This document shows positions 1-64,000 of a stretch of 64,000 nt of DNA, one piece after another (positions within the stretch are counted from its first letter, which is position 1; every line of letters begins with the position of its first letter). Origin of the DNA: a virus. The stretch is taken from the IMG/VR virus record IMGVR_UViG_3300045988_143923; one strand, written 5' to 3'. Position numbers and translations under genes: made by a program. Below the pieces are notes generated by a model that did no database searches, had not been told where the DNA came from, and was given only the letters and a program-made list of their open reading frames with translations.

Positions 1-18
1 ATTGTTTGAGGTGAAATT

Positions 19-810
19 ATGATCGGCGCAATTATCGGTGATATTGTCGGCTCACGTTTCGAGTACGACAACATTAAAATCAAAGACTTTGAGTTGTTCA
101 CGGATGACTGCCACTTCACCGACGATACAGTTCTGACAGTTGCTGTCGCAGGTGCATTGTTAGACGGTGGCAGACCAAGTTATTCACAATTACAGAAGAG
201 CACAAGAGTGTGGTTGCGCGGTCTTGCAAAGAAGTACCCCACCGCAGACTATGGCACACGGTTTGAAGATTGGGTCAATAGCAAATCCGATGAGCCGACC
301 AACAGCTATGGGAATGGGGCTGCGAGTCGAATTTCTCCTGTCGGCTTTGTTACCGCAAGCCGTGAACAGACGATAACGCTCGCGGATACGATTACCGGCG
401 TAACGCATAATCATGTTCACGCGCTCATTGGTGCCAGCGCGGTGGCTGTGTCAACGTATTATGCGCGAATCAGGTGGCCAAAAGAGCAGATCAAGAAACA
501 CATCAACGAATATTTTTACCAAATGGACTTCACTCTGGATGAAATTCGGCCAACGTATTCGTATTCTCTGGCGTGCTGGGATACCGTCCCGCAGGCGCTC
601 GAAGCGTTTTTTGAATCGACCAGTTTTGAGGATGCTATCCGCAACGCGATTTCAATCGGTGGCGATAGCGATACGATTGCCGCAATTACCGGCGGTGTAG
701 CCGAAGCATACTATGGCGTGCCACAGGAATTAAGAGAAAAGGCCGAATCTTATCTGGATGAACGACTTCTTCGTGTTATCCATGCCTTTGAAAACCTATT
801 TGAACGATGA
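19..810 (+). CDS. ADP-ribosylglycohydrolase family protein (DraG/ARH-like)
   Basis: 263-aa ORF behind a GAGGTGA RBS. It has the N-terminal GAIIGDIVGSRFE and C-terminal GGDSDTIAAITGGVAEAYYG motifs typical of ADP-ribosylglycohydrolases. Confidence 0.85.
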   Translation: MIGAIIGDIVGSRFEYDNIKIKDFELFTDDCHFTDDTVLTVAVAGALLDGGRPSYSQLQKSTRVWLRGLAKKYPTADYGTRFEDWVNSKSDEPTNSYGNGAASRISPVGFVTASREQTITLADTITGVTHNHVHALIGASAVAVSTYYARIRWPKEQIKKHINEYFYQMDFTLDEIRPTYSYSLACWDTVPQALEAFFESTSFEDAIRNAISIGGDSDTIAAITGGVAEAYYGVPQELREKAESYLDERLLRVIHAFENLFER

Positions 811-822
811 GGTGTTTGTAGC

Positions 823-1200
823 GTGACGTTAGATGAAGCGATTGAACATTTTGAGCGTATATACTGGGCAAAAACAGATGAAGATGGTGTTGAGTTTCCG
901 CAGCTTTCGCGTTGGTTGACCGAACTGAAAGAACTGCGAAAATTATGCGACTCTAAGTTGATAGACAACCGCCCACTTACACCGCGCGAGTTGATGTCCT
1001 TAGACGGTGAAGTGGTTTGGGTTAAAACCCAAAACGACTACGTTGTAAGTCAGCGCATGGTGGTGGATTCGACCAATCAGGTATGTGGTTCATTGTTACC
1101 GGGAACTGTCTTGTCGTTTGTAGATGGAGCGAATCATAATTGTGCTTATTGGGACTTGTGGGCAGCTTATCGTCTCAAACAGGAGGATAAAGAAGCATGA
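823..1200 (+). CDS. hypothetical early protein
   Basis: 125-aa ORF (GTG start) tightly packed in the co-directional gene array. No motif recognised. Confidence 0.55.
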   Translation: MTLDEAIEHFERIYWAKTDEDGVEFPQLSRWLTELKELRKLCDSKLIDNRPLTPRELMSLDGEVVWVKTQNDYVVSQRMVVDSTNQVCGSLLPGTVLSFVDGANHNCAYWDLWAAYRLKQEDKEA

Positions 1201-1439
1201 AAATCATAAAGCACGGGTTTCGTAAACCGCCGAAACTAATGCGATACAGGTGGGAATGCGAGAGATGCGGGTGTTTGTTTGAATATACCTATGAAGACCT
1301 AACGGTTGAATGGCACTTCAAGTATGGCGGCGGACGTAAACAGGGAGAAGGGGTTCTTTACTGCCCGGATTGTGGCATGAGAATTCCTGTTACTGAGGTT
1401 TTTGGATTTGAGATAGAGGAGGATAAAAATGACGATTGA
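1197..1439 (+). CDS. small zinc-ribbon protein
   Basis: 80 aa with an ATGA start/stop overlap. Has CERC...CPDC cysteine pairs. Confidence 0.6.
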   Translation: MKIIKHGFRKPPKLMRYRWECERCGCLFEYTYEDLTVEWHFKYGGGRKQGEGVLYCPDCGMRIPVTEVFGFEIEEDKNDD

Positions 1440-1818
1440 TGCAGCTATTAGGTACGCGGATATGCTTGCGAATGATGCAAGCACGATCTGGGAAATCCCC
1501 ATGGTGGAAATCCAGAGGCTTCACACGCTATGTGCGGACACGTTGCGGACGGTAAACGCGATGAGAGCCGAACCTCAGTGCCCAAATGACGTTGCGACGG
1601 AAGCACCGGGCACATGGCAGCAGCGCATGAAGCGCGAGTACCGCGAGACGAAGGAACGCTACGAGAAGTTACACCGCATGGTGACGAAGTACGAGGCCGG
1701 AACACTTGACTTCACTCCCAACTGTTCTCTTGACCTGCTCCGCCAGCAGAAGCGCCACATGGGCGAATACCTGCACGATCTTGAAATCCGAGCTGAAGTT
1801 GAGGGGATTGAACTGTGA
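1429..1818 (+). CDS. hypothetical helical protein (resembles small crAss001_48-type phage proteins)
   Basis: 129 aa, overlaps the upstream stop. The charged helical C-terminal half (KERYEKLHRMV...LLRQQKRHMGEYLHDL) supports this, but family assignment is from memory only. Confidence 0.5.
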   Translation: MTIDAAIRYADMLANDASTIWEIPMVEIQRLHTLCADTLRTVNAMRAEPQCPNDVATEAPGTWQQRMKREYRETKERYEKLHRMVTKYEAGTLDFTPNCSLDLLRQQKRHMGEYLHDLEIRAEVEGIEL

Positions 1819-2012
1819 AAGTAATCACTCACGGGAAATTCGGCGCACGAAGACATAGATGTGTCGGGTGTGAATGTGTATTTGAGTACACGACGGACGA
1901 TATCCATCACGCGGGCACAGACGACTACGAGGGCACAGACGACGGCCGGAGATTATTCGTTCTGTGCCCCGAGTGCGGCAGACCAGTAGCAGCTGTGTGG
2001 AGGAAGAGATGA
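1815..2012 (+). CDS. small zinc-ribbon protein
   Basis: 65 aa with CVGC...CPEC and a start/stop overlap. Confidence 0.55.
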   Translation: MKVITHGKFGARRHRCVGCECVFEYTTDDIHHAGTDDYEGTDDGRRLFVLCPECGRPVAAVWRKR

Positions 2013-2152
2013 ACATGTGGGACGATAACGACTACTGTTACGAATGCACCGGATACGGTGATGACTGGTACGAGGATGAGAACGGCGAACTTCAATCTCG
2101 CTGCGGTGACTGCCCGTTTAATCCGTCATACGATCCCGAGGAAGATTGGTAA
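2009..2152 (+). CDS. small acidic Cys-rich protein
   Basis: ATG at 2009 overlaps the upstream TGA (ATGA). Has CYEC...CGDC. Confidence 0.45.
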   Translation: MNMWDDNDYCYECTGYGDDWYEDENGELQSRCGDCPFNPSYDPEEDW

Positions 2153-2424
2153 TGTACGACAGCTTCATCGACATTTGGGAGGGAAGCCCTATGTGGGGAC
2201 AACACATCGAAGACTGGAAAACATCAGAAGAACAGAACGACGATTCATCCAACCGCTGGATTGTCGAGCTGGCGGATAACGGCTGGATGGATCACATCTG
2301 TCCTCGATGCCATTACAAGCGCAATCTGGACAACCATGTAATCAACACATATAGATATTGCCCGTACTGCGGCACACGACTCTATGGAGGAGGAAACGAC
2401 GATGGGTCTCGACGTTACGATTAA
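2146..2424 (+). CDS. small zinc-ribbon protein
   Basis: 92 aa with CPRC...CPYC. Confidence 0.55.
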   Translation: MVMYDSFIDIWEGSPMWGQHIEDWKTSEEQNDDSSNRWIVELADNGWMDHICPRCHYKRNLDNHVINTYRYCPYCGTRLYGGGNDDGSRRYD

Positions 2425-2719
2425 GGAAATACAAGAGTTTCGTTGTCCAGACTGCGGTAAGCTCGTAACGACAAAGGATGTCAATGAGGTCAGTGTCGGA
2501 GGGCTTGACTGGCGCGACTTCTTAAAGTCAATCGACTATTACGCTGAGGGCGGCGATAGCGATTGGTACGGCAAAGACATGGTACTTACCGACGAACAGG
2601 CTCGTGAGCTTGCCAAGTATTCTGTCAAAAATGTTTACTGGCCGAACAACGATATCGAAAAGCTCGTGGCCGTCGCTCTGCTGAGAGGTCATAAGGTGGT
2701 TGTCAATGCAGATTGGTGA
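2402..2719 (+). CDS. hypothetical protein with CPDC motif
   Basis: ATG at 2402 preceded by a GGAGGAGG RBS. The ORF track offers an alternative start at 2384. Confidence 0.55.
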   Translation: MGLDVTIKEIQEFRCPDCGKLVTTKDVNEVSVGGLDWRDFLKSIDYYAEGGDSDWYGKDMVLTDEQARELAKYSVKNVYWPNNDIEKLVAVALLRGHKVVVNADW

Positions 2720-2900
2720 TACACAAATCATTTATTGCCGAAACTGCAAATTCTACGGAGTAGGAGAGGAAGGCGTTAAAGATTGTCTTAATCCGTATGG
2801 GTTATTCCTCTCCAAGGAATTTGATTTTTGCAGCTTAGCAGAGTTAAAAAGTAATAGCGAAGGAGAACAAAATAAAAGCTGGCTTAATGCTCGCGGTTAA
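2700..2900 (+). CDS. small Cys-containing hypothetical protein
   Basis: 66-aa ORF containing CRNC. The start is uncertain. Confidence 0.4.
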   Translation: MSMQIGDTQIIYCRNCKFYGVGEEGVKDCLNPYGLFLSKEFDFCSLAELKSNSEGEQNKSWLNARG

Positions 2901-2939
2901 TCCACAAGCAAAAGGAAGAATGAAGGAGAAAGAGCAAAA

Positions 2940-3227
2940 ATGAGTTTTCCATATCGAGAAAAAATGAACAATCTCAGAACTGGCGATATTTTTGAGAAAG
3001 ACGGGGTTGTTTATGCAGCGTTAAGTGGACCTTCATATTTTGTGGACCTATCTTGCTGCACAATGATCGTGACAATACCAAAAATTATGAAAGAAAAAAT
3101 GATTTTTGATGGCGATTTCGACTTCATTTTAGTCGTTCCGGAAGAAGAAGTTGAAGTAGTAGGCGTAGATATAAACGTGATAGCAAAACATAACGAAGTA
3201 GTTTGTCAGCAATCTAAAAAGAGGTAA
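2940..3227 (+). CDS. hypothetical protein, tandem paralogue A
   Basis: 95 aa. Its N-terminus MSFPYREKMNNLRTGDIF matches the next gene's MDFPQTKKMRDLRTGDVF. Confidence 0.6.
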   Translation: MSFPYREKMNNLRTGDIFEKDGVVYAALSGPSYFVDLSCCTMIVTIPKIMKEKMIFDGDFDFILVVPEEEVEVVGVDINVIAKHNEVVCQQSKKR

Positions 3228-3233
3228 TTCAAG

Positions 3234-3506
3234 ATGGACTTTCCACAGACAAAGAAAATGCGTGATCTCAGGACTGGCGACGTTTTTGTGCGAGACGACT
3301 TTACATATGTAGCAATCGCCGACCCATACTACGGCACAGTCTGGGTGACAAAGCCGGAATTCATAAACGAAGAGGGAGTATACAGCTACACATCGGCTGC
3401 TTTACTGCAATACGAACCAGAAGATGAGGCAGAAGTCATCGGTCAAGATGAGCGCTCTCTGAAGATGTTCCGGCGAAAACACACTTATTCTAATGAAAAG
3501 GAGTAA
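3234..3506 (+). CDS. hypothetical protein, tandem paralogue B
   Basis: 90 aa, clear paralogue of 2940..3227. Confidence 0.6.
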   Translation: MDFPQTKKMRDLRTGDVFVRDDFTYVAIADPYYGTVWVTKPEFINEEGVYSYTSAALLQYEPEDEAEVIGQDERSLKMFRRKHTYSNEKE

Positions 3507-3511
3507 CCTAA

Positions 3512-3712
3512 ATGCGACTTTACTGGCTCTTACTTATTATCCCGTTCTTTGCTCTGTCTGTCATGGACGTAAAGAAGGCATGTGGGAAGATCAAAGACGC
3601 CCGCAGGAACCCGGTAGTTCGTGATGACGCACTGAATCTCGGACTCTCCGTGTACTCACTGATTGTCTGTGCGGTTCTAATGATCCTGATGATGCTCGGG
3701 GTAATCGGATGA
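3512..3712 (+). CDS. small membrane protein
   Basis: 66 aa with two hydrophobic segments. Confidence 0.5.
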   Translation: MRLYWLLLIIPFFALSVMDVKKACGKIKDARRNPVVRDDALNLGLSVYSLIVCAVLMILMMLGVIG

Positions 3713-3852
3713 TCTTCTGGGGCTCGCTCTTCGTTATAACTGTGACAATGGATTGGCTTATTGTTAATGCGTCAACAGAAGAAGAAGAACTAGTCGCAGC
3801 AGTTCTCGGAATCATAGCGATGATTATGATACTTGTGTACTTTGTGCGGTAA
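3709..3852 (+). CDS. small membrane protein (below the ORF-track size cutoff)
   Basis: 47-aa ORF read by hand. It has an ATGA overlap with the upstream stop and hydrophobic ends. Confidence 0.35.
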   Translation: MIFWGSLFVITVTMDWLIVNASTEEEELVAAVLGIIAMIMILVYFVR

Positions 3853-3861
3853 GGAGATTTT

Positions 3862-4053
3862 ATGACAGCAGGAATTATTGCACTCTTATTCGGTGTGGCC
3901 GGGCTTATCATAAACACGTCCTCTGGCCGAGTAAAAGGCGACCGAATTCTACGATGGCAGCTTAGAAGTGCCGCAGAATCGTGTTTCATCTTCTCGGTTT
4001 TGTTCTGGATGGCTTTCGCATTCCACTTGATTTGTACGATGAGAGGTGCGTAA
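3862..4053 (+). CDS. small membrane protein
   Basis: 63 aa, hydrophobic, with a GGAG RBS. Confidence 0.45.
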   Translation: MTAGIIALLFGVAGLIINTSSGRVKGDRILRWQLRSAAESCFIFSVLFWMAFAFHLICTMRGA

Positions 4054-4077
4054 CGTGAAAAATATGTGAACACAGCA

Positions 4078-4245
4078 ATGATTACTTCTGGTTCCGCGGA
4101 CGATTTTAATAAACGCTTAGCGAGTACGATTGAGGATTTTCAGAATCATGGCTGTGAAGTTGAAGTTCAGTATCAAACTGTGTTCAGAAAATCCTCTGAA
4201 CATTTTCTATACACCGCTTTAGTTCTCGCATATCGAATGGAGTGA
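4078..4245 (+). CDS. small hypothetical protein
   Basis: 55-aa ORF read by hand that fills the gap between neighbouring genes. Confidence 0.3.
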   Translation: MITSGSADDFNKRLASTIEDFQNHGCEVEVQYQTVFRKSSEHFLYTALVLAYRME

Positions 4246-4451
4246 TTGTTATGTTTTTGAGATGGTATCGCAGAAAAATCGCAGAAGCAGTTGAAGCAAG
4301 AATGTCATATATGGCAACTTGCCTGAATGAGCGTGACATCATTTTGAACCTTATCGCCCCAAAAGATTACAAACGAAAGGGTATACCCCATTGTAGCACA
4401 GATTGCCACAATAACTCATGTTATTCCTATCGTGCCAATAAGAAAGGCTGA
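4242..4451 (+). CDS. hypothetical protein
   Basis: 69-aa ORF. An alternative ATG lies at 4251. Confidence 0.4.
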   Translation: MIVMFLRWYRRKIAEAVEARMSYMATCLNERDIILNLIAPKDYKRKGIPHCSTDCHNNSCYSYRANKKG

Positions 4452-4458
4452 TTTGATT

Positions 4459-4767
4459 ATGCAATACGTTCCAAAAATTCAAAAAGGTGATATTGCTGAC
4501 ATATATGTGGCTGGCATGAAATTATTCTCGGTCAGACTCGGAGAGATTGATTGTTCTTTCGAAACGGCCGAAATCAGAAATGAAGTCAGGCCGGGTGTAG
4601 TTGAAGTGACAATTCCTGCGGATTTTGTACCTAACTGCAAAATCACAATAGAAGGAACTGTCCAGTCAGACGTAGAACTCTCCTTTACAAAATCCGTATC
4701 GCCCGAGAGGGCCGCTACGGCTGACGATATGATCAGCAAATTACAACAATTCATTATCGAAAAGTAA
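4459..4767 (+). CDS. hypothetical protein
   Basis: ORF 4432..4767. The ATG at 4459 avoids overlap with the upstream gene. Confidence 0.5.
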   Translation: MQYVPKIQKGDIADIYVAGMKLFSVRLGEIDCSFETAEIRNEVRPGVVEVTIPADFVPNCKITIEGTVQSDVELSFTKSVSPERAATADDMISKLQQFIIEK

Positions 4768-4794
4768 ATCTGAGCGTGAAAGGAACTGAATCAG

Positions 4795-5592
4795 GTGGCA
4801 AATAATAATTATTGGATAGGCAAAGAGGCACGAGCTAAAAGGGCTGCCGAATGGACAACTAAGAATACGAGAGAACACAGCGAGGAAATAAGACGAAGCG
4901 TTGCCAACGCTAAGATCTACGATGATGAGGATGGACGCAAGCGCGTTTTCATGCCAGGCGCACCCACCTCTGTGCCGGTTCTTCGCTTGCTCGCAGAAGA
5001 TTCTGTTACGGCACTTTGTAATTGCAAAGCAAAGCATCCCTCGCAAAAGGTCGCCGTGCTCAATTTCGCGTCCTACAAGAACCCCGGCGGCATGTTCCTA
5101 AAAGGCAGTCGTGCACAGGAAGAGTGCCTGTGCCACGAGTCGTTCTTGTATAATGTGTTGCGTGAGTTTGAGGAAGAGTATTATAGTCAGAATCGAAAAA
5201 CGCTGCGCCGAGCAATGTACACCAATCGCGCCATTTATGCCCCTGATGTACACTTTTACCACAACGGGGGAGATGTGACCTGCGACGTCATTACATGTGC
5301 AGCTCCCAATTTTTCTGCAGGTGCCAAATACGCGAACGTAGATCCCGCAACTAACAGCAAAGCCTTATTTTCTCGTATCCGCTTTGTTTTGGACGTTGCC
5401 GCAGCGCAGAAAGTAGATACGCTCGTTCTTGGCGCGTTCGGCTGCGGTGTATTTGGACAGAACCCAACGGAGGTAGCTGAGATCATGCGAGACCTTGCAG
5501 GAAAATATCCTTTTGCTGAAGTCGTATTCGCAATACCTGACCCAAACCATGAGAACTATGTTTCGTTTGCTAAGGTTTTCGATAATCACTAA
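4795..5592 (+). CDS. TIGR02452-type macrodomain protein (microbial PARG-like ADP-ribose hydrolase)
   Basis: 265 aa. The signature VAVLNFASYKNPGGMFLKGSRAQEECLCHESFLYNVL plus LVLGAFGCGVFGQNP matches the bacterial PARG-like/DUF2263 family. Confidence 0.8.
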   Translation: MANNNYWIGKEARAKRAAEWTTKNTREHSEEIRRSVANAKIYDDEDGRKRVFMPGAPTSVPVLRLLAEDSVTALCNCKAKHPSQKVAVLNFASYKNPGGMFLKGSRAQEECLCHESFLYNVLREFEEEYYSQNRKTLRRAMYTNRAIYAPDVHFYHNGGDVTCDVITCAAPNFSAGAKYANVDPATNSKALFSRIRFVLDVAAAQKVDTLVLGAFGCGVFGQNPTEVAEIMRDLAGKYPFAEVVFAIPDPNHENYVSFAKVFDNH

Positions 5593-5621
5593 TTTTCGGA
5601 TTACTAGAAGGAGGATTTTAT

Positions 5622-5807
5622 ATGGACTTTTCTGAGCGATTCCCTGACATGAAAGTCGGAGAAGCAAAGCACGCACTTCTCAAGCATCAGATCAGCTTGC
5701 CATGCTGTATCTGTGGGAAGAAAACTCCATTCTCCGATCTCCGTTTTGGGCGAAGACTTTGCAGTTCAGAATGCTTTGATTACTTTTATGAGGATGTGTA
5801 CGGATGA
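5622..5807 (+). CDS. small zinc-binding protein
   Basis: 61 aa with CCICGKK...CSSEC. Confidence 0.5.
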   Translation: MDFSERFPDMKVGEAKHALLKHQISLPCCICGKKTPFSDLRFGRRLCSSECFDYFYEDVYG

Positions 5808-6118
5808 AGAAGATTTTTATTACTGCTACGGTTGTTTGCTTATCCTTGGTGACATTAACTGGCTGTTCGGTTACGGTGCGAGAGTCATCTGAAGATCCCG
5901 ATGCCATCTCGACTATTGGACTTAGATCAAGCCAAGGAAGCGGATTGTTTTGTGACGTTTGCGGTAAAGAGTTGAGTAACCGAGAATGCGGCGAAGACTA
6001 TCAGATTACGTTTTTCAGAGGGCGTCTCGTAGAGGAGACCTACAACTTAGTATGTCCTGATTGCGCAGACAACATTGAAGCGTACATTGAACAATTAAAG
6101 AACAGAGATGAGAAATGA
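5804..6118 (+). CDS. lipoprotein with C-terminal zinc-ribbon
   Basis: Signal peptide plus lipobox (LVTLTGC). The C-terminal CDVCG...CPDCADNIEAYI motif is shared with 6837..7058. Confidence 0.6.
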   Translation: MKKIFITATVVCLSLVTLTGCSVTVRESSEDPDAISTIGLRSSQGSGLFCDVCGKELSNRECGEDYQITFFRGRLVEETYNLVCPDCADNIEAYIEQLKNRDEK

Positions 6119-6124
6119 GGTTTT

Positions 6125-6514
6125 ATGAAGATCAGAGGATTCACCAGTTCGGATTCCCCGAACTTAGAAAAAGATATGAAACAGGCATTGCTGTATCATT
6201 CTATCGTAAAGGTCGAAGAGGTAGACGGTCAGACCGGTCGGCTTATTTTAGACGATGGTACGCGACTGATCGTAATCGGGAACGAGGGCTGTGGCGGCTG
6301 TGGCAATGGGTGGTTCTACTTAACCAAGCTCAACACTTGTGAAAATATGATTACGGATGTTAAGTGTTCCGATGATTTTGATGATGGGGATGAAGTGTTC
6401 TCGCTGTTCGTTTATTCTGTGAACCAGCCAGCAACCGAAGTTCTTCGTTACGAAGGTTATGACAACGGATATTACGGAACAGGTTATCGTGTTTATGTCG
6501 AAATCGAGGAATAA
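6125..6514 (+). CDS. hypothetical protein (GNEGCGGCGNGWF motif)
   Basis: 129-aa ORF in the packed array. Confidence 0.55.
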   Translation: MKIRGFTSSDSPNLEKDMKQALLYHSIVKVEEVDGQTGRLILDDGTRLIVIGNEGCGGCGNGWFYLTKLNTCENMITDVKCSDDFDDGDEVFSLFVYSVNQPATEVLRYEGYDNGYYGTGYRVYVEIEE

Positions 6515-6516
6515 AT

Positions 6517-6831
6517 ATGAAGAAATTTTTCATTATGGTTGCGGTCATTTTCTCTCTTCTCGCCCTGCTGACCGGATGCAGTGATGCGGAGATAGTCGGA
6601 GACAACCGTTTAGAGCAGACCCTCGCCAGAGACTTTGGCGGCACAACTATCATCAACCTCGAACCAAATCTGAAACTCGAAGAGATTACTTGGAAGGACG
6701 ACGACCTTTGGTATCTCACTCGACCGATGCGCGAGGATGAGGAGCCTAAGACGCACACCTTTACAGAGAAGGGCGGTCTCGGAACCGTCTTTGATGGTGG
6801 CGCCGTTATTGTCGTTGAGAGAAAGGAATAA
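6517..6831 (+). CDS. lipoprotein
   Basis: MKKFFIMVAVIFSLLALLTGC signal peptide with lipobox. Confidence 0.6.
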   Translation: MKKFFIMVAVIFSLLALLTGCSDAEIVGDNRLEQTLARDFGGTTIINLEPNLKLEEITWKDDDLWYLTRPMREDEEPKTHTFTEKGGLGTVFDGGAVIVVERKE

Positions 6832-6836
6832 ATCTG

Positions 6837-7058
6837 ATGACCAGAGTATTTTGTGACATCTGTGGAGAACAAATCTATTACGGACTGATGGAACCAGTTT
6901 ACAGAATCAATATGCATGCAGTAAGCGGGAATGTAGTCAATGGAGACGAATCTTATGACTACGAGGAAGTTTGTTCTAAGTGCGTCAAGAATATCGCATC
7001 CTATATTAAAGGAATGCCCAGACCGTACATACTACCTTCTGAAGACGTAAAAGGTTAA
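6837..7058 (+). CDS. small zinc-ribbon protein
   Basis: 73 aa with CDICGE...CSKCVKNIASYI. Confidence 0.5.
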   Translation: MTRVFCDICGEQIYYGLMEPVYRINMHAVSGNVVNGDESYDYEEVCSKCVKNIASYIKGMPRPYILPSEDVKG

Positions 7059-7090
7059 TTTGGAGTGACTTACAATGAGCGAAACTTCAA

Positions 7091-7288
7091 TTGCAACCAG
7101 TGCAAAGCAAACCGAAAATAGCTGAAAGAGAATCAGAAGAAGAGGAGAGAACAGTGACCAAAGGACGTTACACCAGAGATTTTTATTTCCTGCCGACCAT
7201 TCTGCTTCACAACGGCGAATGTTATGTCAGCGTCGAGCTTGCATGGCTCAAGTGGTATATCGGTATTGTTCTTGCGGAGGATTTCTAA
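7091..7288 (+). CDS. hypothetical protein (start uncertain; GTG at 7154 has the better RBS)
   Basis: ORF-track frame with a hydrophobic C-terminus. Confidence 0.35.
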   Translation: MQPVQSKPKIAERESEEEERTVTKGRYTRDFYFLPTILLHNGECYVSVELAWLKWYIGIVLAEDF

Positions 7289-7644
7289 TGAGTGACATTT
7301 CAGATCTTAGCCCCAAGGCACAGGAGCTTTACCGCAAAATCATGAGCGGCAAATATCTCACAGAACAGAGCGATGATATTCCTCTGCCGATGCGCCGCTA
7401 TTTCTGCCAAACACTCCATCTGGTTCGCGGATGGTTTGAAAGTCACCAAGACCAGATGAGGTTGTACTGTATGAACAGCACAGCCGGAGCAATCGCCATT
7501 CTCAAAGAGATGGAGAAGAATCCTGACGAGCTGATGAAGGGAGACTTCGCAGAGTTTCCGGTACCGGAACCGTTTAACACGAAGTTCAAGAAAAGAGCAA
7601 AGAAAATGCGAGAAAAACTCGCGAAAAAAGAGAAGAGTGAGTAA
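7288..7644 (+). CDS. hypothetical protein
   Basis: ATG at 7288 overlaps the upstream TAA. 118 aa with a lysine-rich tail. Confidence 0.55.
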   Translation: MSDISDLSPKAQELYRKIMSGKYLTEQSDDIPLPMRRYFCQTLHLVRGWFESHQDQMRLYCMNSTAGAIAILKEMEKNPDELMKGDFAEFPVPEPFNTKFKKRAKKMREKLAKKEKSE

Positions 7645-7646
7645 AG

Positions 7647-7775
7647 ATGGGAATTCCACAGATTATTGTCCTCATCTGGACAGCGTTAGAACTCTGCATT
7701 GGGTGGTATTATCACGGACAGCCGCTGCCGGGCAAAATTGATTTTCGCGTGCAGTGGATTTTCATGTGCGATTAA
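7647..7775 (+). CDS. small membrane protein
   Basis: 42-aa ORF read by hand, starting 3 nt after the upstream stop. Confidence 0.3.
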   Translation: MGIPQIIVLIWTALELCIGWYYHGQPLPGKIDFRVQWIFMCD

Positions 7776-7810
7776 ACTCATCGTTCTGGGGGCCGGCGGC
7801 TTCTTCGATT

Positions 7811-7841
7811 AAAAAAAGCTGACGTCAATCGTCAGCTTTTA
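7811..7841. terminator. bidirectional rho-independent terminator
   Basis: AGCTGACG/CGTCAGCT hairpin flanked by an A-run and a T-run, lying between convergent genes. Confidence 0.6.
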
Positions 7842-8166
7842 AGGTTTGAGCGAGTTTCTTTTTCTCGCGGCATTTTTTAATTCGCATCGCGTTCACAGTC
7901 GTGCCCCAGTCTTTGCGCGGGCCCTTCCTATAAGGAATGTAAGAGGAGACTGCGCTTGTAGATATTTTCAAAAGCTCAGCTATGTCCTTAGTCGGCATGC
8001 CTGCTACATATAGCTGTTGAATACGTTTTGCCCGTTCGGAAGTATACAGACCGGCTGTAATCAGTGTTCTCCTGACCGTTTGCTCGGAGATATTCAAAAC
8101 CGCGGCGACCCCTTTTATGCTCTGCGAGAGTCTATACTACTCCAGAATGTCATTGTACTGGCTCAT
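7825..8166 (-). CDS. double helix-turn-helix regulator containing an in-frame TAG (codon 10)
   Basis: ATG at 8166 sits behind an AAAAGAGGTGAGGAT RBS. The reading is MSQYNDILE-TAG-YRLSQSIKGVAAVLNISEQTVRR..., and the first HTH spans the TAG-proximal region. The ORF track only reports 7825..8097. Confidence 0.55.
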
Positions 8167-8227
8167 ATCCTCACCTCTTTTGTCTATTATACCATAAATA
8201 AGTTACGGGAACAAGGAGTGAAATCTA

Positions 8228-8872
8228 TTGTCAACATACGTTATGGCCGACATCCACGGCGAGATTGACCGTTATCACGCGATGCTCGACCTTATCAACT
8301 TCAGCGCGGACGACCAGCTTTACATCATCGGCGACATCATCGACCGAGGTTCGGAAGGACTTACAATCCTTCAGGAAATCATGGATAAAGGCAACGTTCA
8401 TTTTATCCTCGGCAACCACGAGGACATGATGCTCGGCACACTCAGTCAGCATTCATACCCGGGTGCGAGAACCATGTGGAAGCAGAACGGCGGCGACAAG
8501 ACCTATCGCGAACTGCTCTATCATATGACATCCGTCGACCGTGAGCGTATCCTCGCTTACTGCCTGACCAGACCGGCAATGGAGACAGTTGAGGTAGGCG
8601 AAACATCGTGGACTTTGGTTCATGGGCGACCCTCAACCAAGTTCCTCGACATGATCTGGGGCAGGGTGGAAGCCGATGACGATTTTGGAAACGCACATTA
8701 TATCGTAGGGCACACGCCGACCTGTTATCTGACCAAGCGATTCAAAGAGCCGTACCACATCTTCCACGGCAAGGGATTCCTTTGCATCGACTGCGGATGC
8801 GGGAATTTGACGAATCCATACCGCCGACTGGCTTGTTTGAGGCTGGAAGACATGGCTGAATATTACGTCTAA
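8228..8872 (+). CDS. Ser/Thr protein phosphatase (lambda-type metallophosphoesterase)
   Basis: Has the DIHGE, GDIIDRG and GNHE motifs. Confidence 0.85.
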   Translation: MSTYVMADIHGEIDRYHAMLDLINFSADDQLYIIGDIIDRGSEGLTILQEIMDKGNVHFILGNHEDMMLGTLSQHSYPGARTMWKQNGGDKTYRELLYHMTSVDRERILAYCLTRPAMETVEVGETSWTLVHGRPSTKFLDMIWGRVEADDDFGNAHYIVGHTPTCYLTKRFKEPYHIFHGKGFLCIDCGCGNLTNPYRRLACLRLEDMAEYYV

Positions 8873-8876
8873 GAGA

Positions 8877-8904
8877 CGCCGCACGACTGTGCGGCGTTCA
8901 TTTT
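8877..8904 (+). terminator. rho-independent terminator
   Basis: CGCCGCAC-GACT-GTGCGGCG hairpin followed by a T-rich tract. Confidence 0.55.
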
Positions 8905-9062
8905 CCCTTCATTCAAAAATATTTTCAAAAAATCAAAAAAAGTTTAGGTTTTCGCGTCCCAAAATCGCGATTTTTGTATAGTAGTATATGTAGAGAAAAA
9001 ACGAGAGCGACCACAGAAAGCGAGTGAGCACATGAGAGAGTACCACAAAAGGAAGAACGAGT

Positions 9063-9266
9063 ATGAGAAATCCGGCGAGAATTGATGAGTTCTGCGACCG
9101 CTTGAAGGTCGCGTGGAAGAAACTGCCTGATTGGCGCTTCGGTCAGTTCATGATGAACTGCTTGGGGTCTATGCACGCGCAAGGCCGCGACCCGTTCTTC
9201 CCGGAAGAGCCGGAGATGATTGAGTTCATTGAGAAATACGCCGAAAAATACGGAATCGGCGATTAA
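9063..9266 (+). CDS. hypothetical protein
   Basis: 67-aa ORF. Confidence 0.5.
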   Translation: MRNPARIDEFCDRLKVAWKKLPDWRFGQFMMNCLGSMHAQGRDPFFPEEPEMIEFIEKYAEKYGIGD

Positions 9267-9313
9267 ATAAACGGAGTTTATACCAGATAGAATTACGAAA
9301 AGAGGGATTTTTT

Positions 9314-10006
9314 ATGAGATTAGCAAAGGGAACACGCGCGAAAATTGTTCGTCAGTTTACCAGTCAGGATCGGCTTGGAGACGTTTTCGAGGTCGCGGAA
9401 TGTGATTCCGAGTCTATCACGTTGAGTCGGTGCTATTCCGATTCAAACTCTTATCTGCATGAGTACACCTACACCATGCCGACAGACGAGTTCGGCGTTT
9501 TCTTCGAGATTATCGGCATGGAAAAGCCGAAAAAGGATAAGAAGAATGCCAAAAGCGAGGCGCTTATTGGCGACTACACCGAAACCGAACTCGATGATCT
9601 CTGGTGTCTTGCAGGTTCGTACGAGGATTTCAAAGCAATGCTGAAACTCGGTACTAAATGGCACCCAAGCAAGCAGCCGAAGAAGCAACGCGAGTGGACT
9701 GACTGGAAACGGTGGGGCGACGACCAGTGGTATGAGTATTCCGTCAGCCGTCCGGTTGGTCAGTCTGCAAAGGTAAAAGTGAGAACGCCCGATGGCTTTA
9801 TCGGTACTGCATCCTGTAGTCCGGATGATAATTTCGACCTTGCTTATGGTGTCGAGTTGGCATCCATTCGAGCCGAGATTAAAAATACAAAAGATGACGC
9901 AGCGCGAGCGTTCACTGACTACTTGATTGAAAAAAGAAGCGTCGAAGACCTGAAAAAGCGCTTAGAAAAGGTTCTGGGTCGCGCTTACGGAAAGGCGGCG
10001 AAGTAA
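9314..10006 (+). CDS. hypothetical protein
   Basis: 230-aa ORF with an RBS. No motif recognised. Confidence 0.6.
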   Translation: MRLAKGTRAKIVRQFTSQDRLGDVFEVAECDSESITLSRCYSDSNSYLHEYTYTMPTDEFGVFFEIIGMEKPKKDKKNAKSEALIGDYTETELDDLWCLAGSYEDFKAMLKLGTKWHPSKQPKKQREWTDWKRWGDDQWYEYSVSRPVGQSAKVKVRTPDGFIGTASCSPDDNFDLAYGVELASIRAEIKNTKDDAARAFTDYLIEKRSVEDLKKRLEKVLGRAYGKAAK

Positions 10007-10623
10007 TGGCAGACAAAACACAGTTTTTAAGCCCGGAGCAGCTCGCCAAGAATCGGAAAGAGTTCCTGCAGATCCTGCGTGACAATGTGAAGCGCGACGG
10101 TGTAGAGGATTTGATTCACTATCTGGAGAACAATGATTTCTTTACTGCTCCGTCTTCGACCAGATTTCACGGCAACTATGAAGGCGGCCTTTGTGAGCAT
10201 TCGCTGAATGTTTATGATTGTCTGGTGGCTCTTCATCAGAAGTACGAAAAGTTCGAATACACAGACGAAACACTGGCGATCGCGGCTTTAATGCATGATT
10301 TATGCAAGTGCCTAACGTATAAGAAGCAGCCGGCCTTCCGCAAAGACGCAGACGGCCGCTGGGAGCAGTACATGTCATACAAGTTTGATGAGGTATTTCC
10401 GGGCGGCCATGGCGAGAAATCGTGCTTCATCATTCAGCAGTTCATGAAGCTGACGCCCGATGAGTATCTGGCAATCCGATGGCACATGAACGGTTTTGAC
10501 AACGCCGTTAAGGGCGGCGACCGAGCAATGAACGCGGCAGCCGAGAAGTGCAAGCTCGTACCGATGCTTCAGCTAGCCGACATGGAAGCCAGCCACATGC
10601 TCGAAATTACCGTGGAGCACTAA
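10006..10623 (+). CDS. HD-domain phosphohydrolase
   Basis: Has FHGNYEGGLCEHS and ALMHDLCK (H...HD) motifs. Its start overlaps the upstream stop. Confidence 0.75.
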   Translation: MADKTQFLSPEQLAKNRKEFLQILRDNVKRDGVEDLIHYLENNDFFTAPSSTRFHGNYEGGLCEHSLNVYDCLVALHQKYEKFEYTDETLAIAALMHDLCKCLTYKKQPAFRKDADGRWEQYMSYKFDEVFPGGHGEKSCFIIQQFMKLTPDEYLAIRWHMNGFDNAVKGGDRAMNAAAEKCKLVPMLQLADMEASHMLEITVEH

Positions 10624-10681
10624 AGACAACACACCCGGCAAAGGGTTAAATATACAGAATCACAGTTAAGGAGTGACAAAC

Positions 10682-10870
10682 ATGGGTATTCCCAAGCACA
10701 AGCCAAGCGCGAAGCAGAAGTCTCGCGCCAAGTATCAGAGCGAGAACCGTCTCGCAAAGAATAAGGAGCGACGCCAGAAGAAGCACGAGAAGCGCCTCGA
10801 GTATTTCAAGAAGCGCCGCCAGAAGAAGTACGAGAAGCGCCGCGAAAAGAAGCAGGAGGAAGCTAAGTGA
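10682..10870 (+). CDS. extremely basic small protein (K/R-rich)
   Basis: ATG at 10682 sits behind an AAGGAGTG RBS. About half of the 62 residues are K/R. Confidence 0.45.
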   Translation: MGIPKHKPSAKQKSRAKYQSENRLAKNKERRQKKHEKRLEYFKKRRQKKYEKRREKKQEEAK

Positions 10871-11544
10871 GCGAAGCAACAAAGAGCATTTTCCAGACGC
10901 TATATGATGCAGATGTCACCGGAAAGGTAAAGAAGAAGAACGGTTTGTCGTACATCAGCTGGGCAGCCGCGTGGGCAGAGGTCAAGAAGCGTTATCCTGA
11001 CGCGACCTATCATGTCTACACCTGTCAGCCCGACCCGTATGAGGAAACCATCACGGAGTACAAGGACGGTGTTCCGGTTATGTCCCGCACTGTCAAGCGC
11101 ACGCCGCAGCCGCGTCCGTGGTTTGACGACGGAAAGAGCGCATGGGTTGAGGTCAGCGTGACCATCAATGGTCAGGAGGCAAAGGAAACCTATGCCATCA
11201 TGGACTTCAAGAACAACGCCGTGAAAGCAGATCAGGTCACTTCCACCGACGCCAACAAGGCAAAAATGCGTGCGCTGGCTAAGGCTTGTGCACAGCACGG
11301 CCTCGGATTATTTATCTACGAGGGCGAGGATATGCCGGAAGGCGTCAAGAAGGAGCGTACCGGTCTAGCCGACGCTCGTAAGAAGGTCGTGTCCGCTGCG
11401 CAGGCAGCCGTTAAGAAGGGCGTTGACCGCGCTAAGATTTACGCGCTGATTGCTGAGAAGAACAACGGCAACGATTCGCCGACCGAAATCCCGACCATTG
11501 CACTCTGCACCGAAATTACCACCGCCATCAAGGCAATGAAGTAA
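10867..11544 (+). CDS. Rad52-like single-strand annealing protein (Sak/DUF1071 type)
   Basis: LSYISWAAAWAEVKKRYPDATY motif, positioned just upstream of SSB. Confidence 0.65.
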   Translation: MSEATKSIFQTLYDADVTGKVKKKNGLSYISWAAAWAEVKKRYPDATYHVYTCQPDPYEETITEYKDGVPVMSRTVKRTPQPRPWFDDGKSAWVEVSVTINGQEAKETYAIMDFKNNAVKADQVTSTDANKAKMRALAKACAQHGLGLFIYEGEDMPEGVKKERTGLADARKKVVSAAQAAVKKGVDRAKIYALIAEKNNGNDSPTEIPTIALCTEITTAIKAMK

Positions 11545-11568
11545 AACAACCAAGAAGGAGATATAAAT

Positions 11569-11970
11569 TTGAACAAGATTGTAATTATTGGCCGCCTGAC
11601 CCGCGACCCGGAACTCAAGTCCACCAACGCAGGTACTGCCGTATGTAACTTTTCTGTTGCTGTAGACCGTACTTACCGTGACAAGGAAGGCAATCGCCCG
11701 ACCGACTTTTTCGACATTTCCGTTTTCGGCGCGACTGCTGAGTTCGTATCCAAGTATTTTAAGAAGGGCAGCTCTATCGCTGTTTCCGGCGCTATGGAGT
11801 CCCGCAAGTTTGTTGATAAGGACGGCAACAACCGCATCGCTTGGTCGCTCCATGCCGACGAAGTAAATTTCTGCGGCAGCAAGTCCGAGAACAACGGCGG
11901 CGGCCAGAAGCCGAGTATTGACGAGGGCTACTCCGGCGATCCGGTTGAGTCCGACGACGCACTGTTTTAA
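11569..11970 (+). CDS. ssb: single-stranded DNA-binding protein
   Basis: N-terminus MNKIVIIGRLTRDPELK..., an OB fold and an acidic tail ending DDALF. Confidence 0.9.
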   Translation: MNKIVIIGRLTRDPELKSTNAGTAVCNFSVAVDRTYRDKEGNRPTDFFDISVFGATAEFVSKYFKKGSSIAVSGAMESRKFVDKDGNNRIAWSLHADEVNFCGSKSENNGGGQKPSIDEGYSGDPVESDDALF

Positions 11971-12837
11971 GTGAGCGAATACACAGAGAAGCTCCAGAAT
12001 AGAGTCTGGAGCTGGTCTTCTGCGACGCAAGCGCACGAATGCCCCTACGGCTTCTATCTTCAGCGGCTCGCTGAGCCAAGGATTAAACAGGACGAGAACG
12101 TATTCGCCCAGTATGGCAGCCAGATGCACGAATGGCTCGAACTGGTATTCAAAGGCATCATGCAACCGGAGGAGCTTCTGGAACTGTATCTCACCGATTA
12201 CGATTCCAAGATCACGCTCAAGTGGCCGTTTAACCGCTATGTAGACCTTGAGAAATCCTACTATGAGGATGGTCTCGCGTTCGCCCGTCATTTTAAGGGA
12301 CTCTCACCGAACTATGAAGTCATCGGTGTAGAGCTTGAGATGAAGGCGGAAATCGAGGGTTACAAGGTCATCGGTTATATCGACCTGCTGGTCAAGAACA
12401 AAAAGACCGGCGAGTACATTGTCGTAGACCATAAGAGTAAGAAGAAGTTCGCCAGCAAAGCAGAGGAGAAGAAGTACCGCAAGCAGCTTGAGTTTTACGG
12501 CTACCTCGTCCATGAGAAGATGGGCATCTGGCCGGCTTATACAGACCTCGACCTGTTTCGAGGGCAGAAGCATTACATCGAGCCTTGCACAGCAGAGGAC
12601 TGCATCGCGGCTAAGGATTACTTTATCGAGTCTGTAAAGACCGCCTGCGAGACCGAGGAGTGGTTGGACAAGCATTCCATCAAGGCGCGGGAGAACTTCA
12701 AGTCTGCCAAGGACGCGAAAAAGGCCGGAAAGGCTGACTTCTTCTGTGCTGAAATCTGCTCCGTGCGTTCTCATTGCCCGATGTCATCCGCTTATGTGAA
12801 GCCGAAGAAAGAGAAAAAGAGTAAGAAAGCAGGTTAA
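11971..12837 (+). CDS. PD-(D/E)XK exonuclease, Cas4/RecB-like with Cys cluster
   Basis: IGYIDLLV...VVDHKSKK nuclease motif, N-terminal HECPYG and C-terminal FFCAEICSVRSHCP cysteines. Confidence 0.75.
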   Translation: MSEYTEKLQNRVWSWSSATQAHECPYGFYLQRLAEPRIKQDENVFAQYGSQMHEWLELVFKGIMQPEELLELYLTDYDSKITLKWPFNRYVDLEKSYYEDGLAFARHFKGLSPNYEVIGVELEMKAEIEGYKVIGYIDLLVKNKKTGEYIVVDHKSKKKFASKAEEKKYRKQLEFYGYLVHEKMGIWPAYTDLDLFRGQKHYIEPCTAEDCIAAKDYFIESVKTACETEEWLDKHSIKARENFKSAKDAKKAGKADFFCAEICSVRSHCPMSSAYVKPKKEKKSKKAG

Positions 12838-12839
12838 AT

Positions 12840-14171
12840 TTGAACGTAAACGACATTAAAAGCGTAGAGGGAGAGGCTGGAGTTATTGCAACATTGATCC
12901 AGCATCCAACTTACTATTTTTACGTTGAAGAGTTAAAGCCGGAGCATTTCACCGATCCGCAGAACCAGATAATTTATCTGGCGTTGAGTGAGCTTGCTAA
13001 AAGGGGTATAGAGAAGATTGATGCTCTGAATGTCTTGAAGGTATTGGGAACAAAAAAAGCGACAAAACAGGCGGCTCAAAATCTCACTGTCGCATCAATC
13101 AACGAGATGATTGATCTCAGTCTGGTTGTTGCTCGCAATACGCCCGAGGAATATAAGTTGTTTGCCGATGATGTTCTGAACAAGGCTTTTCGACGTGGCG
13201 TCTATCAAAAATTGCAGAAATGTGAGCAGCTCTGCTTGACGGACGATGGAGGGGATCTCGGACAAAAGATTTATGCCGAGATTGACGAAACCGTTCTGAA
13301 CTACAATCCTCGAAACGATTTGCCTCTTTTCGGAGATATTGTCGATAAAATCTGGAAGGGTATTAAGGCGCGGCAGCGCGGCGATGCAAATATTATTGAG
13401 TTCCCGTTCCCAGAATTAAATCAGTATGTAGTCATAGAACCTAACGAAGTTGTTTGTTTTGCTGCCGTGCAAAAAGCAGGAAAGAGCGCCATGCTACTGA
13501 CATGCACCGTGGACATGCTCAAAAAAGGGAAGAGTGTTTTATATGTCGATTCGGAAATTTCCGATGAACAGTTCACCAAGCGTATTCTCTCTCATTTAAC
13601 TGGTATTGAATACAAAGTTATACGAGATGGTTTGTATACGGAAGAGCAGGAAAAACTTATCGACGAACAAAGAGCGTGGCTCAAAACGCAGAAATTTATC
13701 CATGTTTACACTCCTGTGCTCGATGAAAACACTCTTTTACTCGCGGCAAAACGCGCAAAACACCTTATTGATGTCGATTGCTGCGTGCTGGATTACCTGA
13801 AGCCCGCCGGTGGCACGGAAGCCTTCACGGTCTACGCTGAGCTCGGGAATATCGCCGATTGTTTTAAGAATCGTGTTTGCGGCGATCTGGGAATCTGCGG
13901 ACTGACGGCCGCACAGGCTACGAAGTACGGCCAAATTGCGGATTCTGCTCGCATTGGACGTTCTGTCAGTACGGTTGTTACTATCACCAACAAAACGAAA
14001 GATGAAATCCGTAACGATGGTGAGATGTGCGGCAATAAAAAAATGCGCGTCGCTTATAACCGAAACGGGGCTCAAATGAACGACGATGAATACATTGATG
14101 TCGATTTCAAGGGTGATATTCTGACTTATTGTCCAGCGAGAAAACAGCACGACCCATACGCACCATATTAA
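12840..14171 (+). CDS. dnaB: replicative DNA helicase (DnaB family)
   Basis: DnaB-like N-terminal domain and a Walker A motif (AAVQKAGKSAMLL). Confidence 0.85.
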   Translation: MNVNDIKSVEGEAGVIATLIQHPTYYFYVEELKPEHFTDPQNQIIYLALSELAKRGIEKIDALNVLKVLGTKKATKQAAQNLTVASINEMIDLSLVVARNTPEEYKLFADDVLNKAFRRGVYQKLQKCEQLCLTDDGGDLGQKIYAEIDETVLNYNPRNDLPLFGDIVDKIWKGIKARQRGDANIIEFPFPELNQYVVIEPNEVVCFAAVQKAGKSAMLLTCTVDMLKKGKSVLYVDSEISDEQFTKRILSHLTGIEYKVIRDGLYTEEQEKLIDEQRAWLKTQKFIHVYTPVLDENTLLLAAKRAKHLIDVDCCVLDYLKPAGGTEAFTVYAELGNIADCFKNRVCGDLGICGLTAAQATKYGQIADSARIGRSVSTVVTITNKTKDEIRNDGEMCGNKKMRVAYNRNGAQMNDDEYIDVDFKGDILTYCPARKQHDPYAPY

Positions 14172-14186
14172 AGGTAAGGAGCAATC

Positions 14187-15176
14187 ATGGAAATCAGAGA
14201 TGTGGTAGAACAAATTGATATCGTGGACTACATCTCCCAGTACCTCGATGTAGAGAGGCGAAGCGAGAACGAATACGTTGCGCTGTGTCCCTTCCATGAC
14301 GAGAATACACCATCCTTCACGATTACGCGCTCCAAAGGGTTGTATTACTGCTTTGGCTGCGGAGCACGCGGCGATGTTGCCGATTTTGAGGTGTTGTACA
14401 ATCACGTTTCTCTGCGAGAAGCGGTCAAGCGACTCAAAGCCTACGCCGGAATCACAGAGGGTGTGTCACTGCCGTCCACCCATCTGGCGGCTGTACAGGC
14501 TCTCAAGAAGTACGCGCCGCTAAAAGAACAGAAAAATGTGTGTGAACCACACAAAATCCTAGGGGAAAATGTGATGGAACAGTACGAGTGGAGACCGGAG
14601 AAGTTCCAGTCTTGGCTCGATGAGGGTATCCCTCTCGACCAGATGAAGCGCTTCGGCTACCGCTATGATGCGTTGTCAAACCGGATCGTTCACCCGATTC
14701 GATTGCCCGACGGCCAGATTTTCAGCATCTGCGGCCGCACACTTGACCCCGATTTCAAGGAGAAGAAGCTCCGTAAGTATACCTATCTCGTAAAGCTCGG
14801 AGCGCTCGATACGCTGTTCGGGCTTTACGAAAACCGCGAAGCAATCCTCCGGAAGAAAGAGGTCATCCTGTTTGAGGGCGCTAAGTCCGTTCTCAAGGCC
14901 GCCGGTTACGGTTTCGATAACTGCTGTGCCGTACTGACCTCGCACATCAACCCTTACCAGACCAAGATTCTCCTGCAACTGGGCGTCCGTATTGTCATCG
15001 CATTCGATGAGGAGGTTGACCCGCGGCAGGATGGAGAAATCAAAAAGCTGAAACGTTTTTGCGGGGTGGATTGGGTTCGTAACCGTGACAACCTGTTGGG
15101 CGAAAAGATGGCTCCCGTAGATAATGGAGCGGAAGTATGGAATGAATTGTATCAGCGAAGGGAGCGGCTATCATAA
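14187..15176 (+). CDS. dnaG: DNA primase (DnaG-type, zf-CHC2 + Toprim)
   Basis: Zinc finger CPFHDENTPSFTI...YYCFGCGARGD. Confidence 0.85.
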   Translation: MEIRDVVEQIDIVDYISQYLDVERRSENEYVALCPFHDENTPSFTITRSKGLYYCFGCGARGDVADFEVLYNHVSLREAVKRLKAYAGITEGVSLPSTHLAAVQALKKYAPLKEQKNVCEPHKILGENVMEQYEWRPEKFQSWLDEGIPLDQMKRFGYRYDALSNRIVHPIRLPDGQIFSICGRTLDPDFKEKKLRKYTYLVKLGALDTLFGLYENREAILRKKEVILFEGAKSVLKAAGYGFDNCCAVLTSHINPYQTKILLQLGVRIVIAFDEEVDPRQDGEIKKLKRFCGVDWVRNRDNLLGEKMAPVDNGAEVWNELYQRRERLS

Positions 15177-15235
15177 TTTTTCAGAACTACCACAAACACA
15201 CAACCTACAGTAACCCTCGCGTCAGCGACTCGGTC

Positions 15236-18200
15236 GTGACCTACGAGGATTACGCCAAACGTGCCGTCGAGCTCGGACATTCCATTCTGTCCAGCTGCGA
15301 GCATGGCTGGCAGGGGAGATATATCGAGTGCTACGATCTCGCAAAGCAGTACGGTCTGAAGTTCCTGTTCGCCGCTGAGGCTTACTGGGTCTGGGATCGT
15401 CACGAAGAAGACCGTTCTAACTGCCACATTTGGATTGGCGCGAAGAACGAAAACGGCCGCGAATGGATCAACGAGGTTCTCAGTCAGGCGAACGAGGATG
15501 GTTTCTACTACCAGCCGCGACTGGATGAAGAGCTTCTCGACCTGCTTCCGGCGGGCGACGTTTGGATTACAACCGCCTGTGTTGCCGGATGGAAGTATCT
15601 CGACGAAGAAGAAGAGCGACTCAAAGCTCTCTGGAAGAAGCTGTACGACAAACACGGCGACAACTTCATGTTTGAGGTGCAGTACCACCCCTCTGAGCGT
15701 CAGAAAGAGCTAAACCGTTACATTCTGAATCTGCGGAAAGAGATTCCCGCGCCGATTATTATGGGCTGCGACAGCCACTACATCGAAGCAAACGGCGCAG
15801 AGCTCCGCTCTGACTTCCTCGTTTCCAAAGAAGATCGCAAGGCTTACGACGATGAAGAAGAATGGTTCATGGATTACCCGGATGGCGACACTGCCGTCCA
15901 GCGGTTCCGTGAACAGGGTGTCTTGACAGAAGCCGAGATCGCGGAGGCAATCGACCGGACAAACTGTTTTCTCGAAGTAGAGGAGTACGAGTGCGATATC
16001 TTTGACGACAGCCTGAAGCTGTTCTCGCTCCACCCAGATTGGACGCAAGAGCAGAAAAATGCCGAGTATCTTCATCTGGTTGATGAAGGCTGGCAGAACT
16101 ACAAGGCCGAGGTTGCCCCGGATCTGCTTTCAAAATATGAAAAAGAGATCAAATCCGAAACCGACACGGTTGTCGAGTGCCACATGGCAGACTACTTCAT
16201 TGATAATTACCACGTTATCAGGCGAGGGAAAGAGCTCGGCGGCCATTTGACTAATACTGGTCGAGGAAGCGCGGTTAGCTTCTTCACCAACAAACTGCTC
16301 GGATTTACCGAGGTAGACCGAATTGCGGCGAAGGTAAAGATGTATCCTGAACGCTTTATGACTGCGACTCGAATCCTTGAAACCCACAGCTTGCCGGATA
16401 TCGACTTCAACGTAGCTGAACAGGATATCTTTGCGGAAGGTCAGGCACAGGTCTGCGGGCGTGATCATGCAGTTCAGATGCTTGCTTACGGCACTCAAAA
16501 AGCGTCAGCTGCGTGGAAGATGTTTGCGAAGTCCCAGAACATCGACTTCGCTACGGCGAATGAAGTGTCCGCCCAGATCAAGCGGTATGAGAACAAACTC
16601 CATACCGTCGACGAAGAAGAGAAAGACACCATCAATATCATGGACTACATCGATAAACGATTCCATGACGTTTACCTCCGCTCGACAGAGTATCAGGGCA
16701 TCATCACGAGCTGGTCACCGGCACCGTGCGCGTTCCTGTTATATCAGGGCAGTATTCGCCGCAAGATTGGTCTTGTAAAGATCAAGGACAGAATCTGCTG
16801 TGCGATGGATGGTCACTGGGCGGAAAAGAATCACTTCCTGAAGAATGACTTACTCCGTGTTGCTGTGGTTGACCTGATCAATAAGGGATACACTCGCGCA
16901 GGTCTCAAAGTTCCAACCGTAAATGAACTGCTCGCTATGTGTCCGCCGGAAGACCCCGTGTGGGATATCTACCGTAAGGGCTGCACACTTGGCATCAATC
17001 AGGTTGAGCAGCCGGGAACCGCCAGCCGCGTAGGCGTTTACGCACCGACCAATATTTCCGAGCTTTGCGCGTTTATCGCCGCAATTCGCCCGGGATTCAA
17101 GTCGATGTATAAGATTTTCGAAAGCCGGCAGGACTTCTCGTATGACGTTAAGCCGTTCGACGACCTGCTTCGTACCGATGAACTGCCGCAGTCGTTCTGT
17201 TTGTATCAGGAGCAGCAGATGGCGGTGCTGAACTACGCTGGCTTTCCGATGTCAGAATGTTACGCGGCGATTAAGAACATTGCTAAGAAACGTAAAGAGA
17301 AAGTTCTTGCTTATCATGAGCGATTTATCAATGCATTCTCCAAACGACTGGTCGAACAGGAAAACATCAATAAAACTGATGCCGCCGAAAAGGCTAAAAA
17401 TGTTTGGAAAATCATCGAAGATGCTGCCCAGTATGCGTTTAATAGTAGTCATTCGTACAGTGTTTCTCTGGATTCCCTTTACGGTGCATGGCTCAAGCAG
17501 CATCATCCTCTCGCGTTCTATGAAACCTTCATGCGTATCATGGACGAAAAGGGCGACAAGGACAAGCTCGCCGCTGCCAAAGACGAAGCCGAAAGCTACT
17601 TCAATATCAAATTCCCGCCGTTCAAATTCGGTCAGGATAACCGAAAGGTAACCGCCGACGAAGAGAACAACGCAATCAGCAATGCGCTGACCTCTATCAA
17701 GGGATTCAATAAAGCTGCCGCCGTTGCTCTTTATGAGATCGGGCAGGAGCCGCCGAAGTACCTTTCCGACGTTCTTCTGGCTCTCCGACCAAAGAGTATT
17801 ATGAAGTCCACAACTGAACCTCTGGCTCAAATCAGTTACTTCTCAAGCTACGGCAACGACCGAGAGGTTCTGAACATCATCTCCCTGTGCGAGGAGTTCG
17901 GATACGGTGCAAAAGCATCCATGCCGCGAGAGCGCGTTGATAACAGCTTTTTGGCTGATATTGTGCCGAAGTACGCCGACGGCCTCAAGAAGGACGGCCA
18001 ACCAGCGACAAGATATACGTTCACGAGCCTGCAGATGAGTGCCTTGAAAGACGAAAAAAAGCAGCTCGCGGCCGCTCTTAAAAAGAACCCCACACCGGAA
18101 CTGGAAGAACAGCTTATCGCTGTCGAGCAGGAAATTGCTGAGGAACTGAAGCGAATCGTCGCTCAGGCGCTCCGCGAATGTGAAGACCGCGTACTGGCGG

Positions 18201-18529
18201 CAGGTATCGAAGACCTTCCGTTCCGCGTGAAGATTGAGAACCAGCAGGAAATTCTCGGATATGTGGACATCCGGACAGGCAAGGAAGAAGACCGCAGACT
18301 TGTTCTCGTGTCGGATTTCCGGCCACTTTTGAGTAAAGACACCGGAAAACCGTGGGGTTATGCTTGCTTTACACAGTCACTTGGTTCTGGTAAGCGCATT
18401 CGATTGACGCTTCGTTCGCGGCAGTACGACCAGAATCCAATCAAAAACGGCAGCATCATTTACGTTGACCGATGCACGAAGAATAAATCCGGCTATTGGT
18501 ATCTTGACCAGTATCATCTGGTCGGCTAA
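15236..18529 (+). CDS. dnaE: DNA polymerase III alpha subunit (DnaE-like, PHP N-terminus). The true start is probably upstream at 15170-15176.
   Basis: 1097-aa ORF with PHP and pol III alpha motifs. The conserved NYHKHTTYSN (HxH) lies in-frame upstream of the first canonical start codon. Confidence 0.85.
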   Translation: MTYEDYAKRAVELGHSILSSCEHGWQGRYIECYDLAKQYGLKFLFAAEAYWVWDRHEEDRSNCHIWIGAKNENGREWINEVLSQANEDGFYYQPRLDEELLDLLPAGDVWITTACVAGWKYLDEEEERLKALWKKLYDKHGDNFMFEVQYHPSERQKELNRYILNLRKEIPAPIIMGCDSHYIEANGAELRSDFLVSKEDRKAYDDEEEWFMDYPDGDTAVQRFREQGVLTEAEIAEAIDRTNCFLEVEEYECDIFDDSLKLFSLHPDWTQEQKNAEYLHLVDEGWQNYKAEVAPDLLSKYEKEIKSETDTVVECHMADYFIDNYHVIRRGKELGGHLTNTGRGSAVSFFTNKLLGFTEVDRIAAKVKMYPERFMTATRILETHSLPDIDFNVAEQDIFAEGQAQVCGRDHAVQMLAYGTQKASAAWKMFAKSQNIDFATANEVSAQIKRYENKLHTVDEEEKDTINIMDYIDKRFHDVYLRSTEYQGIITSWSPAPCAFLLYQGSIRRKIGLVKIKDRICCAMDGHWAEKNHFLKNDLLRVAVVDLINKGYTRAGLKVPTVNELLAMCPPEDPVWDIYRKGCTLGINQVEQPGTASRVGVYAPTNISELCAFIAAIRPGFKSMYKIFESRQDFSYDVKPFDDLLRTDELPQSFCLYQEQQMAVLNYAGFPMSECYAAIKNIAKKRKEKVLAYHERFINAFSKRLVEQENINKTDAAEKAKNVWKIIEDAAQYAFNSSHSYSVSLDSLYGAWLKQHHPLAFYETFMRIMDEKGDKDKLAAAKDEAESYFNIKFPPFKFGQDNRKVTADEENNAISNALTSIKGFNKAAAVALYEIGQEPPKYLSDVLLALRPKSIMKSTTEPLAQISYFSSYGNDREVLNIISLCEEFGYGAKASMPRERVDNSFLADIVPKYADGLKKDGQPATRYTFTSLQMSALKDEKKQLAAALKKNPTPELEEQLIAVEQEIAEELKRIVAQALRECEDRVLAAGIEDLPFRVKIENQQEILGYVDIRTGKEEDRRLVLVSDFRPLLSKDTGKPWGYACFTQSLGSGKRIRLTLRSRQYDQNPIKNGSIIYVDRCTKNKSGYWYLDQYHLVG

Positions 18530-18538
18530 GGAGGAGAC

Positions 18539-18718
18539 ATGATTAAGAGACACACGGTAGAAATCATCGAAGAATTGGACAAGGACGGGAAGGTTGTCTC
18601 CCGAACGACGATCACCACGGATGAGACAGACGACAACCATTACGGAAGTTATTATCCACCGATTACGCAGAATCCGTGCTACGCGGAAACGCCGGAGGAC
18701 TCAAAGTACGCTGTATGA
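18539..18718 (+). CDS. small hypothetical protein
   Basis: 59-aa ORF read by hand, with a GGAGGAG RBS. Confidence 0.4.
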   Translation: MIKRHTVEIIEELDKDGKVVSRTTITTDETDDNHYGSYYPPITQNPCYAETPEDSKYAV

Positions 18719-18912
18719 TTCCTAAATTCCCGAACCCTAAGAATCCACGAGATCCCGACTATGTTCCGGAGATTATCGGTCATTGTGAAAACTGCGGCAA
18801 TGAGCTATCTCCGGATTGGGAGCTCTGGAAAGATAAAGACAGCAACCTGTTTTGCTGTGAAGAATGTGCCATCTCGTATAATGGCATCCACGAAATCGAC
18901 GACCTGTTTTGA
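18715..18912 (+). CDS. small zinc-ribbon protein
   Basis: ATG at 18715 (ATGA overlap). Has CENCGNEL...CCEEC. Confidence 0.5.
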   Translation: MIPKFPNPKNPRDPDYVPEIIGHCENCGNELSPDWELWKDKDSNLFCCEECAISYNGIHEIDDLF

Positions 18913-18922
18913 GGTGAAGTGA

Positions 18923-19186
18923 ATGAGTGACGTAGTTAAAATGCCGCCAGAGAAAGAAAAATCGCCCGCCGAGCAAATTAGCGAGGAGTTTAAGGCTCAG
19001 TTGGAACTTCAGTTCCGCAGAGGATTATATACGGGTGTCAGTGCCGTGACCGGCGCTATCAACCAAGAGATTTCTACTTTGGCGAAAAAGCCTAATAAGC
19101 GCCTCGTGGATTATCAGACGGCCTTGGCTAAGATTAGCCGTCTGTGTTCCACGAAACTTAACAATCCTGATAAGCACAAGGAGTGA
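18923..19186 (+). CDS. hypothetical protein
   Basis: 87-aa ORF. Confidence 0.5.
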   Translation: MSDVVKMPPEKEKSPAEQISEEFKAQLELQFRRGLYTGVSAVTGAINQEISTLAKKPNKRLVDYQTALAKISRLCSTKLNNPDKHKE

Positions 19187-19425
19187 TGAGAATGGAAGAA
19201 ATGTCAAAGACCGCGATGGAAACCATCGTAGACTACAACCAGCAGGACGACACAGCACATGTGTTCACCTATGATCCTGCGCTCCAGAAGAAGATGGACA
19301 AGCTCTGCGCCGATCATCCTGATGAAGTTCAGTTAAGCGTTGAGTGCAACGGTTCTAAGAACTACACGTTCCCAAAGAACTGGCTCAAGATTACCGCACC
19401 GCGCAAGAAGAAGGTGACCGCGTGA
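19183..19425 (+). CDS. hypothetical protein
   Basis: 80-aa ORF with overlapping start and stop. Confidence 0.5.
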   Translation: MMRMEEMSKTAMETIVDYNQQDDTAHVFTYDPALQKKMDKLCADHPDEVQLSVECNGSKNYTFPKNWLKITAPRKKKVTA

Positions 19426-20276
19426 ACGTAAAGTTACTCGCTTGGACACCAATGCCGGAACTTGTTGTCGCGGCGGCCGGCAAGGGTTGTTACTCTTCCG
19501 GCACGGCTGCGGATATTCTGGAGGACATTACTCCGGAACAGGCGGCAAAGTTCATCCGACAGATCAAGCGCTCCGGCCATACTTCTGTTCTGGAGCATGC
19601 GTCTTTTACGTTCGGTATCGACGGGGTATCCCGCTCTCTGCTTGCACAGATTACGCGCCATCGTATCGCATCTTTCTCGGTGCAGAGTCAGCGTTATGTC
19701 AATATGGCAAAGCCGGAGTTCGTGATGCCGGAAGCCGTGAAGAATAATCTGGCCGCAAAGCTGATGTTCGAGAACTGTATGGAAACGATCAGAGCAACAT
19801 ACAGCGACATTCATGCAACGCTTATGAGCGAGAAGCTCCGCGAGAAGTATGCACAGTACGCTATCGGCGACTTTAACATTGAGTTCCGCAACAACGGTCA
19901 GTTCTTCTATCTGCAGCTTGACGCCATTATGGAGCAGAAGAAGAACGAGGATGAAGCGCTGTATAAACAGTACAAGAAAGATCGCTCGGCGGCTGAAAAA
20001 TACGCTAACGAGAATGCCCGCTGCGTGCTCCCAAATGCCGCAGGAACGTCGTTCTCTGTAACCATGAATGCACGCGAATTGCTCAGTTTCTTCGCTCTAC
20101 GGTGCTGTAATCGCGCACAGGACGAGATTAGAGAGCTGGCGGAGCAAATGTTAGTTTTATGCCAGAAGGTTGCTCCGACTATCTTTGAAAACGCCGGTGC
20201 GCCGTGTGTTTCCGGCTCCTGTCCTGAGGGTGTCATGACATGCGGGCATCCGAAGACCCGCCAGAAGGGAGAATAA
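19422..20276 (+). CDS. thyX: FAD-dependent thymidylate synthase
   Basis: ThyX signature ITRHRIASFSVQSQRY. Confidence 0.9.
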   Translation: MNVKLLAWTPMPELVVAAAGKGCYSSGTAADILEDITPEQAAKFIRQIKRSGHTSVLEHASFTFGIDGVSRSLLAQITRHRIASFSVQSQRYVNMAKPEFVMPEAVKNNLAAKLMFENCMETIRATYSDIHATLMSEKLREKYAQYAIGDFNIEFRNNGQFFYLQLDAIMEQKKNEDEALYKQYKKDRSAAEKYANENARCVLPNAAGTSFSVTMNARELLSFFALRCCNRAQDEIRELAEQMLVLCQKVAPTIFENAGAPCVSGSCPEGVMTCGHPKTRQKGE

Positions 20277-20277
20277 G

Positions 20278-20817
20278 TTGGCACATATCATTATTGTAAA
20301 TGGGCCCGCGAGAAGCGGAAAGGACACATTTTGTTCTTTGTGCCGAGACCGGGCTTATTTCTACGATATGCTGATCGCACAGATCAGCTCCGTAGATATC
20401 ATCAAGGAAGTCGCTCGACGGCTCGGCTGGAACGGTGAGAAGGACGACAAGTCCAGAAAGTTCTTGTCTGACCTGAAAGATCTGTCGACGCAGTATTCCG
20501 ACGCACCGCTTGAGTATCTGACCAAGGAATTCAATCGGGTGAAGGATCACGACAACGTCATGCTGTTCATGCACATCCGTGAACCGGAGGAGATTAAGCG
20601 AGCCAAGGAACGTTTTGACGCTCTGACACTGCTGATTAAGCGACCGGGTTACGAGCCAATCCAGAGCAACCACGCCGACCGTGATGTTGACCAGTATGAT
20701 TACGATTATACGATTGTCAACAACGGTACGAGGCAGGATCTGGAACAGCAGGCCAGCGATTTCATCGAAAAGGTAAAGGGCGGCTACTTTGAAAAGCGCC
20801 GCGAGGAAGTTAAGTAA
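20278..20817 (+). CDS. P-loop dNMP kinase-like protein
   Basis: N-terminal IIVNGPARSGKDT P-loop, in a nucleotide-metabolism context. Confidence 0.6.
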   Translation: MAHIIIVNGPARSGKDTFCSLCRDRAYFYDMLIAQISSVDIIKEVARRLGWNGEKDDKSRKFLSDLKDLSTQYSDAPLEYLTKEFNRVKDHDNVMLFMHIREPEEIKRAKERFDALTLLIKRPGYEPIQSNHADRDVDQYDYDYTIVNNGTRQDLEQQASDFIEKVKGGYFEKRREEVK

Positions 20818-20829
20818 GGGGGACGAGGA

Positions 20830-22575
20830 ATGACAGTCATCAAACGTGATGGCAGAGAAGTGCCATTTGATAAGGACAAAATTGTTAAGGCAGTGGTGAA
20901 GGCGTTCGTAGATAATGATTACTCTACGGACGTTGCACACCCGGTGGCTGAAAAAATTGCAGACGAGGTTGAAGCAACCAGTAAGAACCTTTCTGTAGAA
21001 GAAATTCAGGACACAGTAGAGAAGAAGCTGATGGCCACTAAGTATAAGGATATCGCCAAAGCGTATATCGAGTACCGACAGCTTCACAAGATGGCTCGAA
21101 GTCAGTATAAGGAGCTGATGCACGCCGTAGCAGAGAAGCTGCAGGCCAAAGATGTCAAAAACCAGAACGCCAATGTTGACGAGATGAGTTTCGGCGGTCG
21201 TGTTGGTGAGGCGAGTGACATCGTAACAAAGCAGTATGCGTTGGAATATCTTGTTTCACCGCTGTCTCGACGTAATCACGAGAACAACGAGATCTACATT
21301 CATGACCTGAACAGTTATGCGGTTGGATCACATAATTGCCTCTCGATTCCATTCGACGACCTGTTGAAAAACGGCTTCAATACCCGCCAGACGGATGTCC
21401 GCCCAGCGCAGAGCGTAAATACTGCATTTCAGCTCGTGGCGGTAATCTTCCAGCTCCAGTCCTTGCAGCAGTTCGGCGGTGTGAGCGCGACACATCTTGA
21501 CTGGACAATGGTTCCTTATGTGCGGAAGTCGTTCTGGAAGCATTTTAAGAACGGCTTGCATTACGTTCAGGGAGAACCGTTCCCAGACGATACTTCATTT
21601 GACCCAGAGCTTTCAATCGATGCAGACATCTATAAAGTAGCCGACGATGCGTATGAATACGCTATCGATATGACTACTAAGGAATGTTATCAGGCTGTAG
21701 AAGGGATGTATCACAACTTGAACACCCTGCAGTCACGCTCCGGCAATCAGCTTCCGTTCACTTCTATCAACTACGGCACTTGCACGTTGCCAGAAGGCCG
21801 GATGGTTACGAAGGCTCTTCTCGATGTGTCTATCAAGGGCATTGGCAAATTGCATCGCACCAGTATTTTCCCATGCGGCATTTTCCAGTGTATGAAGGGC
21901 GTGAATCGCAAGGAAGGCGATCCCAACTACGACCTCTTCCAGCTTGCCCTCAGATCAACCAGCCAGAGACTGTATCCGAACTACGCCAATGTAGATTGGT
22001 CAGGGAATGCAGGCTACGACATCAATGATCCCAGAACGTACTTTAGCACTATGGGGTGCAGGACGGCAAATGGCTGGGACATTAACGGATTCGGTCAGTT
22101 GAAGGACGGTCGCGGCAACATTTGTCCGGTAACTATCATCATGCCTACTTTGGCGATGGAAGTTAAGACCGATATGATTCAGCAGTATGGGGCTGAGGCG
22201 GTCGGCGAAGATGAATCTCATCTCGTTGACAGGTTTATCGGCTTGCTCGACCAGAAGATTCACGAGGCAAAGGATATGCTTTTGGAGCGATTTGACTGGA
22301 TTTGTTCCCAGTCTCCAGAAGCAGCTAAATTCATGTATGAGAACAATGTGATGGCAGGTTATGTGCCGGAAGAGGGAATTCGATCTGCTCTGAAGCACGG
22401 AACGCTTGCTATCGGTCAGATTGGTCTGGCTGAAACCTTGCAGATTCTGATTGGTTGCGACCACACCACAACCGCTGGCATGGAACTCGCCAAGCGAATT
22501 GAACAGTTGTTCAAAAACAGATGCGCTGAGTTCAAGGAAGAATATCATTTGAACTTCGGTGTTTATTTTACCCCT
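20830..22575 (+). CDS. nrdD: anaerobic ribonucleoside-triphosphate reductase, exon 1
   Basis: ATP-cone N-terminus and class III RNR core. The exon ends ...NFGVYFTP at a U that can pair with an intron GGGGG guide sequence. Confidence 0.9.
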
Positions 22576-23658
22576 GAATGTAACATATAACATCTTGCGG
22601 GGGCGTATGTGGTAACACATACTGAAAAAATCGCCTAACTCGGTGAACCTGAAAAGGAATACCGAACTAAGTTCGTTGCTTAAAATTTTTATAGAAAGGA
22701 GGTTATAATATGCCAAATTATATCGAAAAACTGCCTGAAGATGCAGTTCAGGTAAAAAACGCTTTGTGTTGGGTAACCCCTGCTGGGAATCTTTATGGAC
22801 AAGAAACACGAACATTATATAACAAAAAATTAGATAAAAAAATTCCGCACAAACACTATGGAGAGTTCTTCCAGTATAACACCACCGTGAATCGGAGAAA
22901 TGGTTACGTTTATGCACCCATCAAATACATTAAATCAGATGGGACATACGAAATTCGACGTCGCAGGTTGCACATTGTGATTGCGGAAACATTGCTTCCG
23001 AACCCTAATAAATTTCCTATTGTTGGGCACAAAAACAACATCAAAGCAGATATTAGGCTGAGTAATCTGTATTGGACGACAATCTCTGAGAATACAAAAA
23101 AAGCGTTCGACGATGGATTGGCCGTAAATGCAAAAGGTTATGATGACTCTCAATCTATCCCTGTCATAATGTTCAACACTTATACCAACGAAGAGATAGG
23201 AAGGTATGGAAGTGCCAGTGAAGCAGTGCGAGAAACAGGAATCCCTAAAAATACAGTTTTGCGCCAATGCCGGTATAAGAAACCTGTTCGTAAACCATTC
23301 TACTTCCGATTCCAATCAGACCCGTCGGTTGAACCGCCTCAGATTGTTATCCAATACGACTATGAAACAGATCGTGAAATAGGAAGATATTTCAATGTAT
23401 AGGAGGCAGCACGTCAAACAGGCGTGTATTCGAAGGTAGTAGACTACGAATGTAAATTAGGACATAAACCTGTCCGCAAGCCTAAAAATGGCACATATTT
23501 TACGTTCTATCAATCATCAATCTAAAGGCTCTATAAAATTTTAAGCAACGATAAATGCGTGGAGGTCATCGAAATCCGATAAGGTAAAGTAGAGTAGCGC
23601 AAGCGAAAGAGCGAACTCGTATGAAAAATACGATGAAAATATGACCCAAATAAAAATG
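22576..23658 (+). mobile_element. group I intron in nrdD
   Basis: The NrdD reading frame resumes exactly at 23659 (AENLCYTA...). There is a P1 pairing CCCCU/GGGGG, the intron ends in G, and it carries an HNH ORF. Confidence 0.75.
22710..23525 (+). CDS. HNH homing endonuclease with duplicated DNA-binding repeat, interrupted by an in-frame TAG at 23400..23402
   Basis: VGHKNNIKADIRLSNLYW HNH motif. Repeat 1 reads EEIGRYGSASEAVRETGIPKN...KPVRKP. Repeat 2 reads REIGRYFNV-TAG-EAARQTGVYSK...KPVRKP and continues in frame to the TAA at 23523. Confidence 0.7.
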
Positions 23659-24147
23659 GCAGAAAACTTATGTTACACTGCAATGAAGAAATTTCAGGCA
23701 AAGTACGGAACAATTCCGAACGTATCCGACAAGGATTTCTTCACCAATTCCATTCATGTACCGGTGTGGAGAAAGGTCTCCATTTTCGACAAAATCGGTA
23801 TCGAGTCACAGCTGACCGGCTATTCTTCCGCAGGCTGTATCACTTATGTAGAACTGGAATCTACTTGTAAGAACAATATTTCGGCTCTCGAGACCGTCGT
23901 TAATTACGCGATGGATATGGACATCCCGTACTTCGCGGTGAATGTTCCAAACGACCAGTGTATGAACTGCGGCTATTGCGACGAAATCAACGACACCTGT
24001 CCGCAGTGCGGCAGCAAGGACATCAAACGCCTGCGTCGAGTAACCGGCTATCTTACAAACGACTACAAGACCGCATTCAACAAGGGTAAACAGCAGGAAG
24101 TTGAAATGCGAGTAAAACACGACATGGAGGACAAACATTGTATTTAA
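23659..24147 (+). CDS. nrdD: anaerobic ribonucleoside-triphosphate reductase, exon 2
   Basis: C-terminal CMNCGY...CPQCGS zinc site and glycyl-radical motif RRVTGYL. Confidence 0.85.
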   Translation, partial: AENLCYTAMKKFQAKYGTIPNVSDKDFFTNSIHVPVWRKVSIFDKIGIESQLTGYSSAGCITYVELESTCKNNISALETVVNYAMDMDIPYFAVNVPNDQCMNCGYCDEINDTCPQCGSKDIKRLRRVTGYLTNDYKTAFNKGKQQEVEMRVKHDMEDKHCI

Positions 24148-24653
24148 CCGTAGCAGAATTTGACACCGTGAGCTATCCGCAGTTCACGGCAGACGTAAAA
24201 AAATGCAATCCGCTCATTTCGGAGGGTTGCATCGAAGATATGTGGCGCGACCTTGTTTTCCCTGATCGCGCGACTGAAGGCAGTGCAGGATATGACTTCC
24301 GCGTGCCGTATGACATTATCCTTGAACCGGGTGAGTCGGCACTGATCCCGACCGGTATGCGCTGCCAGATCGAAGAAGGCTGGGTGCTGATGCTGTTCCC
24401 GCGTTCCAGCATGGGCTTCAAGTATCGCATGCAACTTGATAATGGCACAGGTATCGTGGACGGGGACTACATTTTCGCCGAGAACGAAGGCCACATCATG
24501 GCAAAGATCACGAACGACAGCCGCGAAGGCAAGACAATGCATCTGCGAGCGGGTGACCGATTCATGCAGGGCGTGTTCGTTCCTTACGGCGTCACGGTTG
24601 ATGACGAACCAAGAGGGAAGAGAACCGGCGGCCTCGGCTCCACTGGCAATTAA
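24138..24653 (+). CDS. dut: dUTP diphosphatase
   Basis: GSAGYDFRV and C-terminal RTGGLGSTG motifs. Confidence 0.9.
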   Translation: MYLTVAEFDTVSYPQFTADVKKCNPLISEGCIEDMWRDLVFPDRATEGSAGYDFRVPYDIILEPGESALIPTGMRCQIEEGWVLMLFPRSSMGFKYRMQLDNGTGIVDGDYIFAENEGHIMAKITNDSREGKTMHLRAGDRFMQGVFVPYGVTVDDEPRGKRTGGLGSTGN

Positions 24654-24708
24654 AAACAACGTGCTTACGACTGCCTTAAAGATCGCAAACAACAAAGAAC
24701 AGCGATTC

Positions 24709-24739
24709 AAGAAGAAAAAAGGAGCGGCTTTGCCGCTCC
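24709..24739 (-). terminator. rho-independent terminator of the small peptide gene
   Basis: GGAGCGGCAAAGCCGCTCC followed by TTTTTTCTTCTT on the minus strand. Confidence 0.55.
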
Positions 24740-24755
24740 AAGCACCGAAGAGACT

Positions 24756-24866
24756 TCAAGTAAGCTGCTCAATGAAGAATTTCAGCGCATCCCAAAGGGC
24801 GGCCGCAAGCACTCCATACGCTACCGTAGCAGCGGAACAGCGAACATTAGATCGAAAATCTCTCAT
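24756..24866 (-). CDS. 36-aa hydrophobic peptide
   Basis: AAAGGAGG RBS, reading MRDFRSNVRCSAATVAYGVLAAALWDALKFFIEQLT, with a dedicated terminator. Confidence 0.35.
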   Translation of the reverse strand: MRDFRSNVRCSAATVAYGVLAAALWDALKFFIEQLT

Positions 24867-24998
24867 AGGAACCTCCTTTTATAGAAGGCGACGCAGTCGT
24901 TAGGGGGCTGCGAAAACCCGCCGGATTGCGGGTGATTCTGGTGGCGCAACACCAATCATACCGCGTTTTCTAAAATTCGCCAAGGTTTGCTGTATCCG

Positions 24999-25024
24999 TA
25001 AAAAAAGGCACCCGAAAGGGTGCC
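24999..25024 (-). terminator. rho-independent terminator
   Basis: GGCACCC-TTTC-GGGTGCC plus a T7 run immediately after the stop at 25025. Confidence 0.7.
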
Positions 25025-25315
25025 TCACCTATTGGGATGGATATACCACACGCCCTCGGGCGTTTTCCAAACCTTCGTCCGATGATTGCCGATTTTAACC
25101 CCGTACTCGGTAGCACGAAGGTCTTTATTGAACATGCAGCCGGTGACGAGACGTATACGATAGCCTTTGTTGAGATAGCTTATCAGCTCTGGTTGTGATG
25201 TGTGCGGATTGAGTGTCACACTAACTTCGGCAAACCCTGCGCGCTGTTCAATCGGCGGCAGAGTAACCGGAGAATACTTTGCATATGCGGCGTTGCCGCT
25301 GATGGGGTCGTACAT
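25025..25315 (-). CDS. hypothetical 96-aa protein expressed from a consensus promoter
   Basis: ORF with a GAGGTGA RBS. No HTH recognised. Confidence 0.6.
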   Translation of the reverse strand: MYDPISGNAAYAKYSPVTLPPIEQRAGFAEVSVTLNPHTSQPELISYLNKGYRIRLVTGCMFNKDLRATEYGVKIGNHRTKVWKTPEGVWYIHPNR

Positions 25316-25332
25316 AGTATCACCTCAAACCC

Positions 25333-25361
25333 ATTATAGAACAAATGTTCGATAAAATCAA
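25333..25361 (-). promoter_or_regulatory. sigma-70-type promoter (TTGATT-17-TATAAT)
   Basis: Read on the minus strand upstream of 25315. Confidence 0.5.
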
Positions 25362-25415
25362 GCGTACAATTAAATAAAGGTTTAGGGCGCTTCGCACCCC
25401 ATTTTTTTCGAATTA

Positions 25416-25444
25416 TTGTAAACCTTATAAAAGTATGCTATTAT
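25416..25444 (+). promoter_or_regulatory. sigma-70-type promoter (TTGTAA-17-TATTAT) for xis/int
   Basis: Read upstream of 25463, divergent from the previous promoter. Confidence 0.45.
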
Positions 25445-25462
25445 AAAGAAAGGTTCTAATAG

Positions 25463-25669
25463 ATGAAAACTTATAAATTGCTGACTGCCGATGAAGTGTC
25501 CAAGTCATTAGGCGTTTCGGTGTCCTATGCTTATAAGATTATCCGCCAGTTGAATGATGAACTTCAAAATCAAGGGTATCTTACAATACATGGGAAAATC
25601 GATTCATCATATTTTCAGAAGCGGTTCTTCCCCTCTTTTGGGAAGGAGGATATTTATGCCTCAGTATAA
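25463..25669 (+). CDS. xis: excisionase-type helix-turn-helix protein
   Basis: LLTADEVSKSLGVSVSYAYKIIRQLNDEL motif, lying immediately upstream of and overlapping the integrase. Confidence 0.6.
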   Translation: MKTYKLLTADEVSKSLGVSVSYAYKIIRQLNDELQNQGYLTIHGKIDSSYFQKRFFPSFGKEDIYASV

Positions 25670-26765
25670 GTACACTACAAAAAAAGGAGTGAAGTGGTAC
25701 TCAAAGTTCAACTATCTCGATGCTCAAACTAATAAGTTTGTAACTACGCTGAAACGTGGATTTTCATCAAAACGAGAGGCGAGAGCGTTTGAAGAAAAAT
25801 TTTTGGATGAGTTAGATTCTCAGTCTCAGTCTTCGACAACGCATACCATAACGGATATTTATAACGAATATCTTTCTTCGTTTAAGCGTTCGGATATGAA
25901 ACAGTCTACTCTGCAGACCAAACGCAACATATTTGCCAGCCATATCGCTCCGTATTTTGAAGGCATCCCAGTTGAAGAAATTACAGCCGCAGACATCGCC
26001 GCATGGCAGAAAAATGTCAAGGAAACAAAAAAGTCAAACGGTCAGCCGCTTTCTCCGGCTTATCTGCGAACGGTACAATCTCAGCTCAACGCTTTGATAA
26101 ACTATGCAAGTGGTAAAGGGTATATTTCTATCAACCCTCTGGTTGACATCAAGAACATGGGAGTGAAAGGTAGACGACTTCTTTTCTGGAGTTACGAAGA
26201 ATATGAAAAGTTTGCATATGAAGCTATGAATTTCCCAACTTACTATTATGCTTATGAAGTCTTATATTGGTGCGGCATTCGAGAAGGCGAATTACTCGCT
26301 CTCACGCGCGAAGATATAGACTTAGACAATCAAACGATTCGTATCAATAAGACATATAGCCGAGTTGGGCGAAAAGACATTATCACAACTCCTAAAACAC
26401 AAAGCTCCGTAAGAACGATTAGCATTCCTCGATTTCTTTGTGATGAATTGACAGAATACTTCGCAATGAAATATGATTTAACGCCAGACCAGCGCATCTT
26501 TGTGTTTACAAAGCACGGGTTATCGAGCAATTTCCATTCTTTGATTGCAAAAGCTAATGTCCCAGATATGCCAATCCACGGATTGAGACATTCTCATGTG
26601 TCCCTTCTTATCAGTAAACAATATAACATTTTTGAAATTTCAAAACGTATTGGCCATAAATCCATCAGTACAACACAAGATATTTACGGCCATTTGTTTG
26701 ACAATGTTCAAAAAGCTATTGCGGACGATCTCAATTCAATGAGGAGTGTTAGAACGGATGTCTAA
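25656..26765 (+). CDS. int: tyrosine integrase (Tn916/phage Int type with arm-binding N-terminus)
   Basis: ATG at 25656 behind a GGGAAGGAGG RBS. Has HGLRHSHVSLL and IGHKSISTTQDIYGHL catalytic motifs. Confidence 0.9.
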   Translation: MPQYKYTTKKGVKWYSKFNYLDAQTNKFVTTLKRGFSSKREARAFEEKFLDELDSQSQSSTTHTITDIYNEYLSSFKRSDMKQSTLQTKRNIFASHIAPYFEGIPVEEITAADIAAWQKNVKETKKSNGQPLSPAYLRTVQSQLNALINYASGKGYISINPLVDIKNMGVKGRRLLFWSYEEYEKFAYEAMNFPTYYYAYEVLYWCGIREGELLALTREDIDLDNQTIRINKTYSRVGRKDIITTPKTQSSVRTISIPRFLCDELTEYFAMKYDLTPDQRIFVFTKHGLSSNFHSLIAKANVPDMPIHGLRHSHVSLLISKQYNIFEISKRIGHKSISTTQDIYGHLFDNVQKAIADDLNSMRSVRTDV

Positions 26766-27090
26766 GAAAAACTGCGATAGAGACGGTCGCGTGAGGACAA
26801 AAACATGTGCGTTTCGCGTTTCACCCAAAGAATATGAACAGATCGAACTGGCTGTTTCTCTCAGTGGAATGATGAAACAAGATTACCTTCTAAACAAAGC
26901 GCTTGATCGGCAATTTGTCATCCAAGGTAATTGTAAGGTTCACCGAGCTGTTTGCGATAGACTCGACGCTTTGTTGATGAAGCTACAAGCATTAAACGAC
27001 CTGAACGGATACAATGACTATTTATCCGCTGATATAAAAATGATTGCACAGCTAATAAAGCAACTGTATTCGTCGGGCGACAGTGAATAA
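26758..27090 (+). CDS. MobC/ribbon-helix-helix-like small protein
   Basis: The reading RTKTCAFRVSPKEYEQIELAVSLSGMMKQDYLLNKAL resembles relaxosome accessory proteins. The similarity is weak. Confidence 0.4.
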   Translation: MSKKNCDRDGRVRTKTCAFRVSPKEYEQIELAVSLSGMMKQDYLLNKALDRQFVIQGNCKVHRAVCDRLDALLMKLQALNDLNGYNDYLSADIKMIAQLIKQLYSSGDSE

Positions 27091-27100
27091 CTTCTTCTTT

Positions 27101-27121
27101 TTTGATACATTTTTTGATACA
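27101..27121 (+). repeat. direct repeats TTTGATACAT x2 (candidate integrase arm sites)
   Basis: Copies at 27101-27110 and 27113-27121. The same pair recurs at 27311-27331. Confidence 0.6.
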
Positions 27122-27310
27122 AAAAAAATGTGTACTCAGAATAACATGGATAATACAAATAATATACCACAAAATATAGAATATATGTGCGTATGGACAC
27201 CACAAGATATATTCTTGAAATTGAGTGGGAATAACCTTCTCTGGCTAACACCTCTTAAAAAGTGACCATATATCTAAGGATTTGGGCATTTTGAAAAACG
27301 TCAAAATTTT

Positions 27311-27331
27311 TTTGATACATTTTTGATACAT
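27311..27331 (+). repeat. direct repeats TTTGATACAT x2 (candidate integrase arm sites)
   Basis: Copies at 27311-27320 and 27322-27331. Confidence 0.6.
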
Positions 27332-27368
27332 GTCAGTAATTTACATCTATTAACAAGACCTAAAAATC

Positions 27369-27401
27369 CCCGCCTGTTTTTGATCGCAGGCGGGTTTTTT
27401 T
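27369..27401. terminator. bidirectional terminator
   Basis: CCCGCCTG...CAGGCGGG hairpin flanked by an A-run and a T7 run. Confidence 0.6.
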
Positions 27402-27435
27402 ATGAATAGATATGTACAAGAAGTGGATAATATTC

Positions 27436-27462
27436 GTAAAAAATGGGGCGCAAACGCGCCCC
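27436..27462 (-). terminator. terminator of the lysis operon
   Basis: GGGGCGC/GCGCCCC hairpin plus a T-run just after the endolysin stop. Confidence 0.6.
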
Positions 27463-27467
27463 AAAAC

Positions 27468-28220
27468 TTACTTCATATCCTTGAACCGGTACAAGAACTG
27501 AACCATCTGCTCCCTCGTGCAGAAGCTCTTGTAATTCTTGTTGCCCTTATCATCGCCCTTAATCAGGCCGATGCCTTCAGCCCACTTACGAGCAGTCTCA
27601 GACCAAGAGCTCGGCTGCTGCTTAGCAAGGCCGGCCAGATAGGTATCCATCATCTTGTTAAACTGTTCCTGAGTCACTTCTTCTTCCTCCTTTACAGGTG
27701 TTGCAGGTTTCTCCGGCGCAGTCAGTCGCGCCTTAAAATTCGTCCATTTACTCTGGTCACGAACCCACGGTTCCGGGCAATACTTGCCGGTCACATCGTA
27801 GTGGCGAATAACGTGGTCGGCCGCGATGTTGTATTTCTTCATCAACATCTTGACAAGTTCGACCGTTCGATCAACGGTGGCCGCCGTGATGACATACTTG
27901 CCGTTCACCTTATCGCTGCACATCTCTACTCCGATAGAGTTCTTATTCGTGCAGATGTTGCGGTACGGATGATGCGAAGACTCCAAAGAGCCGCCGCAGT
28001 GCCAAGCGCCGTCTGAATCCTTCACAGACTGAACTACACTGTTCTCGTCAACGAAGTAATGTGCCGAGGCTTTGCGATTTGGACTGGAGAAATAATTGCC
28101 GTTGCCTGCGGCCGTATCACCATTGTTCGCGGTGTAATGTACTACGATATATTTGATAGAATTGCCGCTGCGCCCATGGTAATAGTTCGATGGGTCTGCG
28201 GCAATAAACTTGATGTTCAC
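27468..28220 (-). CDS. endolysin: N-acetylmuramoyl-L-alanine amidase (Amidase_2) with C-terminal SLH-like module
   Basis: IVVHYTANN...AHYFVD...WHCGG amidase motifs. The C-terminus ARKWAEGIGLIKGDDKGNKNYKSFCTREQMVQFLYRF is SLH-like. Confidence 0.85.
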   Translation of the reverse strand: MNIKFIAADPSNYYHGRSGNSIKYIVVHYTANNGDTAAGNGNYFSSPNRKASAHYFVDENSVVQSVKDSDGAWHCGGSLESSHHPYRNICTNKNSIGVEMCSDKVNGKYVITAATVDRTVELVKMLMKKYNIAADHVIRHYDVTGKYCPEPWVRDQSKWTNFKARLTAPEKPATPVKEEEEVTQEQFNKMMDTYLAGLAKQQPSSWSETARKWAEGIGLIKGDDKGNKNYKSFCTREQMVQFLYRFKDMK

Positions 28221-28555
28221 TCTGCGTCAACCTCCTGATTTTTGCCGTTTACAACCTTGGACATATTGCAGAGACTGTCGATCATCTTGGACAGCGTGTC
28301 CTCGTCTACAGGGTAATTGATGTAGTCAGCCGAAGCCTTGACCATCGCCATGACCCATTCTTTTCTGGTTGCTCCGTCGTCGAACTTCTTCTCCGCCTGT
28401 TCCATCAGGGACATAACGAGGCCGAGCAGGTTCGCCCAGTTCTTTTCCTTGGTCGCCGTCTTTACATACTCCACCAGCTTCACAGCAAGCGGGATGCAGG
28501 TTGCCAGACCGGTAAGAATAGCCACAATGAGCTGTACAATCTGATTAGTATCCAT
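28217..28555 (-). CDS. holin (LL-H-like)
   Basis: N-terminal TM segment plus a charged tail, lying directly upstream of the endolysin. Confidence 0.65.
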   Translation of the reverse strand: MDTNQIVQLIVAILTGLATCIPLAVKLVEYVKTATKEKNWANLLGLVMSLMEQAEKKFDDGATRKEWVMAMVKASADYINYPVDEDTLSKMIDSLCNMSKVVNGKNQEVDAE

Positions 28556-28589
28556 AATTGCCTCCTTTCGGGCATATACTTAAAAGTTA

Positions 28590-28901
28590 TCAGCAGTCGC
28601 GGTCGTCGTTCTCATATCCGAAGTCGGTATCTGTATAAGAAACTGGCGGCGCGATCTCAATTTTTTTTATGTTCTCCTTGCCACTCTTGCTCTGGTAGAA
28701 GCTAACGCTCGTACCATATGCCGCCCAGACAGCGGAGATAAAGGTCGTCAGATAGGGGAGAGACCCTGTGTAGTCCAACTCAATCGCCCGTCCGACAAAC
28801 CCCAAAACCCTATGCGACACATAAGCCACGAGCACGGTCTCAAACACCAGAATCAGCTTGGAGAACTCGAGCTTACGCTTCTTTCTTCTTTTGCGAGCCA
28901 T
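28590..28901 (-). CDS. membrane protein (second holin/antiholin candidate)
   Basis: Basic N-terminus and two TM segments. Confidence 0.45.
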   Translation of the reverse strand: MARKRRKKRKLEFSKLILVFETVLVAYVSHRVLGFVGRAIELDYTGSLPYLTTFISAVWAAYGTSVSFYQSKSGKENIKKIEIAPPVSYTDTDFGYENDDRDC

Positions 28902-28966
28902 GACAGCTCCTTTCGCGTTTTATTGAAAATTGGTAAAGAAAAAGCCGGGGAGCCCCGGCTTATCTT

Positions 28967-29515
28967 TTAAGATGCTGTGCTCATCAGGATAACCACAACA
29001 GGGATGTCTACGGTCGGAACAGTGCCATCCGCAGTCATCGTCAGCGAATTTGCAGCCTGACCGGTAGCACGCAGAGATGCTTTCTTAGCAGCTTTCAAAG
29101 CGGCCGCCGAGATATTCTGCGTCAGACTGATAACGCCGTTCTGGCTGGCAGCCAATCCTTTAATCGTCAGAGCTTGCGTCTTATTGCTCCAAGCAGCCGC
29201 CGACAGGGTAGTAAACACCGCCTCTGTCTCATAGCCGGGGGTGAGGTCAACCCATGCCCCGCCGGTATAACGCCACAGGTGAGCCGTTTCTTTTACGAAG
29301 TAGAAACGCTCCATCGGCGCAAGAATTGCTTGTCGAGCCGACTCGGTAGCTACATCAATGATGTCGGTCAGGTGCTTGCGAACCTTATCCTTGGTGTCGT
29401 AGAAGACATCGCCGGTGTCCGTGCAGATCAGATAACGTCCCGGCACAATCGGCACAGTGGTCGTATTCTGAGCCTTGCTGAGCACCGTCTCATAGGTTCG
29501 GAAGTAATAGCCCAT
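28967..29515 (-). CDS. tail-fibre-associated protein
   Basis: The C-terminal domain ending TVDIPVVVILM is homologous to that of 37797..38201. Confidence 0.5.
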   Translation of the reverse strand: MGYYFRTYETVLSKAQNTTTVPIVPGRYLICTDTGDVFYDTKDKVRKHLTDIIDVATESARQAILAPMERFYFVKETAHLWRYTGGAWVDLTPGYETEAVFTTLSAAAWSNKTQALTIKGLAASQNGVISLTQNISAAALKAAKKASLRATGQAANSLTMTADGTVPTVDIPVVVILMSTAS

Positions 29516-29580
29516 TTCGCACCCCCTCCTTTATAAAGAATAGCCCCGCTTCTCGCGGGGCGGATAAACAACAGGGGCGA

Positions 29581-30672
29581 TCAGAACGTGCCAACTTCCA
29601 GAGCGGTCTCAACAGCGGCAACACGGCCGTCCATGGTGGTGTTCAGACCATCAGCGTAAGCCTTAGCATTGGTCTCAGCGGTTGTAGCAGAGCCCTTAGC
29701 ATCGTAGTTGACAGCCAGACCATCAGCGTAGGTCTTAGCGTTTGTCTCAGCAGTTGCAGCCTTGCCGTCAGCGTAGGTCTTAGCGGAAGCCAGAGCGGTA
29801 TCAGCAGCACCCTTTGCGTCATAGTTCTTAGCCAGACCATCAGCATAAGCCTTAGCGTCAGCCAGAGCCTTAGCAACAGAGCCGGCAACGTCAGCGCCGC
29901 CGTTCAGAACGCCAACCTTGGACTCAAGGTCAGTAATGCGAGCAACAGCTGCAGTCAGGTCAGCAGCCTTTGCGTAGTCGCCGATCTTCAGAGCGTCGAT
30001 AGCTGCGGTAACGTATGCAACAACGGTGGCCGGCTCATCGGTGCCGCCGATGCCATCAACGATAGCCTCCAGAGCCTTGATAGCAGAATTCATGGAAGCA
30101 GCGTCAGTCTTGTGGCCGGAAATCCAGTCAGCGATCTCCTTCAGGGTGTCGAAAGAAGCGTCAGCGCCGTCAACGATCTTCGCAACCTCCTCAGCTGCGA
30201 TTGCGCGAGCAGACTTGGAAGCGTCCTCGCCAACCAGAGTAGAAGCCTGAGCAGCAGCGTCGTTGATCTTCTTCTTCAGAGCGTCGCCGAGCTCGGTCTC
30301 GGTTACCTCGTCCTTCTTAGCCAGTGCGCCCAGAGCACCGATGCCGCCGGTAACGAGGTTGTCAACGTAGTCCTTTACAGCCTTAGCGGTTGCAATCTGC
30401 TCGTCGGTTACGCCAGCCTCAATCTTAGTAACGGTCGGCTTGAAGACAGTCTTCCATGCAGAACCGTCGTAAACCTCACCAAGGCCGGAGGGCAGAATGT
30501 ACAGAACGCCCTGTGCCGGGGTGGTCTCACGCTCGGGTACAAAGCGTACCGGCTCGGTGTACAGGTTCTGGCCGAAGTATACCTCATGGGTATCAGTGGT
30601 CAGATAGAATGCCTGCTCACGAACTGCAGGCAGGTTTACCTTCTTACCGCAAAATACAAGTTTAGTTGCCAT
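29581..30672 (-). CDS. tail fibre protein with (A/T)KxYADG repeats
   Basis: Repeated AKAYADGLAKNYDAKGAA units at the C-terminus. Confidence 0.6.
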   Translation of the reverse strand: MATKLVFCGKKVNLPAVREQAFYLTTDTHEVYFGQNLYTEPVRFVPERETTPAQGVLYILPSGLGEVYDGSAWKTVFKPTVTKIEAGVTDEQIATAKAVKDYVDNLVTGGIGALGALAKKDEVTETELGDALKKKINDAAAQASTLVGEDASKSARAIAAEEVAKIVDGADASFDTLKEIADWISGHKTDAASMNSAIKALEAIVDGIGGTDEPATVVAYVTAAIDALKIGDYAKAADLTAAVARITDLESKVGVLNGGADVAGSVAKALADAKAYADGLAKNYDAKGAADTALASAKTYADGKAATAETNAKTYADGLAVNYDAKGSATTAETNAKAYADGLNTTMDGRVAAVETALEVGTF

Positions 30673-30772
30673 AGTGTTTTCTTCCTTTCTTGCCGCATTG
30701 AGCGGCCATCATGATGTGAAAAGTGTGAAAATATTAGAAAAGGACGCCCGGGAGCGCCCGAATCTACTTTGT

Positions 30773-31246
30773 TTAGAAGCCGTTAACTTCAACCAAATCG
30801 TCAGCCGAAGCAATGCCCTGACCGCGTGGAATACCAAGATTTAGAACATAGTTCGGTGCTTCGCCGGTAATATCGGCCGTCGCCTGCTCGTCAGGAGCCA
30901 GCGTGGTTACCGTGCCGATGGTCAGATAAGCAGCCTGTCCATCTTCGCCGGTCTCGCCGCGAGGAAGGCTGATTACCAGATGCGGATTCTCTGCGTCTCC
31001 GCTGACGGAAACGGTCGGAGCATCCGTAGGCTCGAGAGCTTTTACCTCGAAGGAAAGATTCGGCGTTGCGCCGGTCTCTCCCTTTTTACCCTGTGGGATG
31101 GAAAACTTCAGCTTTGCTTCATTTGCAGTGCCGACATTTTCAACCAAAGCAGGGGAGCCCGCCGCTACAGTTTCAGTCGATTCAACCTCAACGGTCGCGG
31201 CTTTGCCCTCTGGGCCAACTACTTTACCAAGAATAAGTTTCGCCAT
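30773..31246 (-). CDS. fibre protein with short collagen-like G-x-y motifs
   Basis: IPQGKKGETGA, LPRGETGEDGQ and IPRGQG motifs. Confidence 0.5.
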   Translation of the reverse strand: MAKLILGKVVGPEGKAATVEVESTETVAAGSPALVENVGTANEAKLKFSIPQGKKGETGATPNLSFEVKALEPTDAPTVSVSGDAENPHLVISLPRGETGEDGQAAYLTIGTVTTLAPDEQATADITGEAPNYVLNLGIPRGQGIASADDLVEVNGF

Positions 31247-31260
31247 GCGCGTTCACCCCC

Positions 31261-32031
31261 TCAAATCTCCGCCACAAGATAACCATCTTCATTGATGGAA
31301 AGATTGGGCGCAGCTGTGTTGTCTGCATAATGCAGTTCGAGATATCCGTCAGGATTGACTTCAAAGCCGTATAAGCCCTCATGTGCAACAACATCGCCCG
31401 GGTCGCCTTTCTCACCTTTAGGAATAGAGAAGTTCAGTGAAATGTTGCCATCTTCATCGACAGTCTTTTCAACAGAGGCTTCCTCATCAGGCTCTACCGA
31501 TTTGGCCGTTGCGCCCATGTTTTCGATGGCGTTCTTGGCTTTTTCAGCCTCGGCAGCCGTGTTCTTAACCTTCTCGTAGGTCTCGTTTACACGATGCTCA
31601 ATCTGGGTAAACTCAGATGGAACCTCCGGCCACTGTGCTTCTCCGGCCATCGACTTCGGAATACGGATGGTGATGAGATTGGTATGACGAACCTCTTCGC
31701 CTTTGACGCCGCGGAGCTGAACAGAGTATTTGCCCGATTCGCCGACCCAGCCGCGTTCGAGAACCGCGCCGATTAACTTGGGTTTCTTCTCTGGCTCGCC
31801 GTCATCTTCCGGAATGTCAGCCACGGCCGAGGCAGTATCTTCGATGGGTTCCATCAACACGATGTTGAAATTATCGCCGCACTGCACAAGCATGTGCCAG
31901 ATGTAACCGTCCGGCAGATTGCCCGCCACCAGAAGCGAGCGGGAGAGATGGTCATACTGCTGAGCAATCGTTCCAACAGGCTTGTCAAGATACCAATCGT
32001 CAAATGTAAAGACAGAGGAGTAGTATTCCAT
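31261..32031 (-). CDS. baseplate/fibre-associated hypothetical protein
   Basis: 256-aa ORF with an IPKGEKGDPGD motif. Confidence 0.5.
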   Translation of the reverse strand: MEYYSSVFTFDDWYLDKPVGTIAQQYDHLSRSLLVAGNLPDGYIWHMLVQCGDNFNIVLMEPIEDTASAVADIPEDDGEPEKKPKLIGAVLERGWVGESGKYSVQLRGVKGEEVRHTNLITIRIPKSMAGEAQWPEVPSEFTQIEHRVNETYEKVKNTAAEAEKAKNAIENMGATAKSVEPDEEASVEKTVDEDGNISLNFSIPKGEKGDPGDVVAHEGLYGFEVNPDGYLELHYADNTAAPNLSINEDGYLVAEI

Positions 32032-32034
32032 GCG

Positions 32035-32580
32035 TTACGCCTCCTTTCCCGATGAGTTCGGACATTCCCTTACAATCAGTTCGGTCATCGCTGGCTGAAC
32101 TACTGAGTGCATATATCCGTTGCCGCCGGCCTCTTCATAATCGCGAAACAACCCCCAGAAGGCTTCAGCCTCCATCTGTGTCCATGACTTACTGGGGTTG
32201 GTTTCTTCGTTTGTGTAGTAACGGTAACTCTGAAGAAGCCTGTCACGGAGCTTGTTGCACTCGCGGCGTTTATTGGTTTCTTCTACTGAGTCCAGTCTGG
32301 CTTGGTAGCGCTCCATTGCTTGGCGGATAGTCTGTATCTCGTTTTCCAGCGTTTGCTGTATCTTGATGCTCTGGGCGCGGTACTCAGGGTATTTATGCAC
32401 AGCGTCGAGTGCTTCATTGATTCGCTGGTCGCGGGCTTTTTCAGCCTCGTAGCGTTCAATGAGAAAATCTCTGACCTTTTTGTAGATCAGATAAAGAAAA
32501 ACGCCGGCGAGAACTAACTCGACGACGGTAGAAAGGGTGACTTGCCCAAATAGATTTATAAAATTATTAAGGCCGGTCAT
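32035..32580 (-). CDS. hypothetical protein with N-terminal TM helix
   Basis: 181-aa ORF. Confidence 0.5.
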   Translation of the reverse strand: MTGLNNFINLFGQVTLSTVVELVLAGVFLYLIYKKVRDFLIERYEAEKARDQRINEALDAVHKYPEYRAQSIKIQQTLENEIQTIRQAMERYQARLDSVEETNKRRECNKLRDRLLQSYRYYTNEETNPSKSWTQMEAEAFWGLFRDYEEAGGNGYMHSVVQPAMTELIVRECPNSSGKEA

Positions 32581-32624
32581 TACGCATCACGCTCATGGCG
32601 AGCCTCCTTTCTTTGCAAAATTTA

Positions 32625-32653
32625 TTGACGTTAGGTGGATTCTATTGTATAAT
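32625..32653 (+). promoter_or_regulatory. near-consensus sigma-70 promoter (TTGACG-17-TATAAT)
   Basis: Read directly. It drives the + strand cassette embedded in the - strand tail operon. Confidence 0.6.
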
Positions 32654-32676
32654 TTATACAATAAAGAAATGAAGGT

Positions 32677-33711
32677 GTGAGACCAGTGACAGAGAACGAA
32701 ACTCCGCTCAAGTTATGCAGAAAGTGGAGCGAGATGGCTCCCGGCTGCTTCGACACGTTAGACGTGTTGTGCAGAGAGTCTCACGAAGAAATGGGAGTAA
32801 GCGATGTGTGCGACCTCCCAATAGGCGCAGCATATGAATATCTGCGAGTAAAGTGTCATTTGGAAAAAGACGGACGTGCTCGTCTCGCCAGTGAACTGAC
32901 GGGATTATACATTTGGCGAAAGCATAAGGTTATCTACAACTTCGACCATACTCTTGCGCAAGAGTTGGTCGCTCAAGCCGATGCTATAACAGAAGATGAC
33001 AAAATCCCCACAGAAATTCTGCTGAGACCGCCTTATCCGTGCGTGTATATTCAGACCGATAAGCCGATTCCCGGAAATTCGCTGCCTCTCAAGTTTATGG
33101 CTTGGATAGAAGAAGACGCGAATTCACACGTTAGAGAGTTCCGCGTCCAACCTTTTTCAGATGACATGGAACATACCAAAACGTTCATGTTAGAGCTGAC
33201 GAAGCCCACGGTTTATGAGTGTATTTATGATACCGTAGCCACAACCGCAAAATATCACACTTTCGCCAAATTTCAGTTGAACAACATTCACATTGACGAA
33301 AGTGTTCGTGTGGTGCTCCGCGCTATGCAGTTATATCTGTATGTCTGCAGTGACCAAGCGGATATCCGAGAAAATCCTAAACAGAAGGGAATTTATCGGC
33401 CTCGCCAGCCGGGTCAGCCGATTAAAGATAAATTCCGCGAGATAGACATGAAGGACGTCGGTGTTGTGATTGGTCACACGCTGCGCCGTGCCGAACAGGA
33501 ATCCAGCGCTCCGCAATCAAACCCTTCGGTTGATGAATCGAAGCAGGGAAGTCATAAACGCCCGCATACTCGTCGAGGCCACTGGCATCATTACTGGACT
33601 GGCCCAAAGAGCGAGCCAGAACAGAGAAAACTGATTCTGAAGTGGACTCACCCGATACTCGTCGGCGGTTACACAGATAATGTCGTTACCATGTTCCCGG
33701 TAAAGGAGTAA
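32677..33711 (+). CDS. hypothetical protein, cassette gene A (C-terminal RRGHWHHYWTG motif)
   Basis: 344-aa ORF. An alternative GTG start lies at 32686. Confidence 0.6.
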   Translation: MRPVTENETPLKLCRKWSEMAPGCFDTLDVLCRESHEEMGVSDVCDLPIGAAYEYLRVKCHLEKDGRARLASELTGLYIWRKHKVIYNFDHTLAQELVAQADAITEDDKIPTEILLRPPYPCVYIQTDKPIPGNSLPLKFMAWIEEDANSHVREFRVQPFSDDMEHTKTFMLELTKPTVYECIYDTVATTAKYHTFAKFQLNNIHIDESVRVVLRAMQLYLYVCSDQADIRENPKQKGIYRPRQPGQPIKDKFREIDMKDVGVVIGHTLRRAEQESSAPQSNPSVDESKQGSHKRPHTRRGHWHHYWTGPKSEPEQRKLILKWTHPILVGGYTDNVVTMFPVKE

Positions 33712-33714
33712 TGT

Positions 33715-33999
33715 ATGAAAAACAGAAGTTCTAACACTGTTGCTGTAATCATGTGGGTGTATGCAATAGTCAACGCGGTTGTTGGTATTATTTTTGCTTG
33801 TTCAATGTATGATACCTATGAAGTCTTGAGCATCTTGTTTATAGCAGTAACTGTTGTTTTCAGTTTTGGCATCTATGCTGTTGGTGAAATCATCCAACTT
33901 TTGCAGGACATCAAAGATAATACCAATGGTGCGATTCAACCTATCACATTATCGCAAAAGCAGAGCAGCTCGGTAGATGATGATTTGCCTTCGATATAA
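33715..33999 (+). CDS. small membrane protein, cassette gene B
   Basis: 94 aa with two to three TM helices. Confidence 0.55.
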   Translation: MKNRSSNTVAVIMWVYAIVNAVVGIIFACSMYDTYEVLSILFIAVTVVFSFGIYAVGEIIQLLQDIKDNTNGAIQPITLSQKQSSSVDDDLPSI

Positions 34000-34011
34000 G
34001 CATCACTAGAG

Positions 34012-34950
34012 GTGAATGATATGTCTGAAAAATATACGGTTATACAACATGAAAAGCGTGTGTTCTGGGCGCATGATTGTCCTGTACTACTGCAGGCTCA
34101 TGCTTTAACAAAGAACAATGTAGACAACAGTATCTTGGTTCAATGCAAATTCGAAAATCTATCTGAACAGAACATAAAGGCGATGTTTGTTTCCGTCAAG
34201 TGTTTTGATGTTCTGAATAGAGAATTAACTGGAGTGGACAAATTTTCTTATCTGGATATTTCGATACAACCATATACGTTGTTTGGAGACAGGACAGCTA
34301 TACTACTGCCGGATAATGAAACCAGAAATATTCGCATCACTCCTGAGCAAATAGTGTTCTCTGACAACACAGTCTGGGAAAACAAATATAGGCAAGCATA
34401 TGAGTTAGCGAAATATGATCAACTACCAATTTCTTCTTTAGGAGAATTAGCAAGCCAGTATAGCCGAGATTTAAGTTACATCAGCCCCACACAGCAGCAT
34501 AACTATTTGCCTTGTCATGAAAATGGATTTGTTATTTGCGGATGTGGAAAAATTGTTATGAATTCGGTTGCGAATTGCCCCTGCTGCAAGGTTCCCTTGA
34601 AAGCATTGTTCGACTTGAATAATGTCAAAAATCTGGAAAAACATCTCTCTGAATACAATGCTGAACTAGAAGATAATTATAAAAAAATTGAGATTCAACG
34701 CGCCAAAGAGAAAGCCATACTATCTGAAAAGGCCCGACAAGAGGAACTTCAACATCTGCAGAGAAATCCTTTTATAAAACAAAATCCGAGTTCAGATCAT
34801 ACAAAAGTATATAATCTGAAGAAAAAAATCGAGTTAAGTATCTTTGAGAAGGTAGATAGTAAGATTGAAAAAAATAAAAATGCTGTTCTCATCGTTCTCT
34901 TCGTTTTGGTCATATTACTCGCAATCGTGTTACCTCTATATTTGGGGTAG
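34012..34950 (+). CDS. zinc-ribbon, coiled-coil, C-terminally membrane-anchored protein, cassette gene C
   Basis: Has CGCGK...CPCCK, a K/E-rich helix and a terminal TM segment (VLIVLFVLVILLAIVLPLYLG). It ends in TAG. Confidence 0.6.
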   Translation: MNDMSEKYTVIQHEKRVFWAHDCPVLLQAHALTKNNVDNSILVQCKFENLSEQNIKAMFVSVKCFDVLNRELTGVDKFSYLDISIQPYTLFGDRTAILLPDNETRNIRITPEQIVFSDNTVWENKYRQAYELAKYDQLPISSLGELASQYSRDLSYISPTQQHNYLPCHENGFVICGCGKIVMNSVANCPCCKVPLKALFDLNNVKNLEKHLSEYNAELEDNYKKIEIQRAKEKAILSEKARQEELQHLQRNPFIKQNPSSDHTKVYNLKKKIELSIFEKVDSKIEKNKNAVLIVLFVLVILLAIVLPLYLG

Positions 34951-34989
34951 TCAAAAAATGTGGCACTTTTGTCATTCAGAAAAAATAAG

Positions 34990-35016
34990 AAAAGCACCCT
35001 TTTACAGGGTGCTTTT
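34990..35016. terminator. bidirectional terminator
   Basis: AAAAGCACCC-TTTTACA-GGGTGCTTTT hairpin. Confidence 0.65.
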
Positions 35017-35286
35017 ATTTGCATATGTTCCCTTCAGGTAGGCTTCGGCTATCTCATATTGACGCTGAAGCTCGCACAGGTGATCTTGAAGACGACGAAA
35101 GGAGTAGCTAGGAATTTCGTCGATGATAAAACCATTACTGCCCGTACCGGTCACCTTCTGACCCTTCGCATAAGCGATAGAGCCAGTCTGCATGTCGGAT
35201 GCGACAATGGTAGCGTCGTTAGTATCCACATCGAGCTTGCGGATATTAAGCGACTTTACAGGTGTACTGCCGAGACAAAGTTTCAA
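35002..35286 (-). CDS. truncated fibre N-terminal module
   Basis: DTNDATIVASDMQTGSIAYAKGQKVTGTG matches the N-terminal module of the two BNR-propeller genes. Confidence 0.45.
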   Translation of the reverse strand: MKLCLGSTPVKSLNIRKLDVDTNDATIVASDMQTGSIAYAKGQKVTGTGSNGFIIDEIPSYSFRRLQDHLCELQRQYEIAEAYLKGTYANKSTL

Positions 35287-35305
35287 TATTGATCACCTCT
35301 TTCTT

Positions 35306-36403
35306 TCAGGCCCAGGAATCAAAGGAGTCTTTGAGATAATAAGAAGATTCATTGCAAACGGCTACAAACTTTCCTGCACCATAAGTAACAGGAACTAATT
35401 TTGTCTGAGCTCCACCTGGATAAGTGCCACTTCTCCAATTAACACCATCTATCGAGTAAGCAAAAAGCCCTTGGGTAAATGACGTTGCTATAAATTTTCC
35501 ATTGCCATAGCAAACAGAACCCCAGCCTGAGGATGTTGGCATCTCAGTCAGAGTCCAGGAGATACCATCCTCAGAATAAGCTGCAGTATTGCTATCTTTC
35601 TCAACAGCTACAAATTTCCCATTACCGTAACAAACAGAGGCCCAGTTTTTATTTTTTGTCAAATGAGCCTCTCTAAAACCGTGTTTGGTACTTTCATTAC
35701 TATAGATAGCACCACATTCAGGTGAACCATCGGCAACAGCTACTAGTGTGCCTTTACCATAAGCAAGTGTCCAATTATCAGCATAGAATAGCAAACCTTC
35801 CGGTTCCCAATTGATACCATCCTCGGAATAAGCTGGATCGCAATCCTCACTTCCACCCTGTCCAATTACTTCGAAACCTTTATCGTAATAGCAAACAGAA
35901 TTCCAGTTTCCCATTATAGGTCCAAGACGAGGAAAAGTCCAATTAATACCATCAAGAGAATAAGCTACTGCACCATTTCTAGCTACAGCTATAAACTTAT
36001 CCGCGCCGTAGCAAACAGAAGTCCAGTTCTCCTTAATTGTAGCATTAGACTTAGACCAATTAATGCCATCAGTAGAATAAACAGGAGTATCAAGACCAAC
36101 AGCAACGAACTTACCCGCTCCATAACAAATAGAAGACCACGATGTATTAACTGGCATTGTTCCGGTAATCCATTCAGGTTTCTCGATGGGAATTAATGTA
36201 CCAGTGACCTTCTCGCCATTGACATAAAGAGTCTTACCGGACAGAATTTTGTCGGCAGTGGCAGTGGCATCGGAGGTATCCACACCAGTCTGGATTGCTA
36301 AAATTCGATTAGCAAAATCCGAAGCCTTGATTGGATCAGTAGATCCGTCCTTATCACGAATGGCATCTGCGATAGATTTAAGATTGGTTTCTTGAATATT
36401 CAA
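35306..36403 (-). CDS. receptor-binding/fibre protein with BNR (Asp-box) beta-propeller repeats, paralogue 2
   Basis: TTG start behind a GGAGG RBS. Has repeated YS.DGINW...W.SVCYG.GKFVAV units. Confidence 0.65.
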   Translation of the reverse strand: MNIQETNLKSIADAIRDKDGSTDPIKASDFANRILAIQTGVDTSDATATADKILSGKTLYVNGEKVTGTLIPIEKPEWITGTMPVNTSWSSICYGAGKFVAVGLDTPVYSTDGINWSKSNATIKENWTSVCYGADKFIAVARNGAVAYSLDGINWTFPRLGPIMGNWNSVCYYDKGFEVIGQGGSEDCDPAYSEDGINWEPEGLLFYADNWTLAYGKGTLVAVADGSPECGAIYSNESTKHGFREAHLTKNKNWASVCYGNGKFVAVEKDSNTAAYSEDGISWTLTEMPTSSGWGSVCYGNGKFIATSFTQGLFAYSIDGVNWRSGTYPGGAQTKLVPVTYGAGKFVAVCNESSYYLKDSFDSWA

Positions 36404-36420
36404 AATATCATACCTCCTCT

Positions 36421-37515
36421 CTATGCCCAGGAATCAAAGGAATCTTTGAGGTAAGCAGCGACTTTACTCCTGAAAACTATAGCTACAAACTTACCCGTAC
36501 CATAGCAAACATGTGTCGAGGCCGCGCTAGTCGGCAGCGTAGTCTGAATCTGAGTCCAGTTGATACCATCGGTAGAGTAAGCTGCGATATTGTTACTACT
36601 AGACATGGCTACAAACTTGCCATTGCCATAGCATACCCATTGCCAGGCTGCAGAAATCGGCATCGTAGCCTGAGTCCAGTTGATACCATCGGTAGAGTAA
36701 GCTGCAATATTACCGGTCCTAGACACGGCTACAAACTTACCATTGCCATAACAAACCGAGAGCCAGGTTTTATTAGCCGGCAACGTAGTCAGAGTCCAGT
36801 TGATGCCGTCCTTCGAGTAAGCGGCGCGATCATCAGAACCACCAACAGCCACAAACTTACCCGCACCATAGCAAACTGAATACCACCAAACCTCATCCGA
36901 AATCGTAGTCTTAGTCCAGTTAATGCCATCAGTAGAATAAGCAGCGACACCCTCTACACCACTAGCTATCGCTACAAACTTACCTGCACCATAACAAACC
37001 GAGCCCCAGTCGTAACGACTAGCAGGCATTGTAGTCTGAGTCCAGTTGATACCATCGGTAGAGTAAGCAGCGACATTATCACTGTTAGCCACAGCCACAA
37101 ACTTACCCGCACCATAGCAAACCGAGTTTCCGATTCCACTAGCAGGCATTGTAGTCTGAGTCCAGTTGATGCCATCGGTAGAATAAGCAGCGATATTGCT
37201 GCTATAATTCACAGCCACAAACTTACCCGCACCATAGCAAACCGAAAACCAGCTCTCGCTAGCAGGCATGTCGGAACTTTCCCATTTCGGTTTTTCAATA
37301 GGAACTAGAGTACCCGTTACCTTCTGGTTATTCGCATAACCGGTCAGTCCTGAGAGAATGTCTTTGGCTCCTGCAGTGGCATCAGATGTGTCGATGCCGG
37401 TCTCAATGGTGCTGATTTTACTCGCAAATTCCGATGCTTTAATAGTTCCGGTTTCCCCAGTCTTAGCTTTGATGGCGTCGGCGATAGCTTTAAGATTAGT
37501 CTCCTGAACGCTCAT
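36421..37515 (-). CDS. receptor-binding/fibre protein with BNR (Asp-box) beta-propeller repeats, paralogue 1
   Basis: ATG at 37515 overlaps the upstream TGA. Six to seven AAYSTDGINWTQTTMP...SVCYGAGKFVAV repeats. It ends in TAG. Confidence 0.65.
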   Translation of the reverse strand: MSVQETNLKAIADAIKAKTGETGTIKASEFASKISTIETGIDTSDATAGAKDILSGLTGYANNQKVTGTLVPIEKPKWESSDMPASESWFSVCYGAGKFVAVNYSSNIAAYSTDGINWTQTTMPASGIGNSVCYGAGKFVAVANSDNVAAYSTDGINWTQTTMPASRYDWGSVCYGAGKFVAIASGVEGVAAYSTDGINWTKTTISDEVWWYSVCYGAGKFVAVGGSDDRAAYSKDGINWTLTTLPANKTWLSVCYGNGKFVAVSRTGNIAAYSTDGINWTQATMPISAAWQWVCYGNGKFVAMSSSNNIAAYSTDGINWTQIQTTLPTSAASTHVCYGTGKFVAIVFRSKVAAYLKDSFDSWA

Positions 37516-37784
37516 CAATAGCTCGCCTCCCAAGTGTCTTGAATAGCCACCTGAATAGCAGAATCGGTATACGCCTTAGCATTAGCTAAAGATTGCGCGG
37601 TTAAACCTTTCACATCTGCCGCATTCGGAATCTGTGTGTTCTTGCCATCAGCGTTGCCGGTATACAGCCGCTTTTCATTGGTTACATACGCAACCTTGCC
37701 CTCTTCCAGCGATGGCAAACCGGATTTAGGGCCAGTATAATCGACGGTGCTTTCGCCCGTCGGAAATGCCGAAATAATAGGCAT
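37515..37784 (-). CDS. hypothetical tail protein
   Basis: 89-aa ORF. Confidence 0.5.
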   Translation of the reverse strand: MPIISAFPTGESTVDYTGPKSGLPSLEEGKVAYVTNEKRLYTGNADGKNTQIPNAADVKGLTAQSLANAKAYTDSAIQVAIQDTWEASY

Positions 37785-37796
37785 ATTTCTACCTCC

Positions 37797-38201
37797 TTAA
37801 CCTAAAATAACAACCACAGCAGGAATATCCACCGTGGGCTTCTTGCCGTCGCAGTTCAGAGTAAGCAATCCATCAGCCTGCGCCGCAATCGAAAGCTGAG
37901 CCTTGCGGACAGCTGTACGCTGATCTGCCGTCGCACCGCTTGCAATCGCAATAGAGCCATTGGTATCAGCCTTCAGATTTGCTACTGCAACCTGTTGCGA
38001 AAATGGCGCGGCGTCGCCAGTCCAACCATCGGCCGTCAGCGTAATTTCAACCGAACGGCTTTGCTCAGCCTTTCCGGAAAGGGCGGCATCGATCTTCACC
38101 ATATTGGAATTGGACTCGGACGCCATCTGTTCGCGCCAGTCCTTGAATTTAGTCCCTGCATCATCTGTGACGAACAGGTCGTAGTTAGGTGTTCTGCTCA
38201 T
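37797..38201 (-). CDS. tail-fibre-associated protein
   Basis: The C-terminus KKPTVDIPAVVVILG is homologous to that of 28967..29515. Confidence 0.5.
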   Translation of the reverse strand: MSRTPNYDLFVTDDAGTKFKDWREQMASESNSNMVKIDAALSGKAEQSRSVEITLTADGWTGDAAPFSQQVAVANLKADTNGSIAIASGATADQRTAVRKAQLSIAAQADGLLTLNCDGKKPTVDIPAVVVILG

Positions 38202-38216
38202 CTCACACCGCCTTTC

Positions 38217-39434
38217 TTACAAAACCACATAATCTAAGTTGTCGAGCGTCATCGTGTCTATGTCAGCCAGAGACCTATCATCAACCTCAGACAGCAGCCG
38301 ATATCTCCGAATCAGCTCCTCAATCGCACAGCCAAGTACCATAACAGAAGCTAGCTCAGGAGAAGAACCAGTCAACGCCGCGTCACACGCAGCCGCGATA
38401 ACACTATCGGAATCAGCGTGTTCTCTCTTTTCGAGCAGAAAATGGCCGGCGGCCGTATTCTCTATCTGGACAGCATTTTCAAAGCCGCCGAGCGGAAAGT
38501 GTTCCTCAAGCTCGCCGAGTTTCGCTGTGATCTCCATGCCGGAGCTGCCGCCGGAGAAATAGTTGTAGCACAGGTTGGTAACTGCCGCAGAAACTACGGT
38601 TTGAGTCTCTGCACCCACGGCATATGTCAGTAAAAACTGAACCGGAAACGCGACCGGAATTACGGAAGTCTCAGTCTGCAGAAAACTATTCTTTGCTATT
38701 TCTACAACCGTAGAACCAAGAGCAAAAGAAGAAGCGCCGCCGCCCAGAGAGTAAAGAATCTCCACCTGCAGCGGTGCCGCGTAAGGCTCCATCGCTGTCA
38801 TGCCGCCATCAGAGAAAAGCTGATAGCATAAACTTTGCAATTTTGCCTGAAAATGCAATGCGTTCTCGGCTTTGTCGAATTTGTGGCTCCAAGTCTGCTG
38901 AACTTCTGCGGAGAAGGGAAGTGCGCCGGTTGCTTTTTCAAGCGTCTGCTTAGTCTCCTGCGCGGTGGTCTGAATCTCCAAACCATTCTCCGTGCCGGAG
39001 AGCTTTTTGCGTACTTCCATATTCAGCTTGTCTACTGCCAGAACAACAACGTCATCAGCCTGTTCGAAGGTCTCAGCGTGCAGTTCGGTCGGCTCGCTGT
39101 GAATCGTGAGCGCGTTAGGGAAGGAGCTCAGAATCTTGTGAGAGGTGAGCTCCGCCTTGCTGTCAATAACAAGCGCGTTCATGCCGCGTTCCATAACGTG
39201 TCGCAGAATCTGGTCAATCTCCGAATGGATAACCACGCCTTCATCTACAGAGAAAAGGCCGGTCAGATAAGTATCGACCACATGGCTGTCTACGATGATT
39301 GCGTCATATACCTCGCCGACATATTCACGGAAGGGGATAGAGGATATCGTCAGGTCACATTCGGTGTAACGAGACTTGGTGACCAGATCAATGTCGATCA
39401 GCCGGTCACGAAGATAGAGTTTATAATCCTTCAT
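38217..39434 (-). CDS. hypothetical structural protein
   Basis: 405-aa ORF in the tail operon. Confidence 0.5.
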   Translation of the reverse strand: MKDYKLYLRDRLIDIDLVTKSRYTECDLTISSIPFREYVGEVYDAIIVDSHVVDTYLTGLFSVDEGVVIHSEIDQILRHVMERGMNALVIDSKAELTSHKILSSFPNALTIHSEPTELHAETFEQADDVVVLAVDKLNMEVRKKLSGTENGLEIQTTAQETKQTLEKATGALPFSAEVQQTWSHKFDKAENALHFQAKLQSLCYQLFSDGGMTAMEPYAAPLQVEILYSLGGGASSFALGSTVVEIAKNSFLQTETSVIPVAFPVQFLLTYAVGAETQTVVSAAVTNLCYNYFSGGSSGMEITAKLGELEEHFPLGGFENAVQIENTAAGHFLLEKREHADSDSVIAAACDAALTGSSPELASVMVLGCAIEELIRRYRLLSEVDDRSLADIDTMTLDNLDYVVL

Positions 39435-39455
39435 GTTTGTCCCCTTATCTTAAAC

Positions 39456-39866
39456 TTAGGCGGTCGGGTTCTGAACGGACAGCTTGAGGTAATTCTCCTT
39501 GATGGTCATGATGGTAGCCGTCTCGACCGTTCTCGGCGTAGTCAGTGCGCCGTACATCAGCAGATTGCCCGCGCCGATCTCGTTGGAATCATATACAACA
39601 AAGTGGGTAACAGTGCCCCAGCCGTTGGTAGACTCGTTGAAATTGATTGCCTGCTGGTTGGTTACCAGACCGTCAACCGGCTCACCCAGACTGTTCAGCT
39701 CAACACGAGCGTAGCCTGCTGCAGTCTCCGGTTCCGTTACATTGCCGCCGGTCTCATTGGGCTCGGTCTTGCTCAGGCCGATGTAATACTTCGTCGGAAT
39801 AGCCGGCGTCTCCTTGGAACGAAATACATTGCCCGCTACAAGGTTCAGAAAATACTTAGTATTCAT
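39456..39866 (-). CDS. hypothetical structural protein
   Basis: 136-aa ORF. Confidence 0.5.
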   Translation of the reverse strand: MNTKYFLNLVAGNVFRSKETPAIPTKYYIGLSKTEPNETGGNVTEPETAAGYARVELNSLGEPVDGLVTNQQAINFNESTNGWGTVTHFVVYDSNEIGAGNLLMYGALTTPRTVETATIMTIKENYLKLSVQNPTA

Positions 39867-39878
39867 GCCTTTTCTCCT

Positions 39879-40259
39879 TTACTTGATGATTGGTTTGTCA
39901 ATATTACGCGTCACATACATGATGCCCTGATAAGGAATGTCCACATCTCCCTCGGAGCCTTTGATAGTGACCTGATAAATAAATTTCCCCGCCAGATTGA
40001 CCGTATCAGATGGTTCGAGTTCGACGCGAAGAATGTTGTCTGTCGCGTCGGTTTTGCTCTCGATGATATCCATCGTTTTGGTAATCAGCGGGGAAGATTT
40101 ATTCAGATACTCAGCTACAGAAAAGTAGCCGGTGCAGCCTCTCATGCTGAGCGGGCGGCCGTTGTCCTCAAAGTAGGTATGGAACGCCAACTGCTGTGTT
40201 GCACCGCCAACAAATGTGACGGTCGGCAGCTGATAGGGCGATTGGTCGCAAAGCGACAT
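39879..40259 (-). CDS. hypothetical structural protein
   Basis: 126-aa ORF. Confidence 0.5.
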   Translation of the reverse strand: MSLCDQSPYQLPTVTFVGGATQQLAFHTYFEDNGRPLSMRGCTGYFSVAEYLNKSSPLITKTMDIIESKTDATDNILRVELEPSDTVNLAGKFIYQVTIKGSEGDVDIPYQGIMYVTRNIDKPIIK

Positions 40260-40275
40260 AAGTTCACCGCCTTTC

Positions 40276-40440
40276 TTAGTCCGCAGAGTTGTCCTCTTCT
40301 GCGAGTTTTGAGAGTTGCTGTGCGAGGTTTCGGCAGCGCGTCAGCACTTCTGCCATGCGGATAGCATCATCGCCGCGGACTGAGATTTCCGCCAGACGAT
40401 TGTGAATCTGTGCTACTTCCGCGAGAATTTCTTTTGTCAT
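40276..40440 (-). CDS. small helical protein
   Basis: 54-aa ORF read by hand that fills the gap. Confidence 0.35.
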   Translation of the reverse strand: MTKEILAEVAQIHNRLAEISVRGDDAIRMAEVLTRCRNLAQQLSKLAEEDNSAD

Positions 40441-40450
40441 GCGTGCTCCT

Positions 40451-41353
40451 TTAGATTTGATCTATCCACTCATTCATACATCGGGCGAGCGTGGTAAAGT
40501 ACCAAGCATACACAGTGTCACCCGAGGCAACTTCGTTAATACCGGTAGAGTGACTGCGGCCAATATTATAGCGAAGTGAATTGAACCGTGTTGCAGTCAG
40601 CCTTTTATCAGATGTTGTCATTTTAGTGTCAGTATATTGGGCATATTTTGTGCTCCAAGTCTGCCCGAGCGCGTTTTCAATCTCAATAACCTTACCACAC
40701 ATATCGTTCCAGACTTTATAGGAGAAGTCTGAAAGTGCCCCTTTATTTATCAGAGCATCATACGCCGCTTTGGTCTGAGCTGCTGAAGCAGTACCGTTTG
40801 AAGAACTCCACGACCATTTAGATATGGCAGGCTTGTCTGTCGTAAATTCATCTGCGTCCAGCCATGAACCGTCAACGCGTACATTGATGGCGTAACGTGT
40901 GTTCGGCGAAAGATTTTTGTATGTTTTCGAGAAAGAAGAGCCACTCGCACTATAGTCTTGATTAACGACAGTCGTACTGGAATCATTGTACGGTCGAATC
41001 AGTACACGAATGCTTTGGCCATACGCGAGATCTTCAACATAAACAGTAACAGAGTTTGTTCCGATATTGCCGGTATAAAAATAAGGATTAAGCTCCGTTT
41101 TTGTTCGGAATTTTGCGCCAGTTTGCCATACGTTATTTACTCGGACGTTGGCGATATAAGCAGTATCAGGTTCGAGACCACCTATATCTGTGCTCATCGT
41201 TGTGCTGGTCGCAGTCGCATAATCAGTTCCCGACACGTCCGACGAATCGTCTTGTCGGCGAACGAAGAAAAACAGGTCGTCGCCCCTTTTTACGCCGCTG
41301 ACACGGACGGTAACGCTGGTAGACTCAATATTTCTTACGGAAACGGTAGCCAT
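40451..41353 (-). CDS. structural protein with two fibronectin-III-like repeats
   Basis: Tandem repeats of the form VTV.V..L..G...L.PDT.Y...VRV. Confidence 0.55.
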   Translation of the reverse strand: MATVSVRNIESTSVTVRVSGVKRGDDLFFFVRRQDDSSDVSGTDYATATSTTMSTDIGGLEPDTAYIANVRVNNVWQTGAKFRTKTELNPYFYTGNIGTNSVTVYVEDLAYGQSIRVLIRPYNDSSTTVVNQDYSASGSSFSKTYKNLSPNTRYAINVRVDGSWLDADEFTTDKPAISKWSWSSSNGTASAAQTKAAYDALINKGALSDFSYKVWNDMCGKVIEIENALGQTWSTKYAQYTDTKMTTSDKRLTATRFNSLRYNIGRSHSTGINEVASGDTVYAWYFTTLARCMNEWIDQI

Positions 41354-41365
41354 AGATCAGCCTCC

Positions 41366-44300
41366 TTATCCGAATGTAGCCGTGAGTCCATTGACCGTTG
41401 CGTGGCTAAAATCCCATGTTCCATATAATTGAACTAAGTCTTTGTTATTGATCTGTAAAAATGGATTTTCGGAAAGAGATGAAAATGCAACGGTATCTAC
41501 TGCGTCGAAAATTCGAAAAGTCTTATCTCCATTAGCTCGATAAATAACAAAATCTCCGTATGCTCCACCGTCTAACTGCAATTTAGCTCCGCCTTCAATA
41601 TTATAATAAGCACTACCATAGAATTTGCCAGCTTCAATAGTCGGAGCAGATATCTTCGTACCTGTTATGAAAGTGACCGATGGAGCTTTCGCTTCACCGT
41701 ATTGTCCATGAGCAAGTTTATAAACGTCATCCGCTGCATCTTCAGCAGCAGAGGAGGCATTATTTGCTGTCGTCTGTGCATTCTCGATCTTCTGGTCAAT
41801 CGCATCTGTTCCGGTAACCGCGCCCCAACTGATCTTACCGCTCTTAATAGTTACATTACCAGAGCTATCTACTTGAAACGCTCCGTTGCCAATATCAAGA
41901 CTAACGCCTGTGATAGTGCCACCATCTTGGCCACCTTTTAGCGTGCCGTCCAGAGTAGTAGCTTTCAAAGTGCCGCTAAAAGTACCTCCGGTCGCCTCAA
42001 TTTCGCCAGTAAACTTTCCACTTGTAGCAGTAACTTTGCCGGTAAACTCGCCGTCCTTGGCATAAACGGTGCCGTTGAAAATGCCGTCTTCGGCATAGAT
42101 ATTGCCCCGGAAATAAGCCTTGCCGTCATTGGCGTCGATGTAGAAGTTCGTACCTTTCGGAATCTTCAAGCCCTTCAGTGTGATATCGTCGTCGAACACA
42201 ATCTTTCCGTCCTCGTCGATAAACGAAGGGGTGACTGTCGTGCCGTTCGTTGTATACAGGTCTCCCTTGCCGGATGCAATGCCGTAGCGTGGGTCGATTA
42301 AAATCTTGCCGCCGCCGTCCTTCGCCAAAACAAAGGTAGAGTTATACAGCCAAGCGCCGGTAGCGTCAACCTTGAACTGCATTACACCGTCATCGTTCGG
42401 AGCCTCAATTACCAGACCGTTACCGATAAGCAGCTTGCCGCCGATGATGTCGGCATTTACGCCCCAGTGGTCGCCCAGTTCATCAGTTGCAAAGTGCCCG
42501 ATAGCAACCTTCGCGCTCTGAAATCCGTCGTCCGACATAGCAATCATGCCGTTAATAATGCGAATCTGGTACGGAGAGTCAGGCTCGCCAATATGCAGAC
42601 CAGCACCGTCGATGCGGACACTCTGATTCTTTGCGCCGATAATAGAATTGACCGCCGCGTCCAAAGAACTGTTCATGAACTCGGAAACCTTGGAAGCCTG
42701 ATTCGCCGTCTGATTGTAGGTATACTTCGCCGCGTCAAAACTGCGGCTCGAAGAATAGCTGTTCTCAATCATCTCTTTCAGGTTCGCCACGTTGTCGTGA
42801 CGCTTGAACCTGTTGGAGAAGGTGAGCGACAGCTTTTCCTGATCCTCAAAGTCGAGGTCGAATCCAATCAGAACAGGGGTGATAACCTCATCATTGTGCA
42901 GACGCAGGTAAACGCCTTTGCCGAGCTCCAGTCCCTTTCGGAACGGCTCGAACTCCTGTGCCCAGATGAAGTTGCCGGTTTCAACGCTAAACTCATAGGT
43001 CGGCGAAGCAACGTCGGCGAGCGTCTTGACCGCATGGTCGTAAAGCTCCATCTCGACGGAATACTTCTGATAGTCCGACACATTGGTTGTCATATAAAGG
43101 TCGGCCGTCGTGATATCAAACGACAGAGAAGTGCCCTCGTAGGTAATAACCTCTTTGTCGTTTACCTCGTGAATGTCATTCTTGAGGTTGGACAGCGTAC
43201 CGGTCAGCGTAATCAGACCGCTTGGTGCGTTTTTTTCACCGATTTTCATTTCGCCGCAGTATAAACTGAACACAAATTCGTCACCGGCCTTGTGTTCCAG
43301 AGTACCACGGATAATTGAAATGGACATTTTGTTCGCCGCTGTTACCACGGCAGTGCCACCAGCGATGGTGTACATCTTCTTCTTGATCTCGCCGAAGTCA
43401 ACCTGCGCGAGGGTTGAATCAGAAATAGCAATCGCGCCATTCGTCACCTTGGAGCTCTCACCGGTCACAGCGGTATCAACATCGGAAGCGACAAAGGTAT
43501 CATCCGAAAGCGGTTGCTCGATAAAGTAGTGCCGTAACAGTGCGTACTCGTCTGCGGTAAAGAAAGCCGTCAGCTTCAGCTCGTCATTCACGGCTTTGAT
43601 TTGCGCCGGATAGGAGTCGGGGTTGGAAGCGTCGAGCGTGGTCTTGATATCTGCTACCACAGCTTCTTGGTCGGCAACCTCTTTCTTTTTCTTCTCCATG
43701 TTGGCGTTGATCTCGTCGAGCTTTTTCTGCTGCGAAGCCTTACCGTCCGCGGTCGTTTCCAGAGCCAGAGCCTGAATGGTTACAGACTGCTGATTCGTCA
43801 GGTCGTCCAGTTCGGCTTTTCGGTCAACCAGTTTGGCTTGTTCGGAGAGCAGCCGCGCTGTTGCAGAAGCTCGCAGTCCGACCAATCCCTTGTAGTATTC
43901 CTGACGGTTCAGCACGCTTTTCTGCCACTCTGTCCATTTTTCGGCCAGGGCAGAAGGAATATCGCCGTTCTCAATGAAGTACGAGATGTCGTAAATCCAG
44001 TTCGTGCCGGTCGGGTTTACTTGTCGTATGTCAAGGTCGTCCGCACCGCTTGGTGTCATAGCAGTTACTAACTCATCAGTCAGTTCTGTGATATCAAGGT
44101 CGGTCACGAGGTTGTCGAACCCGAGGTAAATCGGCAGGGTAGACACATCATCGTCCGCATCATAGGCGTTGATCGTCTTATTATACACGTCGAATACAAC
44201 CACGCAGCGAAACGTATCCATTGCGTCATCATACAGAAAACTCAGCGCGTAGTCGTCATACTGGTCGAACGTGCGGTAACGTCCAATCAAAGACGGCGCA

Positions 44301-44761
44301 ACATATCCTGCCTTCCAACCGGGGGATACTTCCAGAATTCGCCCCAGAATAGTATCATCCGGCGTTGCGGGATTCCAGAAGTTAAATGTGCCCTCCTCGA
44401 GGAAGAACTGCTTGTTCTCCAGCTTCTTCTCCAGAGAGTAGCCGGTCACCGACTTAATCTCTTCGATACCGTCACCGGAGATTTCCGGCTTCATCAGCAG
44501 AAAGATGCCGTAGTGCTCGGTGCGAATCACCTTGTATCCGACTACTTTATCATAGAGCGGCGTCGGCACGCCGTCAGAATAGGCGGGCAGGTCAAAAGAG
44601 ATTTCGCTTGTCTCGGAAAAGTTAACTGTGATTTTCAGATTCGCCACGTTGGGAAGCGTGCCAATCGTGCGCTCGTCAGCCGTTTGGAGCAGCAGGGTAG
44701 GCGGCTCCGGCCGACCAAATTTGTCAAAGGCGATTTGCGTATAATCGAGATACATACACAC
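41366..44761 (-). CDS. tail-associated protein (Tal / prophage tail endopeptidase-like minor structural protein)
   Basis: 1131 aa, positioned after Dit, with an N-terminus typical of siphoviral Tal. Confidence 0.7.
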   Translation of the reverse strand: MCMYLDYTQIAFDKFGRPEPPTLLLQTADERTIGTLPNVANLKITVNFSETSEISFDLPAYSDGVPTPLYDKVVGYKVIRTEHYGIFLLMKPEISGDGIEEIKSVTGYSLEKKLENKQFFLEEGTFNFWNPATPDDTILGRILEVSPGWKAGYVAPSLIGRYRTFDQYDDYALSFLYDDAMDTFRCVVVFDVYNKTINAYDADDDVSTLPIYLGFDNLVTDLDITELTDELVTAMTPSGADDLDIRQVNPTGTNWIYDISYFIENGDIPSALAEKWTEWQKSVLNRQEYYKGLVGLRASATARLLSEQAKLVDRKAELDDLTNQQSVTIQALALETTADGKASQQKKLDEINANMEKKKKEVADQEAVVADIKTTLDASNPDSYPAQIKAVNDELKLTAFFTADEYALLRHYFIEQPLSDDTFVASDVDTAVTGESSKVTNGAIAISDSTLAQVDFGEIKKKMYTIAGGTAVVTAANKMSISIIRGTLEHKAGDEFVFSLYCGEMKIGEKNAPSGLITLTGTLSNLKNDIHEVNDKEVITYEGTSLSFDITTADLYMTTNVSDYQKYSVEMELYDHAVKTLADVASPTYEFSVETGNFIWAQEFEPFRKGLELGKGVYLRLHNDEVITPVLIGFDLDFEDQEKLSLTFSNRFKRHDNVANLKEMIENSYSSSRSFDAAKYTYNQTANQASKVSEFMNSSLDAAVNSIIGAKNQSVRIDGAGLHIGEPDSPYQIRIINGMIAMSDDGFQSAKVAIGHFATDELGDHWGVNADIIGGKLLIGNGLVIEAPNDDGVMQFKVDATGAWLYNSTFVLAKDGGGKILIDPRYGIASGKGDLYTTNGTTVTPSFIDEDGKIVFDDDITLKGLKIPKGTNFYIDANDGKAYFRGNIYAEDGIFNGTVYAKDGEFTGKVTATSGKFTGEIEATGGTFSGTLKATTLDGTLKGGQDGGTITGVSLDIGNGAFQVDSSGNVTIKSGKISWGAVTGTDAIDQKIENAQTTANNASSAAEDAADDVYKLAHGQYGEAKAPSVTFITGTKISAPTIEAGKFYGSAYYNIEGGAKLQLDGGAYGDFVIYRANGDKTFRIFDAVDTVAFSSLSENPFLQINNKDLVQLYGTWDFSHATVNGLTATFG

Positions 44762-44770
44762 AGACCTCCT

Positions 44771-45559
44771 TTATGCGCCCACGTTGTACAGCATTCTGCC
44801 GCTGATTGTGAGCTTGCCGCTGCCAGTGATTTTCAGGTGATTATCACCGCGAACCAGCCGGAAAAAATTCATATTGAACTTGTCATACAGGTTTGTATCG
44901 TGGGATTCGGTGATGATACCGGCGTTGTTATCCACTGTAATGATAGAGTCAGCCGCGGGTACGCCCGTCAGCTTAAACTCGCGCCCATTGTCATCAGCGT
45001 TCACGATAGAGAAATCAGCCGCCGTCGGTTCAATGGTCAGCACGGGTTTGATGTACTCCCGAACCGAGCTGTTGTTCCGAAAGACGATTTCAGTTTCGCC
45101 GGCCACTTCGTATGTCTCTGTGAAAGGGAAGCCGTAAGCGTAAGGGCAGTCGCAGGTGACTGTAGCCTCAAATGCGAATGGCAGCCAGCCAACAGAGATT
45201 GGCTCGAGGTTTGTAATCAGGCAGCGGTACTGATAGTCTTCCATGTCAGGCTGACAGATGGAGAGCCATTGGTATTCCTGATAACCGGTCAGCCAGAGTT
45301 GAATCTCTTGAAAGTCGTAACGGTCAAGTGGCGTTTCCGAACCAAAGACAAGGTTGAACTCCAGAGGCTTCTCGTGGTAGTTTACGCCTTGATGAATTGG
45401 TTGAACGCGGCCGGTCGTTCTCGTTTCGATGATACTGGCTTCGTTACCGAACGCCGTGTCTTCGTTGCTTTTGCTGTCCAGATCACAGATAAAAAGGTTA
45501 TATGCCAGAGACGACTCTCCGGCGAACGTGAATTCGTAGGTGTTAAACAGGTTAAGCAC
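44771..45559 (-). CDS. distal tail protein (Dit)
   Basis: 262 aa, immediately downstream of the tape measure gene, with a Dit-like N-terminus. Confidence 0.7.
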   Translation of the reverse strand: MLNLFNTYEFTFAGESSLAYNLFICDLDSKSNEDTAFGNEASIIETRTTGRVQPIHQGVNYHEKPLEFNLVFGSETPLDRYDFQEIQLWLTGYQEYQWLSICQPDMEDYQYRCLITNLEPISVGWLPFAFEATVTCDCPYAYGFPFTETYEVAGETEIVFRNNSSVREYIKPVLTIEPTAADFSIVNADDNGREFKLTGVPAADSIITVDNNAGIITESHDTNLYDKFNMNFFRLVRGDNHLKITGSGKLTISGRMLYNVGA

Positions 45560-45602
45560 CTCCTATAGAAAGGCGCGGCATGTTTCCATACCGCGCTGGC
45601 CA

Positions 45603-48600
45603 TTATTTTTTGATTTTGAGAACTTCGATAATGTCGTTGACCATGCGGCGAGATACAGCTTCATGCTGCTTAACCGTGTCTCCGTCCGCACCCTTGATGA
45701 TGGTGTCACCGAAGGTAACGTTCGTGACGTTTTCACGCGGGATCGTGACAACTTCACGGTTCACGCCGGAAACAGGCATCTGAGCGGCCTTGGACAGGTC
45801 AGGCAGGGCAGAAGCGGACAAACCGCTGGTAATGGCGGACATTACCTTGAGAATGGAGTCGAGCGACTGCTGTTTGGGCTTGTCGAGCACGATTTCGCCC
45901 TTTTGCAGAATCGCCATCATCTCGTCTTGACGCAGGGTAGAGGCATCGCCGACAACGCCGCCGGTGTGGTATATACCGAGGTACTTATCATAGATGTTAT
46001 TGCCATACTTGTCATACCAAACACCAGTGTGACCATCATAGTGAACACCGAGATCGTACTGGCTGTTGAGTTGACCAGCATAGTCGGCATTCTTTTGGTT
46101 GAGCGCTTTCTTCTGCTCCACCGTCATGTTGGCAGACCAAGTATCACTGTTCTTCTTCATCTTCGCCACGATTCGAGCGATCCCAGCCGCATCTGCATCC
46201 CCAGTGCCGTATTTATTCGAATCGCCAATGATATTGGAGTTGGAACCGTTGGAAGAAGAATTGGAACCGTTTTCACCAAGACGATCATAGACTTCGAGGT
46301 AAGTAGCATTGTACTTCTCCATAGCCTTTTGGGCGTCTTGCCATGCTTGCGTAACCTTGGCATTGATGTCCGAACCCGCACGAGTGTTATATTCAATTAA
46401 ATCATCGTAAAGTGTTGCCCAACCATCTTGTATTCTCTTTCGAGCCATTTGGTAGAGTTTTTCCTCCGATGAAATTGAATCCTGCAGTTTCTTAATCTCG
46501 GCGTCCTTTTCCTTCTCGTAAGCCTCCTGCATCTTATCAAGATTATCGGTCTGACGGTCATAGGCTTCATTTGCCTGCGTCTCGCCAAGTTCTTTTTGGA
46601 GATCGGCGAGTTGTTCTTCAAGGTCTTTACGCTTTGCGATTGACTCGCGGCTGTCATCCAGAGACAGAGCGTTAATCTTCTCTTGGAGCTTTGCCATTTC
46701 CTTGACCTTGTCGGCTACCTCGTCCTGATAGTCGGCTTCGTCCTTGCTCAGTTGCAGGCTTTCCTTCTTCTTATCGATGATCTCGCTATACTTATCCTTC
46801 AGCTCTTCCAGAGCGTCGACCTGCTGGTCGATTTCGTCTCGAATCATATCCTCGACGTACTTGAACAGAGCGTCAACGCTATCCTTGGTGTCGTCGAAGT
46901 CGATTCCGACGCCGGCTTTTACGTTAGCCAGAACGCTGCGGTACGCATCTACATTCTTAACAGCCTGCGCATAGCCTTCCTCGGTGAGGTCAAGCATAGC
47001 GAGCTGTGCGTAAACGGAACCCCACTGAACCTCGGTCAGGTCGGCCGTTGCGTTCAGCAGATTATTCAGAGAAACAACGTCGTTCTCCTGCAGAGCCATA
47101 CGCAGACGCTCCACATAAGCGGAGGCGCTTTCCAAAGCCATCTGCTCAGTCTTAGCTTTGATAACGCGGTTGATGGCTTCCTCGTTGATGGTCAGAAGAC
47201 CATTCTCGTCTTTGAGGTATCCCATGTATTCGACGCCAAGTTTGGAGATTTCTTGGAAGGTATCGACGGAGATAAAACCACCATTTGTCGAGTATTCCTC
47301 GGCAGCCTTCTTGAACGTGTCGAGAACGTCCTGAATCGTATCAACAGAGTCGCTTGCCGCATCAACAATATCAGAGAGATAGTCGATAACTTTCTGCTTA
47401 ACATCCTTAACAGCGTCTTCGTATTCCCACCACTGATCTGAGAGGTCGGCCACTTCGTCGCTAAGGTCGGAATATCCCATGCCACGGTAATACTGCGCTT
47501 CCTTGTGCAGGTTCTTCTGAGCTTCGCGATAATGGTCAATGATGCCGTTGAGCGTAGACTCAATTGCGTCGCCATCGATAGACGAGAAGATAGTATCAAC
47601 AGTCTTGGTTTCGAAACTGTCTGCAATGCCGCTGAAGATGCCGGCCAGAGGATTGCCCTTCTTGGCGACACCGTTCAGAATATTCTGCGACAGCTTTGCC
47701 GAATTGAAAATCTTACGCTGAGCACGAGTGAAAGAGCGTTCGAGCTTATCAGTATCGAGCAGACGGTCAAGGCTTCGCTCGGCCAGTTTGATAGCATTTT
47801 CATGTTCCGACGTGATCTTGTCGTACATGTCCTTCATCGTGTCGATGATGCTGTCATGTGCCTCCCAGTATTTCTTCTGCATAGACATAATGTATTCAGA
47901 AGAATCTTTCTGCCCTTGAGCACGGTAACGCTCGGCGGCTTTATGGGTTTCATCCTGAATCTGCTTATAATAAGCGACAATCTTCATCGGGTCGCCACGC
48001 TGCTTTTCGACGAGGTATATCTTGTGCTCAATCTGGTCGATGATATCTTCGACTTCTTCTTTGATTTTGTCGAGAGCTTCCTTTGCAGAATCTGAAAGCT
48101 GAGAGGTATCAGCAGAGACTTTGACGGTGGCGTTACTGGATTTGCCAGATGAACTGGAAGGCACCCAGTTCCGGTAATGACCATTGGTGGCAAAGCTAAG
48201 ATTGCTCAATGCACCGTTAGCGTTCGCGCCGCCCCACACACCGCCAGATGCTTGATGGGGAATACCGCCGTGCATCAGACCAGCAGTCAGATTAGCAGGA
48301 ACAATCGCGTCACCGGGTTTAGTGTTGATGACTTCCATTCCATGCAAGCCAACAAATTTACTATGCTTGCCGTCCCGAGAAATCCACTGCTCAGGGCCAA
48401 GTTCGCCGACAAGTGTTTTGCCGCCTACAGCGTTGCCGCCAGATGCGTACTGAGTCATTTTGCCAACGTGTCCGGTGAAGTCTTGCTTTTTATTCCCCTC
48501 ACGGCGACTATGAATGTCAGCCTTGGTCTGAGCTTCGGTTCTGGTTGTCTGGACTGTGTTTACGCGAATGGTCACACTCTTATCGTGAATACCACTCATT

Positions 48601-51600
48601 AACCCAACTGTGTATAGAATCTTACTGTTGGCTTCCGAAGTATTTACATTGACATGGCGTTCTTTTTCGATAGGTTTAAGTGCTTCATCTATCGCATTGA
48701 CTTTCCCGGCAGCTTCCACAGTATTCCCTTCAATAGTAAGCTGTACTGGATTTCCCGCCTCATCTTGGATTTGCGCCATCGTACTCAATACAATTTGCGC
48801 CTGTTCTTGCGTAACACCAAGACTGCTTGCGAAAGCATCCAAGTTGCTCACATTGATAGACCAACCACCATCATCAAGACGTTCAACACTAGCAGCAGCT
48901 TCGCCCGAAGCGGTTTTCACGCTTTCAAGAGATGCTTTCAGGCCATCAAAAGTCGGAGTCTCTCCGCCAATGCTTGCCTTGAATTTATTCATGGCACTTA
49001 CAAGCGTGTCGAGCTCATCTACAGATATTTCTTTAACATCAATATCCGTTCCTTCAGTAAGAGACTCGAGTGCGATTTTCGCACTTTCACTCATGTGCTC
49101 CCATGCTTTTGTGGACGACCGATCAGCCGCAGAAACAGATTGTTTGATACGATAGGTGTCATCGTTCAGCGTCTGGATACTTGATGTAACCGAACTAACT
49201 GTTTTCGGAACATAATCCGAATATGTGGAGATTAAATCAAGTGATTGTTGCAGAGAAGCTGCCGAAATTCCAAAAGCGTCGGCCAGAGCGACAACATCAT
49301 GTTGTGCGACTTGGATAGAACCAGTATCCCAATCCACATCCATGAGTCCATCGACAATCTTTTTCTTGTCAGCACTGAGCTCGTTATACTTCTTATGAAG
49401 TGTATTAAACGTTCCGGTTAGGTCTTGACCGACATTATCCTCGTCTGTACCTGTTAAGAAGAGGCCCTCATTGTCCTTAACCCACTGCTTCGCTTCTTGC
49501 AGGCTAACAACCTTGCCGATGAGAAGCTCCATTTGATTGCGAGCTTCCTCTGTGTTAATTTGCCCTTTATTTACTGATTCTGCAAAATCATCGTAGATTG
49601 AAACCATACTCTCGTGATCTTGTACATGGTCGGTAATCCCTTCCATAGAGGTTTCATAATTTGCAAGAGCATCAGAAACCGTATTAAGAGAGTCAGTTTG
49701 TTTGCTCAGGGAATTTGAAATCGCATCCAGAGCTTCAGGCAAAGCGCCAACTTGAGCAAGAGCGGCCAACCGAGCGGCAAATTCCGAAGCATGATCGCCA
49801 GTATCAACCAGAGCGGAATTGAGAGCGGAAAGTTGATTCTTTGACAATTTTTCGAGATTGAAGTCCTTGAGAAGCTCGTCTACGGAAGAACCTTCAATAT
49901 CTGAGCCGCTTAGAGCCTCTTCGAAATTACTCCGGATGGTCTCTCGCATTTGATACATGTCTGACTGGAATTGTTTTAATCCGAAAGCCTCAGACAAATC
50001 AATTGCGTTCATTTCTTCAGGAGTTAATCGTTTCGATAATTCTGCGCGAACAGCCTCCATCACTGTTGACATTTTTGCAACATATTTATCGTAAGGCATC
50101 GAGTCCTGTTCTTCTTGAATCTTATAATAATCAGAAATAGCCTTTTTCCCTGCTTCGGTGTTTTTAACAACTTGAAGCATCGCATTCGCATATCTTAACG
50201 GCGCGTCGGGATTATTTGCGTCATAAAGCGCGTCAGAACTAATGCTGTCAGCGTATTGTGATAAAAATGTTTTCTGCTGGTCATCTAATTCGTAATAGAG
50301 TTTATTCGCCTCAAGAGACGCTTGCATCATCTGCTTGACCTCGGAGCTACTTGCATCTACACTCTCAGAAGCAGAATGCCAAGCATTAGCTAAACTTTCG
50401 CCATCTGCCGATAAATCGCCTGTCATTCCACGCATTTGATTCAATTGACCGAGAATATTATCAAAATTCTTTCCAAGAGCTTCGGAATTATCGCGAATAT
50501 AATCAAGCCAAGTAACACTTTTAGAGCCGTTGGTTTCTTTGTTGATTTTATCAGCGTACTCATCGTAAGTCATACCAATAGTGTCGGAAATTAACTTATT
50601 GAAATTCTTAATATCTCGGCCGCCGTTTTTAGACAAAGCAGTTTGAACCCGAGATAAATAATTAAAGATGTCATTATCGACACTTTTTACGCCTTCCTGT
50701 GCTGTTTTATATTGTTCTTGGAAGTCTTTATAGGCAGCTTCATAATTCTTCTTATGACCGTCATTCTCTGATGATCCACCATATACGGCATCTCGCGCTT
50801 CCTGTCTCTGCTGCTTCTCGAGTAATGCGATTGTTTCCTCGATAGCAGAATTTTTATCCAAGATAGCTTGTTGCTCATCGTTATAACCCTCCACTAATGA
50901 TGGATTGATCCCAACAAGTTGGGAAACAATATCTTGGTATTCTTGATATTCATCGGCAGCCAGAGAAATATTTTTGCCGTTGTCTGTTACGCCCTTGGAC
51001 AATTCTGCGAATCGATCTTTGAGATTTTCGACTGACGTAATATTGCCCTCGATAGATGATTTGGCGCTGTCGTAGTTGCTCAATGCATTTTGGGTTATTT
51101 CGGCTGCTTCTTGTGCGGACATCACTGTTTTATCAATAGCACTCATAAGACCGGTTAGTATAGTCTGAACAGCCATAAATGCTACCATCGACACGGCCAT
51201 ACTTGCAATAGCAGACCCGATCCCCTTAAAAGTCGATGCAATCTTGGCTCCGAGTGTTCCTACCTTTTCTTGCTTTGCAGTGAAGTTATCGATTTGTCCG
51301 TTAACAACATCACACTCATTCCCGACGGTGTCAAGGGATTTAGCAAACTCACGACTTTGAATACTTGCGCCAGAAAGAGCTTTTTCAAAATCAGCACCTC
51401 TAAGTTTTTGCTTCATCTGAGCGTAGTTTTTCAGAATTTCATTTTGTTCCTGCCAATAGTCGTGGTTTTTGGTGTTATAATTTTTCAGCCAACTGAATAA
51501 ACCACTTCCGCCAAAGATGTTTTCTCCATATTCTCCCTTTCCTCCGATAATGCTTTTCCCGTTCATTGACAGAAGCAGGGAACCTACAGGAGCGATAAGC

Positions 51601-51901
51601 CCCGGAAGAACGCCAAGTTTATCAATCAGAGTGTTGAAGAACCCGAGAATGCCAGAACCGGCGCCGATAGTTCCTTTCACAAGACCAGAATCAAGAATAG
51701 AAGTGCTCAAAGACTGGAATGTGGCTTGGAACTGTTGCATTTTACCCTCGATAGAATCAAGATGTTTTGCGTTCTCGGCATCGGCTGAGCCAGTTGCGTT
51801 TTTAGTCGACTCGATGACGTCCTCAACGGTCGACCAGTTCTGGATGAGCGCTGAAGTTGTATTCGCCATTCTCTTCGTTTTGTTTACAAGGGTTGCAAAG
51901 C
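45603..51901 (-). CDS. tail tape measure protein, last exon
   Basis: Reads through ...KTKRMANTTSALIQNW... to the TAA at 45603. The ORF track reports 45603..51869. The exact 3' splice site is uncertain by a few codons. Confidence 0.8.
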
Positions 51902-52274
51902 CTTATGTTGTATCTACAACCTCATGCTTTCGCATGAGACCCGACTATTTCTTCACCCTTAAAACTAAGGGGCATACCTTTTCCATTTAAGGGATTTTCA
52001 CCCACGCCTTTGCTTGCGCCGTACTCCTGTTGCTCATAAAGAGCCGAGGGATAGTCTGTGAACCTTCTCCGTGTCATGAGACCGATAGGAGCTTGGCTGC
52101 ATGATCACCCATTGTTACTGCACTTAGGCTTTTGACCGTATGCAATCCGCACGTTGTTTCTGCTTTCGCACCGTCATAAACTGCTTTCGCGCTCATTGTG
52201 GTGTGCGGCTTTAGGGGGTACCTGCAATTAAATATGTTGTTATTGCACATTGCTGTACAACCGGGCAAGTGAAT
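51902..52274 (-). mobile_element. group I intron 5 in the tape measure gene (family A)
   Basis: P1 pairing CGGGU/GCCCG with U-G. P7 pairing GACUAU/AUAGUC. Terminal G. Confidence 0.7.
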
Positions 52275-52309
52275 ACCCGAAATCTTTTCGAGCAAAGCTC
52301 AGTATATTC
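52275..52309 (-). CDS. tape measure protein, 35-nt micro-exon (…NILSFARKDFG…)
   Basis: Restores the conserved DQANIL.. motif in frame between two introns. Confidence 0.65.
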
Positions 52310-52705
52310 CACGGGGGCACAACTCCCGTGAGCTGTCTAAAACAGCATCTCTGCGTTTCCACAGAAGTTTAGATCATTTCTTAATCGTGCCTTTCGGCGA
52401 CGACCACACCGTTTCCATTTAAGGGGTTCTCACCCACGCCTTTGTTTGCGCCGTACTTCTGTTGCTGCTTACGCAGCCCTACATGGGAATGATCGTTTGA
52501 CACACCTCTATTCGAGGCTTCGCGACCAAGCTACCATTGTCACTGCACTTAGGCTTTTGACCGTATGCAATCCTTACCGTTGTTTTACTTTCGTTCCCGT
52601 CATGCCAGCTTATTTCATCCGCATTGTGGTGGTAAGGCTTTAGGTTTTACTGGTTTTAGATGTGTTATTTACGCACATTTCTGTACGCACAGGCAATATT
52701 GGTCT
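52310..52705 (-). mobile_element. group I intron 4 in the tape measure gene (family A)
   Basis: Close sequence relative of intron 5. P7 pairing GAUCAU/AUGAUC. P1 pairing CAGGC/GCCUG, which is C-G rather than U-G. Terminal G. Confidence 0.65.
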
Positions 52706-52972
52706 GCCTGATCTACGTCACTAAGTTGATCATAAACGCCGGCAATTTCGCGCATAATCTGCGTTGTACTCTTAAATTGAGTGCCTGCCTCGTCGGCCAT
52801 GATGTCAACTTTGTCGTGGGTTAAAGTTTTGATGGTTTCGCGAAGCTCGCTCACAGAGTTTGCCATACCATCCGTTTCGATTCCGGCCTCTTCAGCATCA
52901 GCTTTAGCGGCACGGAGGTACATACTAAGAGTTTTAGCCCATGTCAATCTGTTACTTTCGGCGGGTCGCCTA
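52706..52972 (-). CDS. tape measure protein, exon (…RRPAESNRLTWAKTLSMYLRAAKADAEEAGIETDGM…LSDVDQA)
   Basis: Conserved TMP core, part of ORF 52669..52980. Confidence 0.75.
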
Positions 52973-53132
52973 CTGACCACTTTTGTGGCGGCAAGGCCGT
53001 TAAACCTTGCTCTCGCGTTTCGTTGTTAGATTATAGCGCGAGTTCGGACTGTATCTTCACCCCAGAGCGGGGGAATGGCGAAGCCCCGCTTGTTACCAAG
53101 CGGGGCTTTACAGTCTCTACGGATATTAAAAT

Positions 53133-53651
53133 TTAAGTTATTGGAATGCTGACCGGTTCATCGAAAGAATATAGATCATGATCATTATCCATATAATATA
53201 CTAAATTTGCACTAGTTATATTATCTCGATCATCCCAATGTTCATTGTTACTATCTATGCTCAAAAATCCATCAAATGTTTGATCTGGGGCTAATAAGCC
53301 CGTATGCGTAAAACCTTCGGAGTAAACAATATTCCCGTTTGAATCCAATAAATCTGCACCAATAAGCGGAGATTTCAAAGCAGATCCAGAAATATTTTTT
53401 ATTTTGAAGTAAAAATACATTACAGATTCGCTCTCGTAATTTTCGCATTTTTTAGTTTGAAATGTAACTTCCAAAGGTATATCCACAGGACTAGTTTCAG
53501 GCTTAGCATCAGATTCATCTATTACCGTATATGTTGTAGCTGGAGATTCATCTTGAGCAGGCTCAGCTTTCTCAACGGATTCCTTCCCGCAACCGCAAAA
53601 GCTAAGCGTAGTTATAATAGCCAACAATATAAGGTGGCGTTTTCTTTTCAT
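53133..53651 (-). CDS. intron-encoded secreted lipoprotein-like protein (not a homing endonuclease)
   Basis: ATG at 53651 behind an AAGGGTGAG RBS. MKRKRHLILLAIITTLSFCGC signal/lipobox-like N-terminus and a beta-rich body. AT-rich. Confidence 0.65.
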   Translation of the reverse strand: MKRKRHLILLAIITTLSFCGCGKESVEKAEPAQDESPATTYTVIDESDAKPETSPVDIPLEVTFQTKKCENYESESVMYFYFKIKNISGSALKSPLIGADLLDSNGNIVYSEGFTHTGLLAPDQTFDGFLSIDSNNEHWDDRDNITSANLVYYMDNDHDLYSFDEPVSIPIT

Positions 53652-53673
53652 ATTTCTCACCCTTTCAACTTTA

Positions 53674-53701
53674 ATTATACATTAAAAGAAGAAAAAGTAA
53701 A
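53674..53701 (-). promoter_or_regulatory. candidate promoter (TTTACT-16-TATAAT) for the intron-borne ORF
   Basis: Read on the minus strand upstream of 53651. Confidence 0.4.
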
Positions 53702-53803
53702 TCTTAAATTTTAATCTTTCCTCGGTCTGAACCGTCTCCGGCCTTTAACCGATATAGCCATTTGCTTGCTCGCATATTACTATGCGGCTGGGCGCATGGA
53801 TTC

Positions 53804-53857
53804 ACCCACTGTATCAGGATCTTGTCGTTTCTGTTACTTGTTAGCGCTGATATACCA
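53804..53857 (-). CDS. possible 54-nt (or 51-nt) tape measure mini-exon between tandem introns 3a and 3b
   Basis: Open and frame-preserving (GISALTSNRNDKILIQW) if intron 3a ends at ..AUUAG. It might instead be skipped. Confidence 0.35.
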
Positions 53858-54108
53858 CTAATCTGACCGCAAAGCGGCGGCAAGGTCTTTCGGCCTTACT
53901 CTCACGTTTCCTTTCATTATTGCGTGAGTCCGGACTGTATATTACACCCTTCCCAGAGGAGTGGGGTGGATTGGTTCAGCTCTGGTGTTACCATCAGAAC
54001 CCCGCAGTCTCTACGGATATTGCTACCCACGGTCTCTGCTGTCGCCAGCCTTTGACCGTTTTACCAATCTGCTTGCGAACGTATTACTACGCCGCGTGGC
54101 AAAGATCT
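53858..54108 (-). mobile_element. group I intron 3a in the tape measure gene (family B)
   Basis: P1 pairing GUGGU/GCCAC. Has the CCGUAGAGACUGCGGGG element and P7 pairing GACUG/CAGUC. The 3' end is uncertain by about 5 nt. Confidence 0.65.
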
Positions 54109-54214
54109 ACCACTTCGTTTGCTGCTGTTACGAGGCCCAAACTCTCATCGAGAGAGTTGCCGCCTGCGTACAGAGCTGCTGCTGATCTTTTAAGAGCTTC
54201 GCCAAGCCCTTCTG
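54109..54214 (-). CDS. tape measure protein, 106-nt exon (SEGLGEALKRSAAALYAGGNSLDESLGLVTAANEVV)
   Basis: Matches the conserved TMP core and lies in frame with its neighbours. Confidence 0.75.
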
Positions 54215-54556
54215 CGTACCTTTAGCGCGGGTCGTTACTCCGCACCGACATAAAGTCCTCCGTCTTTCAACGGAGCCGAGATCATATCTTCACCCCATAG
54301 GGTGCCTACCACTTTCAGAGCACTCGCCCCTACTTTGATCGTTGAACCTTCCTCTGTTCGAGGCTTGGCTGCTGATTATCCATTGTCACGGCGTTTAGGG
54401 TTTAACCTTGCGCCATCTCTCATTTTTTTTCTGCTTTCGCCGCATTCACGTTTGCGCCTGTTCGGCACTGCGTTGTAGCATGAGAGCTTTAGGACGTCCC
54501 AGCAATTCAATAGGTGATTTTGCGAACACATTTCTGTGAACGAAGTCCAATGATTA
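54215..54556 (-). mobile_element. group I intron 2 in the tape measure gene (family A)
   Basis: P1 pairing AAGUU/GACUU with U-G. P7 pairing GAUCA/UGAUC. Terminal G. Confidence 0.7.
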
Positions 54557-54579
54557 AACTTATCGCGTAGTTGTTTCCG
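54557..54579 (-). CDS. tape measure protein, 23-nt micro-exon (GNNYAIS)
   Basis: CGGAAACAACTACGCGATAAGTT completes ..FNEV|GNNYAIS|SEGLGEAL.. in frame. Confidence 0.7.
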
Positions 54580-54856
54580 CTGTTTGTTACTTTTTTCCTT
54601 AAAAACGAAAAGAACAGGTCATTTCTGCCTGTTTCTGCAATTTCATTATTCGATTATATTTGCAGACCCGACTATATCTTCACCTCCAAAAAAGGAGGGG
54701 ATGGCATGACTCTGCACGTTACCGTGCAAAATCGGTTAGTCTGTACGGATTCTTGTGGTCAAACACAAGTCTTTCCTCGGTATTGCCCATCTCTGGGTGT
54801 TCACCGATATAGCCATCTTTTACGCTGCACATCGCTGTGCAGGGAGGCCGGTCAAA
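54580..54856 (-). mobile_element. group I intron 1 in the tape measure gene (family B)
   Basis: P1 pairing GAGGU/GCCUC. Has the CCGUACAGACUAACCG and GAAGAUAUAGUCGGG elements. Terminal G. Confidence 0.7.
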
Positions 54857-56532
54857 ACCTCATTGAAACGGTCTACGACGCTTCCAACATCATCAGCAGC
54901 AAGATGGAAGCCCTGCAGAGTAGAAACAAGCGACTGTGCCGCGTCCTCAATGTTCGTGTATTCCGACACGTTCATATATTTGGTCGCCCAGTCGCCAAGA
55001 TTGGAGGCATCCTCCAAATTAAATCCGAGTCGGCTAAACTCAGATGTTGCTCCAATTACATCCGTAATCGAAGCGCCGAGGCTCTTCGCGCGTTCACCAG
55101 CGCTGTCAAGATAATTAGCGTAATCCTGACTTGAACCTTCCGAAACCTTTTTCAGGTCGGTCATCGCCGTGTCAACGTCGATAACATTCTGGAGCGTCTG
55201 CTGTAAGCCATTCTGCAATAAGTGCAGTCCTGCCATCGCAATAGCCGTGTTAAAGTGATCCTTGAACAGGCGAGTCAGCTTCTGCCCGACAGTTTCAGAC
55301 GTAAACCCGAGTTCTTCCATACTGGAGCGAACAGATGCGAGGTCTCTTTGAAGTCCCTCAACGCTATCACCTTCGCCCGGGTTTCTCGCACGGCTCATAA
55401 TGTTCCGCAGTTCGCCTTGAAAATAAGAACCCGCCGCTTTTGGGTTATTTTTAAGTGTTTCGCTGGCCTGCCGATAAATGTTCGCCAAATGTTCCTGCGA
55501 TCTCTGAGAACGAACGGTCGCAGTTTGCTTAGCATTAAACAAATCTGCCTGTGCGCTCGCATCAGCCCACGCGGAACGGAGTCCATTCAGGCCCTGCTCC
55601 AGCTCATAAGTACCGGCCGCCGCATTCTGGAAAACAGATTTTGCATTCTCGAATGCCGTCCAATCATAATTCTGCAGCGTCCCTTTATCTTTTAGAGCCT
55701 GAAGCTGCGTTATATATTTCTGGCCGGATGCCAAAACATTATCAGTAACCGACTGAGAGTTCTGTCTGGACACTGTAGTCCACATCTTCTTGATGTTTTT
55801 CTCAAGCGCGTACTTCTCTGGCGTAAAATCCGCCATGCTCTTGTACTGTTTGAGCATCTTATCAAGGCTGGCTACATTCTCCTCACCAAAAAGGTTACCC
55901 TTCTTGAGCTTTCCAAACTTAGAGCTAATCTGCTGAACATCCAACATAGATCGCTCGGCCTTTTCTGCAGCCTTCAAATTGTTGCGAGAGAACGCAATAT
56001 TGGTCGCCTGCTGTGCCTCTTTCAGAGCGTTAACGCTTTCTACAGTTCCCTTGGTCGTTGACTCAAACTTCTTCATCGCGGTTTCAGCCGCCGAGATAGC
56101 CTTTGAATCGATAGGACTCGGCATGTTCTTCAGATACGACATCGTCTGTCTCAAGCCGGTCGCCTGACGCTCCATTGTACGCAACTGCCGTTCCGCAGCC
56201 TTCTCTGCGTCTGTTTTGCCCGATGTGGAGCTTTTAGACGAGCTGCTCTTTGTGGTAGAGGAGCGGGTCGAAGCCGCAGAAGACTTAGCTTTGCCGGAGC
56301 TGTTTGTTCCAGTTCCGGCCGCCGAGATAGCCTTTTTAATCTGAGCAGTGATATTGGCAGTATCAACGTTTACTTTCAGCTTGGTTGAGGAAGCGTTTTT
56401 GATTGCTGAACTGATACTTTTCTGCAGAGCTGCAGCATCAACTTGAATTGGAAAATCCTTGTAGTTACTGAGGGCGCTTTCGAGTTTGTCAAAATTAGGG
56501 ATAAGTTCGACAGTAACGCCTAAATCAGCCAT
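54857..56532 (-). CDS. tail tape measure protein, exon 1
   Basis: Helical N-terminal part ending ..VVDRFNEV. The ORF track (54820..56532) runs on into the intron. Confidence 0.8.
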
Positions 56533-56551
56533 AAATTCACCTTCCTTATAG

Positions 56552-56577
56552 CAAAAAAGCCGCGGAAAGGCGCGGCT
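56552..56577 (-). terminator. rho-independent terminator directly upstream of the tape measure start
   Basis: GCCGCG/CGCGGC hairpin plus TTTTTTGC. Confidence 0.6.
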
Positions 56578-56578
56578 A

Positions 56579-56611
56579 AAATAAAAGAAGCACCACGGAA
56601 ACGTGGTGCTT
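56579..56611 (-). terminator. rho-independent terminator after the cargo block
   Basis: GCACCACG/CGTGGTGC hairpin plus CTTTTATTTT. Confidence 0.6.
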
Positions 56612-56621
56612 GGGAATCTTC

Positions 56622-57209
56622 TTAAATTTTAGAACTGTTCTTGGGATATTTAATTTCGACCCGAGAAATTTTCGCAGTGTCTAACGCAATTTTTCGAGTG
56701 TCGTCTTCTTTGTAATCAAATATCGGTTCATCCGCATGTGATTCGCTACCCTGATATTTTTTGTAATTAGTTAAAACAATCCACTGTCGGCCATCCTCGC
56801 TTTTGTGATCTTCTGTAAAATATCCACGATAAGACACATCAGAATCACTTAGATATACGCGGAGCGTAGTTCCTTTTTCGAAGTCGGATATTGCATACCA
56901 GACATCTTCTTCGAGCGTTTTATAGAAGAATTGGTCGAGAATACATGATACAAATTCAGAATTGCGGAGAATGCCACCAACGAACCCGAAAGCAAAAGAA
57001 AATGCAAGGATTGCTAAAATACTAATTTGAGGATAAACAGAGCGAAGAACGACAGTCAGAACATAGCTCCAAATAATTGTAGTTGCGGAGAAAATATCTC
57101 TTTTAGCCGAATAGCGTGCTGTCAGTTTATATGCGAACATAAAAACAGTAGCAGGCACAAAATATACCATTATTTTGTCGAGATTTTCTAAAATATACTC
57201 AATGTTCAT
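56622..57209 (-). CDS. polytopic membrane protein with soluble C-terminal domain
   Basis: 195 aa, three to four N-terminal TM helices, AT-rich. Confidence 0.55.
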   Translation of the reverse strand: MNIEYILENLDKIMVYFVPATVFMFAYKLTARYSAKRDIFSATTIIWSYVLTVVLRSVYPQISILAILAFSFAFGFVGGILRNSEFVSCILDQFFYKTLEEDVWYAISDFEKGTTLRVYLSDSDVSYRGYFTEDHKSEDGRQWIVLTNYKKYQGSESHADEPIFDYKEDDTRKIALDTAKISRVEIKYPKNSSKI

Positions 57210-57217
57210 AGATGCTC

Positions 57218-57424
57218 CTATTCATCATCGATAGGTTTGCGACGCTTTCCACCACACACAAGGCGTGCGGGCTTTGTAAATCCACGGCGAGCATGTCGTT
57301 TGCATTGCCCTTTGAAGCATCCGTAAATACGGATATTGGAAGTCCTGCGATGATTATCGCTCATATACCAACCGTGCATATTGCTGCTGGTTCGAATTCT
57401 TCCTCTAACAGTCTTCCGTTTCAT
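57218..57424 (-). CDS. very basic small protein (uncertain)
   Basis: ATG at 57424 behind a GGCGGAG RBS. R/K-rich. It ends in TAG. Confidence 0.3.
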   Translation of the reverse strand: MKRKTVRGRIRTSSNMHGWYMSDNHRRTSNIRIYGCFKGQCKRHARRGFTKPARLVCGGKRRKPIDDE

Positions 57425-57486
57425 AATATCTCCGCCAATCTTTATTTCTGGAGACATTATACATCTTTCCGTTTCGCCTGTCTACT

Positions 57487-58677
57487 TTATTTGAACAGCT
57501 CAGCGAACAGTTTACTTGCGCTGCTTCTTACATCCTCATCAAGGTAAATGCACCCGAAGGACTTCTCGCCGCGCAGTTCATTACACATCTTTACCAGTGG
57601 ATTGTTCGCAGTTCTGTCCACTAGTGACTGACCATAATCGCCGCTCAAGAAGATACGGCTGTTCTGTCCGAGACGGGTTCCTACAAGTCGAATCTGTGCT
57701 TCAGACAAGTCTTCCGCCTCGTCCACAAGCATAATCGTGTCGTTGTAGGTTGTACCCTTCATATAATAGGGGATGTTCGTATCAAGCTGGCCGCGCTGAC
57801 GAAGAGCTTCAAGCTCAAACTCGCCGCCCTTTAGCTGCTGTTCAATCGGCAGAAAGAAGTTGCGCGTCTTGTCCTCAAGCGTACCCTTCAAATAGCCGAC
57901 CGGAGCGCCTTCACCGGCAGGCTCACGAATTCCCAACAGCTTGCTCTGGTTGCCCTTTTCGAGCACATGATATAGCCCCATCTGGGTGGTCAGAAAAGAC
58001 TTGCCGCTGCCGTAAGTGCCGAGAATTGCTACAATGTCAATATCACGGTTCATCAGCAGGTCGAGAGCACATCGCTGAAGCGAGTTCTTTCCCTTGAGAT
58101 AGCCGGACGGCGGCAAACGCAGTTCAACAAACTTCTCGCCGTCGAATCGCATTTCGCTCGTCTTGCCGGTCTCCGTGTCCGTCAGCAGAAGATACTGATT
58201 CGGGAACAGGGCAGCGGTGTCGAGCTGCTCCATGTACTGGTTGATTTCATCAGAAGTACCCGCGAACTGAACATATCCGGTATAGACATCATCCTCTACA
58301 TCAGAAGATGCTACTTCCATGTGATACAGCCCCCGCGCAATACAGCGACAGGAGAGGTCATCCGTCACGAATACAATCGGCTCTGCCGCGCGGGTCTGTG
58401 CCGCATCGTAGCAGATTAGGTAATCCGGAGAACCGTCATGCAGAGCAATAGAAGTGCTCGGAATCACCGTGGCGTAGTTTGCTACCGTATACATCTCTGG
58501 GTGACTGTCCAGTAGTCGGGTCACCTTGCGAGCCTTATGCTTGACCTCGGCATCCTTGCTGCGGCTGGTCTTGATATTCTCCAGCTCACGCAACGTCACC
58601 ATAGAGATGTAAAAAGGCTCCGCGAACGCACGTTCACCGGCGTTCAGCAGAGCACAAGTGTCATAGAATTTCTTCAT
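57487..58677 (-). CDS. phoH: PhoH-like ATPase with N-terminal PIN domain
   Basis: Walker A GTYGSGKSF, Walker B MLVDEAEDL, and a PIN-like N-terminus. Confidence 0.85.
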   Translation of the reverse strand: MKKFYDTCALLNAGERAFAEPFYISMVTLRELENIKTSRSKDAEVKHKARKVTRLLDSHPEMYTVANYATVIPSTSIALHDGSPDYLICYDAAQTRAAEPIVFVTDDLSCRCIARGLYHMEVASSDVEDDVYTGYVQFAGTSDEINQYMEQLDTAALFPNQYLLLTDTETGKTSEMRFDGEKFVELRLPPSGYLKGKNSLQRCALDLLMNRDIDIVAILGTYGSGKSFLTTQMGLYHVLEKGNQSKLLGIREPAGEGAPVGYLKGTLEDKTRNFFLPIEQQLKGGEFELEALRQRGQLDTNIPYYMKGTTYNDTIMLVDEAEDLSEAQIRLVGTRLGQNSRIFLSGDYGQSLVDRTANNPLVKMCNELRGEKSFGCIYLDEDVRSSASKLFAELFK

Positions 58678-59258
58678 GCGCCAATTACCTCATCCACAAG
58701 ACCATACTTGAGCATATCATCCGAGTCCATGTACCACTCGTAGCGTTCCATGCGTTCGTATTCATCCTCCGTGATCTTGGAATGAGAGAGTGTGTAGTCG
58801 CGAAGACGCTGTTCAAAGCGTTCCGTAAACTTAAACGTATCCTTCACCGATGAGCTCGTGCCTTCCATATAACTGGAGCCACCGTGCAGCAGGGCAGTAG
58901 AGTGCTTGAAGCACTTCTTGGTTACGTTTGGGTTACTGTATCCGGCCATCAGAAAATAGCCGCCCATCGAATAGGCGTGGCCGGTCACCAAAATGGTTGT
59001 CGGAGTCTTGAGATTGTCAATAATATCACAAAGAGGCATGCCGTCAAACAGCGAGCCGCCACAGGTGTTCAGTACAATCGTGATTGGCTTGCCACTGCCG
59101 TCGTTGTCCATCTCCAGCAAGGGGAGCATAACACTCTCGACAATGCGGTCGTCAACCTCATCGTTGAATACGATGCGGCGATCCTGCAAACCCTTAAAAT
59201 ACTGATAGGTGGACGGGTCCATTGCGTCTTTTGCAATATTCTCCAGAAAAAGTTCCAT
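58674..59258 (-). CDS. clpP: ClpP-family serine protease
   Basis: LNTCGGSLFDGMPLCDII...GHAYSMGGYFLMAG matches the ClpP active-site region. Confidence 0.8.
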   Translation of the reverse strand: MELFLENIAKDAMDPSTYQYFKGLQDRRIVFNDEVDDRIVESVMLPLLEMDNDGSGKPITIVLNTCGGSLFDGMPLCDIIDNLKTPTTILVTGHAYSMGGYFLMAGYSNPNVTKKCFKHSTALLHGGSSYMEGTSSSVKDTFKFTERFEQRLRDYTLSHSKITEDEYERMERYEWYMDSDDMLKYGLVDEVIGA

Positions 59259-59320
59259 TTATGGTCTCCTTAAATTTTGAAAGATTTTTGAGCGAATGCT
59301 CATTAGTGTGAGGGAATCCC

Positions 59321-59758
59321 TCAAATGTTGGCTAAAAAGCCGGCGCGAACCACAGAAATAAGCTCGCTGGAACCGTTAAGGTCTGCAACCGCAGCGTCAT
59401 AGAATTTACGCGGGTGCATCCATGGGTAATCTGCATTGTTAAATACGTTCGGCGCACCAGTGTCGTTAATCATCTGGGCGAAATATCCGGGGCCCGGAGG
59501 GCTGCCGCTCCTCTGCGGTGTGTTTGCAGAGCTGATATCATAAATGCGAAGATTGTACCCACTTGGGATGAGTGCAAACGTAGTGCCAAGCGTATTTCGA
59601 CGGGAATACATAACAGGTGAGTAACTGCCGTAAACAACTTCCTGTGCTTTTTCTCGAATTTTATGCTCAACCAGCGTTGCAACCTGATTGCGTAGGGTTA
59701 CTTGTGCCGATCTCTTAGCAGCAGCTTCCAGAGCTGCAAGACTCTTAAAGGTTTTCAT
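59321..59758 (-). CDS. hypothetical protein
   Basis: 145-aa ORF. Confidence 0.45.
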   Translation of the reverse strand: MKTFKSLAALEAAAKRSAQVTLRNQVATLVEHKIREKAQEVVYGSYSPVMYSRRNTLGTTFALIPSGYNLRIYDISSANTPQRSGSPPGPGYFAQMINDTGAPNVFNNADYPWMHPRKFYDAAVADLNGSSELISVVRAGFLANI

Positions 59759-59772
59759 AAGTCAGCCTCCAA

Positions 59773-60780
59773 TCACTTTTCGGCTTCTTCTGCCTCCGCA
59801 GCGCGTTTGTTTTCAAAGAACTTGCTCAGTCGCTCGCTGGCTGGCACATCGTTATAAACCTGTACCATCGCGCTGTTCGCCCAGCCGACCACATCGGTAA
59901 TATCGCTCTCAGACATACCGTCACGCACCAGATTGGACACAAAAAGGTGCCGCATAGAGTGCCAGTAGAACGGCTTAACCGTGAATCGGTCAATCGTCTG
60001 TGCCCAGCTGTTCAAAGTCTCGGCCGAAGCCTGCTCGTAACCCTTATCGGTTTTGGTCACGAACAGCCATTCGCTGTTAATGCTGAGGTCTTTACGCTGC
60101 TGTAACCAGCGTTTCAGGTACGGGTCAAATCCTGATTTTATAACGTAGCAGTCGATCATCTTCGCACCCTTGGTCAAAACCTTCTCGGGAGTGCAGTAAA
60201 AATAGTCAAAAACCACGTTTTCAGGCTTAAACCAGTCCACTTTGAATCGAGTCAGTTCAGCCTTTCGGCGACCGCTGTAGACTGCCAGAGCGAGAGCACA
60301 GGCAATCTGAAACTTGCCCGCCTCAGTCAGTTTCTGCAGAATAACCTCCATCTCCTCGGTGGAGAAGACGCTCTTCTCACGGACAGGCGTATTCTGTGGG
60401 TTCTCAATCTTGCGGATGATCGGACGGAAGTCCTCGTATTCATCGTCAAGGATGTTCTCGATGTAGTTCGAGAGAGAAGAAAGCGCCGCCTTTACACGGC
60501 GCACACGGGCAGGGGAGTTGCCGTTCTCGTTGATGAGCCAGTTCTGTAGAGAAACAATCTCTCGCTTTTTCAAATCAATGAACGACTTATTTCCGCAGTG
60601 CTGGAGCACATAAGTGAATACGATAAGCAGGTCGCTCTTGTATCCTTTAATCGTGCCTTCACTGCGTTTTAGAGAACGAAGATACTCCAGAAAATCATTC
60701 ATCAACTGAATGTTCTCCGGATTTATCTGCTTCGTCAGCTCCGGAGAGGTCAGCTTGTTCATCTGTGTCTGGCGTCCCAT
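59773..60780 (-). CDS. tyrosine recombinase (XerC/D-phage integrase family), second copy in the window
   Basis: ATG at 60780 behind a GGAAAGGAGGGTGAAG RBS. Has SAM-like N-terminal and WHSMRHLFVSNL...VGWANSAMVQVY motifs. Confidence 0.8.
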   Translation of the reverse strand: MGRQTQMNKLTSPELTKQINPENIQLMNDFLEYLRSLKRSEGTIKGYKSDLLIVFTYVLQHCGNKSFIDLKKREIVSLQNWLINENGNSPARVRRVKAALSSLSNYIENILDDEYEDFRPIIRKIENPQNTPVREKSVFSTEEMEVILQKLTEAGKFQIACALALAVYSGRRKAELTRFKVDWFKPENVVFDYFYCTPEKVLTKGAKMIDCYVIKSGFDPYLKRWLQQRKDLSINSEWLFVTKTDKGYEQASAETLNSWAQTIDRFTVKPFYWHSMRHLFVSNLVRDGMSESDITDVVGWANSAMVQVYNDVPASERLSKFFENKRAAEAEEAEK

Positions 60781-61360
60781 CTTCACCCTCCTTTCCGAAA
60801 AGGCCGTAGACGAGGTTGTCTGCTGTGGAATCATCCAGTGTGCCGGACAGCAGTGCCTTCGCAGTATCAACATCAATGCCGGTAATCACATTCTTCAGAC
60901 CACTCATCAGGTCAGTCGCCGCGTCTGCGATACGGTCAAACGGGTTAGACTGGGTCATTGCCTGCATCAGTACCAACTCGGTATCAATCGCGGCGTTAAT
61001 CTGCTTGTAACAAGCCTCTTCCAGCTCAGCCAGTTTATCCTCGCCGATAACCTCTGCAATCAGAGTATAGATATCGGTCTTGTACAGCAGAGCAGCTTCA
61101 AAGCCACCATCCAGTGAGATATGCAGGTCAGTGCAAATCTTCACGACAGCGGAGCGGAAAGCCCAGTCAACCAGACCAAAATTGCGGCCGTCACCGTCAT
61201 CAATATGCTGGCCGACCTCATTTACAATAGTCGCACGCATCTTCGGGGTAATCAGCGGCTTAATCTTGATTGGAATAATGGTCTCGCCGATAGTGAGATC
61301 CTTGGTTACAGACTCTACATACGGAGTCAGAGCCGCCATAATATCAGTCTTCTTGGACAT
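60695..61360 (-). CDS. hypothetical protein with acidic C-terminal tail
   Basis: 221-aa ORF. Its 3' end overlaps the recombinase start by 86 nt. Confidence 0.5.
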   Translation of the reverse strand: MSKKTDIMAALTPYVESVTKDLTIGETIIPIKIKPLITPKMRATIVNEVGQHIDDGDGRNFGLVDWAFRSAVVKICTDLHISLDGGFEAALLYKTDIYTLIAEVIGEDKLAELEEACYKQINAAIDTELVLMQAMTQSNPFDRIADAATDLMSGLKNVITGIDVDTAKALLSGTLDDSTADNLVYGLFGKEGEDGTPDTDEQADLSGADEADKSGEHSVDE

Positions 61361-61844
61361 TTTTCTTTTGTTCCTCCAAATTTTTAAGATACGCCAACGC
61401 GATGCAAAGCGCGTCAGCTTCGTCCGTTTCCACGGACAAGTTATAGGTTTCGCGAATCAGGTCGATAGCCTGTTGTTTCAGATTTTCGCGAGTGACGCGC
61501 CCTTGCTTAAAGCCGAGCACCTTGCGCCACTGGGTAGGCAGGTAAATCGTTACGGGAACCTGAAAAATGTGACAGTATCCCAGAATGACACCCTGCAGTC
61601 GGGCAAGAACAATAAGCGCCTGCGCCGACTTCATGTACATAACATCCTCGACAACCACTTGGTCGGGCTTGTATTTTGTGATGACATCACGGATAGCAAG
61701 ACACATCTCCGTAAAGCGTATACTGCCGTCTTTCTGGCTGTGCAAGTCGATCATTCCGTGACGGACATATTTACCGTCATCAAAAACAGCCCAGCCGGTT
61801 ATCAAGGTTGATTGGTCAAAACTTAATACGCGCATTGGATTCAC
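61344..61844 (-). CDS. ruvC: RuvC-like Holliday junction resolvase
   Basis: MRVLSFDQST...VVVEDV...ETDEADALCIALAY acidic catalytic pattern. Confidence 0.75.
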   Translation of the reverse strand: MNPMRVLSFDQSTLITGWAVFDDGKYVRHGMIDLHSQKDGSIRFTEMCLAIRDVITKYKPDQVVVEDVMYMKSAQALIVLARLQGVILGYCHIFQVPVTIYLPTQWRKVLGFKQGRVTRENLKQQAIDLIRETYNLSVETDEADALCIALAYLKNLEEQKKNVQED

Positions 61845-62674
61845 TCAACCTTATCCAATACACGCGCAATGACCGCTGCGAGTTCCTCTCGGGTTACAGC
61901 AGCCTTTGGTCGGAACTTCCCGTTCGCGTCTCCCTGCATAATGCCGGATACAACCATCTTCTCAACACAGGGTCGTGCCCAGATTGCAATCTCGTTCTGG
62001 TCGGCCAGCTTCGCGAGCGGGTCTTCTTTCAGATATACACAGAACACATTGTCAACCGGTCGGTTTTCAATCGGCGTATTCATAACCTTGTTCTCGTGCA
62101 TCTTGCGAACAGAGCCGCCGCCATCGAGGTTCATCGCATACTGGGCATCGTATTCAACGAAGATTTTCGCCATCTCGGCAAACTTCATGCCCGGTTTGTC
62201 TACCGTCAGGATGAGAAGCGTTCCATCCTCACGAACACCCACCGCCGAGCGCAAGGTTAAATAATTGAGGCTGGAAGCATTGCCGTAAACGGTATTTACC
62301 TTGCCGTTAATGACGAGCATAGGGTAGGCAGTCATGAAATACTTCCACTTCTGCGCCTTGTCAGTTCCGTATACCAGTTTTGCCGGGTCACCGCCAAGCA
62401 CACCCATACCTGTAAATCCATTCTGGTAGTTCTGTTCCTCGCCGTCGCAGACAAAGGACATAACGTTATGCCCGGTAGACATATTGAAAAGACCGCCGTT
62501 AATCATAATCTGCGGTTTCTTTTTCTTGCTGGAATAGTAACTGCCGAGTGTCTCTTTCGGGTCGGCGCATTTTTCAAAAGCCACAGCCTCAATCGAGCTG
62601 TGCGGCACGATGTCAAGCTGTGTGTAGCTGTTGATCTTTACCGTCTGAAACGGTTTATGATCGATTAAAGCCAT
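61841..62674 (-). CDS. phosphodiester glycosidase (NAGPA-like) with C-terminal SLH domain
   Basis: YAMNLDGGGS motif. The C-terminus is WARPCVEKMVVSGIMQGDANGKFRPKAAVTREELAAVIARVL. Confidence 0.75.
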   Translation of the reverse strand: MALIDHKPFQTVKINSYTQLDIVPHSSIEAVAFEKCADPKETLGSYYSSKKKKPQIMINGGLFNMSTGHNVMSFVCDGEEQNYQNGFTGMGVLGGDPAKLVYGTDKAQKWKYFMTAYPMLVINGKVNTVYGNASSLNYLTLRSAVGVREDGTLLILTVDKPGMKFAEMAKIFVEYDAQYAMNLDGGGSVRKMHENKVMNTPIENRPVDNVFCVYLKEDPLAKLADQNEIAIWARPCVEKMVVSGIMQGDANGKFRPKAAVTREELAAVIARVLDKVE

Positions 62675-62744
62675 TCGCGTTCGCCTCCATTCAAAAAATT
62701 TTCGTTTTATTTGCGAAATGTAAAGAAACCGAGGACAAAAACGG

Positions 62745-63026
62745 TCATTCCTCGGTTAATACACTCACATCCGCGTCATATACATCCTCAGCAGGACGCG
62801 AATCCTCATAGGTGATGGTCGGAGTCTCCGCGATAACGGGAGTTTCTACGACCGGTTCCTTCGCCGCAGCTTCAGCGGCTTTGCGTGCGCGAACAGTGTC
62901 TACCCAGATATTCCAGCATTCGGGCGAGCATGCTACAGCACGCCAGCTGCCGATCTGTTCACACTTCTCGCAATGGTGATACTTTTTACCGCAGACTTTG
63001 CAGACTGCGTTCAGATATTCAGCCAT
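62745..63026 (-). CDS. small zinc-ribbon protein
   Basis: CKVCGKKYHHCEKC...CSPEC motif. Confidence 0.5.
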   Translation of the reverse strand: MAEYLNAVCKVCGKKYHHCEKCEQIGSWRAVACSPECWNIWVDTVRARKAAEAAAKEPVVETPVIAETPTITYEDSRPAEDVYDADVSVLTEE

Positions 63027-63050
63027 AATAGTTTCCTTTCTTATTTAATG

Positions 63051-63126
63051 TGGCACGAGTGCTTCGAGTCGAACGAAGATCGGAGAATTTTGGAGATTCC
63101 CAGTTTCCCAATTAGCCTACACTCGC
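63051..63126 (-). tRNA. tRNA-Trp (anticodon CCA)
   Basis: Hand-folded 76-nt cloverleaf. Anticodon loop CUCCAAA, T arm CTTCG-TTCGACT-CGAAG, encoded CCA. There is one C-A mismatch in the D stem and a G1-U72 pair. Confidence 0.8.
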
Positions 63127-63129
63127 ATG

Positions 63130-63222
63130 TGGCAGAGATGGTTGGATTCGAACCAACGAGCGAGAGCGTTACCTCTCTTGGCGGAGTCAAATTCCGCTGC
63201 CTTACCGCTTGGCCACACCTCT
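63130..63222 (-). tRNA. tRNA-Gln (anticodon UUG) with an 18-nt hairpin inserted in the variable loop
   Basis: 93 nt. It has the Gln-type D arm GCCAAGCGGTAAGGC, anticodon stem-loop GCGGA-AUUUGAC-UCCGC, T arm GTTGG-TTCGAAT-CCAAC and G73-CCA. The variable region is CAAGAGAGGTAACGCTCTCGCTC. Confidence 0.7.
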
Positions 63223-63266
63223 GTATAAAAAGGGAGGCTCGAAAGCCTCCCGATGAATCAGATAAC

Positions 63267-64000
63267 TTAGGCTACCAGATAGATGTTCCAGAGGGTCTTG
63301 TCCTTGGCACATACGTCGGTCAGAGTCTTAGCGCTGAACGCATGAACAGCCGGCTCGTCACCGATATCCAGAGTGTAGTTGCCGTCGATCTTAGCCTTCG
63401 GAATCTCGAGGATTGCATGGTGCTTGATGTTCTCGTCGCACTTCTCAGCAACAGTGCAGTCAACCAGAATGCGTGCATTCTTAGAGAAGTTGTCTGCGAT
63501 GTTGGAAATCTTGCGGCCCTCGGTGATCTCGTGGTCATAAGCAACGTAGATCTCGGAACCCTTCTTCAGATCATCAGCTGCGAAGGTGATGGTCTTCTCT
63601 GCAGCATTAACAGTGAAGGACTTGCCCTTAACCGGAGTCTCAGCAACAACAGTGTACTCAGCACCCTGCGTGCCATCGCTTGCAACCAGCCAGATGCGCT
63701 TAACCTCAGCACCCTCAACGCCTACCGGAACGTAGGACAGCTTAGCGGTGGTGTCGGTGTCCAGCTCAACGCGCTCGAAGTTCGGAACCTGAATCTTGTT
63801 GTCCTCAGATGCCTCTTCAATGTCAGTACCAGCCTGAGCAGCCAGCAGACCAGCTACGAGGAATGCGTTGTTCCAAGTAATCGTTGCAGCCTTGTTACGG
63901 TCGAGGGAAGCGAGCAGCATGCCCATCTTACCGGTAACATCGCTGGAATCAACGGTGTTTTCCAGAGAACCATCCTTAATCTGGTCGCACAGTGCATACA
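63267..64000 (-). CDS. phage structural protein, 5'-partial (possibly major tail/tube protein)
   Basis: The ORF is open to the window edge and has highly expressed-type codon usage. The function is guessed from position only. Confidence 0.45.
   Translation of the reverse strand, partial: YALCDQIKDGSLENTVDSSDVTGKMGMLLASLDRNKAATITWNNAFLVAGLLAAQAGTDIEEASEDNKIQVPNFERVELDTDTTAKLSYVPVGVEGAEVKRIWLVASDGTQGAEYTVVAETPVKGKSFTVNAAEKTITFAADDLKKGSEIYVAYDHEITEGRKISNIADNFSKNARILVDCTVAEKCDENIKHHAILEIPKAKIDGNYTLDIGDEPAVHAFSAKTLTDVCAKDKTLWNIYLVA

Follow-up and report, generated by a model that had tools for sequence, protein, structure and literature searches.

Few TAG codons and a lineage-encoded tRNA(CUA) in an SPbeta-like gut phage: a candidate amber-suppressing intermediate

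The phage and its TAG terminators

The window, i.e., the whole 64,000-nt stretch of DNA analysed here, is assigned to a ~125-kb SPbeta-like temperate phage whose host group is human-gut Clostridia, and covers about half of its genome. The single host link is Butyricicoccus sp. AM28-25, which has one neighbouring-gene variant. SPbeta structural and late-gene families were found in common gene order in the window's lineage. The resemblance to SPbeta (Bacillus phage, Spbetavirus) includes Pfam families YonB, YomW, YomV, YomU, YomN, YonJ (YonJ_N), and YonG, and a YonO-like polymerase with an HU-like gene. Both phages are also temperate, have genomes of ~125-135 kb, and carry homing endonucleases in their introns. 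The lineage differs from SPbeta in that protein identity is mostly below 40% and the host belongs to another class; to our knowledge, no amber suppressor has been reported for SPbeta. A scan of genome collections gave nothing nearer than 31-33% identity. The best DNA polymerase matches among deposited phages were below 40% identity, which rules out kinship with phAss-1 (PMC10607447). The features that bear on the use of TAG are listed in Table 1.

Table 1. Window features relevant to TAG usage, in order of position.
Feature	Position	Strand	Remark
Double helix-turn-helix gene, 113 aa	7825..8166	-	Private amber codon within
CAG(Gln) to TAG, codon 10 of helix-turn-helix gene	8137..8139	-	Private to window
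SSB, PD-(D/E)XK nuclease, DnaB helicase genes	11569..14171	+	No TAG in window
HNH_3 + NUMOD1 homing-endonuclease ORF, 271 codons if TAG read through	22710..23525	+	In the sequence that splits nrdD
Conserved in-frame TAG, second NUMOD1 repeat of endonuclease	23400..23402	+	11/11 loci
TAG terminator, ORF 34012-34950	34948..34950	+	Membrane protein, last gene of AT-rich cassette
TAG terminator, fibre paralogue 36421-37515	36421..36423	-	TGA 6 codons on
Tail protein gene, no TAG	41366..44755	-	131771 orthologue: TAG at R295, Q600 (window residues)
Tape-measure gene, first piece	54820..56532	-	131771 orthologue: TAG at E217, Q313, Q417 (window residues)
TAG terminator, small ORF 57218-57457 (79 aa)	57218..57220	-	TGA 3 codons on
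Integrase-like and RuvC genes	59773..61835	-	Recoded orthologues with TAG
tRNA-Trp(CCA)	63051..63126	-	Orthologue in recoded L027 is CUA
tRNA-Gln(UUG), 93 nt, 18-nt extra arm	63130..63222	-	

The gene structure was intact under code 11 and matched independent gene calls on metagenome contigs. In our own gene call (84 genes, 87% of the window), 52 genes ended in TAA, 29 in TGA, and 3 in TAG; in a stricter set of 58 genes, the TAA/TGA/TAG counts were 37/20/1. The near-absence of TAG terminators claimed in the earlier note was confirmed, and all five TAG coordinates that it named (34948, 36421, 57218, 8137, and 23400) were correct.

The TAG at 34948 is kept in four relatives. Past it, at least 100 codons follow without a stop in the window, but only 10 in contig 134948; because this extension is unconserved, we take the TAG, which lies in an accessory cassette, to be a genuine terminator. 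Efficient read-through here would add ~114 codons, which is a point against suppression. The fibre paralogue has an orthologue in contig L038 that ends in TGA, with a C-terminus 97.5% identical. The 79-aa ORF was also predicted by metagenome gene callers and is missing from variant L004.

The TAG share of stop triplets in the window was 12.1% off-frame inside genes, 25.6% in antisense DNA, and 21.3% in intergenic DNA, and the bacterial average is ~20% of stops (PMC3549826). The probability of three or fewer TAG among 84 stops was 1.3e-5 against this average, 0.006 against the off-frame share, and 0.10 against the 7.7% TAG in the tail modules of distant relatives. Whether the depletion in the window exceeds chance depends on the baseline chosen. 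In eight near-complete standard-code relatives, the 1032 gene calls included 26 with TAG at the end (2.5%), for which P was 3e-29 when 12.1% was taken as the baseline and 6e-13 with 7.7%. Nine of these 26 are really in-frame TAGs, and ~17 true terminators remain. The depletion is specific to TAG, with TGA still at 35% of gene ends. Low G+C is not indicated as its driver, as the G+C content of the window is 0.48. That of the AT-rich + strand accessory cassette is 0.40.

In-frame TAG codons

As the earlier note had stated, in-frame TAGs are few and are not numerous in late genes; none was found in the replication or structural genes of the window. The TAG at 8137 is read on the - strand, since the + strand reads CTA. 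In every related contig, the helix-turn-helix gene was likewise predicted with 113 aa. Six contigs are identical to the window over its 342 nt except for one base, where they have C for T and thus CAG, and the TAG allele was found in the window only. Nonsense polymorphisms in the standard-code population comprised two TAG, one TAA, and one TGA; because TAG is no commoner than the other two, the codon at 8137 may be an ordinary null mutation.

The second in-frame TAG lies in the 1065-nt sequence between the nrdD pieces (20830-22590 and 23656-24147), which holds the endonuclease ORF. Under code 11, this TAG closes a 230-aa HNH ORF, and the frame and a NUMOD1-like repeat run 40 codons further. 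The repeat 'EIGRYGSASEAVRETG...KPVRKP..YFRFQ' returns as 'EIGRYFNV*EAARQTG...KPVRKP..YFTFYQ', and the Pfam NUMOD1 match that spans the TAG (residues 213-239) is marginal, at 23.2 bits with a cut-off of 22.8. The TAG was present in all 11 loci having the ORF, and the coding score rose from 20.0 to 24.8 under code 15. This TAG could instead reflect decay of a selfish gene.

Three genes of the lineage carry a conserved in-frame TAG, namely the window endonuclease and two genes that lie beyond the window, where the late operon begins. The only TAG of the window with a comparator is that at 8137 (CAG to TAG); the three conserved TAGs have none. One of the late-operon pair is a 74-codon Cys-rich gene, with TAG at codon 34 in 10/10 standard contigs and at the same site in both contigs of a recoded sister lineage. 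Past the TAG, the sequence is still conserved and shows synonymous changes; the stop of this gene overlaps, as ATGA, the start of the YonO-like gene. The YonO-like gene matches phrog_8308, has hits that carry the annotation RdRP-type polymerase, and has homologues with PF05183; downstream of this late RNA polymerase gene lie YonJ, the HU-like gene, and YonG. The other is a RepA_N-like gene. It has an ATG with a strong Shine-Dalgarno sequence, TAG as its codon 11 in 9/9 contigs, and no alternative start over 37 conserved codons. Its Pfam/PHROG homology sets in at residues 21-37, before any start that code 11 would allow, and its variable sites at codon positions 3, 1, and 2 are in the ratio 16:6:2. 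The TAG-bearing genes may gate late development.

Suppressor tRNA and recoded relatives

The earlier note had suggested a search for a CUA-anticodon tRNA in the rest of the genome and in the host. None was found within the 64,000-nt window. All distinct related contigs covering one conserved locus (33/33) carry such a tRNA there, at 14-19 kb upstream of the window's first base. Contig L147, which is 99.985% identical to window positions 1-6762, has it 14.0 kb upstream, and ERZ1744957 NODE_34, which is 100% identical to positions 47487-64000, has it 19.3 kb upstream. The window's own genome presumably carries it as well. The gene sits in an early tRNA cluster (Gly-Met/Ile-Lys-CUA) and occurs in three sequence forms, every one with CUA and with compensatory acceptor-stem changes, which scored 49-54 bits with the Rfam tRNA model; the cloverleaf is conserved. 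Forms A and C have an A1.C72 mismatch, and form B has an aberrant 8-nt anticodon loop. The 94-nt tRNA(CUA) has the architecture of the tRNA-Gln(UUG) of the window and resembles it in the acceptor stem (AGAGG.G, G73).

The sister lineage (contigs 131771 and 143321) is 77-81% identical to its standard-code relatives in nucleotides and 87-88% in the DNA polymerase. It carries 43 and 25 in-frame TAGs, respectively, and its coverage increased under code 15 from 0.834 to 0.864 (131771) and from 0.807 to 0.833 (143321). In one sample of 30 sites, its TAG aligned to Q at 18, K at 8, N at 2, R at 1, and E at 1. The lineage is TAG-recoded genome-wide and, judged by these alignments, would read TAG mainly as Gln. 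The SSB, nuclease, and DnaB orthologues in recoded contigs L079 and L082 have in-frame TAGs at Gln or Asn positions, and the recoded orthologues of the integrase-like and RuvC genes have them at window residues Q6 and Q79, and Q8 and Q102, respectively. In recoded contig L027, one C-to-U change in the tRNA-Trp orthologue gives a second CUA tRNA (45.4 bits with the Rfam tRNA model). Because the tRNA(CUA) locus and the TAG of the 74-codon gene are common to the recoded and standard clades, their ancestor would already have had both.

The wholesale reassignment of TAG considered in the earlier note was not borne out in the window. The change from code 11 to code 15 took its coverage from 0.8742 to 0.8735 and its summed score from 4839 to 4840, and its large structural genes are free of TAG.

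Four rival explanations were weighed against these data. Ordinary stop-codon bias would make TAG, universally suboptimal in bacteria (PMC3549826) and the least-favoured bacterial stop, scarce in any case, and both in-frame TAGs of the window would be decay in dispensable genes. The lack of gain under code 15 agrees with this, as do the private SNP at 8137, the equal rate of TAA/TGA and TAG nonsense polymorphisms, the scarcity of TAG and CTA triplets in every frame, and the non-significance of 3/84 against the 7.7% of distant relatives. The clade-wide 2.5% is nevertheless far under all baselines tried, a tRNA with CUA in all three sequence forms is fixed at one locus, and two more genes have a conserved in-frame TAG with coding-type substitutions on either side. 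Ordinary bias is, on balance, unlikely.

Phage stop usage often follows that of the host, and a TAG-poor host with weak RF1 or with a suppressor of its own could be mirrored by the phage. We judge such a host-level cause to be quite improbable, as the suppressor is encoded by the phage lineage itself, 21-26% of the stop triplets in intergenic and antisense DNA of the window are TAG, and the standard code has been reported for the gut hosts of recoded phages (bioRxiv 10.1101/2021.08.26.457843). It is also very doubtful that the lineage reverted from a recoded ancestor and that its tRNA(CUA) and TAG-poor stops are leftovers without present function. The features common to both clades and the aberrant loop of form B would fit such a history. 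Against it, CUA was kept through three diverged tRNA sequences, the RepA_N-like and 74-codon genes vary mostly at third positions and show no decay, and the contigs with form B retain both of these genes with their TAG. Full code-15 recoding of the crAss-like or Lak style, for which the recoded relatives might speak, is refuted already by the window sequence: 82 of 84 genes have no in-frame TAG (including structural genes of 2088 aa and 1129 aa), coverage and coding score are unmoved by code 15, and TAG still closes genes with conserved C-termini.

Proposed TAG use and known systems

We consider it fairly likely that the window derives from a phage that suppresses amber codons and makes minimal use of TAG, of a lineage that encodes its own tRNA(CUA), and that it fits a proposed pre-recoding intermediate. 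The alternative put forward in the earlier note, amber suppression with read-through at a low level or under some conditions, gained support from the tRNA(CUA) in 33 contigs, the three genes with a conserved in-frame TAG, and the recoded sister. When tRNA(CUA) is expressed, TAG would be read through, most probably as glutamine; because of this, selection would clear TAG from almost all gene ends. The TAG stops that remain would belong to genes that are accessory or exchangeable, in many cases with TAA or TGA following within a few codons, and TAG would be retained inside a few genes, i.e., the intron-type homing endonuclease of the window, the RepA_N-like gene with which the late operon begins, and the 74-codon gene. 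Purged at gene ends and kept inside few genes, TAG would make the phage a minimal or incipient user of code 15. In the sister lineage, in-frame TAG would have spread through replication and structural genes. This course corresponds to the published model in which stop depletion is followed by a suppressor tRNA and then by in-frame stops (bioRxiv 10.1101/2021.08.26.457843). Gln, the residue guessed in the earlier note, agrees with the sister-lineage alignments (Q 18/30) and is probably what is inserted at TAG in the window's lineage.

Gut phages that read TAG as Gln under code 15 (crAss-like, Lak, and Firmicutes-infecting clades, bioRxiv 10.1101/2021.08.26.457843; phAss-1, PMC10607447) are similar in their phage-encoded tRNA(CUA), in the clearing of TAG from gene ends, in the alignment of TAG mainly with Gln (here in the sister lineage), and in a prophage lifestyle with a host for which the standard code is expected. 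The window's lineage differs in having only ~3 conserved in-frame TAGs, no gain under code 15, and a G+C content of 48%, which is not low. No release-factor or aminoacyl-tRNA-synthetase family was found among the Pfam-annotated genes listed for this lineage.

The Agate phage, with the standard code and a TGA suppressor tRNA, has been put forward as an intermediate that precedes recoding (Borges et al., Fig. 3A, bioRxiv 10.1101/2021.08.26.457843). The window's lineage resembles it in its standard-code gene structure, in a suppressor tRNA (here seen in relatives), in close recoded relatives, and in its fit to the depletion-suppressor-in-frame stops model. The codon is TAG here and TGA in Agate, the suppressor is fixed clade-wide here (33 contigs) and was found in one genome in the case of Agate, and conserved in-frame TAGs, though few, already occur here, one of them common to the recoded clade. 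In addition, the depletion here is not attributable to low G+C.

Many Firmicutes form Gln-tRNA by an indirect route, so a precedent that depends on E. coli GlnRS may not transfer to the present phage. Such a precedent is the E. coli Su7 tRNA-Trp, in which, according to the account of Yaniv et al. 1974 given in PMC2965240, the CCA-to-CUA change shifts charging to Gln. The L027 allele has the same mid-anticodon C-to-U change, and the Trp-to-Gln switch in charging given in that account matches the TAG-to-Gln alignments of the sister lineage. The tRNA-Trp of the window itself is still CCA. The L027 allele differs from Su7 in being natural and phage-borne, in a Clostridial host that may lack GlnRS, and its charging with Gln is a prediction by analogy.

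Stop-codon usage and in-frame TAG codons of the window

Genes were called with a simple home-made caller, which scored codons by log-odds, added a term for the ribosome-binding site and tiled the ORFs greedily; its calls matched independent gene calls on metagenome contigs. In the window, 84 genes covering 87% of the sequence ended in TAA (52), TGA (29) or TAG (3), and a stricter gene set gave 37, 20 and 1, respectively. TAG is almost unused as a terminator, as an earlier note on this DNA had stated, and all five coordinates at which the note placed TAG at a gene end (34948, 36421, 57218) or inside a gene (8137, 23400) were correct. The scarcity is specific to TAG: TGA makes up 35% of gene ends at a G+C content of 48%. 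The share of TAG among stop triplets is 12% off-frame within genes and 21-26% in intergenic and antisense sequence, and the bacterial average is ~20%, independent of G+C content (PMC3549826). Three TAG ends among 84 have P=1e-5 with a 20% baseline, P=0.006 with 12% and P=0.10 with 7.7%, the TAG share in tail modules of distant relatives. Because P ranges from 1e-5 to 0.10 across these baselines, the window taken by itself is no more than suggestive. Eight near-complete standard-code relatives had TAG at 26 of 1032 called gene ends, in loci that are not independent samples. Nine of the 26 are internal TAGs, leaving ~17 true terminators, several of which have TAA or TGA within 0-4 codons. Two of the three TAG stops of the window are followed by TGA 3-6 codons downstream. 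The cassette that holds the TAG stop at 34948 (G+C ~0.40) is embedded among minus-strand late genes, has a membrane protein as its last gene, gave no Pfam matches and looks like a recent accessory acquisition.

Bulk reassignment of TAG, which the earlier note had raised, was not borne out in the window. Reading TAG as sense changed the coverage from 0.8742 to 0.8735 and left the summed coding score unchanged, and in the controls reading TGA or TAA as sense lowered the score by 300-390. Code 15 (TAG read as Gln) altered only four ORFs: it added a 6-codon tail to a fibre paralogue, extended a gene at 45640, and affected the genes with TAG at 8137 and 23400. The extension, with TAG at 45640-45638 (-) upstream of the gene 44771-45559 ('METCRAFL*EVLN'), was judged spurious; it shares its DNA with the 3' end of the tape-measure gene, read in a different frame, which explains why it is conserved. 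No suppressor tRNA was found within the window with ARAGORN or Rfam. The window does carry a 93-nt tRNA-Gln(UUG) (63130-63222, -), which is this long because its variable region holds an 18-nt hairpin. That it might be a mistranslating tRNA of the Ser or Leu type was ruled out, as several relatives have an ordinary 75-nt tRNA-Gln at this place; the D-arm also seems to match that of Bacillus subtilis tRNA-Gln.

The TAG at 8137 (minus strand) falls at codon 10 in a gene for a 113-aa double-HTH protein. It is present as claimed, but it is a private C-to-T change: six related contigs read CAG, and the 342-nt gene is otherwise identical. A survey of internal stops in otherwise conserved genes of all fetched standard-code loci gave two TAG (8137 and a TGG-to-TAG change), one TAA and one TGA. 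In the standard-code population, in-frame polymorphisms to TAG are thus not in excess, and the 8137 codon is indistinguishable from an ordinary null allele.

The TAG at 23400 sits in a homing-endonuclease ORF (HNH_3 and NUMOD1). The NUMOD1-like repeat runs on past it, and the stretch that best matches Pfam NUMOD1 includes this codon. All 11 copies among the fetched loci keep this TAG, so they offer no variant that would tell the ancestral residue. The ORF lies in the 1065 nt between two pieces of nrdD, the anaerobic ribonucleotide reductase gene. This intervening sequence had no Rfam intron match, group I included, at E<=1, so nrdD may contain a divergent intron or be a truly split gene. A second, unrelated HNH endonuclease ORF was seen in contig 124129, a close relative (61641-62117, locus L077; L numbers denote fetched loci of related contigs), where the sole internal stop is a TAG directly after the HNH motif ('EWCTNS*NVKHG'). 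Rfam also detected group I introns in the tape-measure region at 54258-54566 (-) and 51921-52284 (-), with 69 and 61 bits. The tape-measure frame is fragmented there into 54820-56532, a middle part and 45603-51869, which suggests that self-splicing introns interrupt the gene.

Coordinates and forms of the features discussed in the text
Feature	Location	Strand	Remarks
nrdD	20830-22590 and 23656-24147	+	two pieces
TAG stop	34948	+	low-G+C accessory cassette 32677-34950
TAG stop	36421		exchangeable fibre paralogue; near-identical orthologue ends in TGA
TAG stop	57218		small optional ORF
ADP-ribosylglycohydrolase	19-810	+	
Sequestin	1429-1818	+	
PARG-like gene	4795-5592	+	
ERZ28656981 scaffold_198 (L147)	tRNA(CUA) 14.0 kb upstream of base 1		99.985% to window 1-6762, collinear
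ERZ1744957 NODE_34	tRNA(CUA) 19.3 kb upstream		100% to window 47487-64000
ERZ28666026 scaffold_125	tRNA(CUA) present		97.6% to window 1-12.4 kb
tRNA(CUA) form A			94 nt
tRNA(CUA) form B			76 nt; 8-nt anticodon loop
tRNA(CUA) form C			90 nt; recoded clade

A suppressor tRNA and conserved TAG-bearing genes in the relatives

Walking upstream of the window through its relatives led to a tRNA cluster of the order Gly(CCC)-Met or Ile-Lys(UUU)-CUA, which a gene for a 168-aa protein adjoins. The tRNA(CUA), a putative amber suppressor, was found in all 33 distinct contigs covering the locus, namely ten from IMG/VR, both recoded contigs included, and 23 from ENA or Logan; the contigs matching the window most closely are listed in the table. 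Three forms of the tRNA occur, all with the CUA anticodon and scores of 49-54 bits. Forms A and C have a common A1.C72 mismatch and G73, and their acceptor stems differ in a mutually compensated way. That CUA is kept despite such heavy sequence change argues for selection on amber decoding. Form B was located at L097 2824-2899 and also in L099, L102, L103, L111, L136 and L143. ARAGORN assigned it a four-base anticodon, UCUA, and its anticodon stem has a mismatch; such a tRNA might suppress only weakly or decode a quadruplet. The extra arm of the window tRNA-Gln(UUG) recurs in the tRNA(CUA) and in a tRNA-Ile(UAU) of 94 nt, which some contigs have in place of tRNA-Met, and L091 gave Rfam tRNA matches of 116-126 nt.

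Code-15 calling of the standard-code relatives picked out two further genes with a conserved in-frame TAG, which lie ~17 and 19.5 kb beyond window base 64000. Gene 2 is a RepA_N-like gene of 126 codons that opens the late operon, with a strong Shine-Dalgarno sequence, an ATG start and TAG as codon 11 in 9 of 9 contigs. The 37 clearly coding codons after the TAG contain no ATG, GTG or TTG. Its variable sites fall at codon positions 3, 1 and 2 in the numbers 16, 6 and 2, and three of the four variable codons before the TAG are synonymous. Homology to RepA_N and PHROG profiles starts at residues 21-37, ahead of any possible code-11 start. Gene 1 encodes a Cys-rich product of 74 codons, with TAG as codon 34 in all ten standard contigs and at the identical place in both recoded contigs, where the DNA is only ~77% identical. 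The sequence beyond this TAG is conserved and its changes are synonymous. The metagenome gene callers called neither gene; under code 11, such genes are cut short or lost from the annotation without notice.

The TGA of gene 1 and the start codon of the gene behind it overlap as ATGA; that following gene encodes a 975-aa protein and is split by one or more introns in some genomes. On sequence grounds we read it as a putative YonO-type late RNA polymerase: it matches phrog_8308, it has tblastn matches in deposited phages annotated as RdRP-type polymerase, and Pfam PF05183 is present in some of its homologues. YonJ, an HU-like gene and YonG come next, as in the gene order of SPbeta. The gene is intact in some contigs (L154 6001-8928) and is found in pieces of 623, 105 and 265 aa in IMG/VR contigs (contig 121181 at 51870-55429). 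Near it, L027 has an Rfam group I intron at 247-524.

The recoded sister lineage and a proposed role for the suppressor

A scan of IMG/VR with a YonB-like protein recovered relatives at 85-90% protein identity. Two of them, 3300045988_131771 and 3300045988_143321, form a sister lineage, 77-81% identical to the window in nucleotide sequence, in which code 15 raised the coding density in every fetched region. Of the stitched contigs, the first has 43 in-frame TAGs spread over 30 genes and the second 25 over 23; orthologues of the SSB, nuclease, DnaB, ThyX, tail, tape-measure, integrase-like and RuvC genes of the window are among those affected. At 30 sampled TAG sites of this lineage, the standard-code relatives had Q at 18, K at 8, N at 2, and R and E at one each. 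In L027, from this lineage, the orthologue of the window tRNA-Trp(CCA) has the anticodon CUA through a single C-to-U change; the Rfam tRNA model gives it 45 bits. In E. coli, the same change makes tRNA-Trp an amber suppressor charged with Gln (PMC2965240). The window tRNA-Trp(CCA) itself (63051-63126, -) was found by ARAGORN and not by Rfam, even at E<=1; its CUA allele in L027 has the 45 bits given above.

The most economical reading of these sequences is that the lineage would express its own amber suppressor and carry in-frame TAG at a handful of sites; TAG would then have been purged from terminators because of the suppressor. The TAG stops left in the window fit this reading, as they belong to an accessory cassette, an exchangeable fibre paralogue and a small optional ORF. 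Gln is the probable inserted residue, as the analogy to the sister lineage, the CAG-to-TAG change at 8137 and the Gln-like acceptor features suggest. The position of genes 1 and 2 suggests, as a hypothesis, that the tRNA(CUA) gates the late programme. The suppressor would be made from the early operon and would be needed to translate the RepA_N-like protein at the head of the late operon and, via the ATGA coupling behind the TAG-interrupted gene 1, the YonO-like polymerase too. Late transcription would then start only after the tRNA had accumulated. Tentatively, and with low confidence, code ambiguity may thus act as a developmental switch with two or three codons, the sparse state being ancestral to the genome-wide recoding of the sister. 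That state would be a stable platform, which the sister lineage would have expanded to TAG-to-Gln recoding, helped by the one-base conversion of its resident tRNA-Trp to a second suppressor.

Borges et al. proposed that stop-codon depletion is followed by the gain of a suppressor tRNA and then by the spread of in-frame stops, described a single phage that has a standard code and a TGA suppressor, and suggested that lytic genes are regulated through recoding (bioRxiv 10.1101/2021.08.26.457843). What that phage is for TGA, the present clade is for TAG, and no new principle is involved. The clade differs in that the suppressor is fixed clade-wide, in its few conserved in-frame TAGs, one of them common to the recoded sister, in a G+C content that is not low, and in a second suppression route through the resident tRNA-Trp. 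Stop-codon reassignment is known in phages, but the step that leads from the standard code to genome-wide recoding has so far been mostly inferred. This clade, represented by many natural genomes, appears to stand at that step, with the suppressor fixed, TAG nearly gone from gene ends, and only about three in-frame TAGs versus many in the sister lineage. A TAG directly before the putative late RNA polymerase gene makes the published idea that recoding times the lytic programme testable in a temperate phage.

Gene content, relatives and host

Early and replication genes occupy the plus strand of the window at 1-27 kb; next come a short minus-strand lysis block and the AT-rich plus-strand cassette. 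The remainder is a long minus-strand late operon with tail genes, tape-measure, PhoH, ClpP, RuvC and two tRNAs. Exact-protein look-ups found the same proteins in ~125-128 kb human-gut metagenome contigs, which hold the SPbeta families YonB, YomW, YomV, YomU and YomN. Megablast returned no close deposited phage. The best protein matches among deposited phages, in the unannotated faecal contig MT835469, were below 40% identity for the DNA polymerase and below 50% for the YonO-like protein. A kinship with phAss-1 was dismissed, no link being found.

One variant of a neighbouring gene is a cluster member in a 471-kb contig of Butyricicoccus sp. AM28-25, which suggests Butyricicoccus or a near group as the host and points to a possible lysogen. 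Flintibacter muris has a YonO-like homologue. A PhoH scan of genome representatives for the host gave only 31-33% matches, in Bacilli MAGs.

Several genes in the early region (19-5592, +) resemble counter-defence functions and are listed in the table. Up to 10 kb upstream, some relatives (L017, L144) hold an NAD salvage cluster of NAMPT, ribose-phosphate pyrophosphokinase-like, NAD synthase and isochorismatase genes, as well as a SocA/Panacea-domain gene, just upstream. DNA polymerase III alpha (15236-18529, +) has 1097 aa in the window and 1238 or ~1365 aa in close relatives, which suggests an intein or other insertion coming and going. The integrase and NikA-like pair at 25025-27468 lies where the plus- and minus-strand blocks switch. 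This spot is variable: some relatives have an additional element here that encodes Mob_Pre and TnpV, others a large serine recombinase.

What the first reader, a model, noticed from the sequence alone, without database searches (positions are those of the whole stretch)
7825..8166. In-frame TAG at codon 10 of an otherwise intact double-HTH regulator
A strong RBS (AAAAGAGGTGAGGAT) precedes the ATG at 8166. The frame reads MSQYNDILE-TAG(8139..8137)-YRLSQSIKGVAAVLNISEQTVRRTLI... and continues for 104 more codons. The residues flanking the TAG form the helix leading into the first HTH. The only downstream alternative start (TTG at 8097) would begin inside that HTH and destroy it. The gene therefore looks functional only if the TAG is decoded or read through.
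Basis: seen in the sequence. Interest (0 to 1): 0.7.

Follow-up and report, generated by a model that had tools for sequence, protein, structure and literature searches.

The report
Recent amber mutation in phage regulator
The in-frame TAG is real, but it is a private, very recent single-base nonsense mutation (CAG to TAG) in a normally conserved two-HTH phage regulator, in a phage that otherwise uses TAG as an ordinary stop codon, so it is most likely a knocked-out or crippled allele and not a case of special decoding.

Summary
A minus-strand gene (ATG 8166, GAGGTG RBS, TGA 7825-7827) has TAG at codon 10 (8139-8137) and then 103 sense codons encoding two HTH motifs. Homologues (89 clusters, about 100-117 aa) all keep the N-terminal helix, and none naturally starts at the TTG 8097 position.

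The TAG is not a decoding feature.
- Position 8139 is the only difference from another sample's genome over 10,810 bp, and five samples carry the identical allele with CAG (Gln).
- It is the only in-frame stop in about 81 window genes.
- 15 close-clade contigs (about 70,000 aligned residues) have no in-frame TAG.
- TAG terminates three window genes and swaps with TGA/TAA at the same stop in relatives.
- No tRNA(CUA) lies in the window or in about 29 kb of flanks in near-identical genomes.
- No RNA structure surrounds the TAG.

Intact alleles show dN/dS of 0.05-0.20, and the same gene carries other lesions (7-, 12- and 27-bp deletions, 1-bp indels) in other samples.

A sister clade (about 71% identity) really is TAG-recoded (20+ in-frame TAGs). 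One member turned the tRNA-Trp(CCA) gene, which the window also has, into CUA. The window keeps CCA.

Verdict: an ordinary amber loss-of-function or hypomorphic allele, of low interest. About 7% residual chance of trans-suppression.

The parts
7825..8166 (-). Reading frame of the two-HTH regulator (113 codons plus TGA stop), interrupted at codon 10.
   Evidence: sequence and translation. (Pfam HTH_23, Sigma70_r4_2 and GerE above cut-offs). (89 homologous clusters, nearly all 100-117 aa). (dN/dS 0.05-0.20 among intact alleles).
8137..8139 (-). Amber codon TAG at codon 10. It is CAG (Gln) in all near-identical genomes. Base 8139 (A on the + strand) is the mutated base.
   Evidence: L001 has CAG. 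(8139 is the only difference from L156 in 10,810 bp, and the shared difference versus L154 and L158). (five samples carry the same allele with CAG). (column 10 is Q, R, H or K in homologues).
8172..8177 (-). Shine-Dalgarno core GAGGTG, 5 nt upstream of ATG 8166.
   Evidence: Read directly from the sequence. The upstream region is identical in L001.
8186..8194 (-). Extended -10 promoter element TGGTATAAT for the regulator gene, in the 61-bp divergent intergenic region shared with the metallophosphatase gene (8228-8872, +).
   Evidence: Read directly from the sequence. The consensus scan did not list it because there is no good -35 hexamer. Its function is inferred, not shown.
8125..8160 (-). 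Codons 3-14, helix 1 of the first HTH domain. The TAG lies in the middle of it.
   Evidence: AlphaFold2 model, mean pLDDT 89.6, H1 = residues 3-14.
8053..8118 (-). Codons 17-38, helix 2-turn-helix 3 of the first HTH.
   Evidence: H2 17-24, H3 28-38. (Pfam stretches at 14-39).
7942..8037 (-). Codons 44-75, the second HTH domain (H4-H6).
   Evidence: H4 44-54, H5 59-66, H6 70-75. (best Pfam stretches at 41-77). (domain-level similarity to GerE/NarL/LuxR-type HTHs).
7834..7896 (-). Codons 91-111, the long basic C-terminal helix. It follows the conserved linker LPYxRGPRKDW.
   Evidence: H7 91-111. (P78, N92, A93, I96 and R100 nearly invariant or invariant).
8095..8097 (-). TTG, the only canonical in-frame restart codon after the TAG (residue 24). 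An SD-like AAAGGGG (8115-8109) lies 11 nt upstream. Use of this start would give a 90-aa product lacking H1 and H2.
   Evidence: ORF 7825-8097, TTG, 90 aa. (sequence). (residue 24 ends helix 2). Use of this start is inferred, not shown.
7811..7840 (-). Intrinsic terminator: an 11-bp hairpin (7840-7814) with the TGA stop in its loop, followed by a T-run and preceded by an A-run, so it is potentially bidirectional.
   Evidence: dG -14.8 kcal/mol, z = -5.37, 0 of 200 shuffles fold as well. The hairpin is conserved in relatives.
63051..63126 (-). Context: phage tRNA-Trp with anticodon CCA. The orthologous gene in sister-clade genome L052 has anticodon CUA (an amber suppressor). The window copy is NOT a suppressor.
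   Evidence: ARAGORN. (sequence, loop CTCCAAA). (L052 has CTCTAAA in the same gene). (the CUA variant occurs in only one IMG/VR contig).

Best explanation
The gene encodes a 113-residue DNA-binding regulator with two helix-turn-helix domains and a basic C-terminal helix. It is conserved in a group of about 100-175 kb SPbeta-like siphoviruses of gut Clostridia. There it is always the lone opposite-strand gene, divergent from a metallophosphatase gene, inside the early/replication gene block. It has its own extended -10 promoter, strong RBS and terminator.

In this genome, one C-to-T transition on the coding strand changed Gln codon 10 (CAG) to amber (TAG). This lineage uses the standard genetic code, so release factor 1 will terminate translation after nine residues in nearly all ribosome passages. 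The allele is therefore a null or strong hypomorph.

Residual product could arise in two generic ways. One is rare near-cognate readthrough; insertion of Gln would restore the wild-type protein, and column 10 is variable, so any residue would probably do. The other is re-initiation at TTG 8097, which would give a 90-aa protein with a broken first HTH.

Shown: the mutation, its privacy and recency, standard-code usage in this lineage, and purifying selection on intact alleles. Inferred: termination at the TAG, loss of function, and the regulatory role of the protein.
For: (1) Single-base origin and privacy.
- L001 is 99.93% identical over 2,696 bp, with CAG at codon 10.
- L156, from another sample, differs from window 1-10,810 only at 8139. 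L154 and L158 differ at 2 and 5 sites, always including 8139.
- Five samples share the allele with CAG.
- 0 of 30 related loci have a stop in the N-terminal helix.

(2) No recoding in this lineage.
- 8139 is the only in-frame stop found when relatives' called genes or ORFs are aligned to the window.
- Apparent extra cases at 62758, 24901, 61080-61811(+) and 34960-35292(+) were shown to be spurious ORF extensions or antisense shadows.
- 15 close-clade contigs, with about 70,000 aligned residues, have 0 in-frame TAG.

(3) TAG is a working terminator.
- Three of 81 genes end in TAG.
- The stop of gene 36421-37533 is TAG here, and TGA, TAA or TAG at the same codon in relatives.

(4) No suppressor tRNA is visible.
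- None lies in the window, in about 10 kb to the left, or in about 19 kb to the right in near-identical genomes.
- The window's tRNA-Trp keeps CCA.

(5) No stimulatory RNA structure lies around the TAG (z = -0.49).

(6) The gene is normally constrained (dN/dS 0.05-0.20), so the frame is 'otherwise intact' simply because the lesion is young.

(7) Other sporadic lesions hit the same gene in other samples: a 7-bp deletion (L150), a 27-bp deletion (L151), a 12-bp deletion (L035), a 1-bp deletion (L149) and a 1-bp insertion (L152). All belong to singleton clusters, against 58, 26 and 66 member sequences for the intact alleles.

(8) Borges et al. (bioRxiv 10.1101/2021.08.26.457843) describe standard-code relatives of recoded phages as TAG-depleted, with the rare stop still able to do damage as a nonsense mutation.
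Against: - About 33 kb of the roughly 125.7-kb genome could not be inspected in any near-identical relative, so a suppressor tRNA there is not excluded.
- The recoded sister genome 131771 also shows no tRNA(CUA) in the roughly 75 kb I could see, so absence of a visible suppressor is weak evidence by itself.
- TAG is a rare terminator here (3 of 81 genes).
- The TAG replaces a Gln codon, the residue that recoded phages put at TAG. However, CAG to TAG is also the commonest single-step route to amber.
- That the only difference in 10.8 kb is a nonsense change in this gene is unlikely for a neutral random hit (0.15%). This hints at selection for the knockout, or at an artefact.
- No expression or read-level data were available.
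Confidence: 0.76

Rival explanations
1. The TAG is efficiently decoded, probably as Gln, by an amber suppressor tRNA. The tRNA could be encoded in the unseen part of this phage's genome, by a co-resident TAG-recoded relative, or by the host. In that case the regulator is made, possibly with a delay. This genome would then be an incipient stage of TAG-to-Gln recoding.
For: - A sister clade at about 71% identity is truly recoded: 20 in-frame TAGs in contig 131771 and 4 in contig 143321, against 1-2 TAA or TGA, and half of them align to Q.
- In 143321, the tRNA-Trp gene shared with the window carries a one-base CCA-to-CUA change.
- TAG terminators are rare in the window (3 of 81).
- The TAG replaces Gln.
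- Recoding in phage clades mixed with standard-code relatives is documented.
Against: - There is one in-frame TAG in about 81 genes here, against 20+ in the recoded clade.
- There are none in about 70,000 residues of 15 close-clade contigs.
- The TAG is absent from five genomes with the same background, so it is not a selected, conserved site.
- The window's tRNA-Trp is CCA, and the CUA variant occurs in only one IMG/VR contig.
- No tRNA(CUA) lies in the window plus about 29 kb of flanks.
- TAG interchanges with TGA/TAA as a terminator.
- Even the recoded clade's copy of this regulator has no TAG (L005).
Confidence: 0.08
2. The T at codon 10 is not the true majority base. It would then be a sequencing or assembly error, a DNA-damage (C-to-T deamination) artefact, or a minority variant promoted to the consensus.
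For: - It is a single C-to-T transition on an otherwise identical background and was never seen again. Exact-pattern scans of the viral, genome and metagenome collections found no TAG allele.
- Look-up of the truncated 90-aa ORF found only a frameshifted CAG allele, on an error-prone contig with 3 indels in 1.3 kb.
- Low-coverage assemblies of this phage do carry dubious lesions (L150 at cov 4.7; L152).
Against: - The rest of the window shows no frameshifts or stops in about 80 genes. It is 100% identical to independent assemblies over 12,160 bp and has one difference in 10,810 bp, so the consensus quality is high.
- Substitution errors in consensus sequences are rare.
- Larger, non-artefactual deletions in the same gene in other samples show that real lesions do occur here.
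Confidence: 0.1
3. The allele is functional as a shorter protein. After termination at codon 10, ribosomes re-initiate at TTG 8097 (SD-like AAAGGGG 11 nt upstream) and make a 90-aa protein. This protein would keep the second HTH and the C-terminal helix and would retain or alter the regulatory activity.
For: - The TTG with an upstream purine-rich, SD-like motif lies 39 nt after the stop.
- The second HTH, the conserved linker and the C-terminal helix remain intact.
- Gene callers do pick this ORF.
Against: - No natural homologue uses this start.
- The product would lack helices 1 and 2 of the first domain, so that domain cannot fold.
- The N-terminus is among the best-conserved parts of the family.
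- The 11-nt spacing and the TTG codon make it a weak start.
Confidence: 0.05

Closest known systems
Classical amber (nonsense) mutant alleles of phage genes, as in the conditional-lethal amber mutants of T4 and lambda (named from my own knowledge)
   Same: A single-base change of a sense codon (here CAG) to TAG in an otherwise intact, functionally constrained phage gene. Full-length product would be made only in the presence of an amber suppressor tRNA, and Gln insertion would restore the wild type.
   Different: This is a natural variant in a metagenome-derived gut phage, not a laboratory isolate. Whether the gene is essential, and whether any suppressing host or helper exists, is unknown.
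Genetic code 15 (TAG to Gln) stop-codon recoding in gut phages (Borges et al., bioRxiv 10.1101/2021.08.26.457843; Peters et al. 2022, PMC9523058; phAss-1 group, PMC10607447)
   Same: In-frame TAG at a position that is Gln in relatives. The phage belongs to a family in which a sister clade is truly recoded and a suppressor arose from a phage tRNA. TAG is a rare terminator here, as reported for standard-code relatives of recoded phages.
   Different: Recoded phages have in-frame TAGs in many genes (41 of 147 ORFs in phAss-1; 20+ in the sister clade here) and usually carry tRNA(CUA). This genome has one, private to it, has no visible suppressor, and still uses TAG to terminate genes.
LuxR/GerE/NarL-type and sigma-70 region 4-type helix-turn-helix DNA-binding domains
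   Same: Each half of the protein matches these HTH profiles (Pfam GerE, Sigma70_r4_2 and HTH_23 above cut-off; PDB GerE 6jqs, E = 0.0026; per-domain Foldseek matches).
   Different: No solved structure matches the whole two-HTH plus C-terminal-helix architecture (best PDB E = 0.24). No NCBIfam model reaches its cut-off. There is no receiver or sigma region 2 domain. Only uncharacterised gut-phage proteins match at full length.

Membership tests
TAG-recoded (code 15) phage genome | In-frame TAG at conserved sense positions in many genes | tested here: not met
   Only 1 of about 81 genes. The sister clade, used as a positive control, shows 20 and 4.
TAG-recoded (code 15) phage genome | TAG not used as a genuine terminator | tested here: not met
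   Three genes end in TAG. The terminator of 36421-37533 alternates between TAG, TGA and TAA at the same codon among relatives, and 34012-34950 ends in TAG in five relatives. TAG is nonetheless depleted (3 of 81).
TAG-recoded (code 15) phage genome | Suppressor tRNA with CUA anticodon encoded by the phage | tested here: inconclusive
   None in the window, in about 10 kb to the left, or in about 19 kb to the right in near-identical genomes. The tRNA-Trp slot has CCA. About 33 kb of the genome is unseen, and recoded relative 131771 also lacks a visible one.
TAG-recoded (code 15) phage genome | The in-frame TAG is shared by close relatives (maintained by selection) | tested here: not met
   CAG in five genomes with the identical background. 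No stop in 30 related loci.
Programmed stop-codon readthrough | Conserved leaky stop with a conserved stimulatory context or downstream RNA structure | tested here: not met
   The stop is not conserved. The fold of 8060-8185 is no better than shuffles (z = -0.49). The stop is followed by U, which from general knowledge is not a leaky context.
Pyrrolysine decoding of UAG | tRNA-Pyl (CUA) plus pylS/pylBCD genes | tested here: not met
   No CUA tRNA in the window. ARAGORN's 'tRNA-Pyl' label in L052 is a tRNA-Trp gene with a one-base anticodon change. pyl genes were not searched for specifically.
Nonsense (amber) loss-of-function allele | One-step change from a sense codon present in near-identical relatives, and private to this sequence | tested here: met
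   CAG to TAG. It is the only difference in 10,810 bp from L156.
Nonsense (amber) loss-of-function allele | The gene is otherwise under purifying selection (a functional gene, not an old pseudogene) | tested here: met
   dN/dS is 0.05-0.20 among intact alleles. The N-terminal residues are nearly invariant.
Nonsense (amber) loss-of-function allele | Translation actually terminates at the TAG and the protein's function is lost | not testable with these tools
   Needs proteomics, a reporter assay or phenotype data.
HTH_23 / GerE / Sigma70_r4_2 helix-turn-helix superfamily (Pfam) | Profile score above the curated gathering cut-off | tested here: met
   HTH_23 38.3 bits (cut-off 24.6), Sigma70_r4_2 36.0 (25.7), GerE 35.3 (23.5), with two stretches each. 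The model shows two tri-helical HTH units.

The most novel reading that the evidence does not exclude
This genome may capture the very first step of TAG-to-Gln recoding. It would be a standard-code, TAG-depleted phage, sister to a recoded clade in which a shared tRNA-Trp gene became a CUA suppressor. It has acquired its first in-frame TAG at a Gln codon of an early regulator. The allele would survive because a suppressor tRNA is supplied from the unseen third of the genome, from a co-infecting recoded relative, or from the host. Regulator synthesis would then depend on suppressor availability.
Probability: 0.07. Interest if true: 0.6.

Novelty: already known. Interest (0 to 1): 0.2.

Why it matters
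In itself it matters little. It is a naturally occurring amber allele of an uncharacterised phage regulator, and annotation should flag the gene as disrupted without invoking an alternative code.

Two things give it modest value.
- It is a cautionary example. An 'otherwise intact' gene with one in-frame TAG at a Gln position, in a family that does contain recoded members, still turns out to be an ordinary mutation once near-identical genomes are compared.
- The same regulator carries several independent lesions in other samples while being under strong long-term purifying selection. That suggests knockouts are repeatedly tolerated or favoured, as with repressor-type genes, which makes this small two-HTH protein a sensible target for functional study in these abundant SPbeta-like gut phages.

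The neighbouring observation is the more interesting evolutionary material: a recoded sister clade with a one-base tRNA-Trp CCA-to-CUA switch.

Tried and rejected
(1) Genome-wide TAG reassignment. Stop-to-stop ORF statistics under alternative codes showed no particular gain for TAG, and a refined gene map confirmed standard coding.

(2) Apparent additional in-frame stops. All were rejected after inspection.
- TAA at 62758 lies in a spurious 5' ORF extension in relatives.
- TAG at 24901 lies in an antisense shadow.
- 34012-34950 plus 34960-35292 are not one gene. The minus-strand ORF 35002-35286 scores better, and neither has a Pfam hit.

(3) An initial result that close relatives carry TAG aligned to Q. 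It was an artefact of antisense shadow ORFs in a length-based gene call (e.g. 61080-61811+). It vanished with a codon-score gene set.

(4) P0018 as a naturally short homologue starting at the 8097 position. Rejected: the frame is open upstream to a TTG with an RBS.

(5) P0043 (90 aa) and the exact 90-aa ORF hit L152 as further amber alleles. Rejected: both are frameshifts with an intact codon 10.

(6) Exact-pattern scans for the TAG or CAG allele in the viral, genome and metagenome collections found nothing. A blastn of 7000-9300 against GenBank phages also found nothing.

(7) The 93-nt tRNA-Gln(UUG) as a decoding device. It occurs in both recoded and non-recoded genomes, so it does not correlate with recoding.

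(8) A readthrough-stimulating RNA structure. None was found.

(9) Functional assignment via PDB, BFVD, NCBIfam and GenBank phages gave only generic HTH similarity.

(10) Look-up of the right-end protein with my start call found only a 1-kb contig.

Full report
OBSERVATION

On the minus strand, an ATG at 8166-8164 follows AAAGAGGTGAGGAT (GAGGTG core, 5-nt spacer). The frame reads MSQYNDILE, then TAG at 8139-8137, then 103 sense codons to TGA at 7827-7825. Pfam detects two separate helix-turn-helix stretches, about residues 14-39 and 41-77. HTH_23, Sigma70_r4_2 and GerE all score above their gathering cut-offs. The first canonical in-frame start after the TAG is TTG 8097.

IS THE UPSTREAM FRAME THE REAL N-TERMINUS?

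Yes. A search of 5.8 billion proteins returned 19 relatives, and a profile search returned 89. Nearly all are 100-117 aa, and the close ones start MSQY…. In the alignment, M1, S2, Q3, Y4, D6, I7, L8 and Y11 are nearly invariant. Column 10 is Q in the closest relatives and R, H or K in others.

The one hit that seemed to start at the equivalent of 8097 (P0018) is a start-calling artefact. Its frame is open upstream to a TTG preceded by GGGGTGGAG, and it encodes the same helix. In 30 related loci from viral and genome collections the N-terminal helix is open, with no stop.

An AlphaFold2 model (mean pLDDT 89.6) has these helices:
- H1 3-14, H2 17-24 and H3 28-38, forming the first HTH.
- H4 44-54, H5 59-66 and H6 70-75, forming the second HTH.
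- A conserved linker, then H7 91-111.

Residue 10 is mid-H1, and residue 24 (the TTG) ends H2.

WHERE DID THE TAG COME FROM?

A Logan contig (L001) is 99.93% identical to the window over 2,696 bp. Its two differences both lie in this gene: CAG versus TAG at codon 10, and AGG versus GGG at codon 19.

An exact look-up of the window's left-end protein retrieved long contigs (48-142 kb) from other samples.
- L156 differs from window 1-10,810 at one base only, position 8139.
- L154 differs at two bases and L158 at five, always including 8139.
- Five samples carry an allele identical to the window's except for C in place of T.

The TAG is therefore a private, very recent C-to-T transition of a Gln codon. 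Pattern scans of three public collections, and a look-up of the truncated 90-aa ORF, found no second copy of the TAG allele.

DOES THIS PHAGE DECODE TAG?

First, other in-frame stops. Genes called on relatives' contigs, and ORFs of relatives covering nearly the whole window, were aligned to the window by tblastn. 8139 is the only in-frame stop in a real gene. Several apparent extra cases were examined and rejected as spurious ORF extensions or antisense shadows. An early impression that close relatives carry TAG opposite Q disappeared once shadow ORFs were removed with a codon-usage gene model.

Second, with that refined set of 81 genes as queries:
- 15 close-clade contigs (79-100% identity, about 70,000 aligned residues) have no in-frame TAG.
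- Two contigs of a sister clade (about 71% identity) have 20 and 4 in-frame TAGs, against 1-2 TAA or TGA. Half of those TAGs align to Gln.

So the method does detect recoding where it exists.

Third, TAG is a working terminator here. Three genes end in TAG. The stop of gene 36421-37533 is TAG in the window and TGA, TAA or TAG at the same codon in relatives.

Fourth, tRNAs.
- The window has only tRNA-Trp(CCA) and tRNA-Gln(UUG).
- Near-identical genomes show Pro, Gly, Leu x2, Ser, Thr and sometimes Met within 10 kb to the left.
- They show nothing further within about 19 kb to the right.
- There is no CUA anticodon in any of this.

Fifth, the RNA around the TAG folds no better than shuffled sequence (z = -0.49).

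THE TWIST

In sister-clade contig 143321 (L052), the tRNA occupying the slot of the window's tRNA-Trp is the same gene with one anticodon base changed, CCA to CUA. This variant is found in only one IMG/VR contig. TAG suppression therefore exists in the wider family, and the window's lineage fits the published picture of TAG-depleted standard-code relatives of recoded phages (Borges et al.). But the window keeps CCA, and even the recoded clade's copy of this regulator has no TAG.

A caveat cuts the other way. Recoded genome 131771 shows no tRNA(CUA) in the roughly 75 kb I could inspect. So a missing suppressor is weak evidence on its own, and about 33 kb of the window's roughly 125.7-kb genome remains unseen.

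WHAT THE GENE IS

Synteny is conserved in all relatives. The gene is the lone opposite-strand gene within a long block of early and DNA-metabolism genes (SSAP, SSB, PD-(D/E)XK, DnaB, DnaG, Pol III alpha). It is divergent from a metallophosphatase gene across a 61-bp region that carries an extended -10 element (TGGTATAAT). It ends in a strong hairpin terminator whose loop contains the stop codon (dG -14.8 kcal/mol, z = -5.4).

Intact alleles are under strong purifying selection (dN/dS 0.05-0.20).

No solved structure matches the whole protein. Single domains resemble GerE/NarL/LuxR and sigma region 4 HTHs. Only uncharacterised gut-phage proteins match at full length. No NCBIfam model passes its cut-off, and no GenBank phage encodes a homologue.

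The best-supported reading is an autonomous DNA-binding transcription regulator acting at or near the divergent promoter region. This is inferred from architecture and context, not shown.

OTHER LESIONS IN THE SAME GENE

Among close-clade alleles in public assemblies there are:
- a 7-bp deletion (L150, frameshift at about codon 43),
- a 1-bp deletion in an A-run (L149),
- a 1-bp insertion in a G-run (L152),
- a 27-bp in-frame deletion removing the core of the second HTH (L151),
- a 12-bp in-frame deletion (L035),
- C-terminal frameshift variants (P0006, P0007).

All are singletons, whereas the intact alleles have 58, 26 and 66 member sequences. Some of the 1-bp indels sit on low-coverage or error-prone contigs and may be artefacts. 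The larger deletions are unlikely to be.

A random substitution in this 10.8 kb has only a 0.15% chance of being a nonsense change in this gene. Together these facts hint that knockouts of the regulator are tolerated or sometimes favoured. This is a post hoc inference and needs a proper population count.

CONCLUSION

The most likely explanation (about 0.76) is an ordinary, recent amber nonsense mutation giving a null or hypomorphic allele of a normally constrained regulator, in a standard-code SPbeta-like gut phage. At most, trace full-length protein would come from near-cognate readthrough, or a defective 90-aa product from re-initiation at TTG 8097.

The rivals are:
- a consensus or sequencing artefact (about 0.10),
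- genuine suppression by an unseen, helper or host tRNA (about 0.08),
- a functional truncated product (about 0.05).

The finding is real but ordinary, and its interest is low. The recoded sister clade and the one-base tRNA-Trp to CUA switch, noticed along the way, are the more interesting biology.

Noticed in passing
L052:4313-4388 (= L148:9000-9075, L172:19376-19451); compare window 63051-63126 (-): In sister-clade contig IMGVR_UViG_3300045988_143321, the tRNA in the slot of the window's tRNA-Trp(CCA) is the same gene with a single anticodon change to CUA, which makes it an amber suppressor. Only this one IMG/VR contig has the variant.
   Followed up: yes
L005, L053, L060, L138, L171 (contig 3300045988_131771) and L052/L172 (contig 143321): A sister clade (about 71% mean protein identity, though some structural genes are 94%) is truly TAG-recoded. 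It has 20 and 4 in-frame TAGs in early and late genes (Q 10, N 4, E 2, others) against 1-2 TAA or TGA. Contig 131771 has CCA in the tRNA slot and no visible suppressor in about 75 kb, so how it decodes TAG is unexplained.
   Followed up: partly
window 63130-63222 (-): The tRNA-Gln(UUG) is 93 nt long, with an 18-nt hairpin insertion forming a long variable arm (Rfam tRNA 53.2 bits). Relatives carry either this form or a normal 75-nt form with a different anticodon stem. The long form occurs in both recoded and standard-code genomes.
   Followed up: partly
window 63051-63126 (-): ARAGORN calls a tRNA-Trp(CCA), but the Rfam tRNA model does not report it at the gathering threshold, which suggests an atypical tRNA body. 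This is the gene that became a CUA suppressor in a relative.
   Followed up: no
window 51921-52284 (-) and 54258-54566 (-): Two group I introns (Rfam 61.2 and 69.2 bits) lie between the 570-aa YomI-like/PhageMin_Tail ORF (54820-56532) and the 2088-aa ORF (45603-51869). A giant tape-measure-like gene therefore appears to be split into exons, and the ORFs between them (52669-52980, 53133-53660) may be exon or homing-endonuclease ORFs.
   Followed up: no
L150:828-1007, L151:96-410, L035:5773-6099, L149:815-1087, L152:888-1160: There are independent lesions of the same regulator gene in other samples: a 7-bp deletion, a 27-bp and a 12-bp in-frame deletion in HTH2, a 1-bp deletion and a 1-bp insertion. 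Neighbouring genes are intact except in L152. This suggests recurrent loss of function, though some lesions may be low-coverage artefacts.
   Followed up: partly
window, whole (gene set): TAG is a rare terminator (3 of 81 genes, against TAA 51 and TGA 27). This matches the TAG depletion reported for standard-code relatives of recoded phages.
   Followed up: partly
L003:13351-13423, L005:19322-19394, L153:8301-8373 (just left of window position 1 in relatives): A conserved 73-nt tRNA-like element that ARAGORN cannot assign ('tRNA-???', two-base anticodon call). It has no CUA anticodon.
   Followed up: no
window 19-810, 1429-1818, 4795-5592; L153:4663-8263: The early region is rich in candidate anti-defence and NAD-related genes. 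The window has an ADP-ribosylglycohydrolase, a Sequestin-domain protein and a PARG-like protein. Some relatives have, just left of the window, isochorismatase/PRTase/NAMPT/NAD synthase genes and SocA_Panacea. Structural genes carry SPbeta-type Pfam domains (YonD, YonB, YomW, YomV, YomU, YomN).
   Followed up: no
window 1-2717 versus 51841-64000, compared with ENA ERZ1744957 NODE_34 (L153, L160): Mosaicism: the same 125.7-kb contig is 100% identical to window 51841-64000 but only about 90% identical over window 1657-2717. This indicates recent recombination among co-circulating strains.
   Followed up: no

Follow-up and report, generated by a model that had tools for sequence, protein, structure and literature searches.

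The window, the whole 64,000-nt stretch of viral DNA that was analysed, carries genes for a DNA polymerase, tape-measure and minor-tail proteins, a holin, an endolysin and an integrase, and it comes from a temperate phage of gut Clostridia. Amid its late genes lies a + strand unit of three ORFs (A, B and C), and every neighbouring gene is on the - strand, as the original prediction had described. Tail-fibre-like genes lie on one side of this cassette and the lysis module on the other, and it is about 5.5 kb away from the prophage end, where a comparison with the related phage L025 locates an att-side homology break near 27220; GCA_041404145.1 was viewed over 20 kb around the prophage. No RNA family was detected in or beside the cassette in an Rfam scan, and the cassette has no nucleotide match among GenBank phages. 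The features are as follows.

27468..28220: endolysin gene
28217..28555: holin-like gene (PHROG 6918 at 5.9e-7)
32625..32653, + strand: predicted sigma-70-type promoter TTGACG-17-TATAAT (11/12, the top site in 31.5-36.5 kb)
32644..32662, no strand: palindrome ATTGTATAATTTATACAAT, perfect 9-1-9, overlapping the -10 box; candidate operator
32677..33711, + strand: gene A as first listed in the ORF list, 344 aa
32686..33711, + strand: gene A from its probable start, GTG 32686, 341 aa; AcrVA2-like/FinQ-family protein
33715..33999, + strand: gene B, 94 aa; membrane protein with two predicted spans, C-terminal tail acidic
34012..34950, + strand: gene C as first listed, 312 aa, TAG stop
34021..34950, + strand: gene C from its probable start, ATG 34021, 309 aa; tail-anchored protein
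34990..35016, no strand: bidirectional intrinsic terminator, 11-bp stem with T-rich tails on both strands

The three ORFs of 344, 94 and 312 aa are present as first described, and the true starts of A and C probably lie slightly downstream. GTG 32686 of A has the RBS GAAGGTG 7 nt upstream, and relatives of A are annotated at 341 aa. ATG 34021 of C follows the RBS AGAGGTGA, and the resulting MSEKYT is the start of all C homologues. B begins 3 nt past the stop codon of A behind the RBS AAAGGAG, and a gap of 21 nt separates it from C. The 3´ two-thirds of the cassette had been called AT-rich, which is roughly right: the GC content of A (48.4%) is that of the window (mean 47.8%), and B (37.5%) and C (36.6%) differ from A by 11 points. 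The TAG stop of C is indeed rare, but it is not unique to C, because it ends 4 of the 73 likely genes in the window, including the adjoining fibre gene (36421..37533).

The near-consensus promoter upstream of A holds up on inspection, with both hexamers (-35 and -10) invariant in five related phages (L003, L004, L025, L026 and L042); the L004 spacer differs. One-mismatch matches to the consensus occur twice in the 64 kb, where 0.30 would be expected, and 3 of 100 shuffles contain as many, so that taken alone this enrichment provides modest support. The palindrome over the -10 box has a single copy in the window (0.01 expected) and is identical in four relatives, and in L004 about 6/8 positions per arm are retained, as judged by eye from the alignment and not computed. 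It may serve as an operator. At the other end of the cassette, the hairpin has folding energies of -16.2 kcal/mol (+ strand) and -17.0 kcal/mol (- strand), with z-scores of -4.5 and -4.3, respectively, and 0 of 200 shuffles fold as well. Its loop contains the stop codon of a 94-aa gene on the - strand (35002..35286), and its stem is invariant in five lineages that carry three different cargos. The promoter, terminator and strand data thus support an accessory cassette with its own promoter and terminator that runs opposite to the late genes.

Protein A belongs over its full length to the AcrVA2-like/FinQ family and is homologous to AcrVA2 in both sequence and structure. PF26125 (AcrVA2-like) is recorded on all 92 of the 92 A homologues, including ones that share 92–93% identity with A, and one homologue is named an AcrVA2 family anti-CRISPR in UniRef. 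These PF26125 labels are taken from precomputed records of the homologues, through which A itself is placed; A has no Pfam match in the model set used, which lacks PF26125, and its sequence has no exact entry in the assembly index. A matches PHROG 6160 with an E-value of 1.3e-40, and a profile of 47 A homologues matches the AcrVA2 crystal chain 7CI1 over positions 12–327 of 341 (E 3.6e-25). The AF2 model of A (pLDDT 86.8, pTM 0.84) has the three-domain AcrVA2 fold, and a Foldseek search of the PDB with this model retrieves only AcrVA2 (7ci1 and 7ci2; E 7.5e-13, TM 0.50–0.60), with a probability of 1.00 for 7ci1_A and an E-value of 0.12 for the next PDB match. The original prediction recognised none of the three proteins as a described defence family; A is not an unknown protein, and the profile, Foldseek and FinQ matches identify it as AcrVA2-like over its full length.

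The conserved-looking C-terminal motif of A is real and is conserved in the family alignment. W80, H297, R299 and H302 of the A family are invariant in the 47 sequences; the three C-terminal residues align with H286, R288 and H291 of AcrVA2, W80 and D90 correspond to W79 and D89, and in the KRPHxRRGHWHxYW block the alignment with AcrVA2 runs residue for residue. Mutation of W79, D89, H286, R288 or H291 weakens or abolishes the activity of AcrVA2, which works alone (10.1101/2022.11.29.518452). AcrVA2 inhibits Cas12a through a translation-dependent loss of cas12a mRNA, and its H286A mutant has been used in pull-downs to trap the bound target. Like AcrVA2, which is encoded by a Moraxella bovoculi prophage, A falls into a length class of about 320–345 aa and is encoded at an accessory position of a temperate phage. 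The two proteins differ in that their pairwise identity is merely 16–17% in the structural alignment, in that the host of the phage with A is a Gram-positive gut Clostridia lineage, in that neither an AcrVA1-like partner nor an Aca gene lies beside A, and in that the gene for A is followed by a swappable slot for membrane proteins. Many acr loci carry an adjacent Aca-type HTH gene. No such regulator gene was found beside A, and the Pfam and PHROG searches show neither an HTH nor any other DNA-binding domain in B and C. Relatives of A reside mostly in Oscillospiraceae genome bins; a literature search for type V-A systems in Oscillospiraceae found no papers.

A direct relationship to FinQ is also detected by tblastn, in which A matches features annotated finQ in 540 plasmid records (E 2e-8, 26.5% identity, residues 77–327). 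FinQ, which inhibits fertility and comes from IncI-type enterobacterial plasmids, is likewise encoded by one accessory gene on a mobile element. It is plasmid-borne, is found in Enterobacteriaceae and acts on F transfer genes, whereas A is phage-borne and 26% identical to it; carriage by a conjugative plasmid is not shared by A, as the window is a phage genome. FinQ is reported to lower the mRNA of F transfer genes, and most AcrVA2 orthologues sit in genomes without Cas12a (10.1101/2022.11.29.518452). A is most likely a counter-defence or inter-element antagonism gene. The family of A is known for such roles and not for host-type defence, and the proposed defence function of the cassette is mostly unsupported.

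Comparison of the A alleles among related phages divides the gene into two parts.

32686..33318, + strand: variable N-terminal two-thirds of A, presumed target-recognition part
33319..33711, + strand: conserved C-terminal part of A, containing the HxRxxH motif
33565..33582, + strand: HxRxxH motif of A (H297, R299 and H302 in the 344-aa numbering)

Nucleotide homology to the L004 lineage breaks at 32661 and resumes at 33319. Within the N-terminal two-thirds, A shares only 24–57% identity with the L004–L007 allele (P0007) in 30-residue bins, and this is the least conserved part of A across the whole family. The C-terminal part is 97% identical to the L004 lineage in nucleotides and mostly 93–100% identical in residues, with 77% residue identity in the first bin, at the breakpoint. 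It has been published that the N-terminus varies together with the target, and a swapped N-terminal part on a constant C-terminus of A fits this view.

The allelic variation among sister phages also fits an arms race with variable rivals, as would be expected if A were FinQ-like in action, that is, if it were expressed from the prophage and lowered the mRNA of a competing phage or plasmid gene as an exclusion factor for the resident prophage. The direct FinQ match, the reported effect of FinQ on F transfer-gene mRNA and the occurrence of most orthologues without Cas12a agree with such a role, and the site near the prophage end together with the cassette's own promoter would suit the predicted expression in lysogens. 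AcrVA2 is, however, the sole family member with a defined target, and the sequence cannot tell a FinQ-like from an anti-defence reading; we regard the FinQ-like role as possible, with the odds against it.

A occurs without B or C in 8 of the 8 other gene contexts inspected (JCL1032, a Pasteurella phage, L003, L012, L017, L020, L025 and L026), and a tblastn search for B and C in 15 further A loci (L027–L041) found neither. Sister phages at 92–95% nucleotide identity keep the promoter, A and the terminator, and the cargo behind A differs: B-C is replaced by unrelated genes exactly from the stop codon of A. The slot holds B and C in the window, in L004–L007 and in L042–L045; L003 has a DUF5050 lipoprotein there, and L025 a membrane protein with a double zinc ribbon. 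The homology breakpoints in the cassette are at 32661, 33319, 33711 and about 35019.

Inversion of a tail-fibre segment was considered as a source of this variation and rejected. The 365-aa + strand protein behind A in L003, which is the DUF5050 lipoprotein, is unrelated to the 365-aa - strand fibre gene of the window (best E 0.72), and no long inverted repeats flank the region. We likewise do not accept the A copy in L026 as a genuine variant; it is 96% identical to A, is cut at about residue 273 and runs into unrelated sequence, and the truncation is likely an assembly or binning artefact. L026 is a contig of 8 kb from a Bacteroidales bin, in which A is followed by phage-like ORFs on the opposite strand.

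B and C show the converse distribution. In 11 of 11 non-phage loci (L008–L011, L021–L024 and L046–L048), a B-like gene immediately precedes a C-like gene, and A is present in none of them; most of these loci are visibly integrase/resolvase islands. Judged by this gene order, B-C is a separate, independently mobile pair and its members are not partners of A.

The original prediction treated A, B and C as the components of a single new system for abortive infection or superinfection exclusion that is expressed from the prophage. Such a system would explain why the genes are tightly packed, only 3 nt and 21 nt apart, and share a single promoter and a single terminator, and two of the three proteins are membrane proteins. 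The trio is also kept in at least two phage lineages. In the other loci examined, A and B-C are separate. The exchange of B-C for unrelated genes at the stop codon of A, the 11-point GC difference and the solitary action of the characterised member of the A family also speak against one system. None of the three proteins matches a defence model in PADLOC-DB 2.0 at E-values up to 1, so that this check on the defence reading came out against it. With A in the known AcrVA2/FinQ family, occurring apart from a cargo that is itself swapped, a three-protein defence system is very improbable. An exclusion role is still possible for B-C as a mobile cargo pair, and the FinQ-type relatives of A are exclusion-like inhibitors of rival elements.

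B is a membrane protein, as predicted, with two hydrophobic spans and not the several that a multi-TM protein would imply. Its homologues (n = 50) are all at least 43% identical to it, and it has no family match in Pfam, PHROG or PADLOC. The N-terminal module of C is beta-rich; C also has a CxC...CxxC zinc ribbon, a long helix and, at its C-terminus, a membrane span. The zinc ribbon had been proposed from the window alone, and its cysteines are nearly invariant in the C family. Residues 1 to about 230 of C belong to a family that comprises 2,468 clusters at the 50% identity level and in which the membrane span is followed by variable ectodomains (RCC1, TPR, trypsin, LRR, RHS and SH3). Cellular and island homologues of C have 431–533 aa, and members of the wider family reach about 1,400 aa, whereas the phage C ends at the membrane span, without the variable ectodomain that its cellular relatives have.

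The fold of C yields few clues. Its AF2 model is unusable (pLDDT 48), and a PDB search with a profile of 40 diverse C relatives gave only zinc-ribbon noise. The N-terminal module resembles DUF5780 (PF19092) at 14.8 bits, a weak match below the 28.2-bit cut-off; 6 of 40 family members, at E-values below 0.01, and two larger relatives also match it, with up to 26.5 bits, every score lying below that cut-off. This likeness explains nothing about C, as DUF5780 has no known function. A PADLOC search with the C relatives and their island neighbours found nothing relevant, only a trypsin ectodomain and one weak match (E 0.0019).

The loss of the ectodomain raises the idea that B-C is a dominant-negative form or decoy of a cellular membrane system, which would titrate or block the full-length relatives in the host. 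The phage C keeps the cytoplasmic module and the anchor without the sensing or binding ectodomain of its longer relatives, its cytoplasmic module is 55–60% identical to the cellular and island homologues, and the copy is intact and 98–100% conserved in phages from several samples. Among viral contigs, a search with an alignment of closer C relatives matches only this phage lineage. The two phage lineages differ in 9 codons (6 synonymous and 3 not), which are too few to show selection, and we consider a decoy unlikely. As a low-confidence guess, B-C may act at the membrane of the lysogen, by exclusion or by interference with the cellular full-length relatives.

The position of the cassette beside the lysis module, together with the small size, two membrane spans and charged tail of B, as in class II holins, could also suggest that B and C are lysis or virion proteins on the other strand, such as a holin-like B paired with a partner that is anchored. 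However, a holin-like gene and an endolysin gene are already present in the phage, and B matches no holin family in PHROG or Pfam. The pair is also present in non-phage islands without lysins, and sister phages do without B-C, which leaves a lysis or virion role scarcely credible.

The prophage genes bor and lom of lambda are morons with their own promoter and terminator, and llp of T5 adjoins the receptor-binding gene. The cassette resembles these loci as an autonomous or opposite-strand unit within late genes, next to hypervariable tail-fibre genes, and as a unit whose cargo consists of membrane or envelope proteins. It differs from T5 llp in that the cargo does not track the fibre type: L025 has a fibre gene 98% identical to that of the window and a different cargo, whereas L042 and L004 have the same cargo as the window and different fibres. 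A receptor-masking cargo matched to the fibre, of the T5 Llp type, was therefore rejected, since independent assortment of cargo and fibre argues against such a partner.

Taken together, the locus is probably best explained as a moron cassette in which an AcrVA2/FinQ-like A sits in a fixed frame with a swappable slot and B-C is a separate cargo. The frame comprises the predicted sigma-70-type promoter overlapped by the palindrome, A and the bidirectional terminator, with one variable slot behind A. A may work like AcrVA2: its variable N-terminal and middle part would bind the N-terminal peptide of one particular target protein while it is being made, and its conserved C-terminal HxRxxH region would trigger loss of the target mRNA during translation. 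Candidate targets are a host immune effector such as Cas12a or, as with FinQ, a protein of a rival mobile element. B-C is a separately mobile pair, also carried on small integrase/resolvase islands, that fills the slot in the lineage of the window phage, and C is an ectodomain-less, tail-anchored version of a very large membrane-protein family.

These observations correct the view of the locus, in that its lead gene is a member of a described family and no new three-protein defence system is present. To our knowledge, no bacterial protein other than AcrVA2 has yet been reported to destroy a specific mRNA once it has recognised the nascent peptide. The sister phages provide a clean natural comparison for this family, with the same C-terminal part and different N-terminal parts of A in an identical promoter-terminator frame, which could make target specificity testable. 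The locus also draws attention to a pair of membrane-protein genes, as yet uncharacterised, that travels among phages and small islands. In a bolder and rather doubtful reading, A spares Cas12a and destroys, in a peptide-triggered way, the mRNA of another host or rival-element protein, the two alleles have different targets, and B-C is a new membrane-anchored conflict module that acts by exclusion or as a decoy. If that were true, the alleles of the window and L004 would be a ready-made specificity swap for how the family reads the nascent peptide, and a B-C decoy would mimic a very large unannotated membrane family of Clostridia.

The opposite-strand unit of the original prediction was recovered: three ORFs lie head to tail on the + strand inside a - strand block.

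32677..33711, + strand, ORF of protein A
33715..33999, + strand, ORF of protein B
34012..34950, + strand, ORF of protein C

Judged by ribosome-binding sites and by how relatives are annotated, A and C most likely start slightly downstream, at GTG 32686 (341 aa) and ATG 34021 (309 aa). The predicted promoter (TTGACG-17-TATAAT, 32625..32653) is the top-scoring site in the region. One-mismatch consensus matches number two in 64 kb against 0.30 expected, which by itself is weak evidence; neither hexamer varies among five related phages, one of which has a diverged spacer. A perfect 19-bp palindrome (32644..32662), unique in the window, overlaps the -10 box. The bidirectional hairpin at 34990..35016 (-16.2 and -17.0 kcal/mol on the two strands, z about -4.4) is followed by T-rich tails on both strands and is invariant in all lineages examined. 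The compositional claims stand in a weaker form: B and C contain 37% GC versus 48% in A and the window, and TAG, described as an avoided stop, ends 4 of 73 likely genes. In the region 32567-32608, the 181-aa gene on the - strand (32035..32580) has a strong AGGAGG 22 nt upstream of its own ATG; an out-of-frame ATG (32596) lies just 6 nt from this site and opens a 9-codon ORF that overlaps the gene start. Judged from the sequence, this could be a leader peptide or a form of translational coupling.

Protein A, originally recognised as no described defence family, belongs to the AcrVA2/FinQ family, as profile, fold and residues all indicate. AcrVA2 is an anti-CRISPR of a Moraxella bovoculi prophage, and FinQ is a plasmid fertility inhibition protein. 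The Pfam search with A itself returned nothing because the copy searched lacked PF26125 (AcrVA2-like), which is present on all 92 of 92 database homologues of A; one homologue is named AcrVA2 family anti-CRISPR in UniRef. A also matches PHROG 6160, of unknown function (1.3e-40), and FinQ directly (E 2e-8, 540 plasmid records). As a single sequence, A aligns with the AcrVA2 crystal chain 7ci1 at the C-terminal motif only (E 1.4e-6), whereas a profile of 47 homologues aligns over the full length (E 3.6e-25, positions 12-327 of 341). The AlphaFold model is confident (pLDDT 86.8, pTM 0.84) and resembles only AcrVA2 in the PDB (E 7.5e-13, TM 0.50-0.60; next match E 0.12); its matches in the viral structure library are 13 phage proteins, none with a tested function.

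The functional residues are conserved as well. Family-invariant columns include W80, H297, R299 and H302 (344-aa numbering), and D90 aligns with AcrVA2 D89. The peptide that AcrVA2 recognises is the nascent N-terminus of Cas12a; AcrVA2 is weakened by W79A and D89A, while H286A, R288A and H291A abolish the lowering of cas12a mRNA and leave binding intact (Marino et al., 10.1101/2022.11.29.518452). The same study reported that FinQ is homologous to AcrVA2, and that AcrVA2 orthologues occur mostly in bacteria without Cas12a and combine a conserved C-terminal domain with a divergent N-terminus. According to a 2026 review, the mechanism of the mRNA decay is still unknown.

The trio had been read as one defence or exclusion system. 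All four IMG/VR contigs with C carry the whole trio, as do the sister phages L004-L007; in the contexts examined elsewhere, A is found without B-C and B-C without A, and A is modularly independent of the pair. No B or C lies beside A homologues in eight other gene contexts inspected: Lactobacillus phage JCL1032, where the A-like gene sits between the lysis genes and attP; a Pasteurella phage, where it adjoins the integrase; three different gene arrangements from two metagenomic lineages (L012, L017, L020); and L003, L025 and L026, which are sister phages. A tblastn screen of 15 further genome loci (L027-L041, mostly Oscillospiraceae bins) likewise detected neither. In L026 (JAHZGZ010000310.1, labelled as a Bacteroidales bin; 5605-6936), a 96% identical copy of A joins unrelated sequence near residue 273, and the opposite strand carries phage-like ORFs; we rejected it as a real variant, since it is probably a chimeric assembly on a mis-binned contig.

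Conversely, no A occurs in any non-phage B-C locus (L008-L011, L021-L024, L046-L048). Each of them, whether found by way of B or of C, has a B-like gene (90-96 aa) immediately before a C-like gene. Most can be recognised as small islands that carry a tyrosine integrase, an HNH gene and a resolvase; the best resolved have gap on one side and a xanthine permease gene on the other. Such islands (L008 3116-10944, L022, L046) contain, besides B and C, a tyrosine integrase, HNH_3, a resolvase, one or two genes resembling secreted lipoproteins, and a gene for an unannotated protein of about 295 aa. In L021 the counterpart of the 295-aa protein has 415 aa and a YonV_C match; L046 carries an additional C-like gene, placed upstream of B.

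B and C have no explanatory match in Pfam, PHROGs, NCBIfam, PADLOC or the PDB, and the structure model of C is too poor for use. The B family is narrow (50 proteins, all at least 43% identical). In C, residues 1 to about 230 form a beta-rich module with a CxC...CxxC zinc ribbon, whose family is very large (2,468 clusters at 50% identity, E ≤0.001). Beyond the module, family members carry a membrane span and then highly variable ectodomains (RCC1, TPR, trypsin-like, BspA-type LRR, RHS, SH3, WG repeats). The phage C stops at the span and is therefore tail-anchored, without an ectodomain. B-C probably act at the lysogen membrane; we guess, tentatively, at a role in exclusion or in disturbing their full-length relatives in cells.

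Nucleotide comparison with sister phages revealed sharp homology breaks, which define a fixed frame, a swappable slot and an exchanged N-terminal part of A. L003 and L025 are 93-95% identical to the window until the last codon of A (33711/33712) and divergent beyond; behind A they carry a DUF5050 lipoprotein and a double-zinc-ribbon membrane protein, respectively. L004-L007 match the window to 32661, diverge across the first two-thirds of A, and rejoin at 97% over 33319-35019, a stretch that comprises the hairpin, B, C and the C-terminal third of A. When the window and L004-L007 alleles are compared, residues 1-210 of A are 24-57% identical (30-residue bins), versus 77-100% from residue 211 and 93-100% from residue 241. 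The constant elements are thus promoter, A and terminator; at least three unrelated cargos, membrane or envelope proteins, alternate in the slot behind A, and the part of A presumed to recognise the target has itself been swapped. Two of the four IMG/VR contigs with the trio, L042 and L043, were compared more closely and diverge immediately after the hairpin, within the fibre region. The type of cargo varies independently of the type of tail fibre, which argues against a cargo that masks the receptor of a matching fibre.

By gene content, the window is a phage genome. Replication genes (DnaB-like helicase, DNA polymerase, NrdD, integrase) occupy the + strand half; the - strand half carries late genes, with tape-measure-like, minor-tail and tail-fibre-like beta-propeller proteins, a holin-like gene and an endolysin. 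Further accessory-looking genes occupy the far end (57487-63926).

25554..26765, + strand half, integrase
27468..28220, - strand half, endolysin
28217..28555, - strand half, holin-like gene
57487..58677, PhoH-like gene
58674..59258, ClpP-like protease
59773..60876, second integrase-like gene
61841..62674, SLH-domain phosphodiester glycosidase
63051..63222, tRNA-Trp and tRNA-Gln

Homology with the prophage in GCA_041404145.1 (L025; 4358-4836) begins at about 27220, 14 nt inside the 3´ end of host guaA, which places the attachment site between integrase and endolysin and indicates that the window displays an excised or circular junction. Other genes, for a methyltransferase and a DUF1540 protein, occupy the corresponding flank of L004. 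The tail-fibre-like genes at 35306-37533 (- strand; 365 and 370 aa) are two tandem paralogues made of repeats of about 40 aa (W.SVCYG.GKFVAV), a pattern like that of beta-propellers; at the DNA level the repeat occurs in up to 13 copies. The entire stretch 35020-37608 differs between phages otherwise 92-98% identical, so it is probably a host-range module. Two - strand group I introns (51921-52284 and 54258-54566; RF00028 at 61 and 69 bits, Rfam gathering score 50) lie between a 2,088-aa ORF (45603..51869) and the tape-measure-like ORF (54820..56532), so that the tape-measure gene appears split by self-splicing introns; the small ORFs between them (52669..52980 and 53133..53660) have no Pfam match.

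We infer that A would lower the mRNA of one specific target while that target is translated, that specificity would reside in its variable N-terminal and middle portion, and that the decay step would depend on the HxRxxH region. A host immune effector is one possible target, as for an anti-CRISPR; a protein of a rival element is another, as for FinQ, which acts on F transfer genes. The second reading is near the exclusion idea of the original prediction, and the two are inseparable by sequence. The cassette is real and largely accounted for by a described family. Of modest additional interest are the natural swap of N-terminal alleles on a constant C-terminus of A and the uncharacterised mobile membrane gene pair, B-C.
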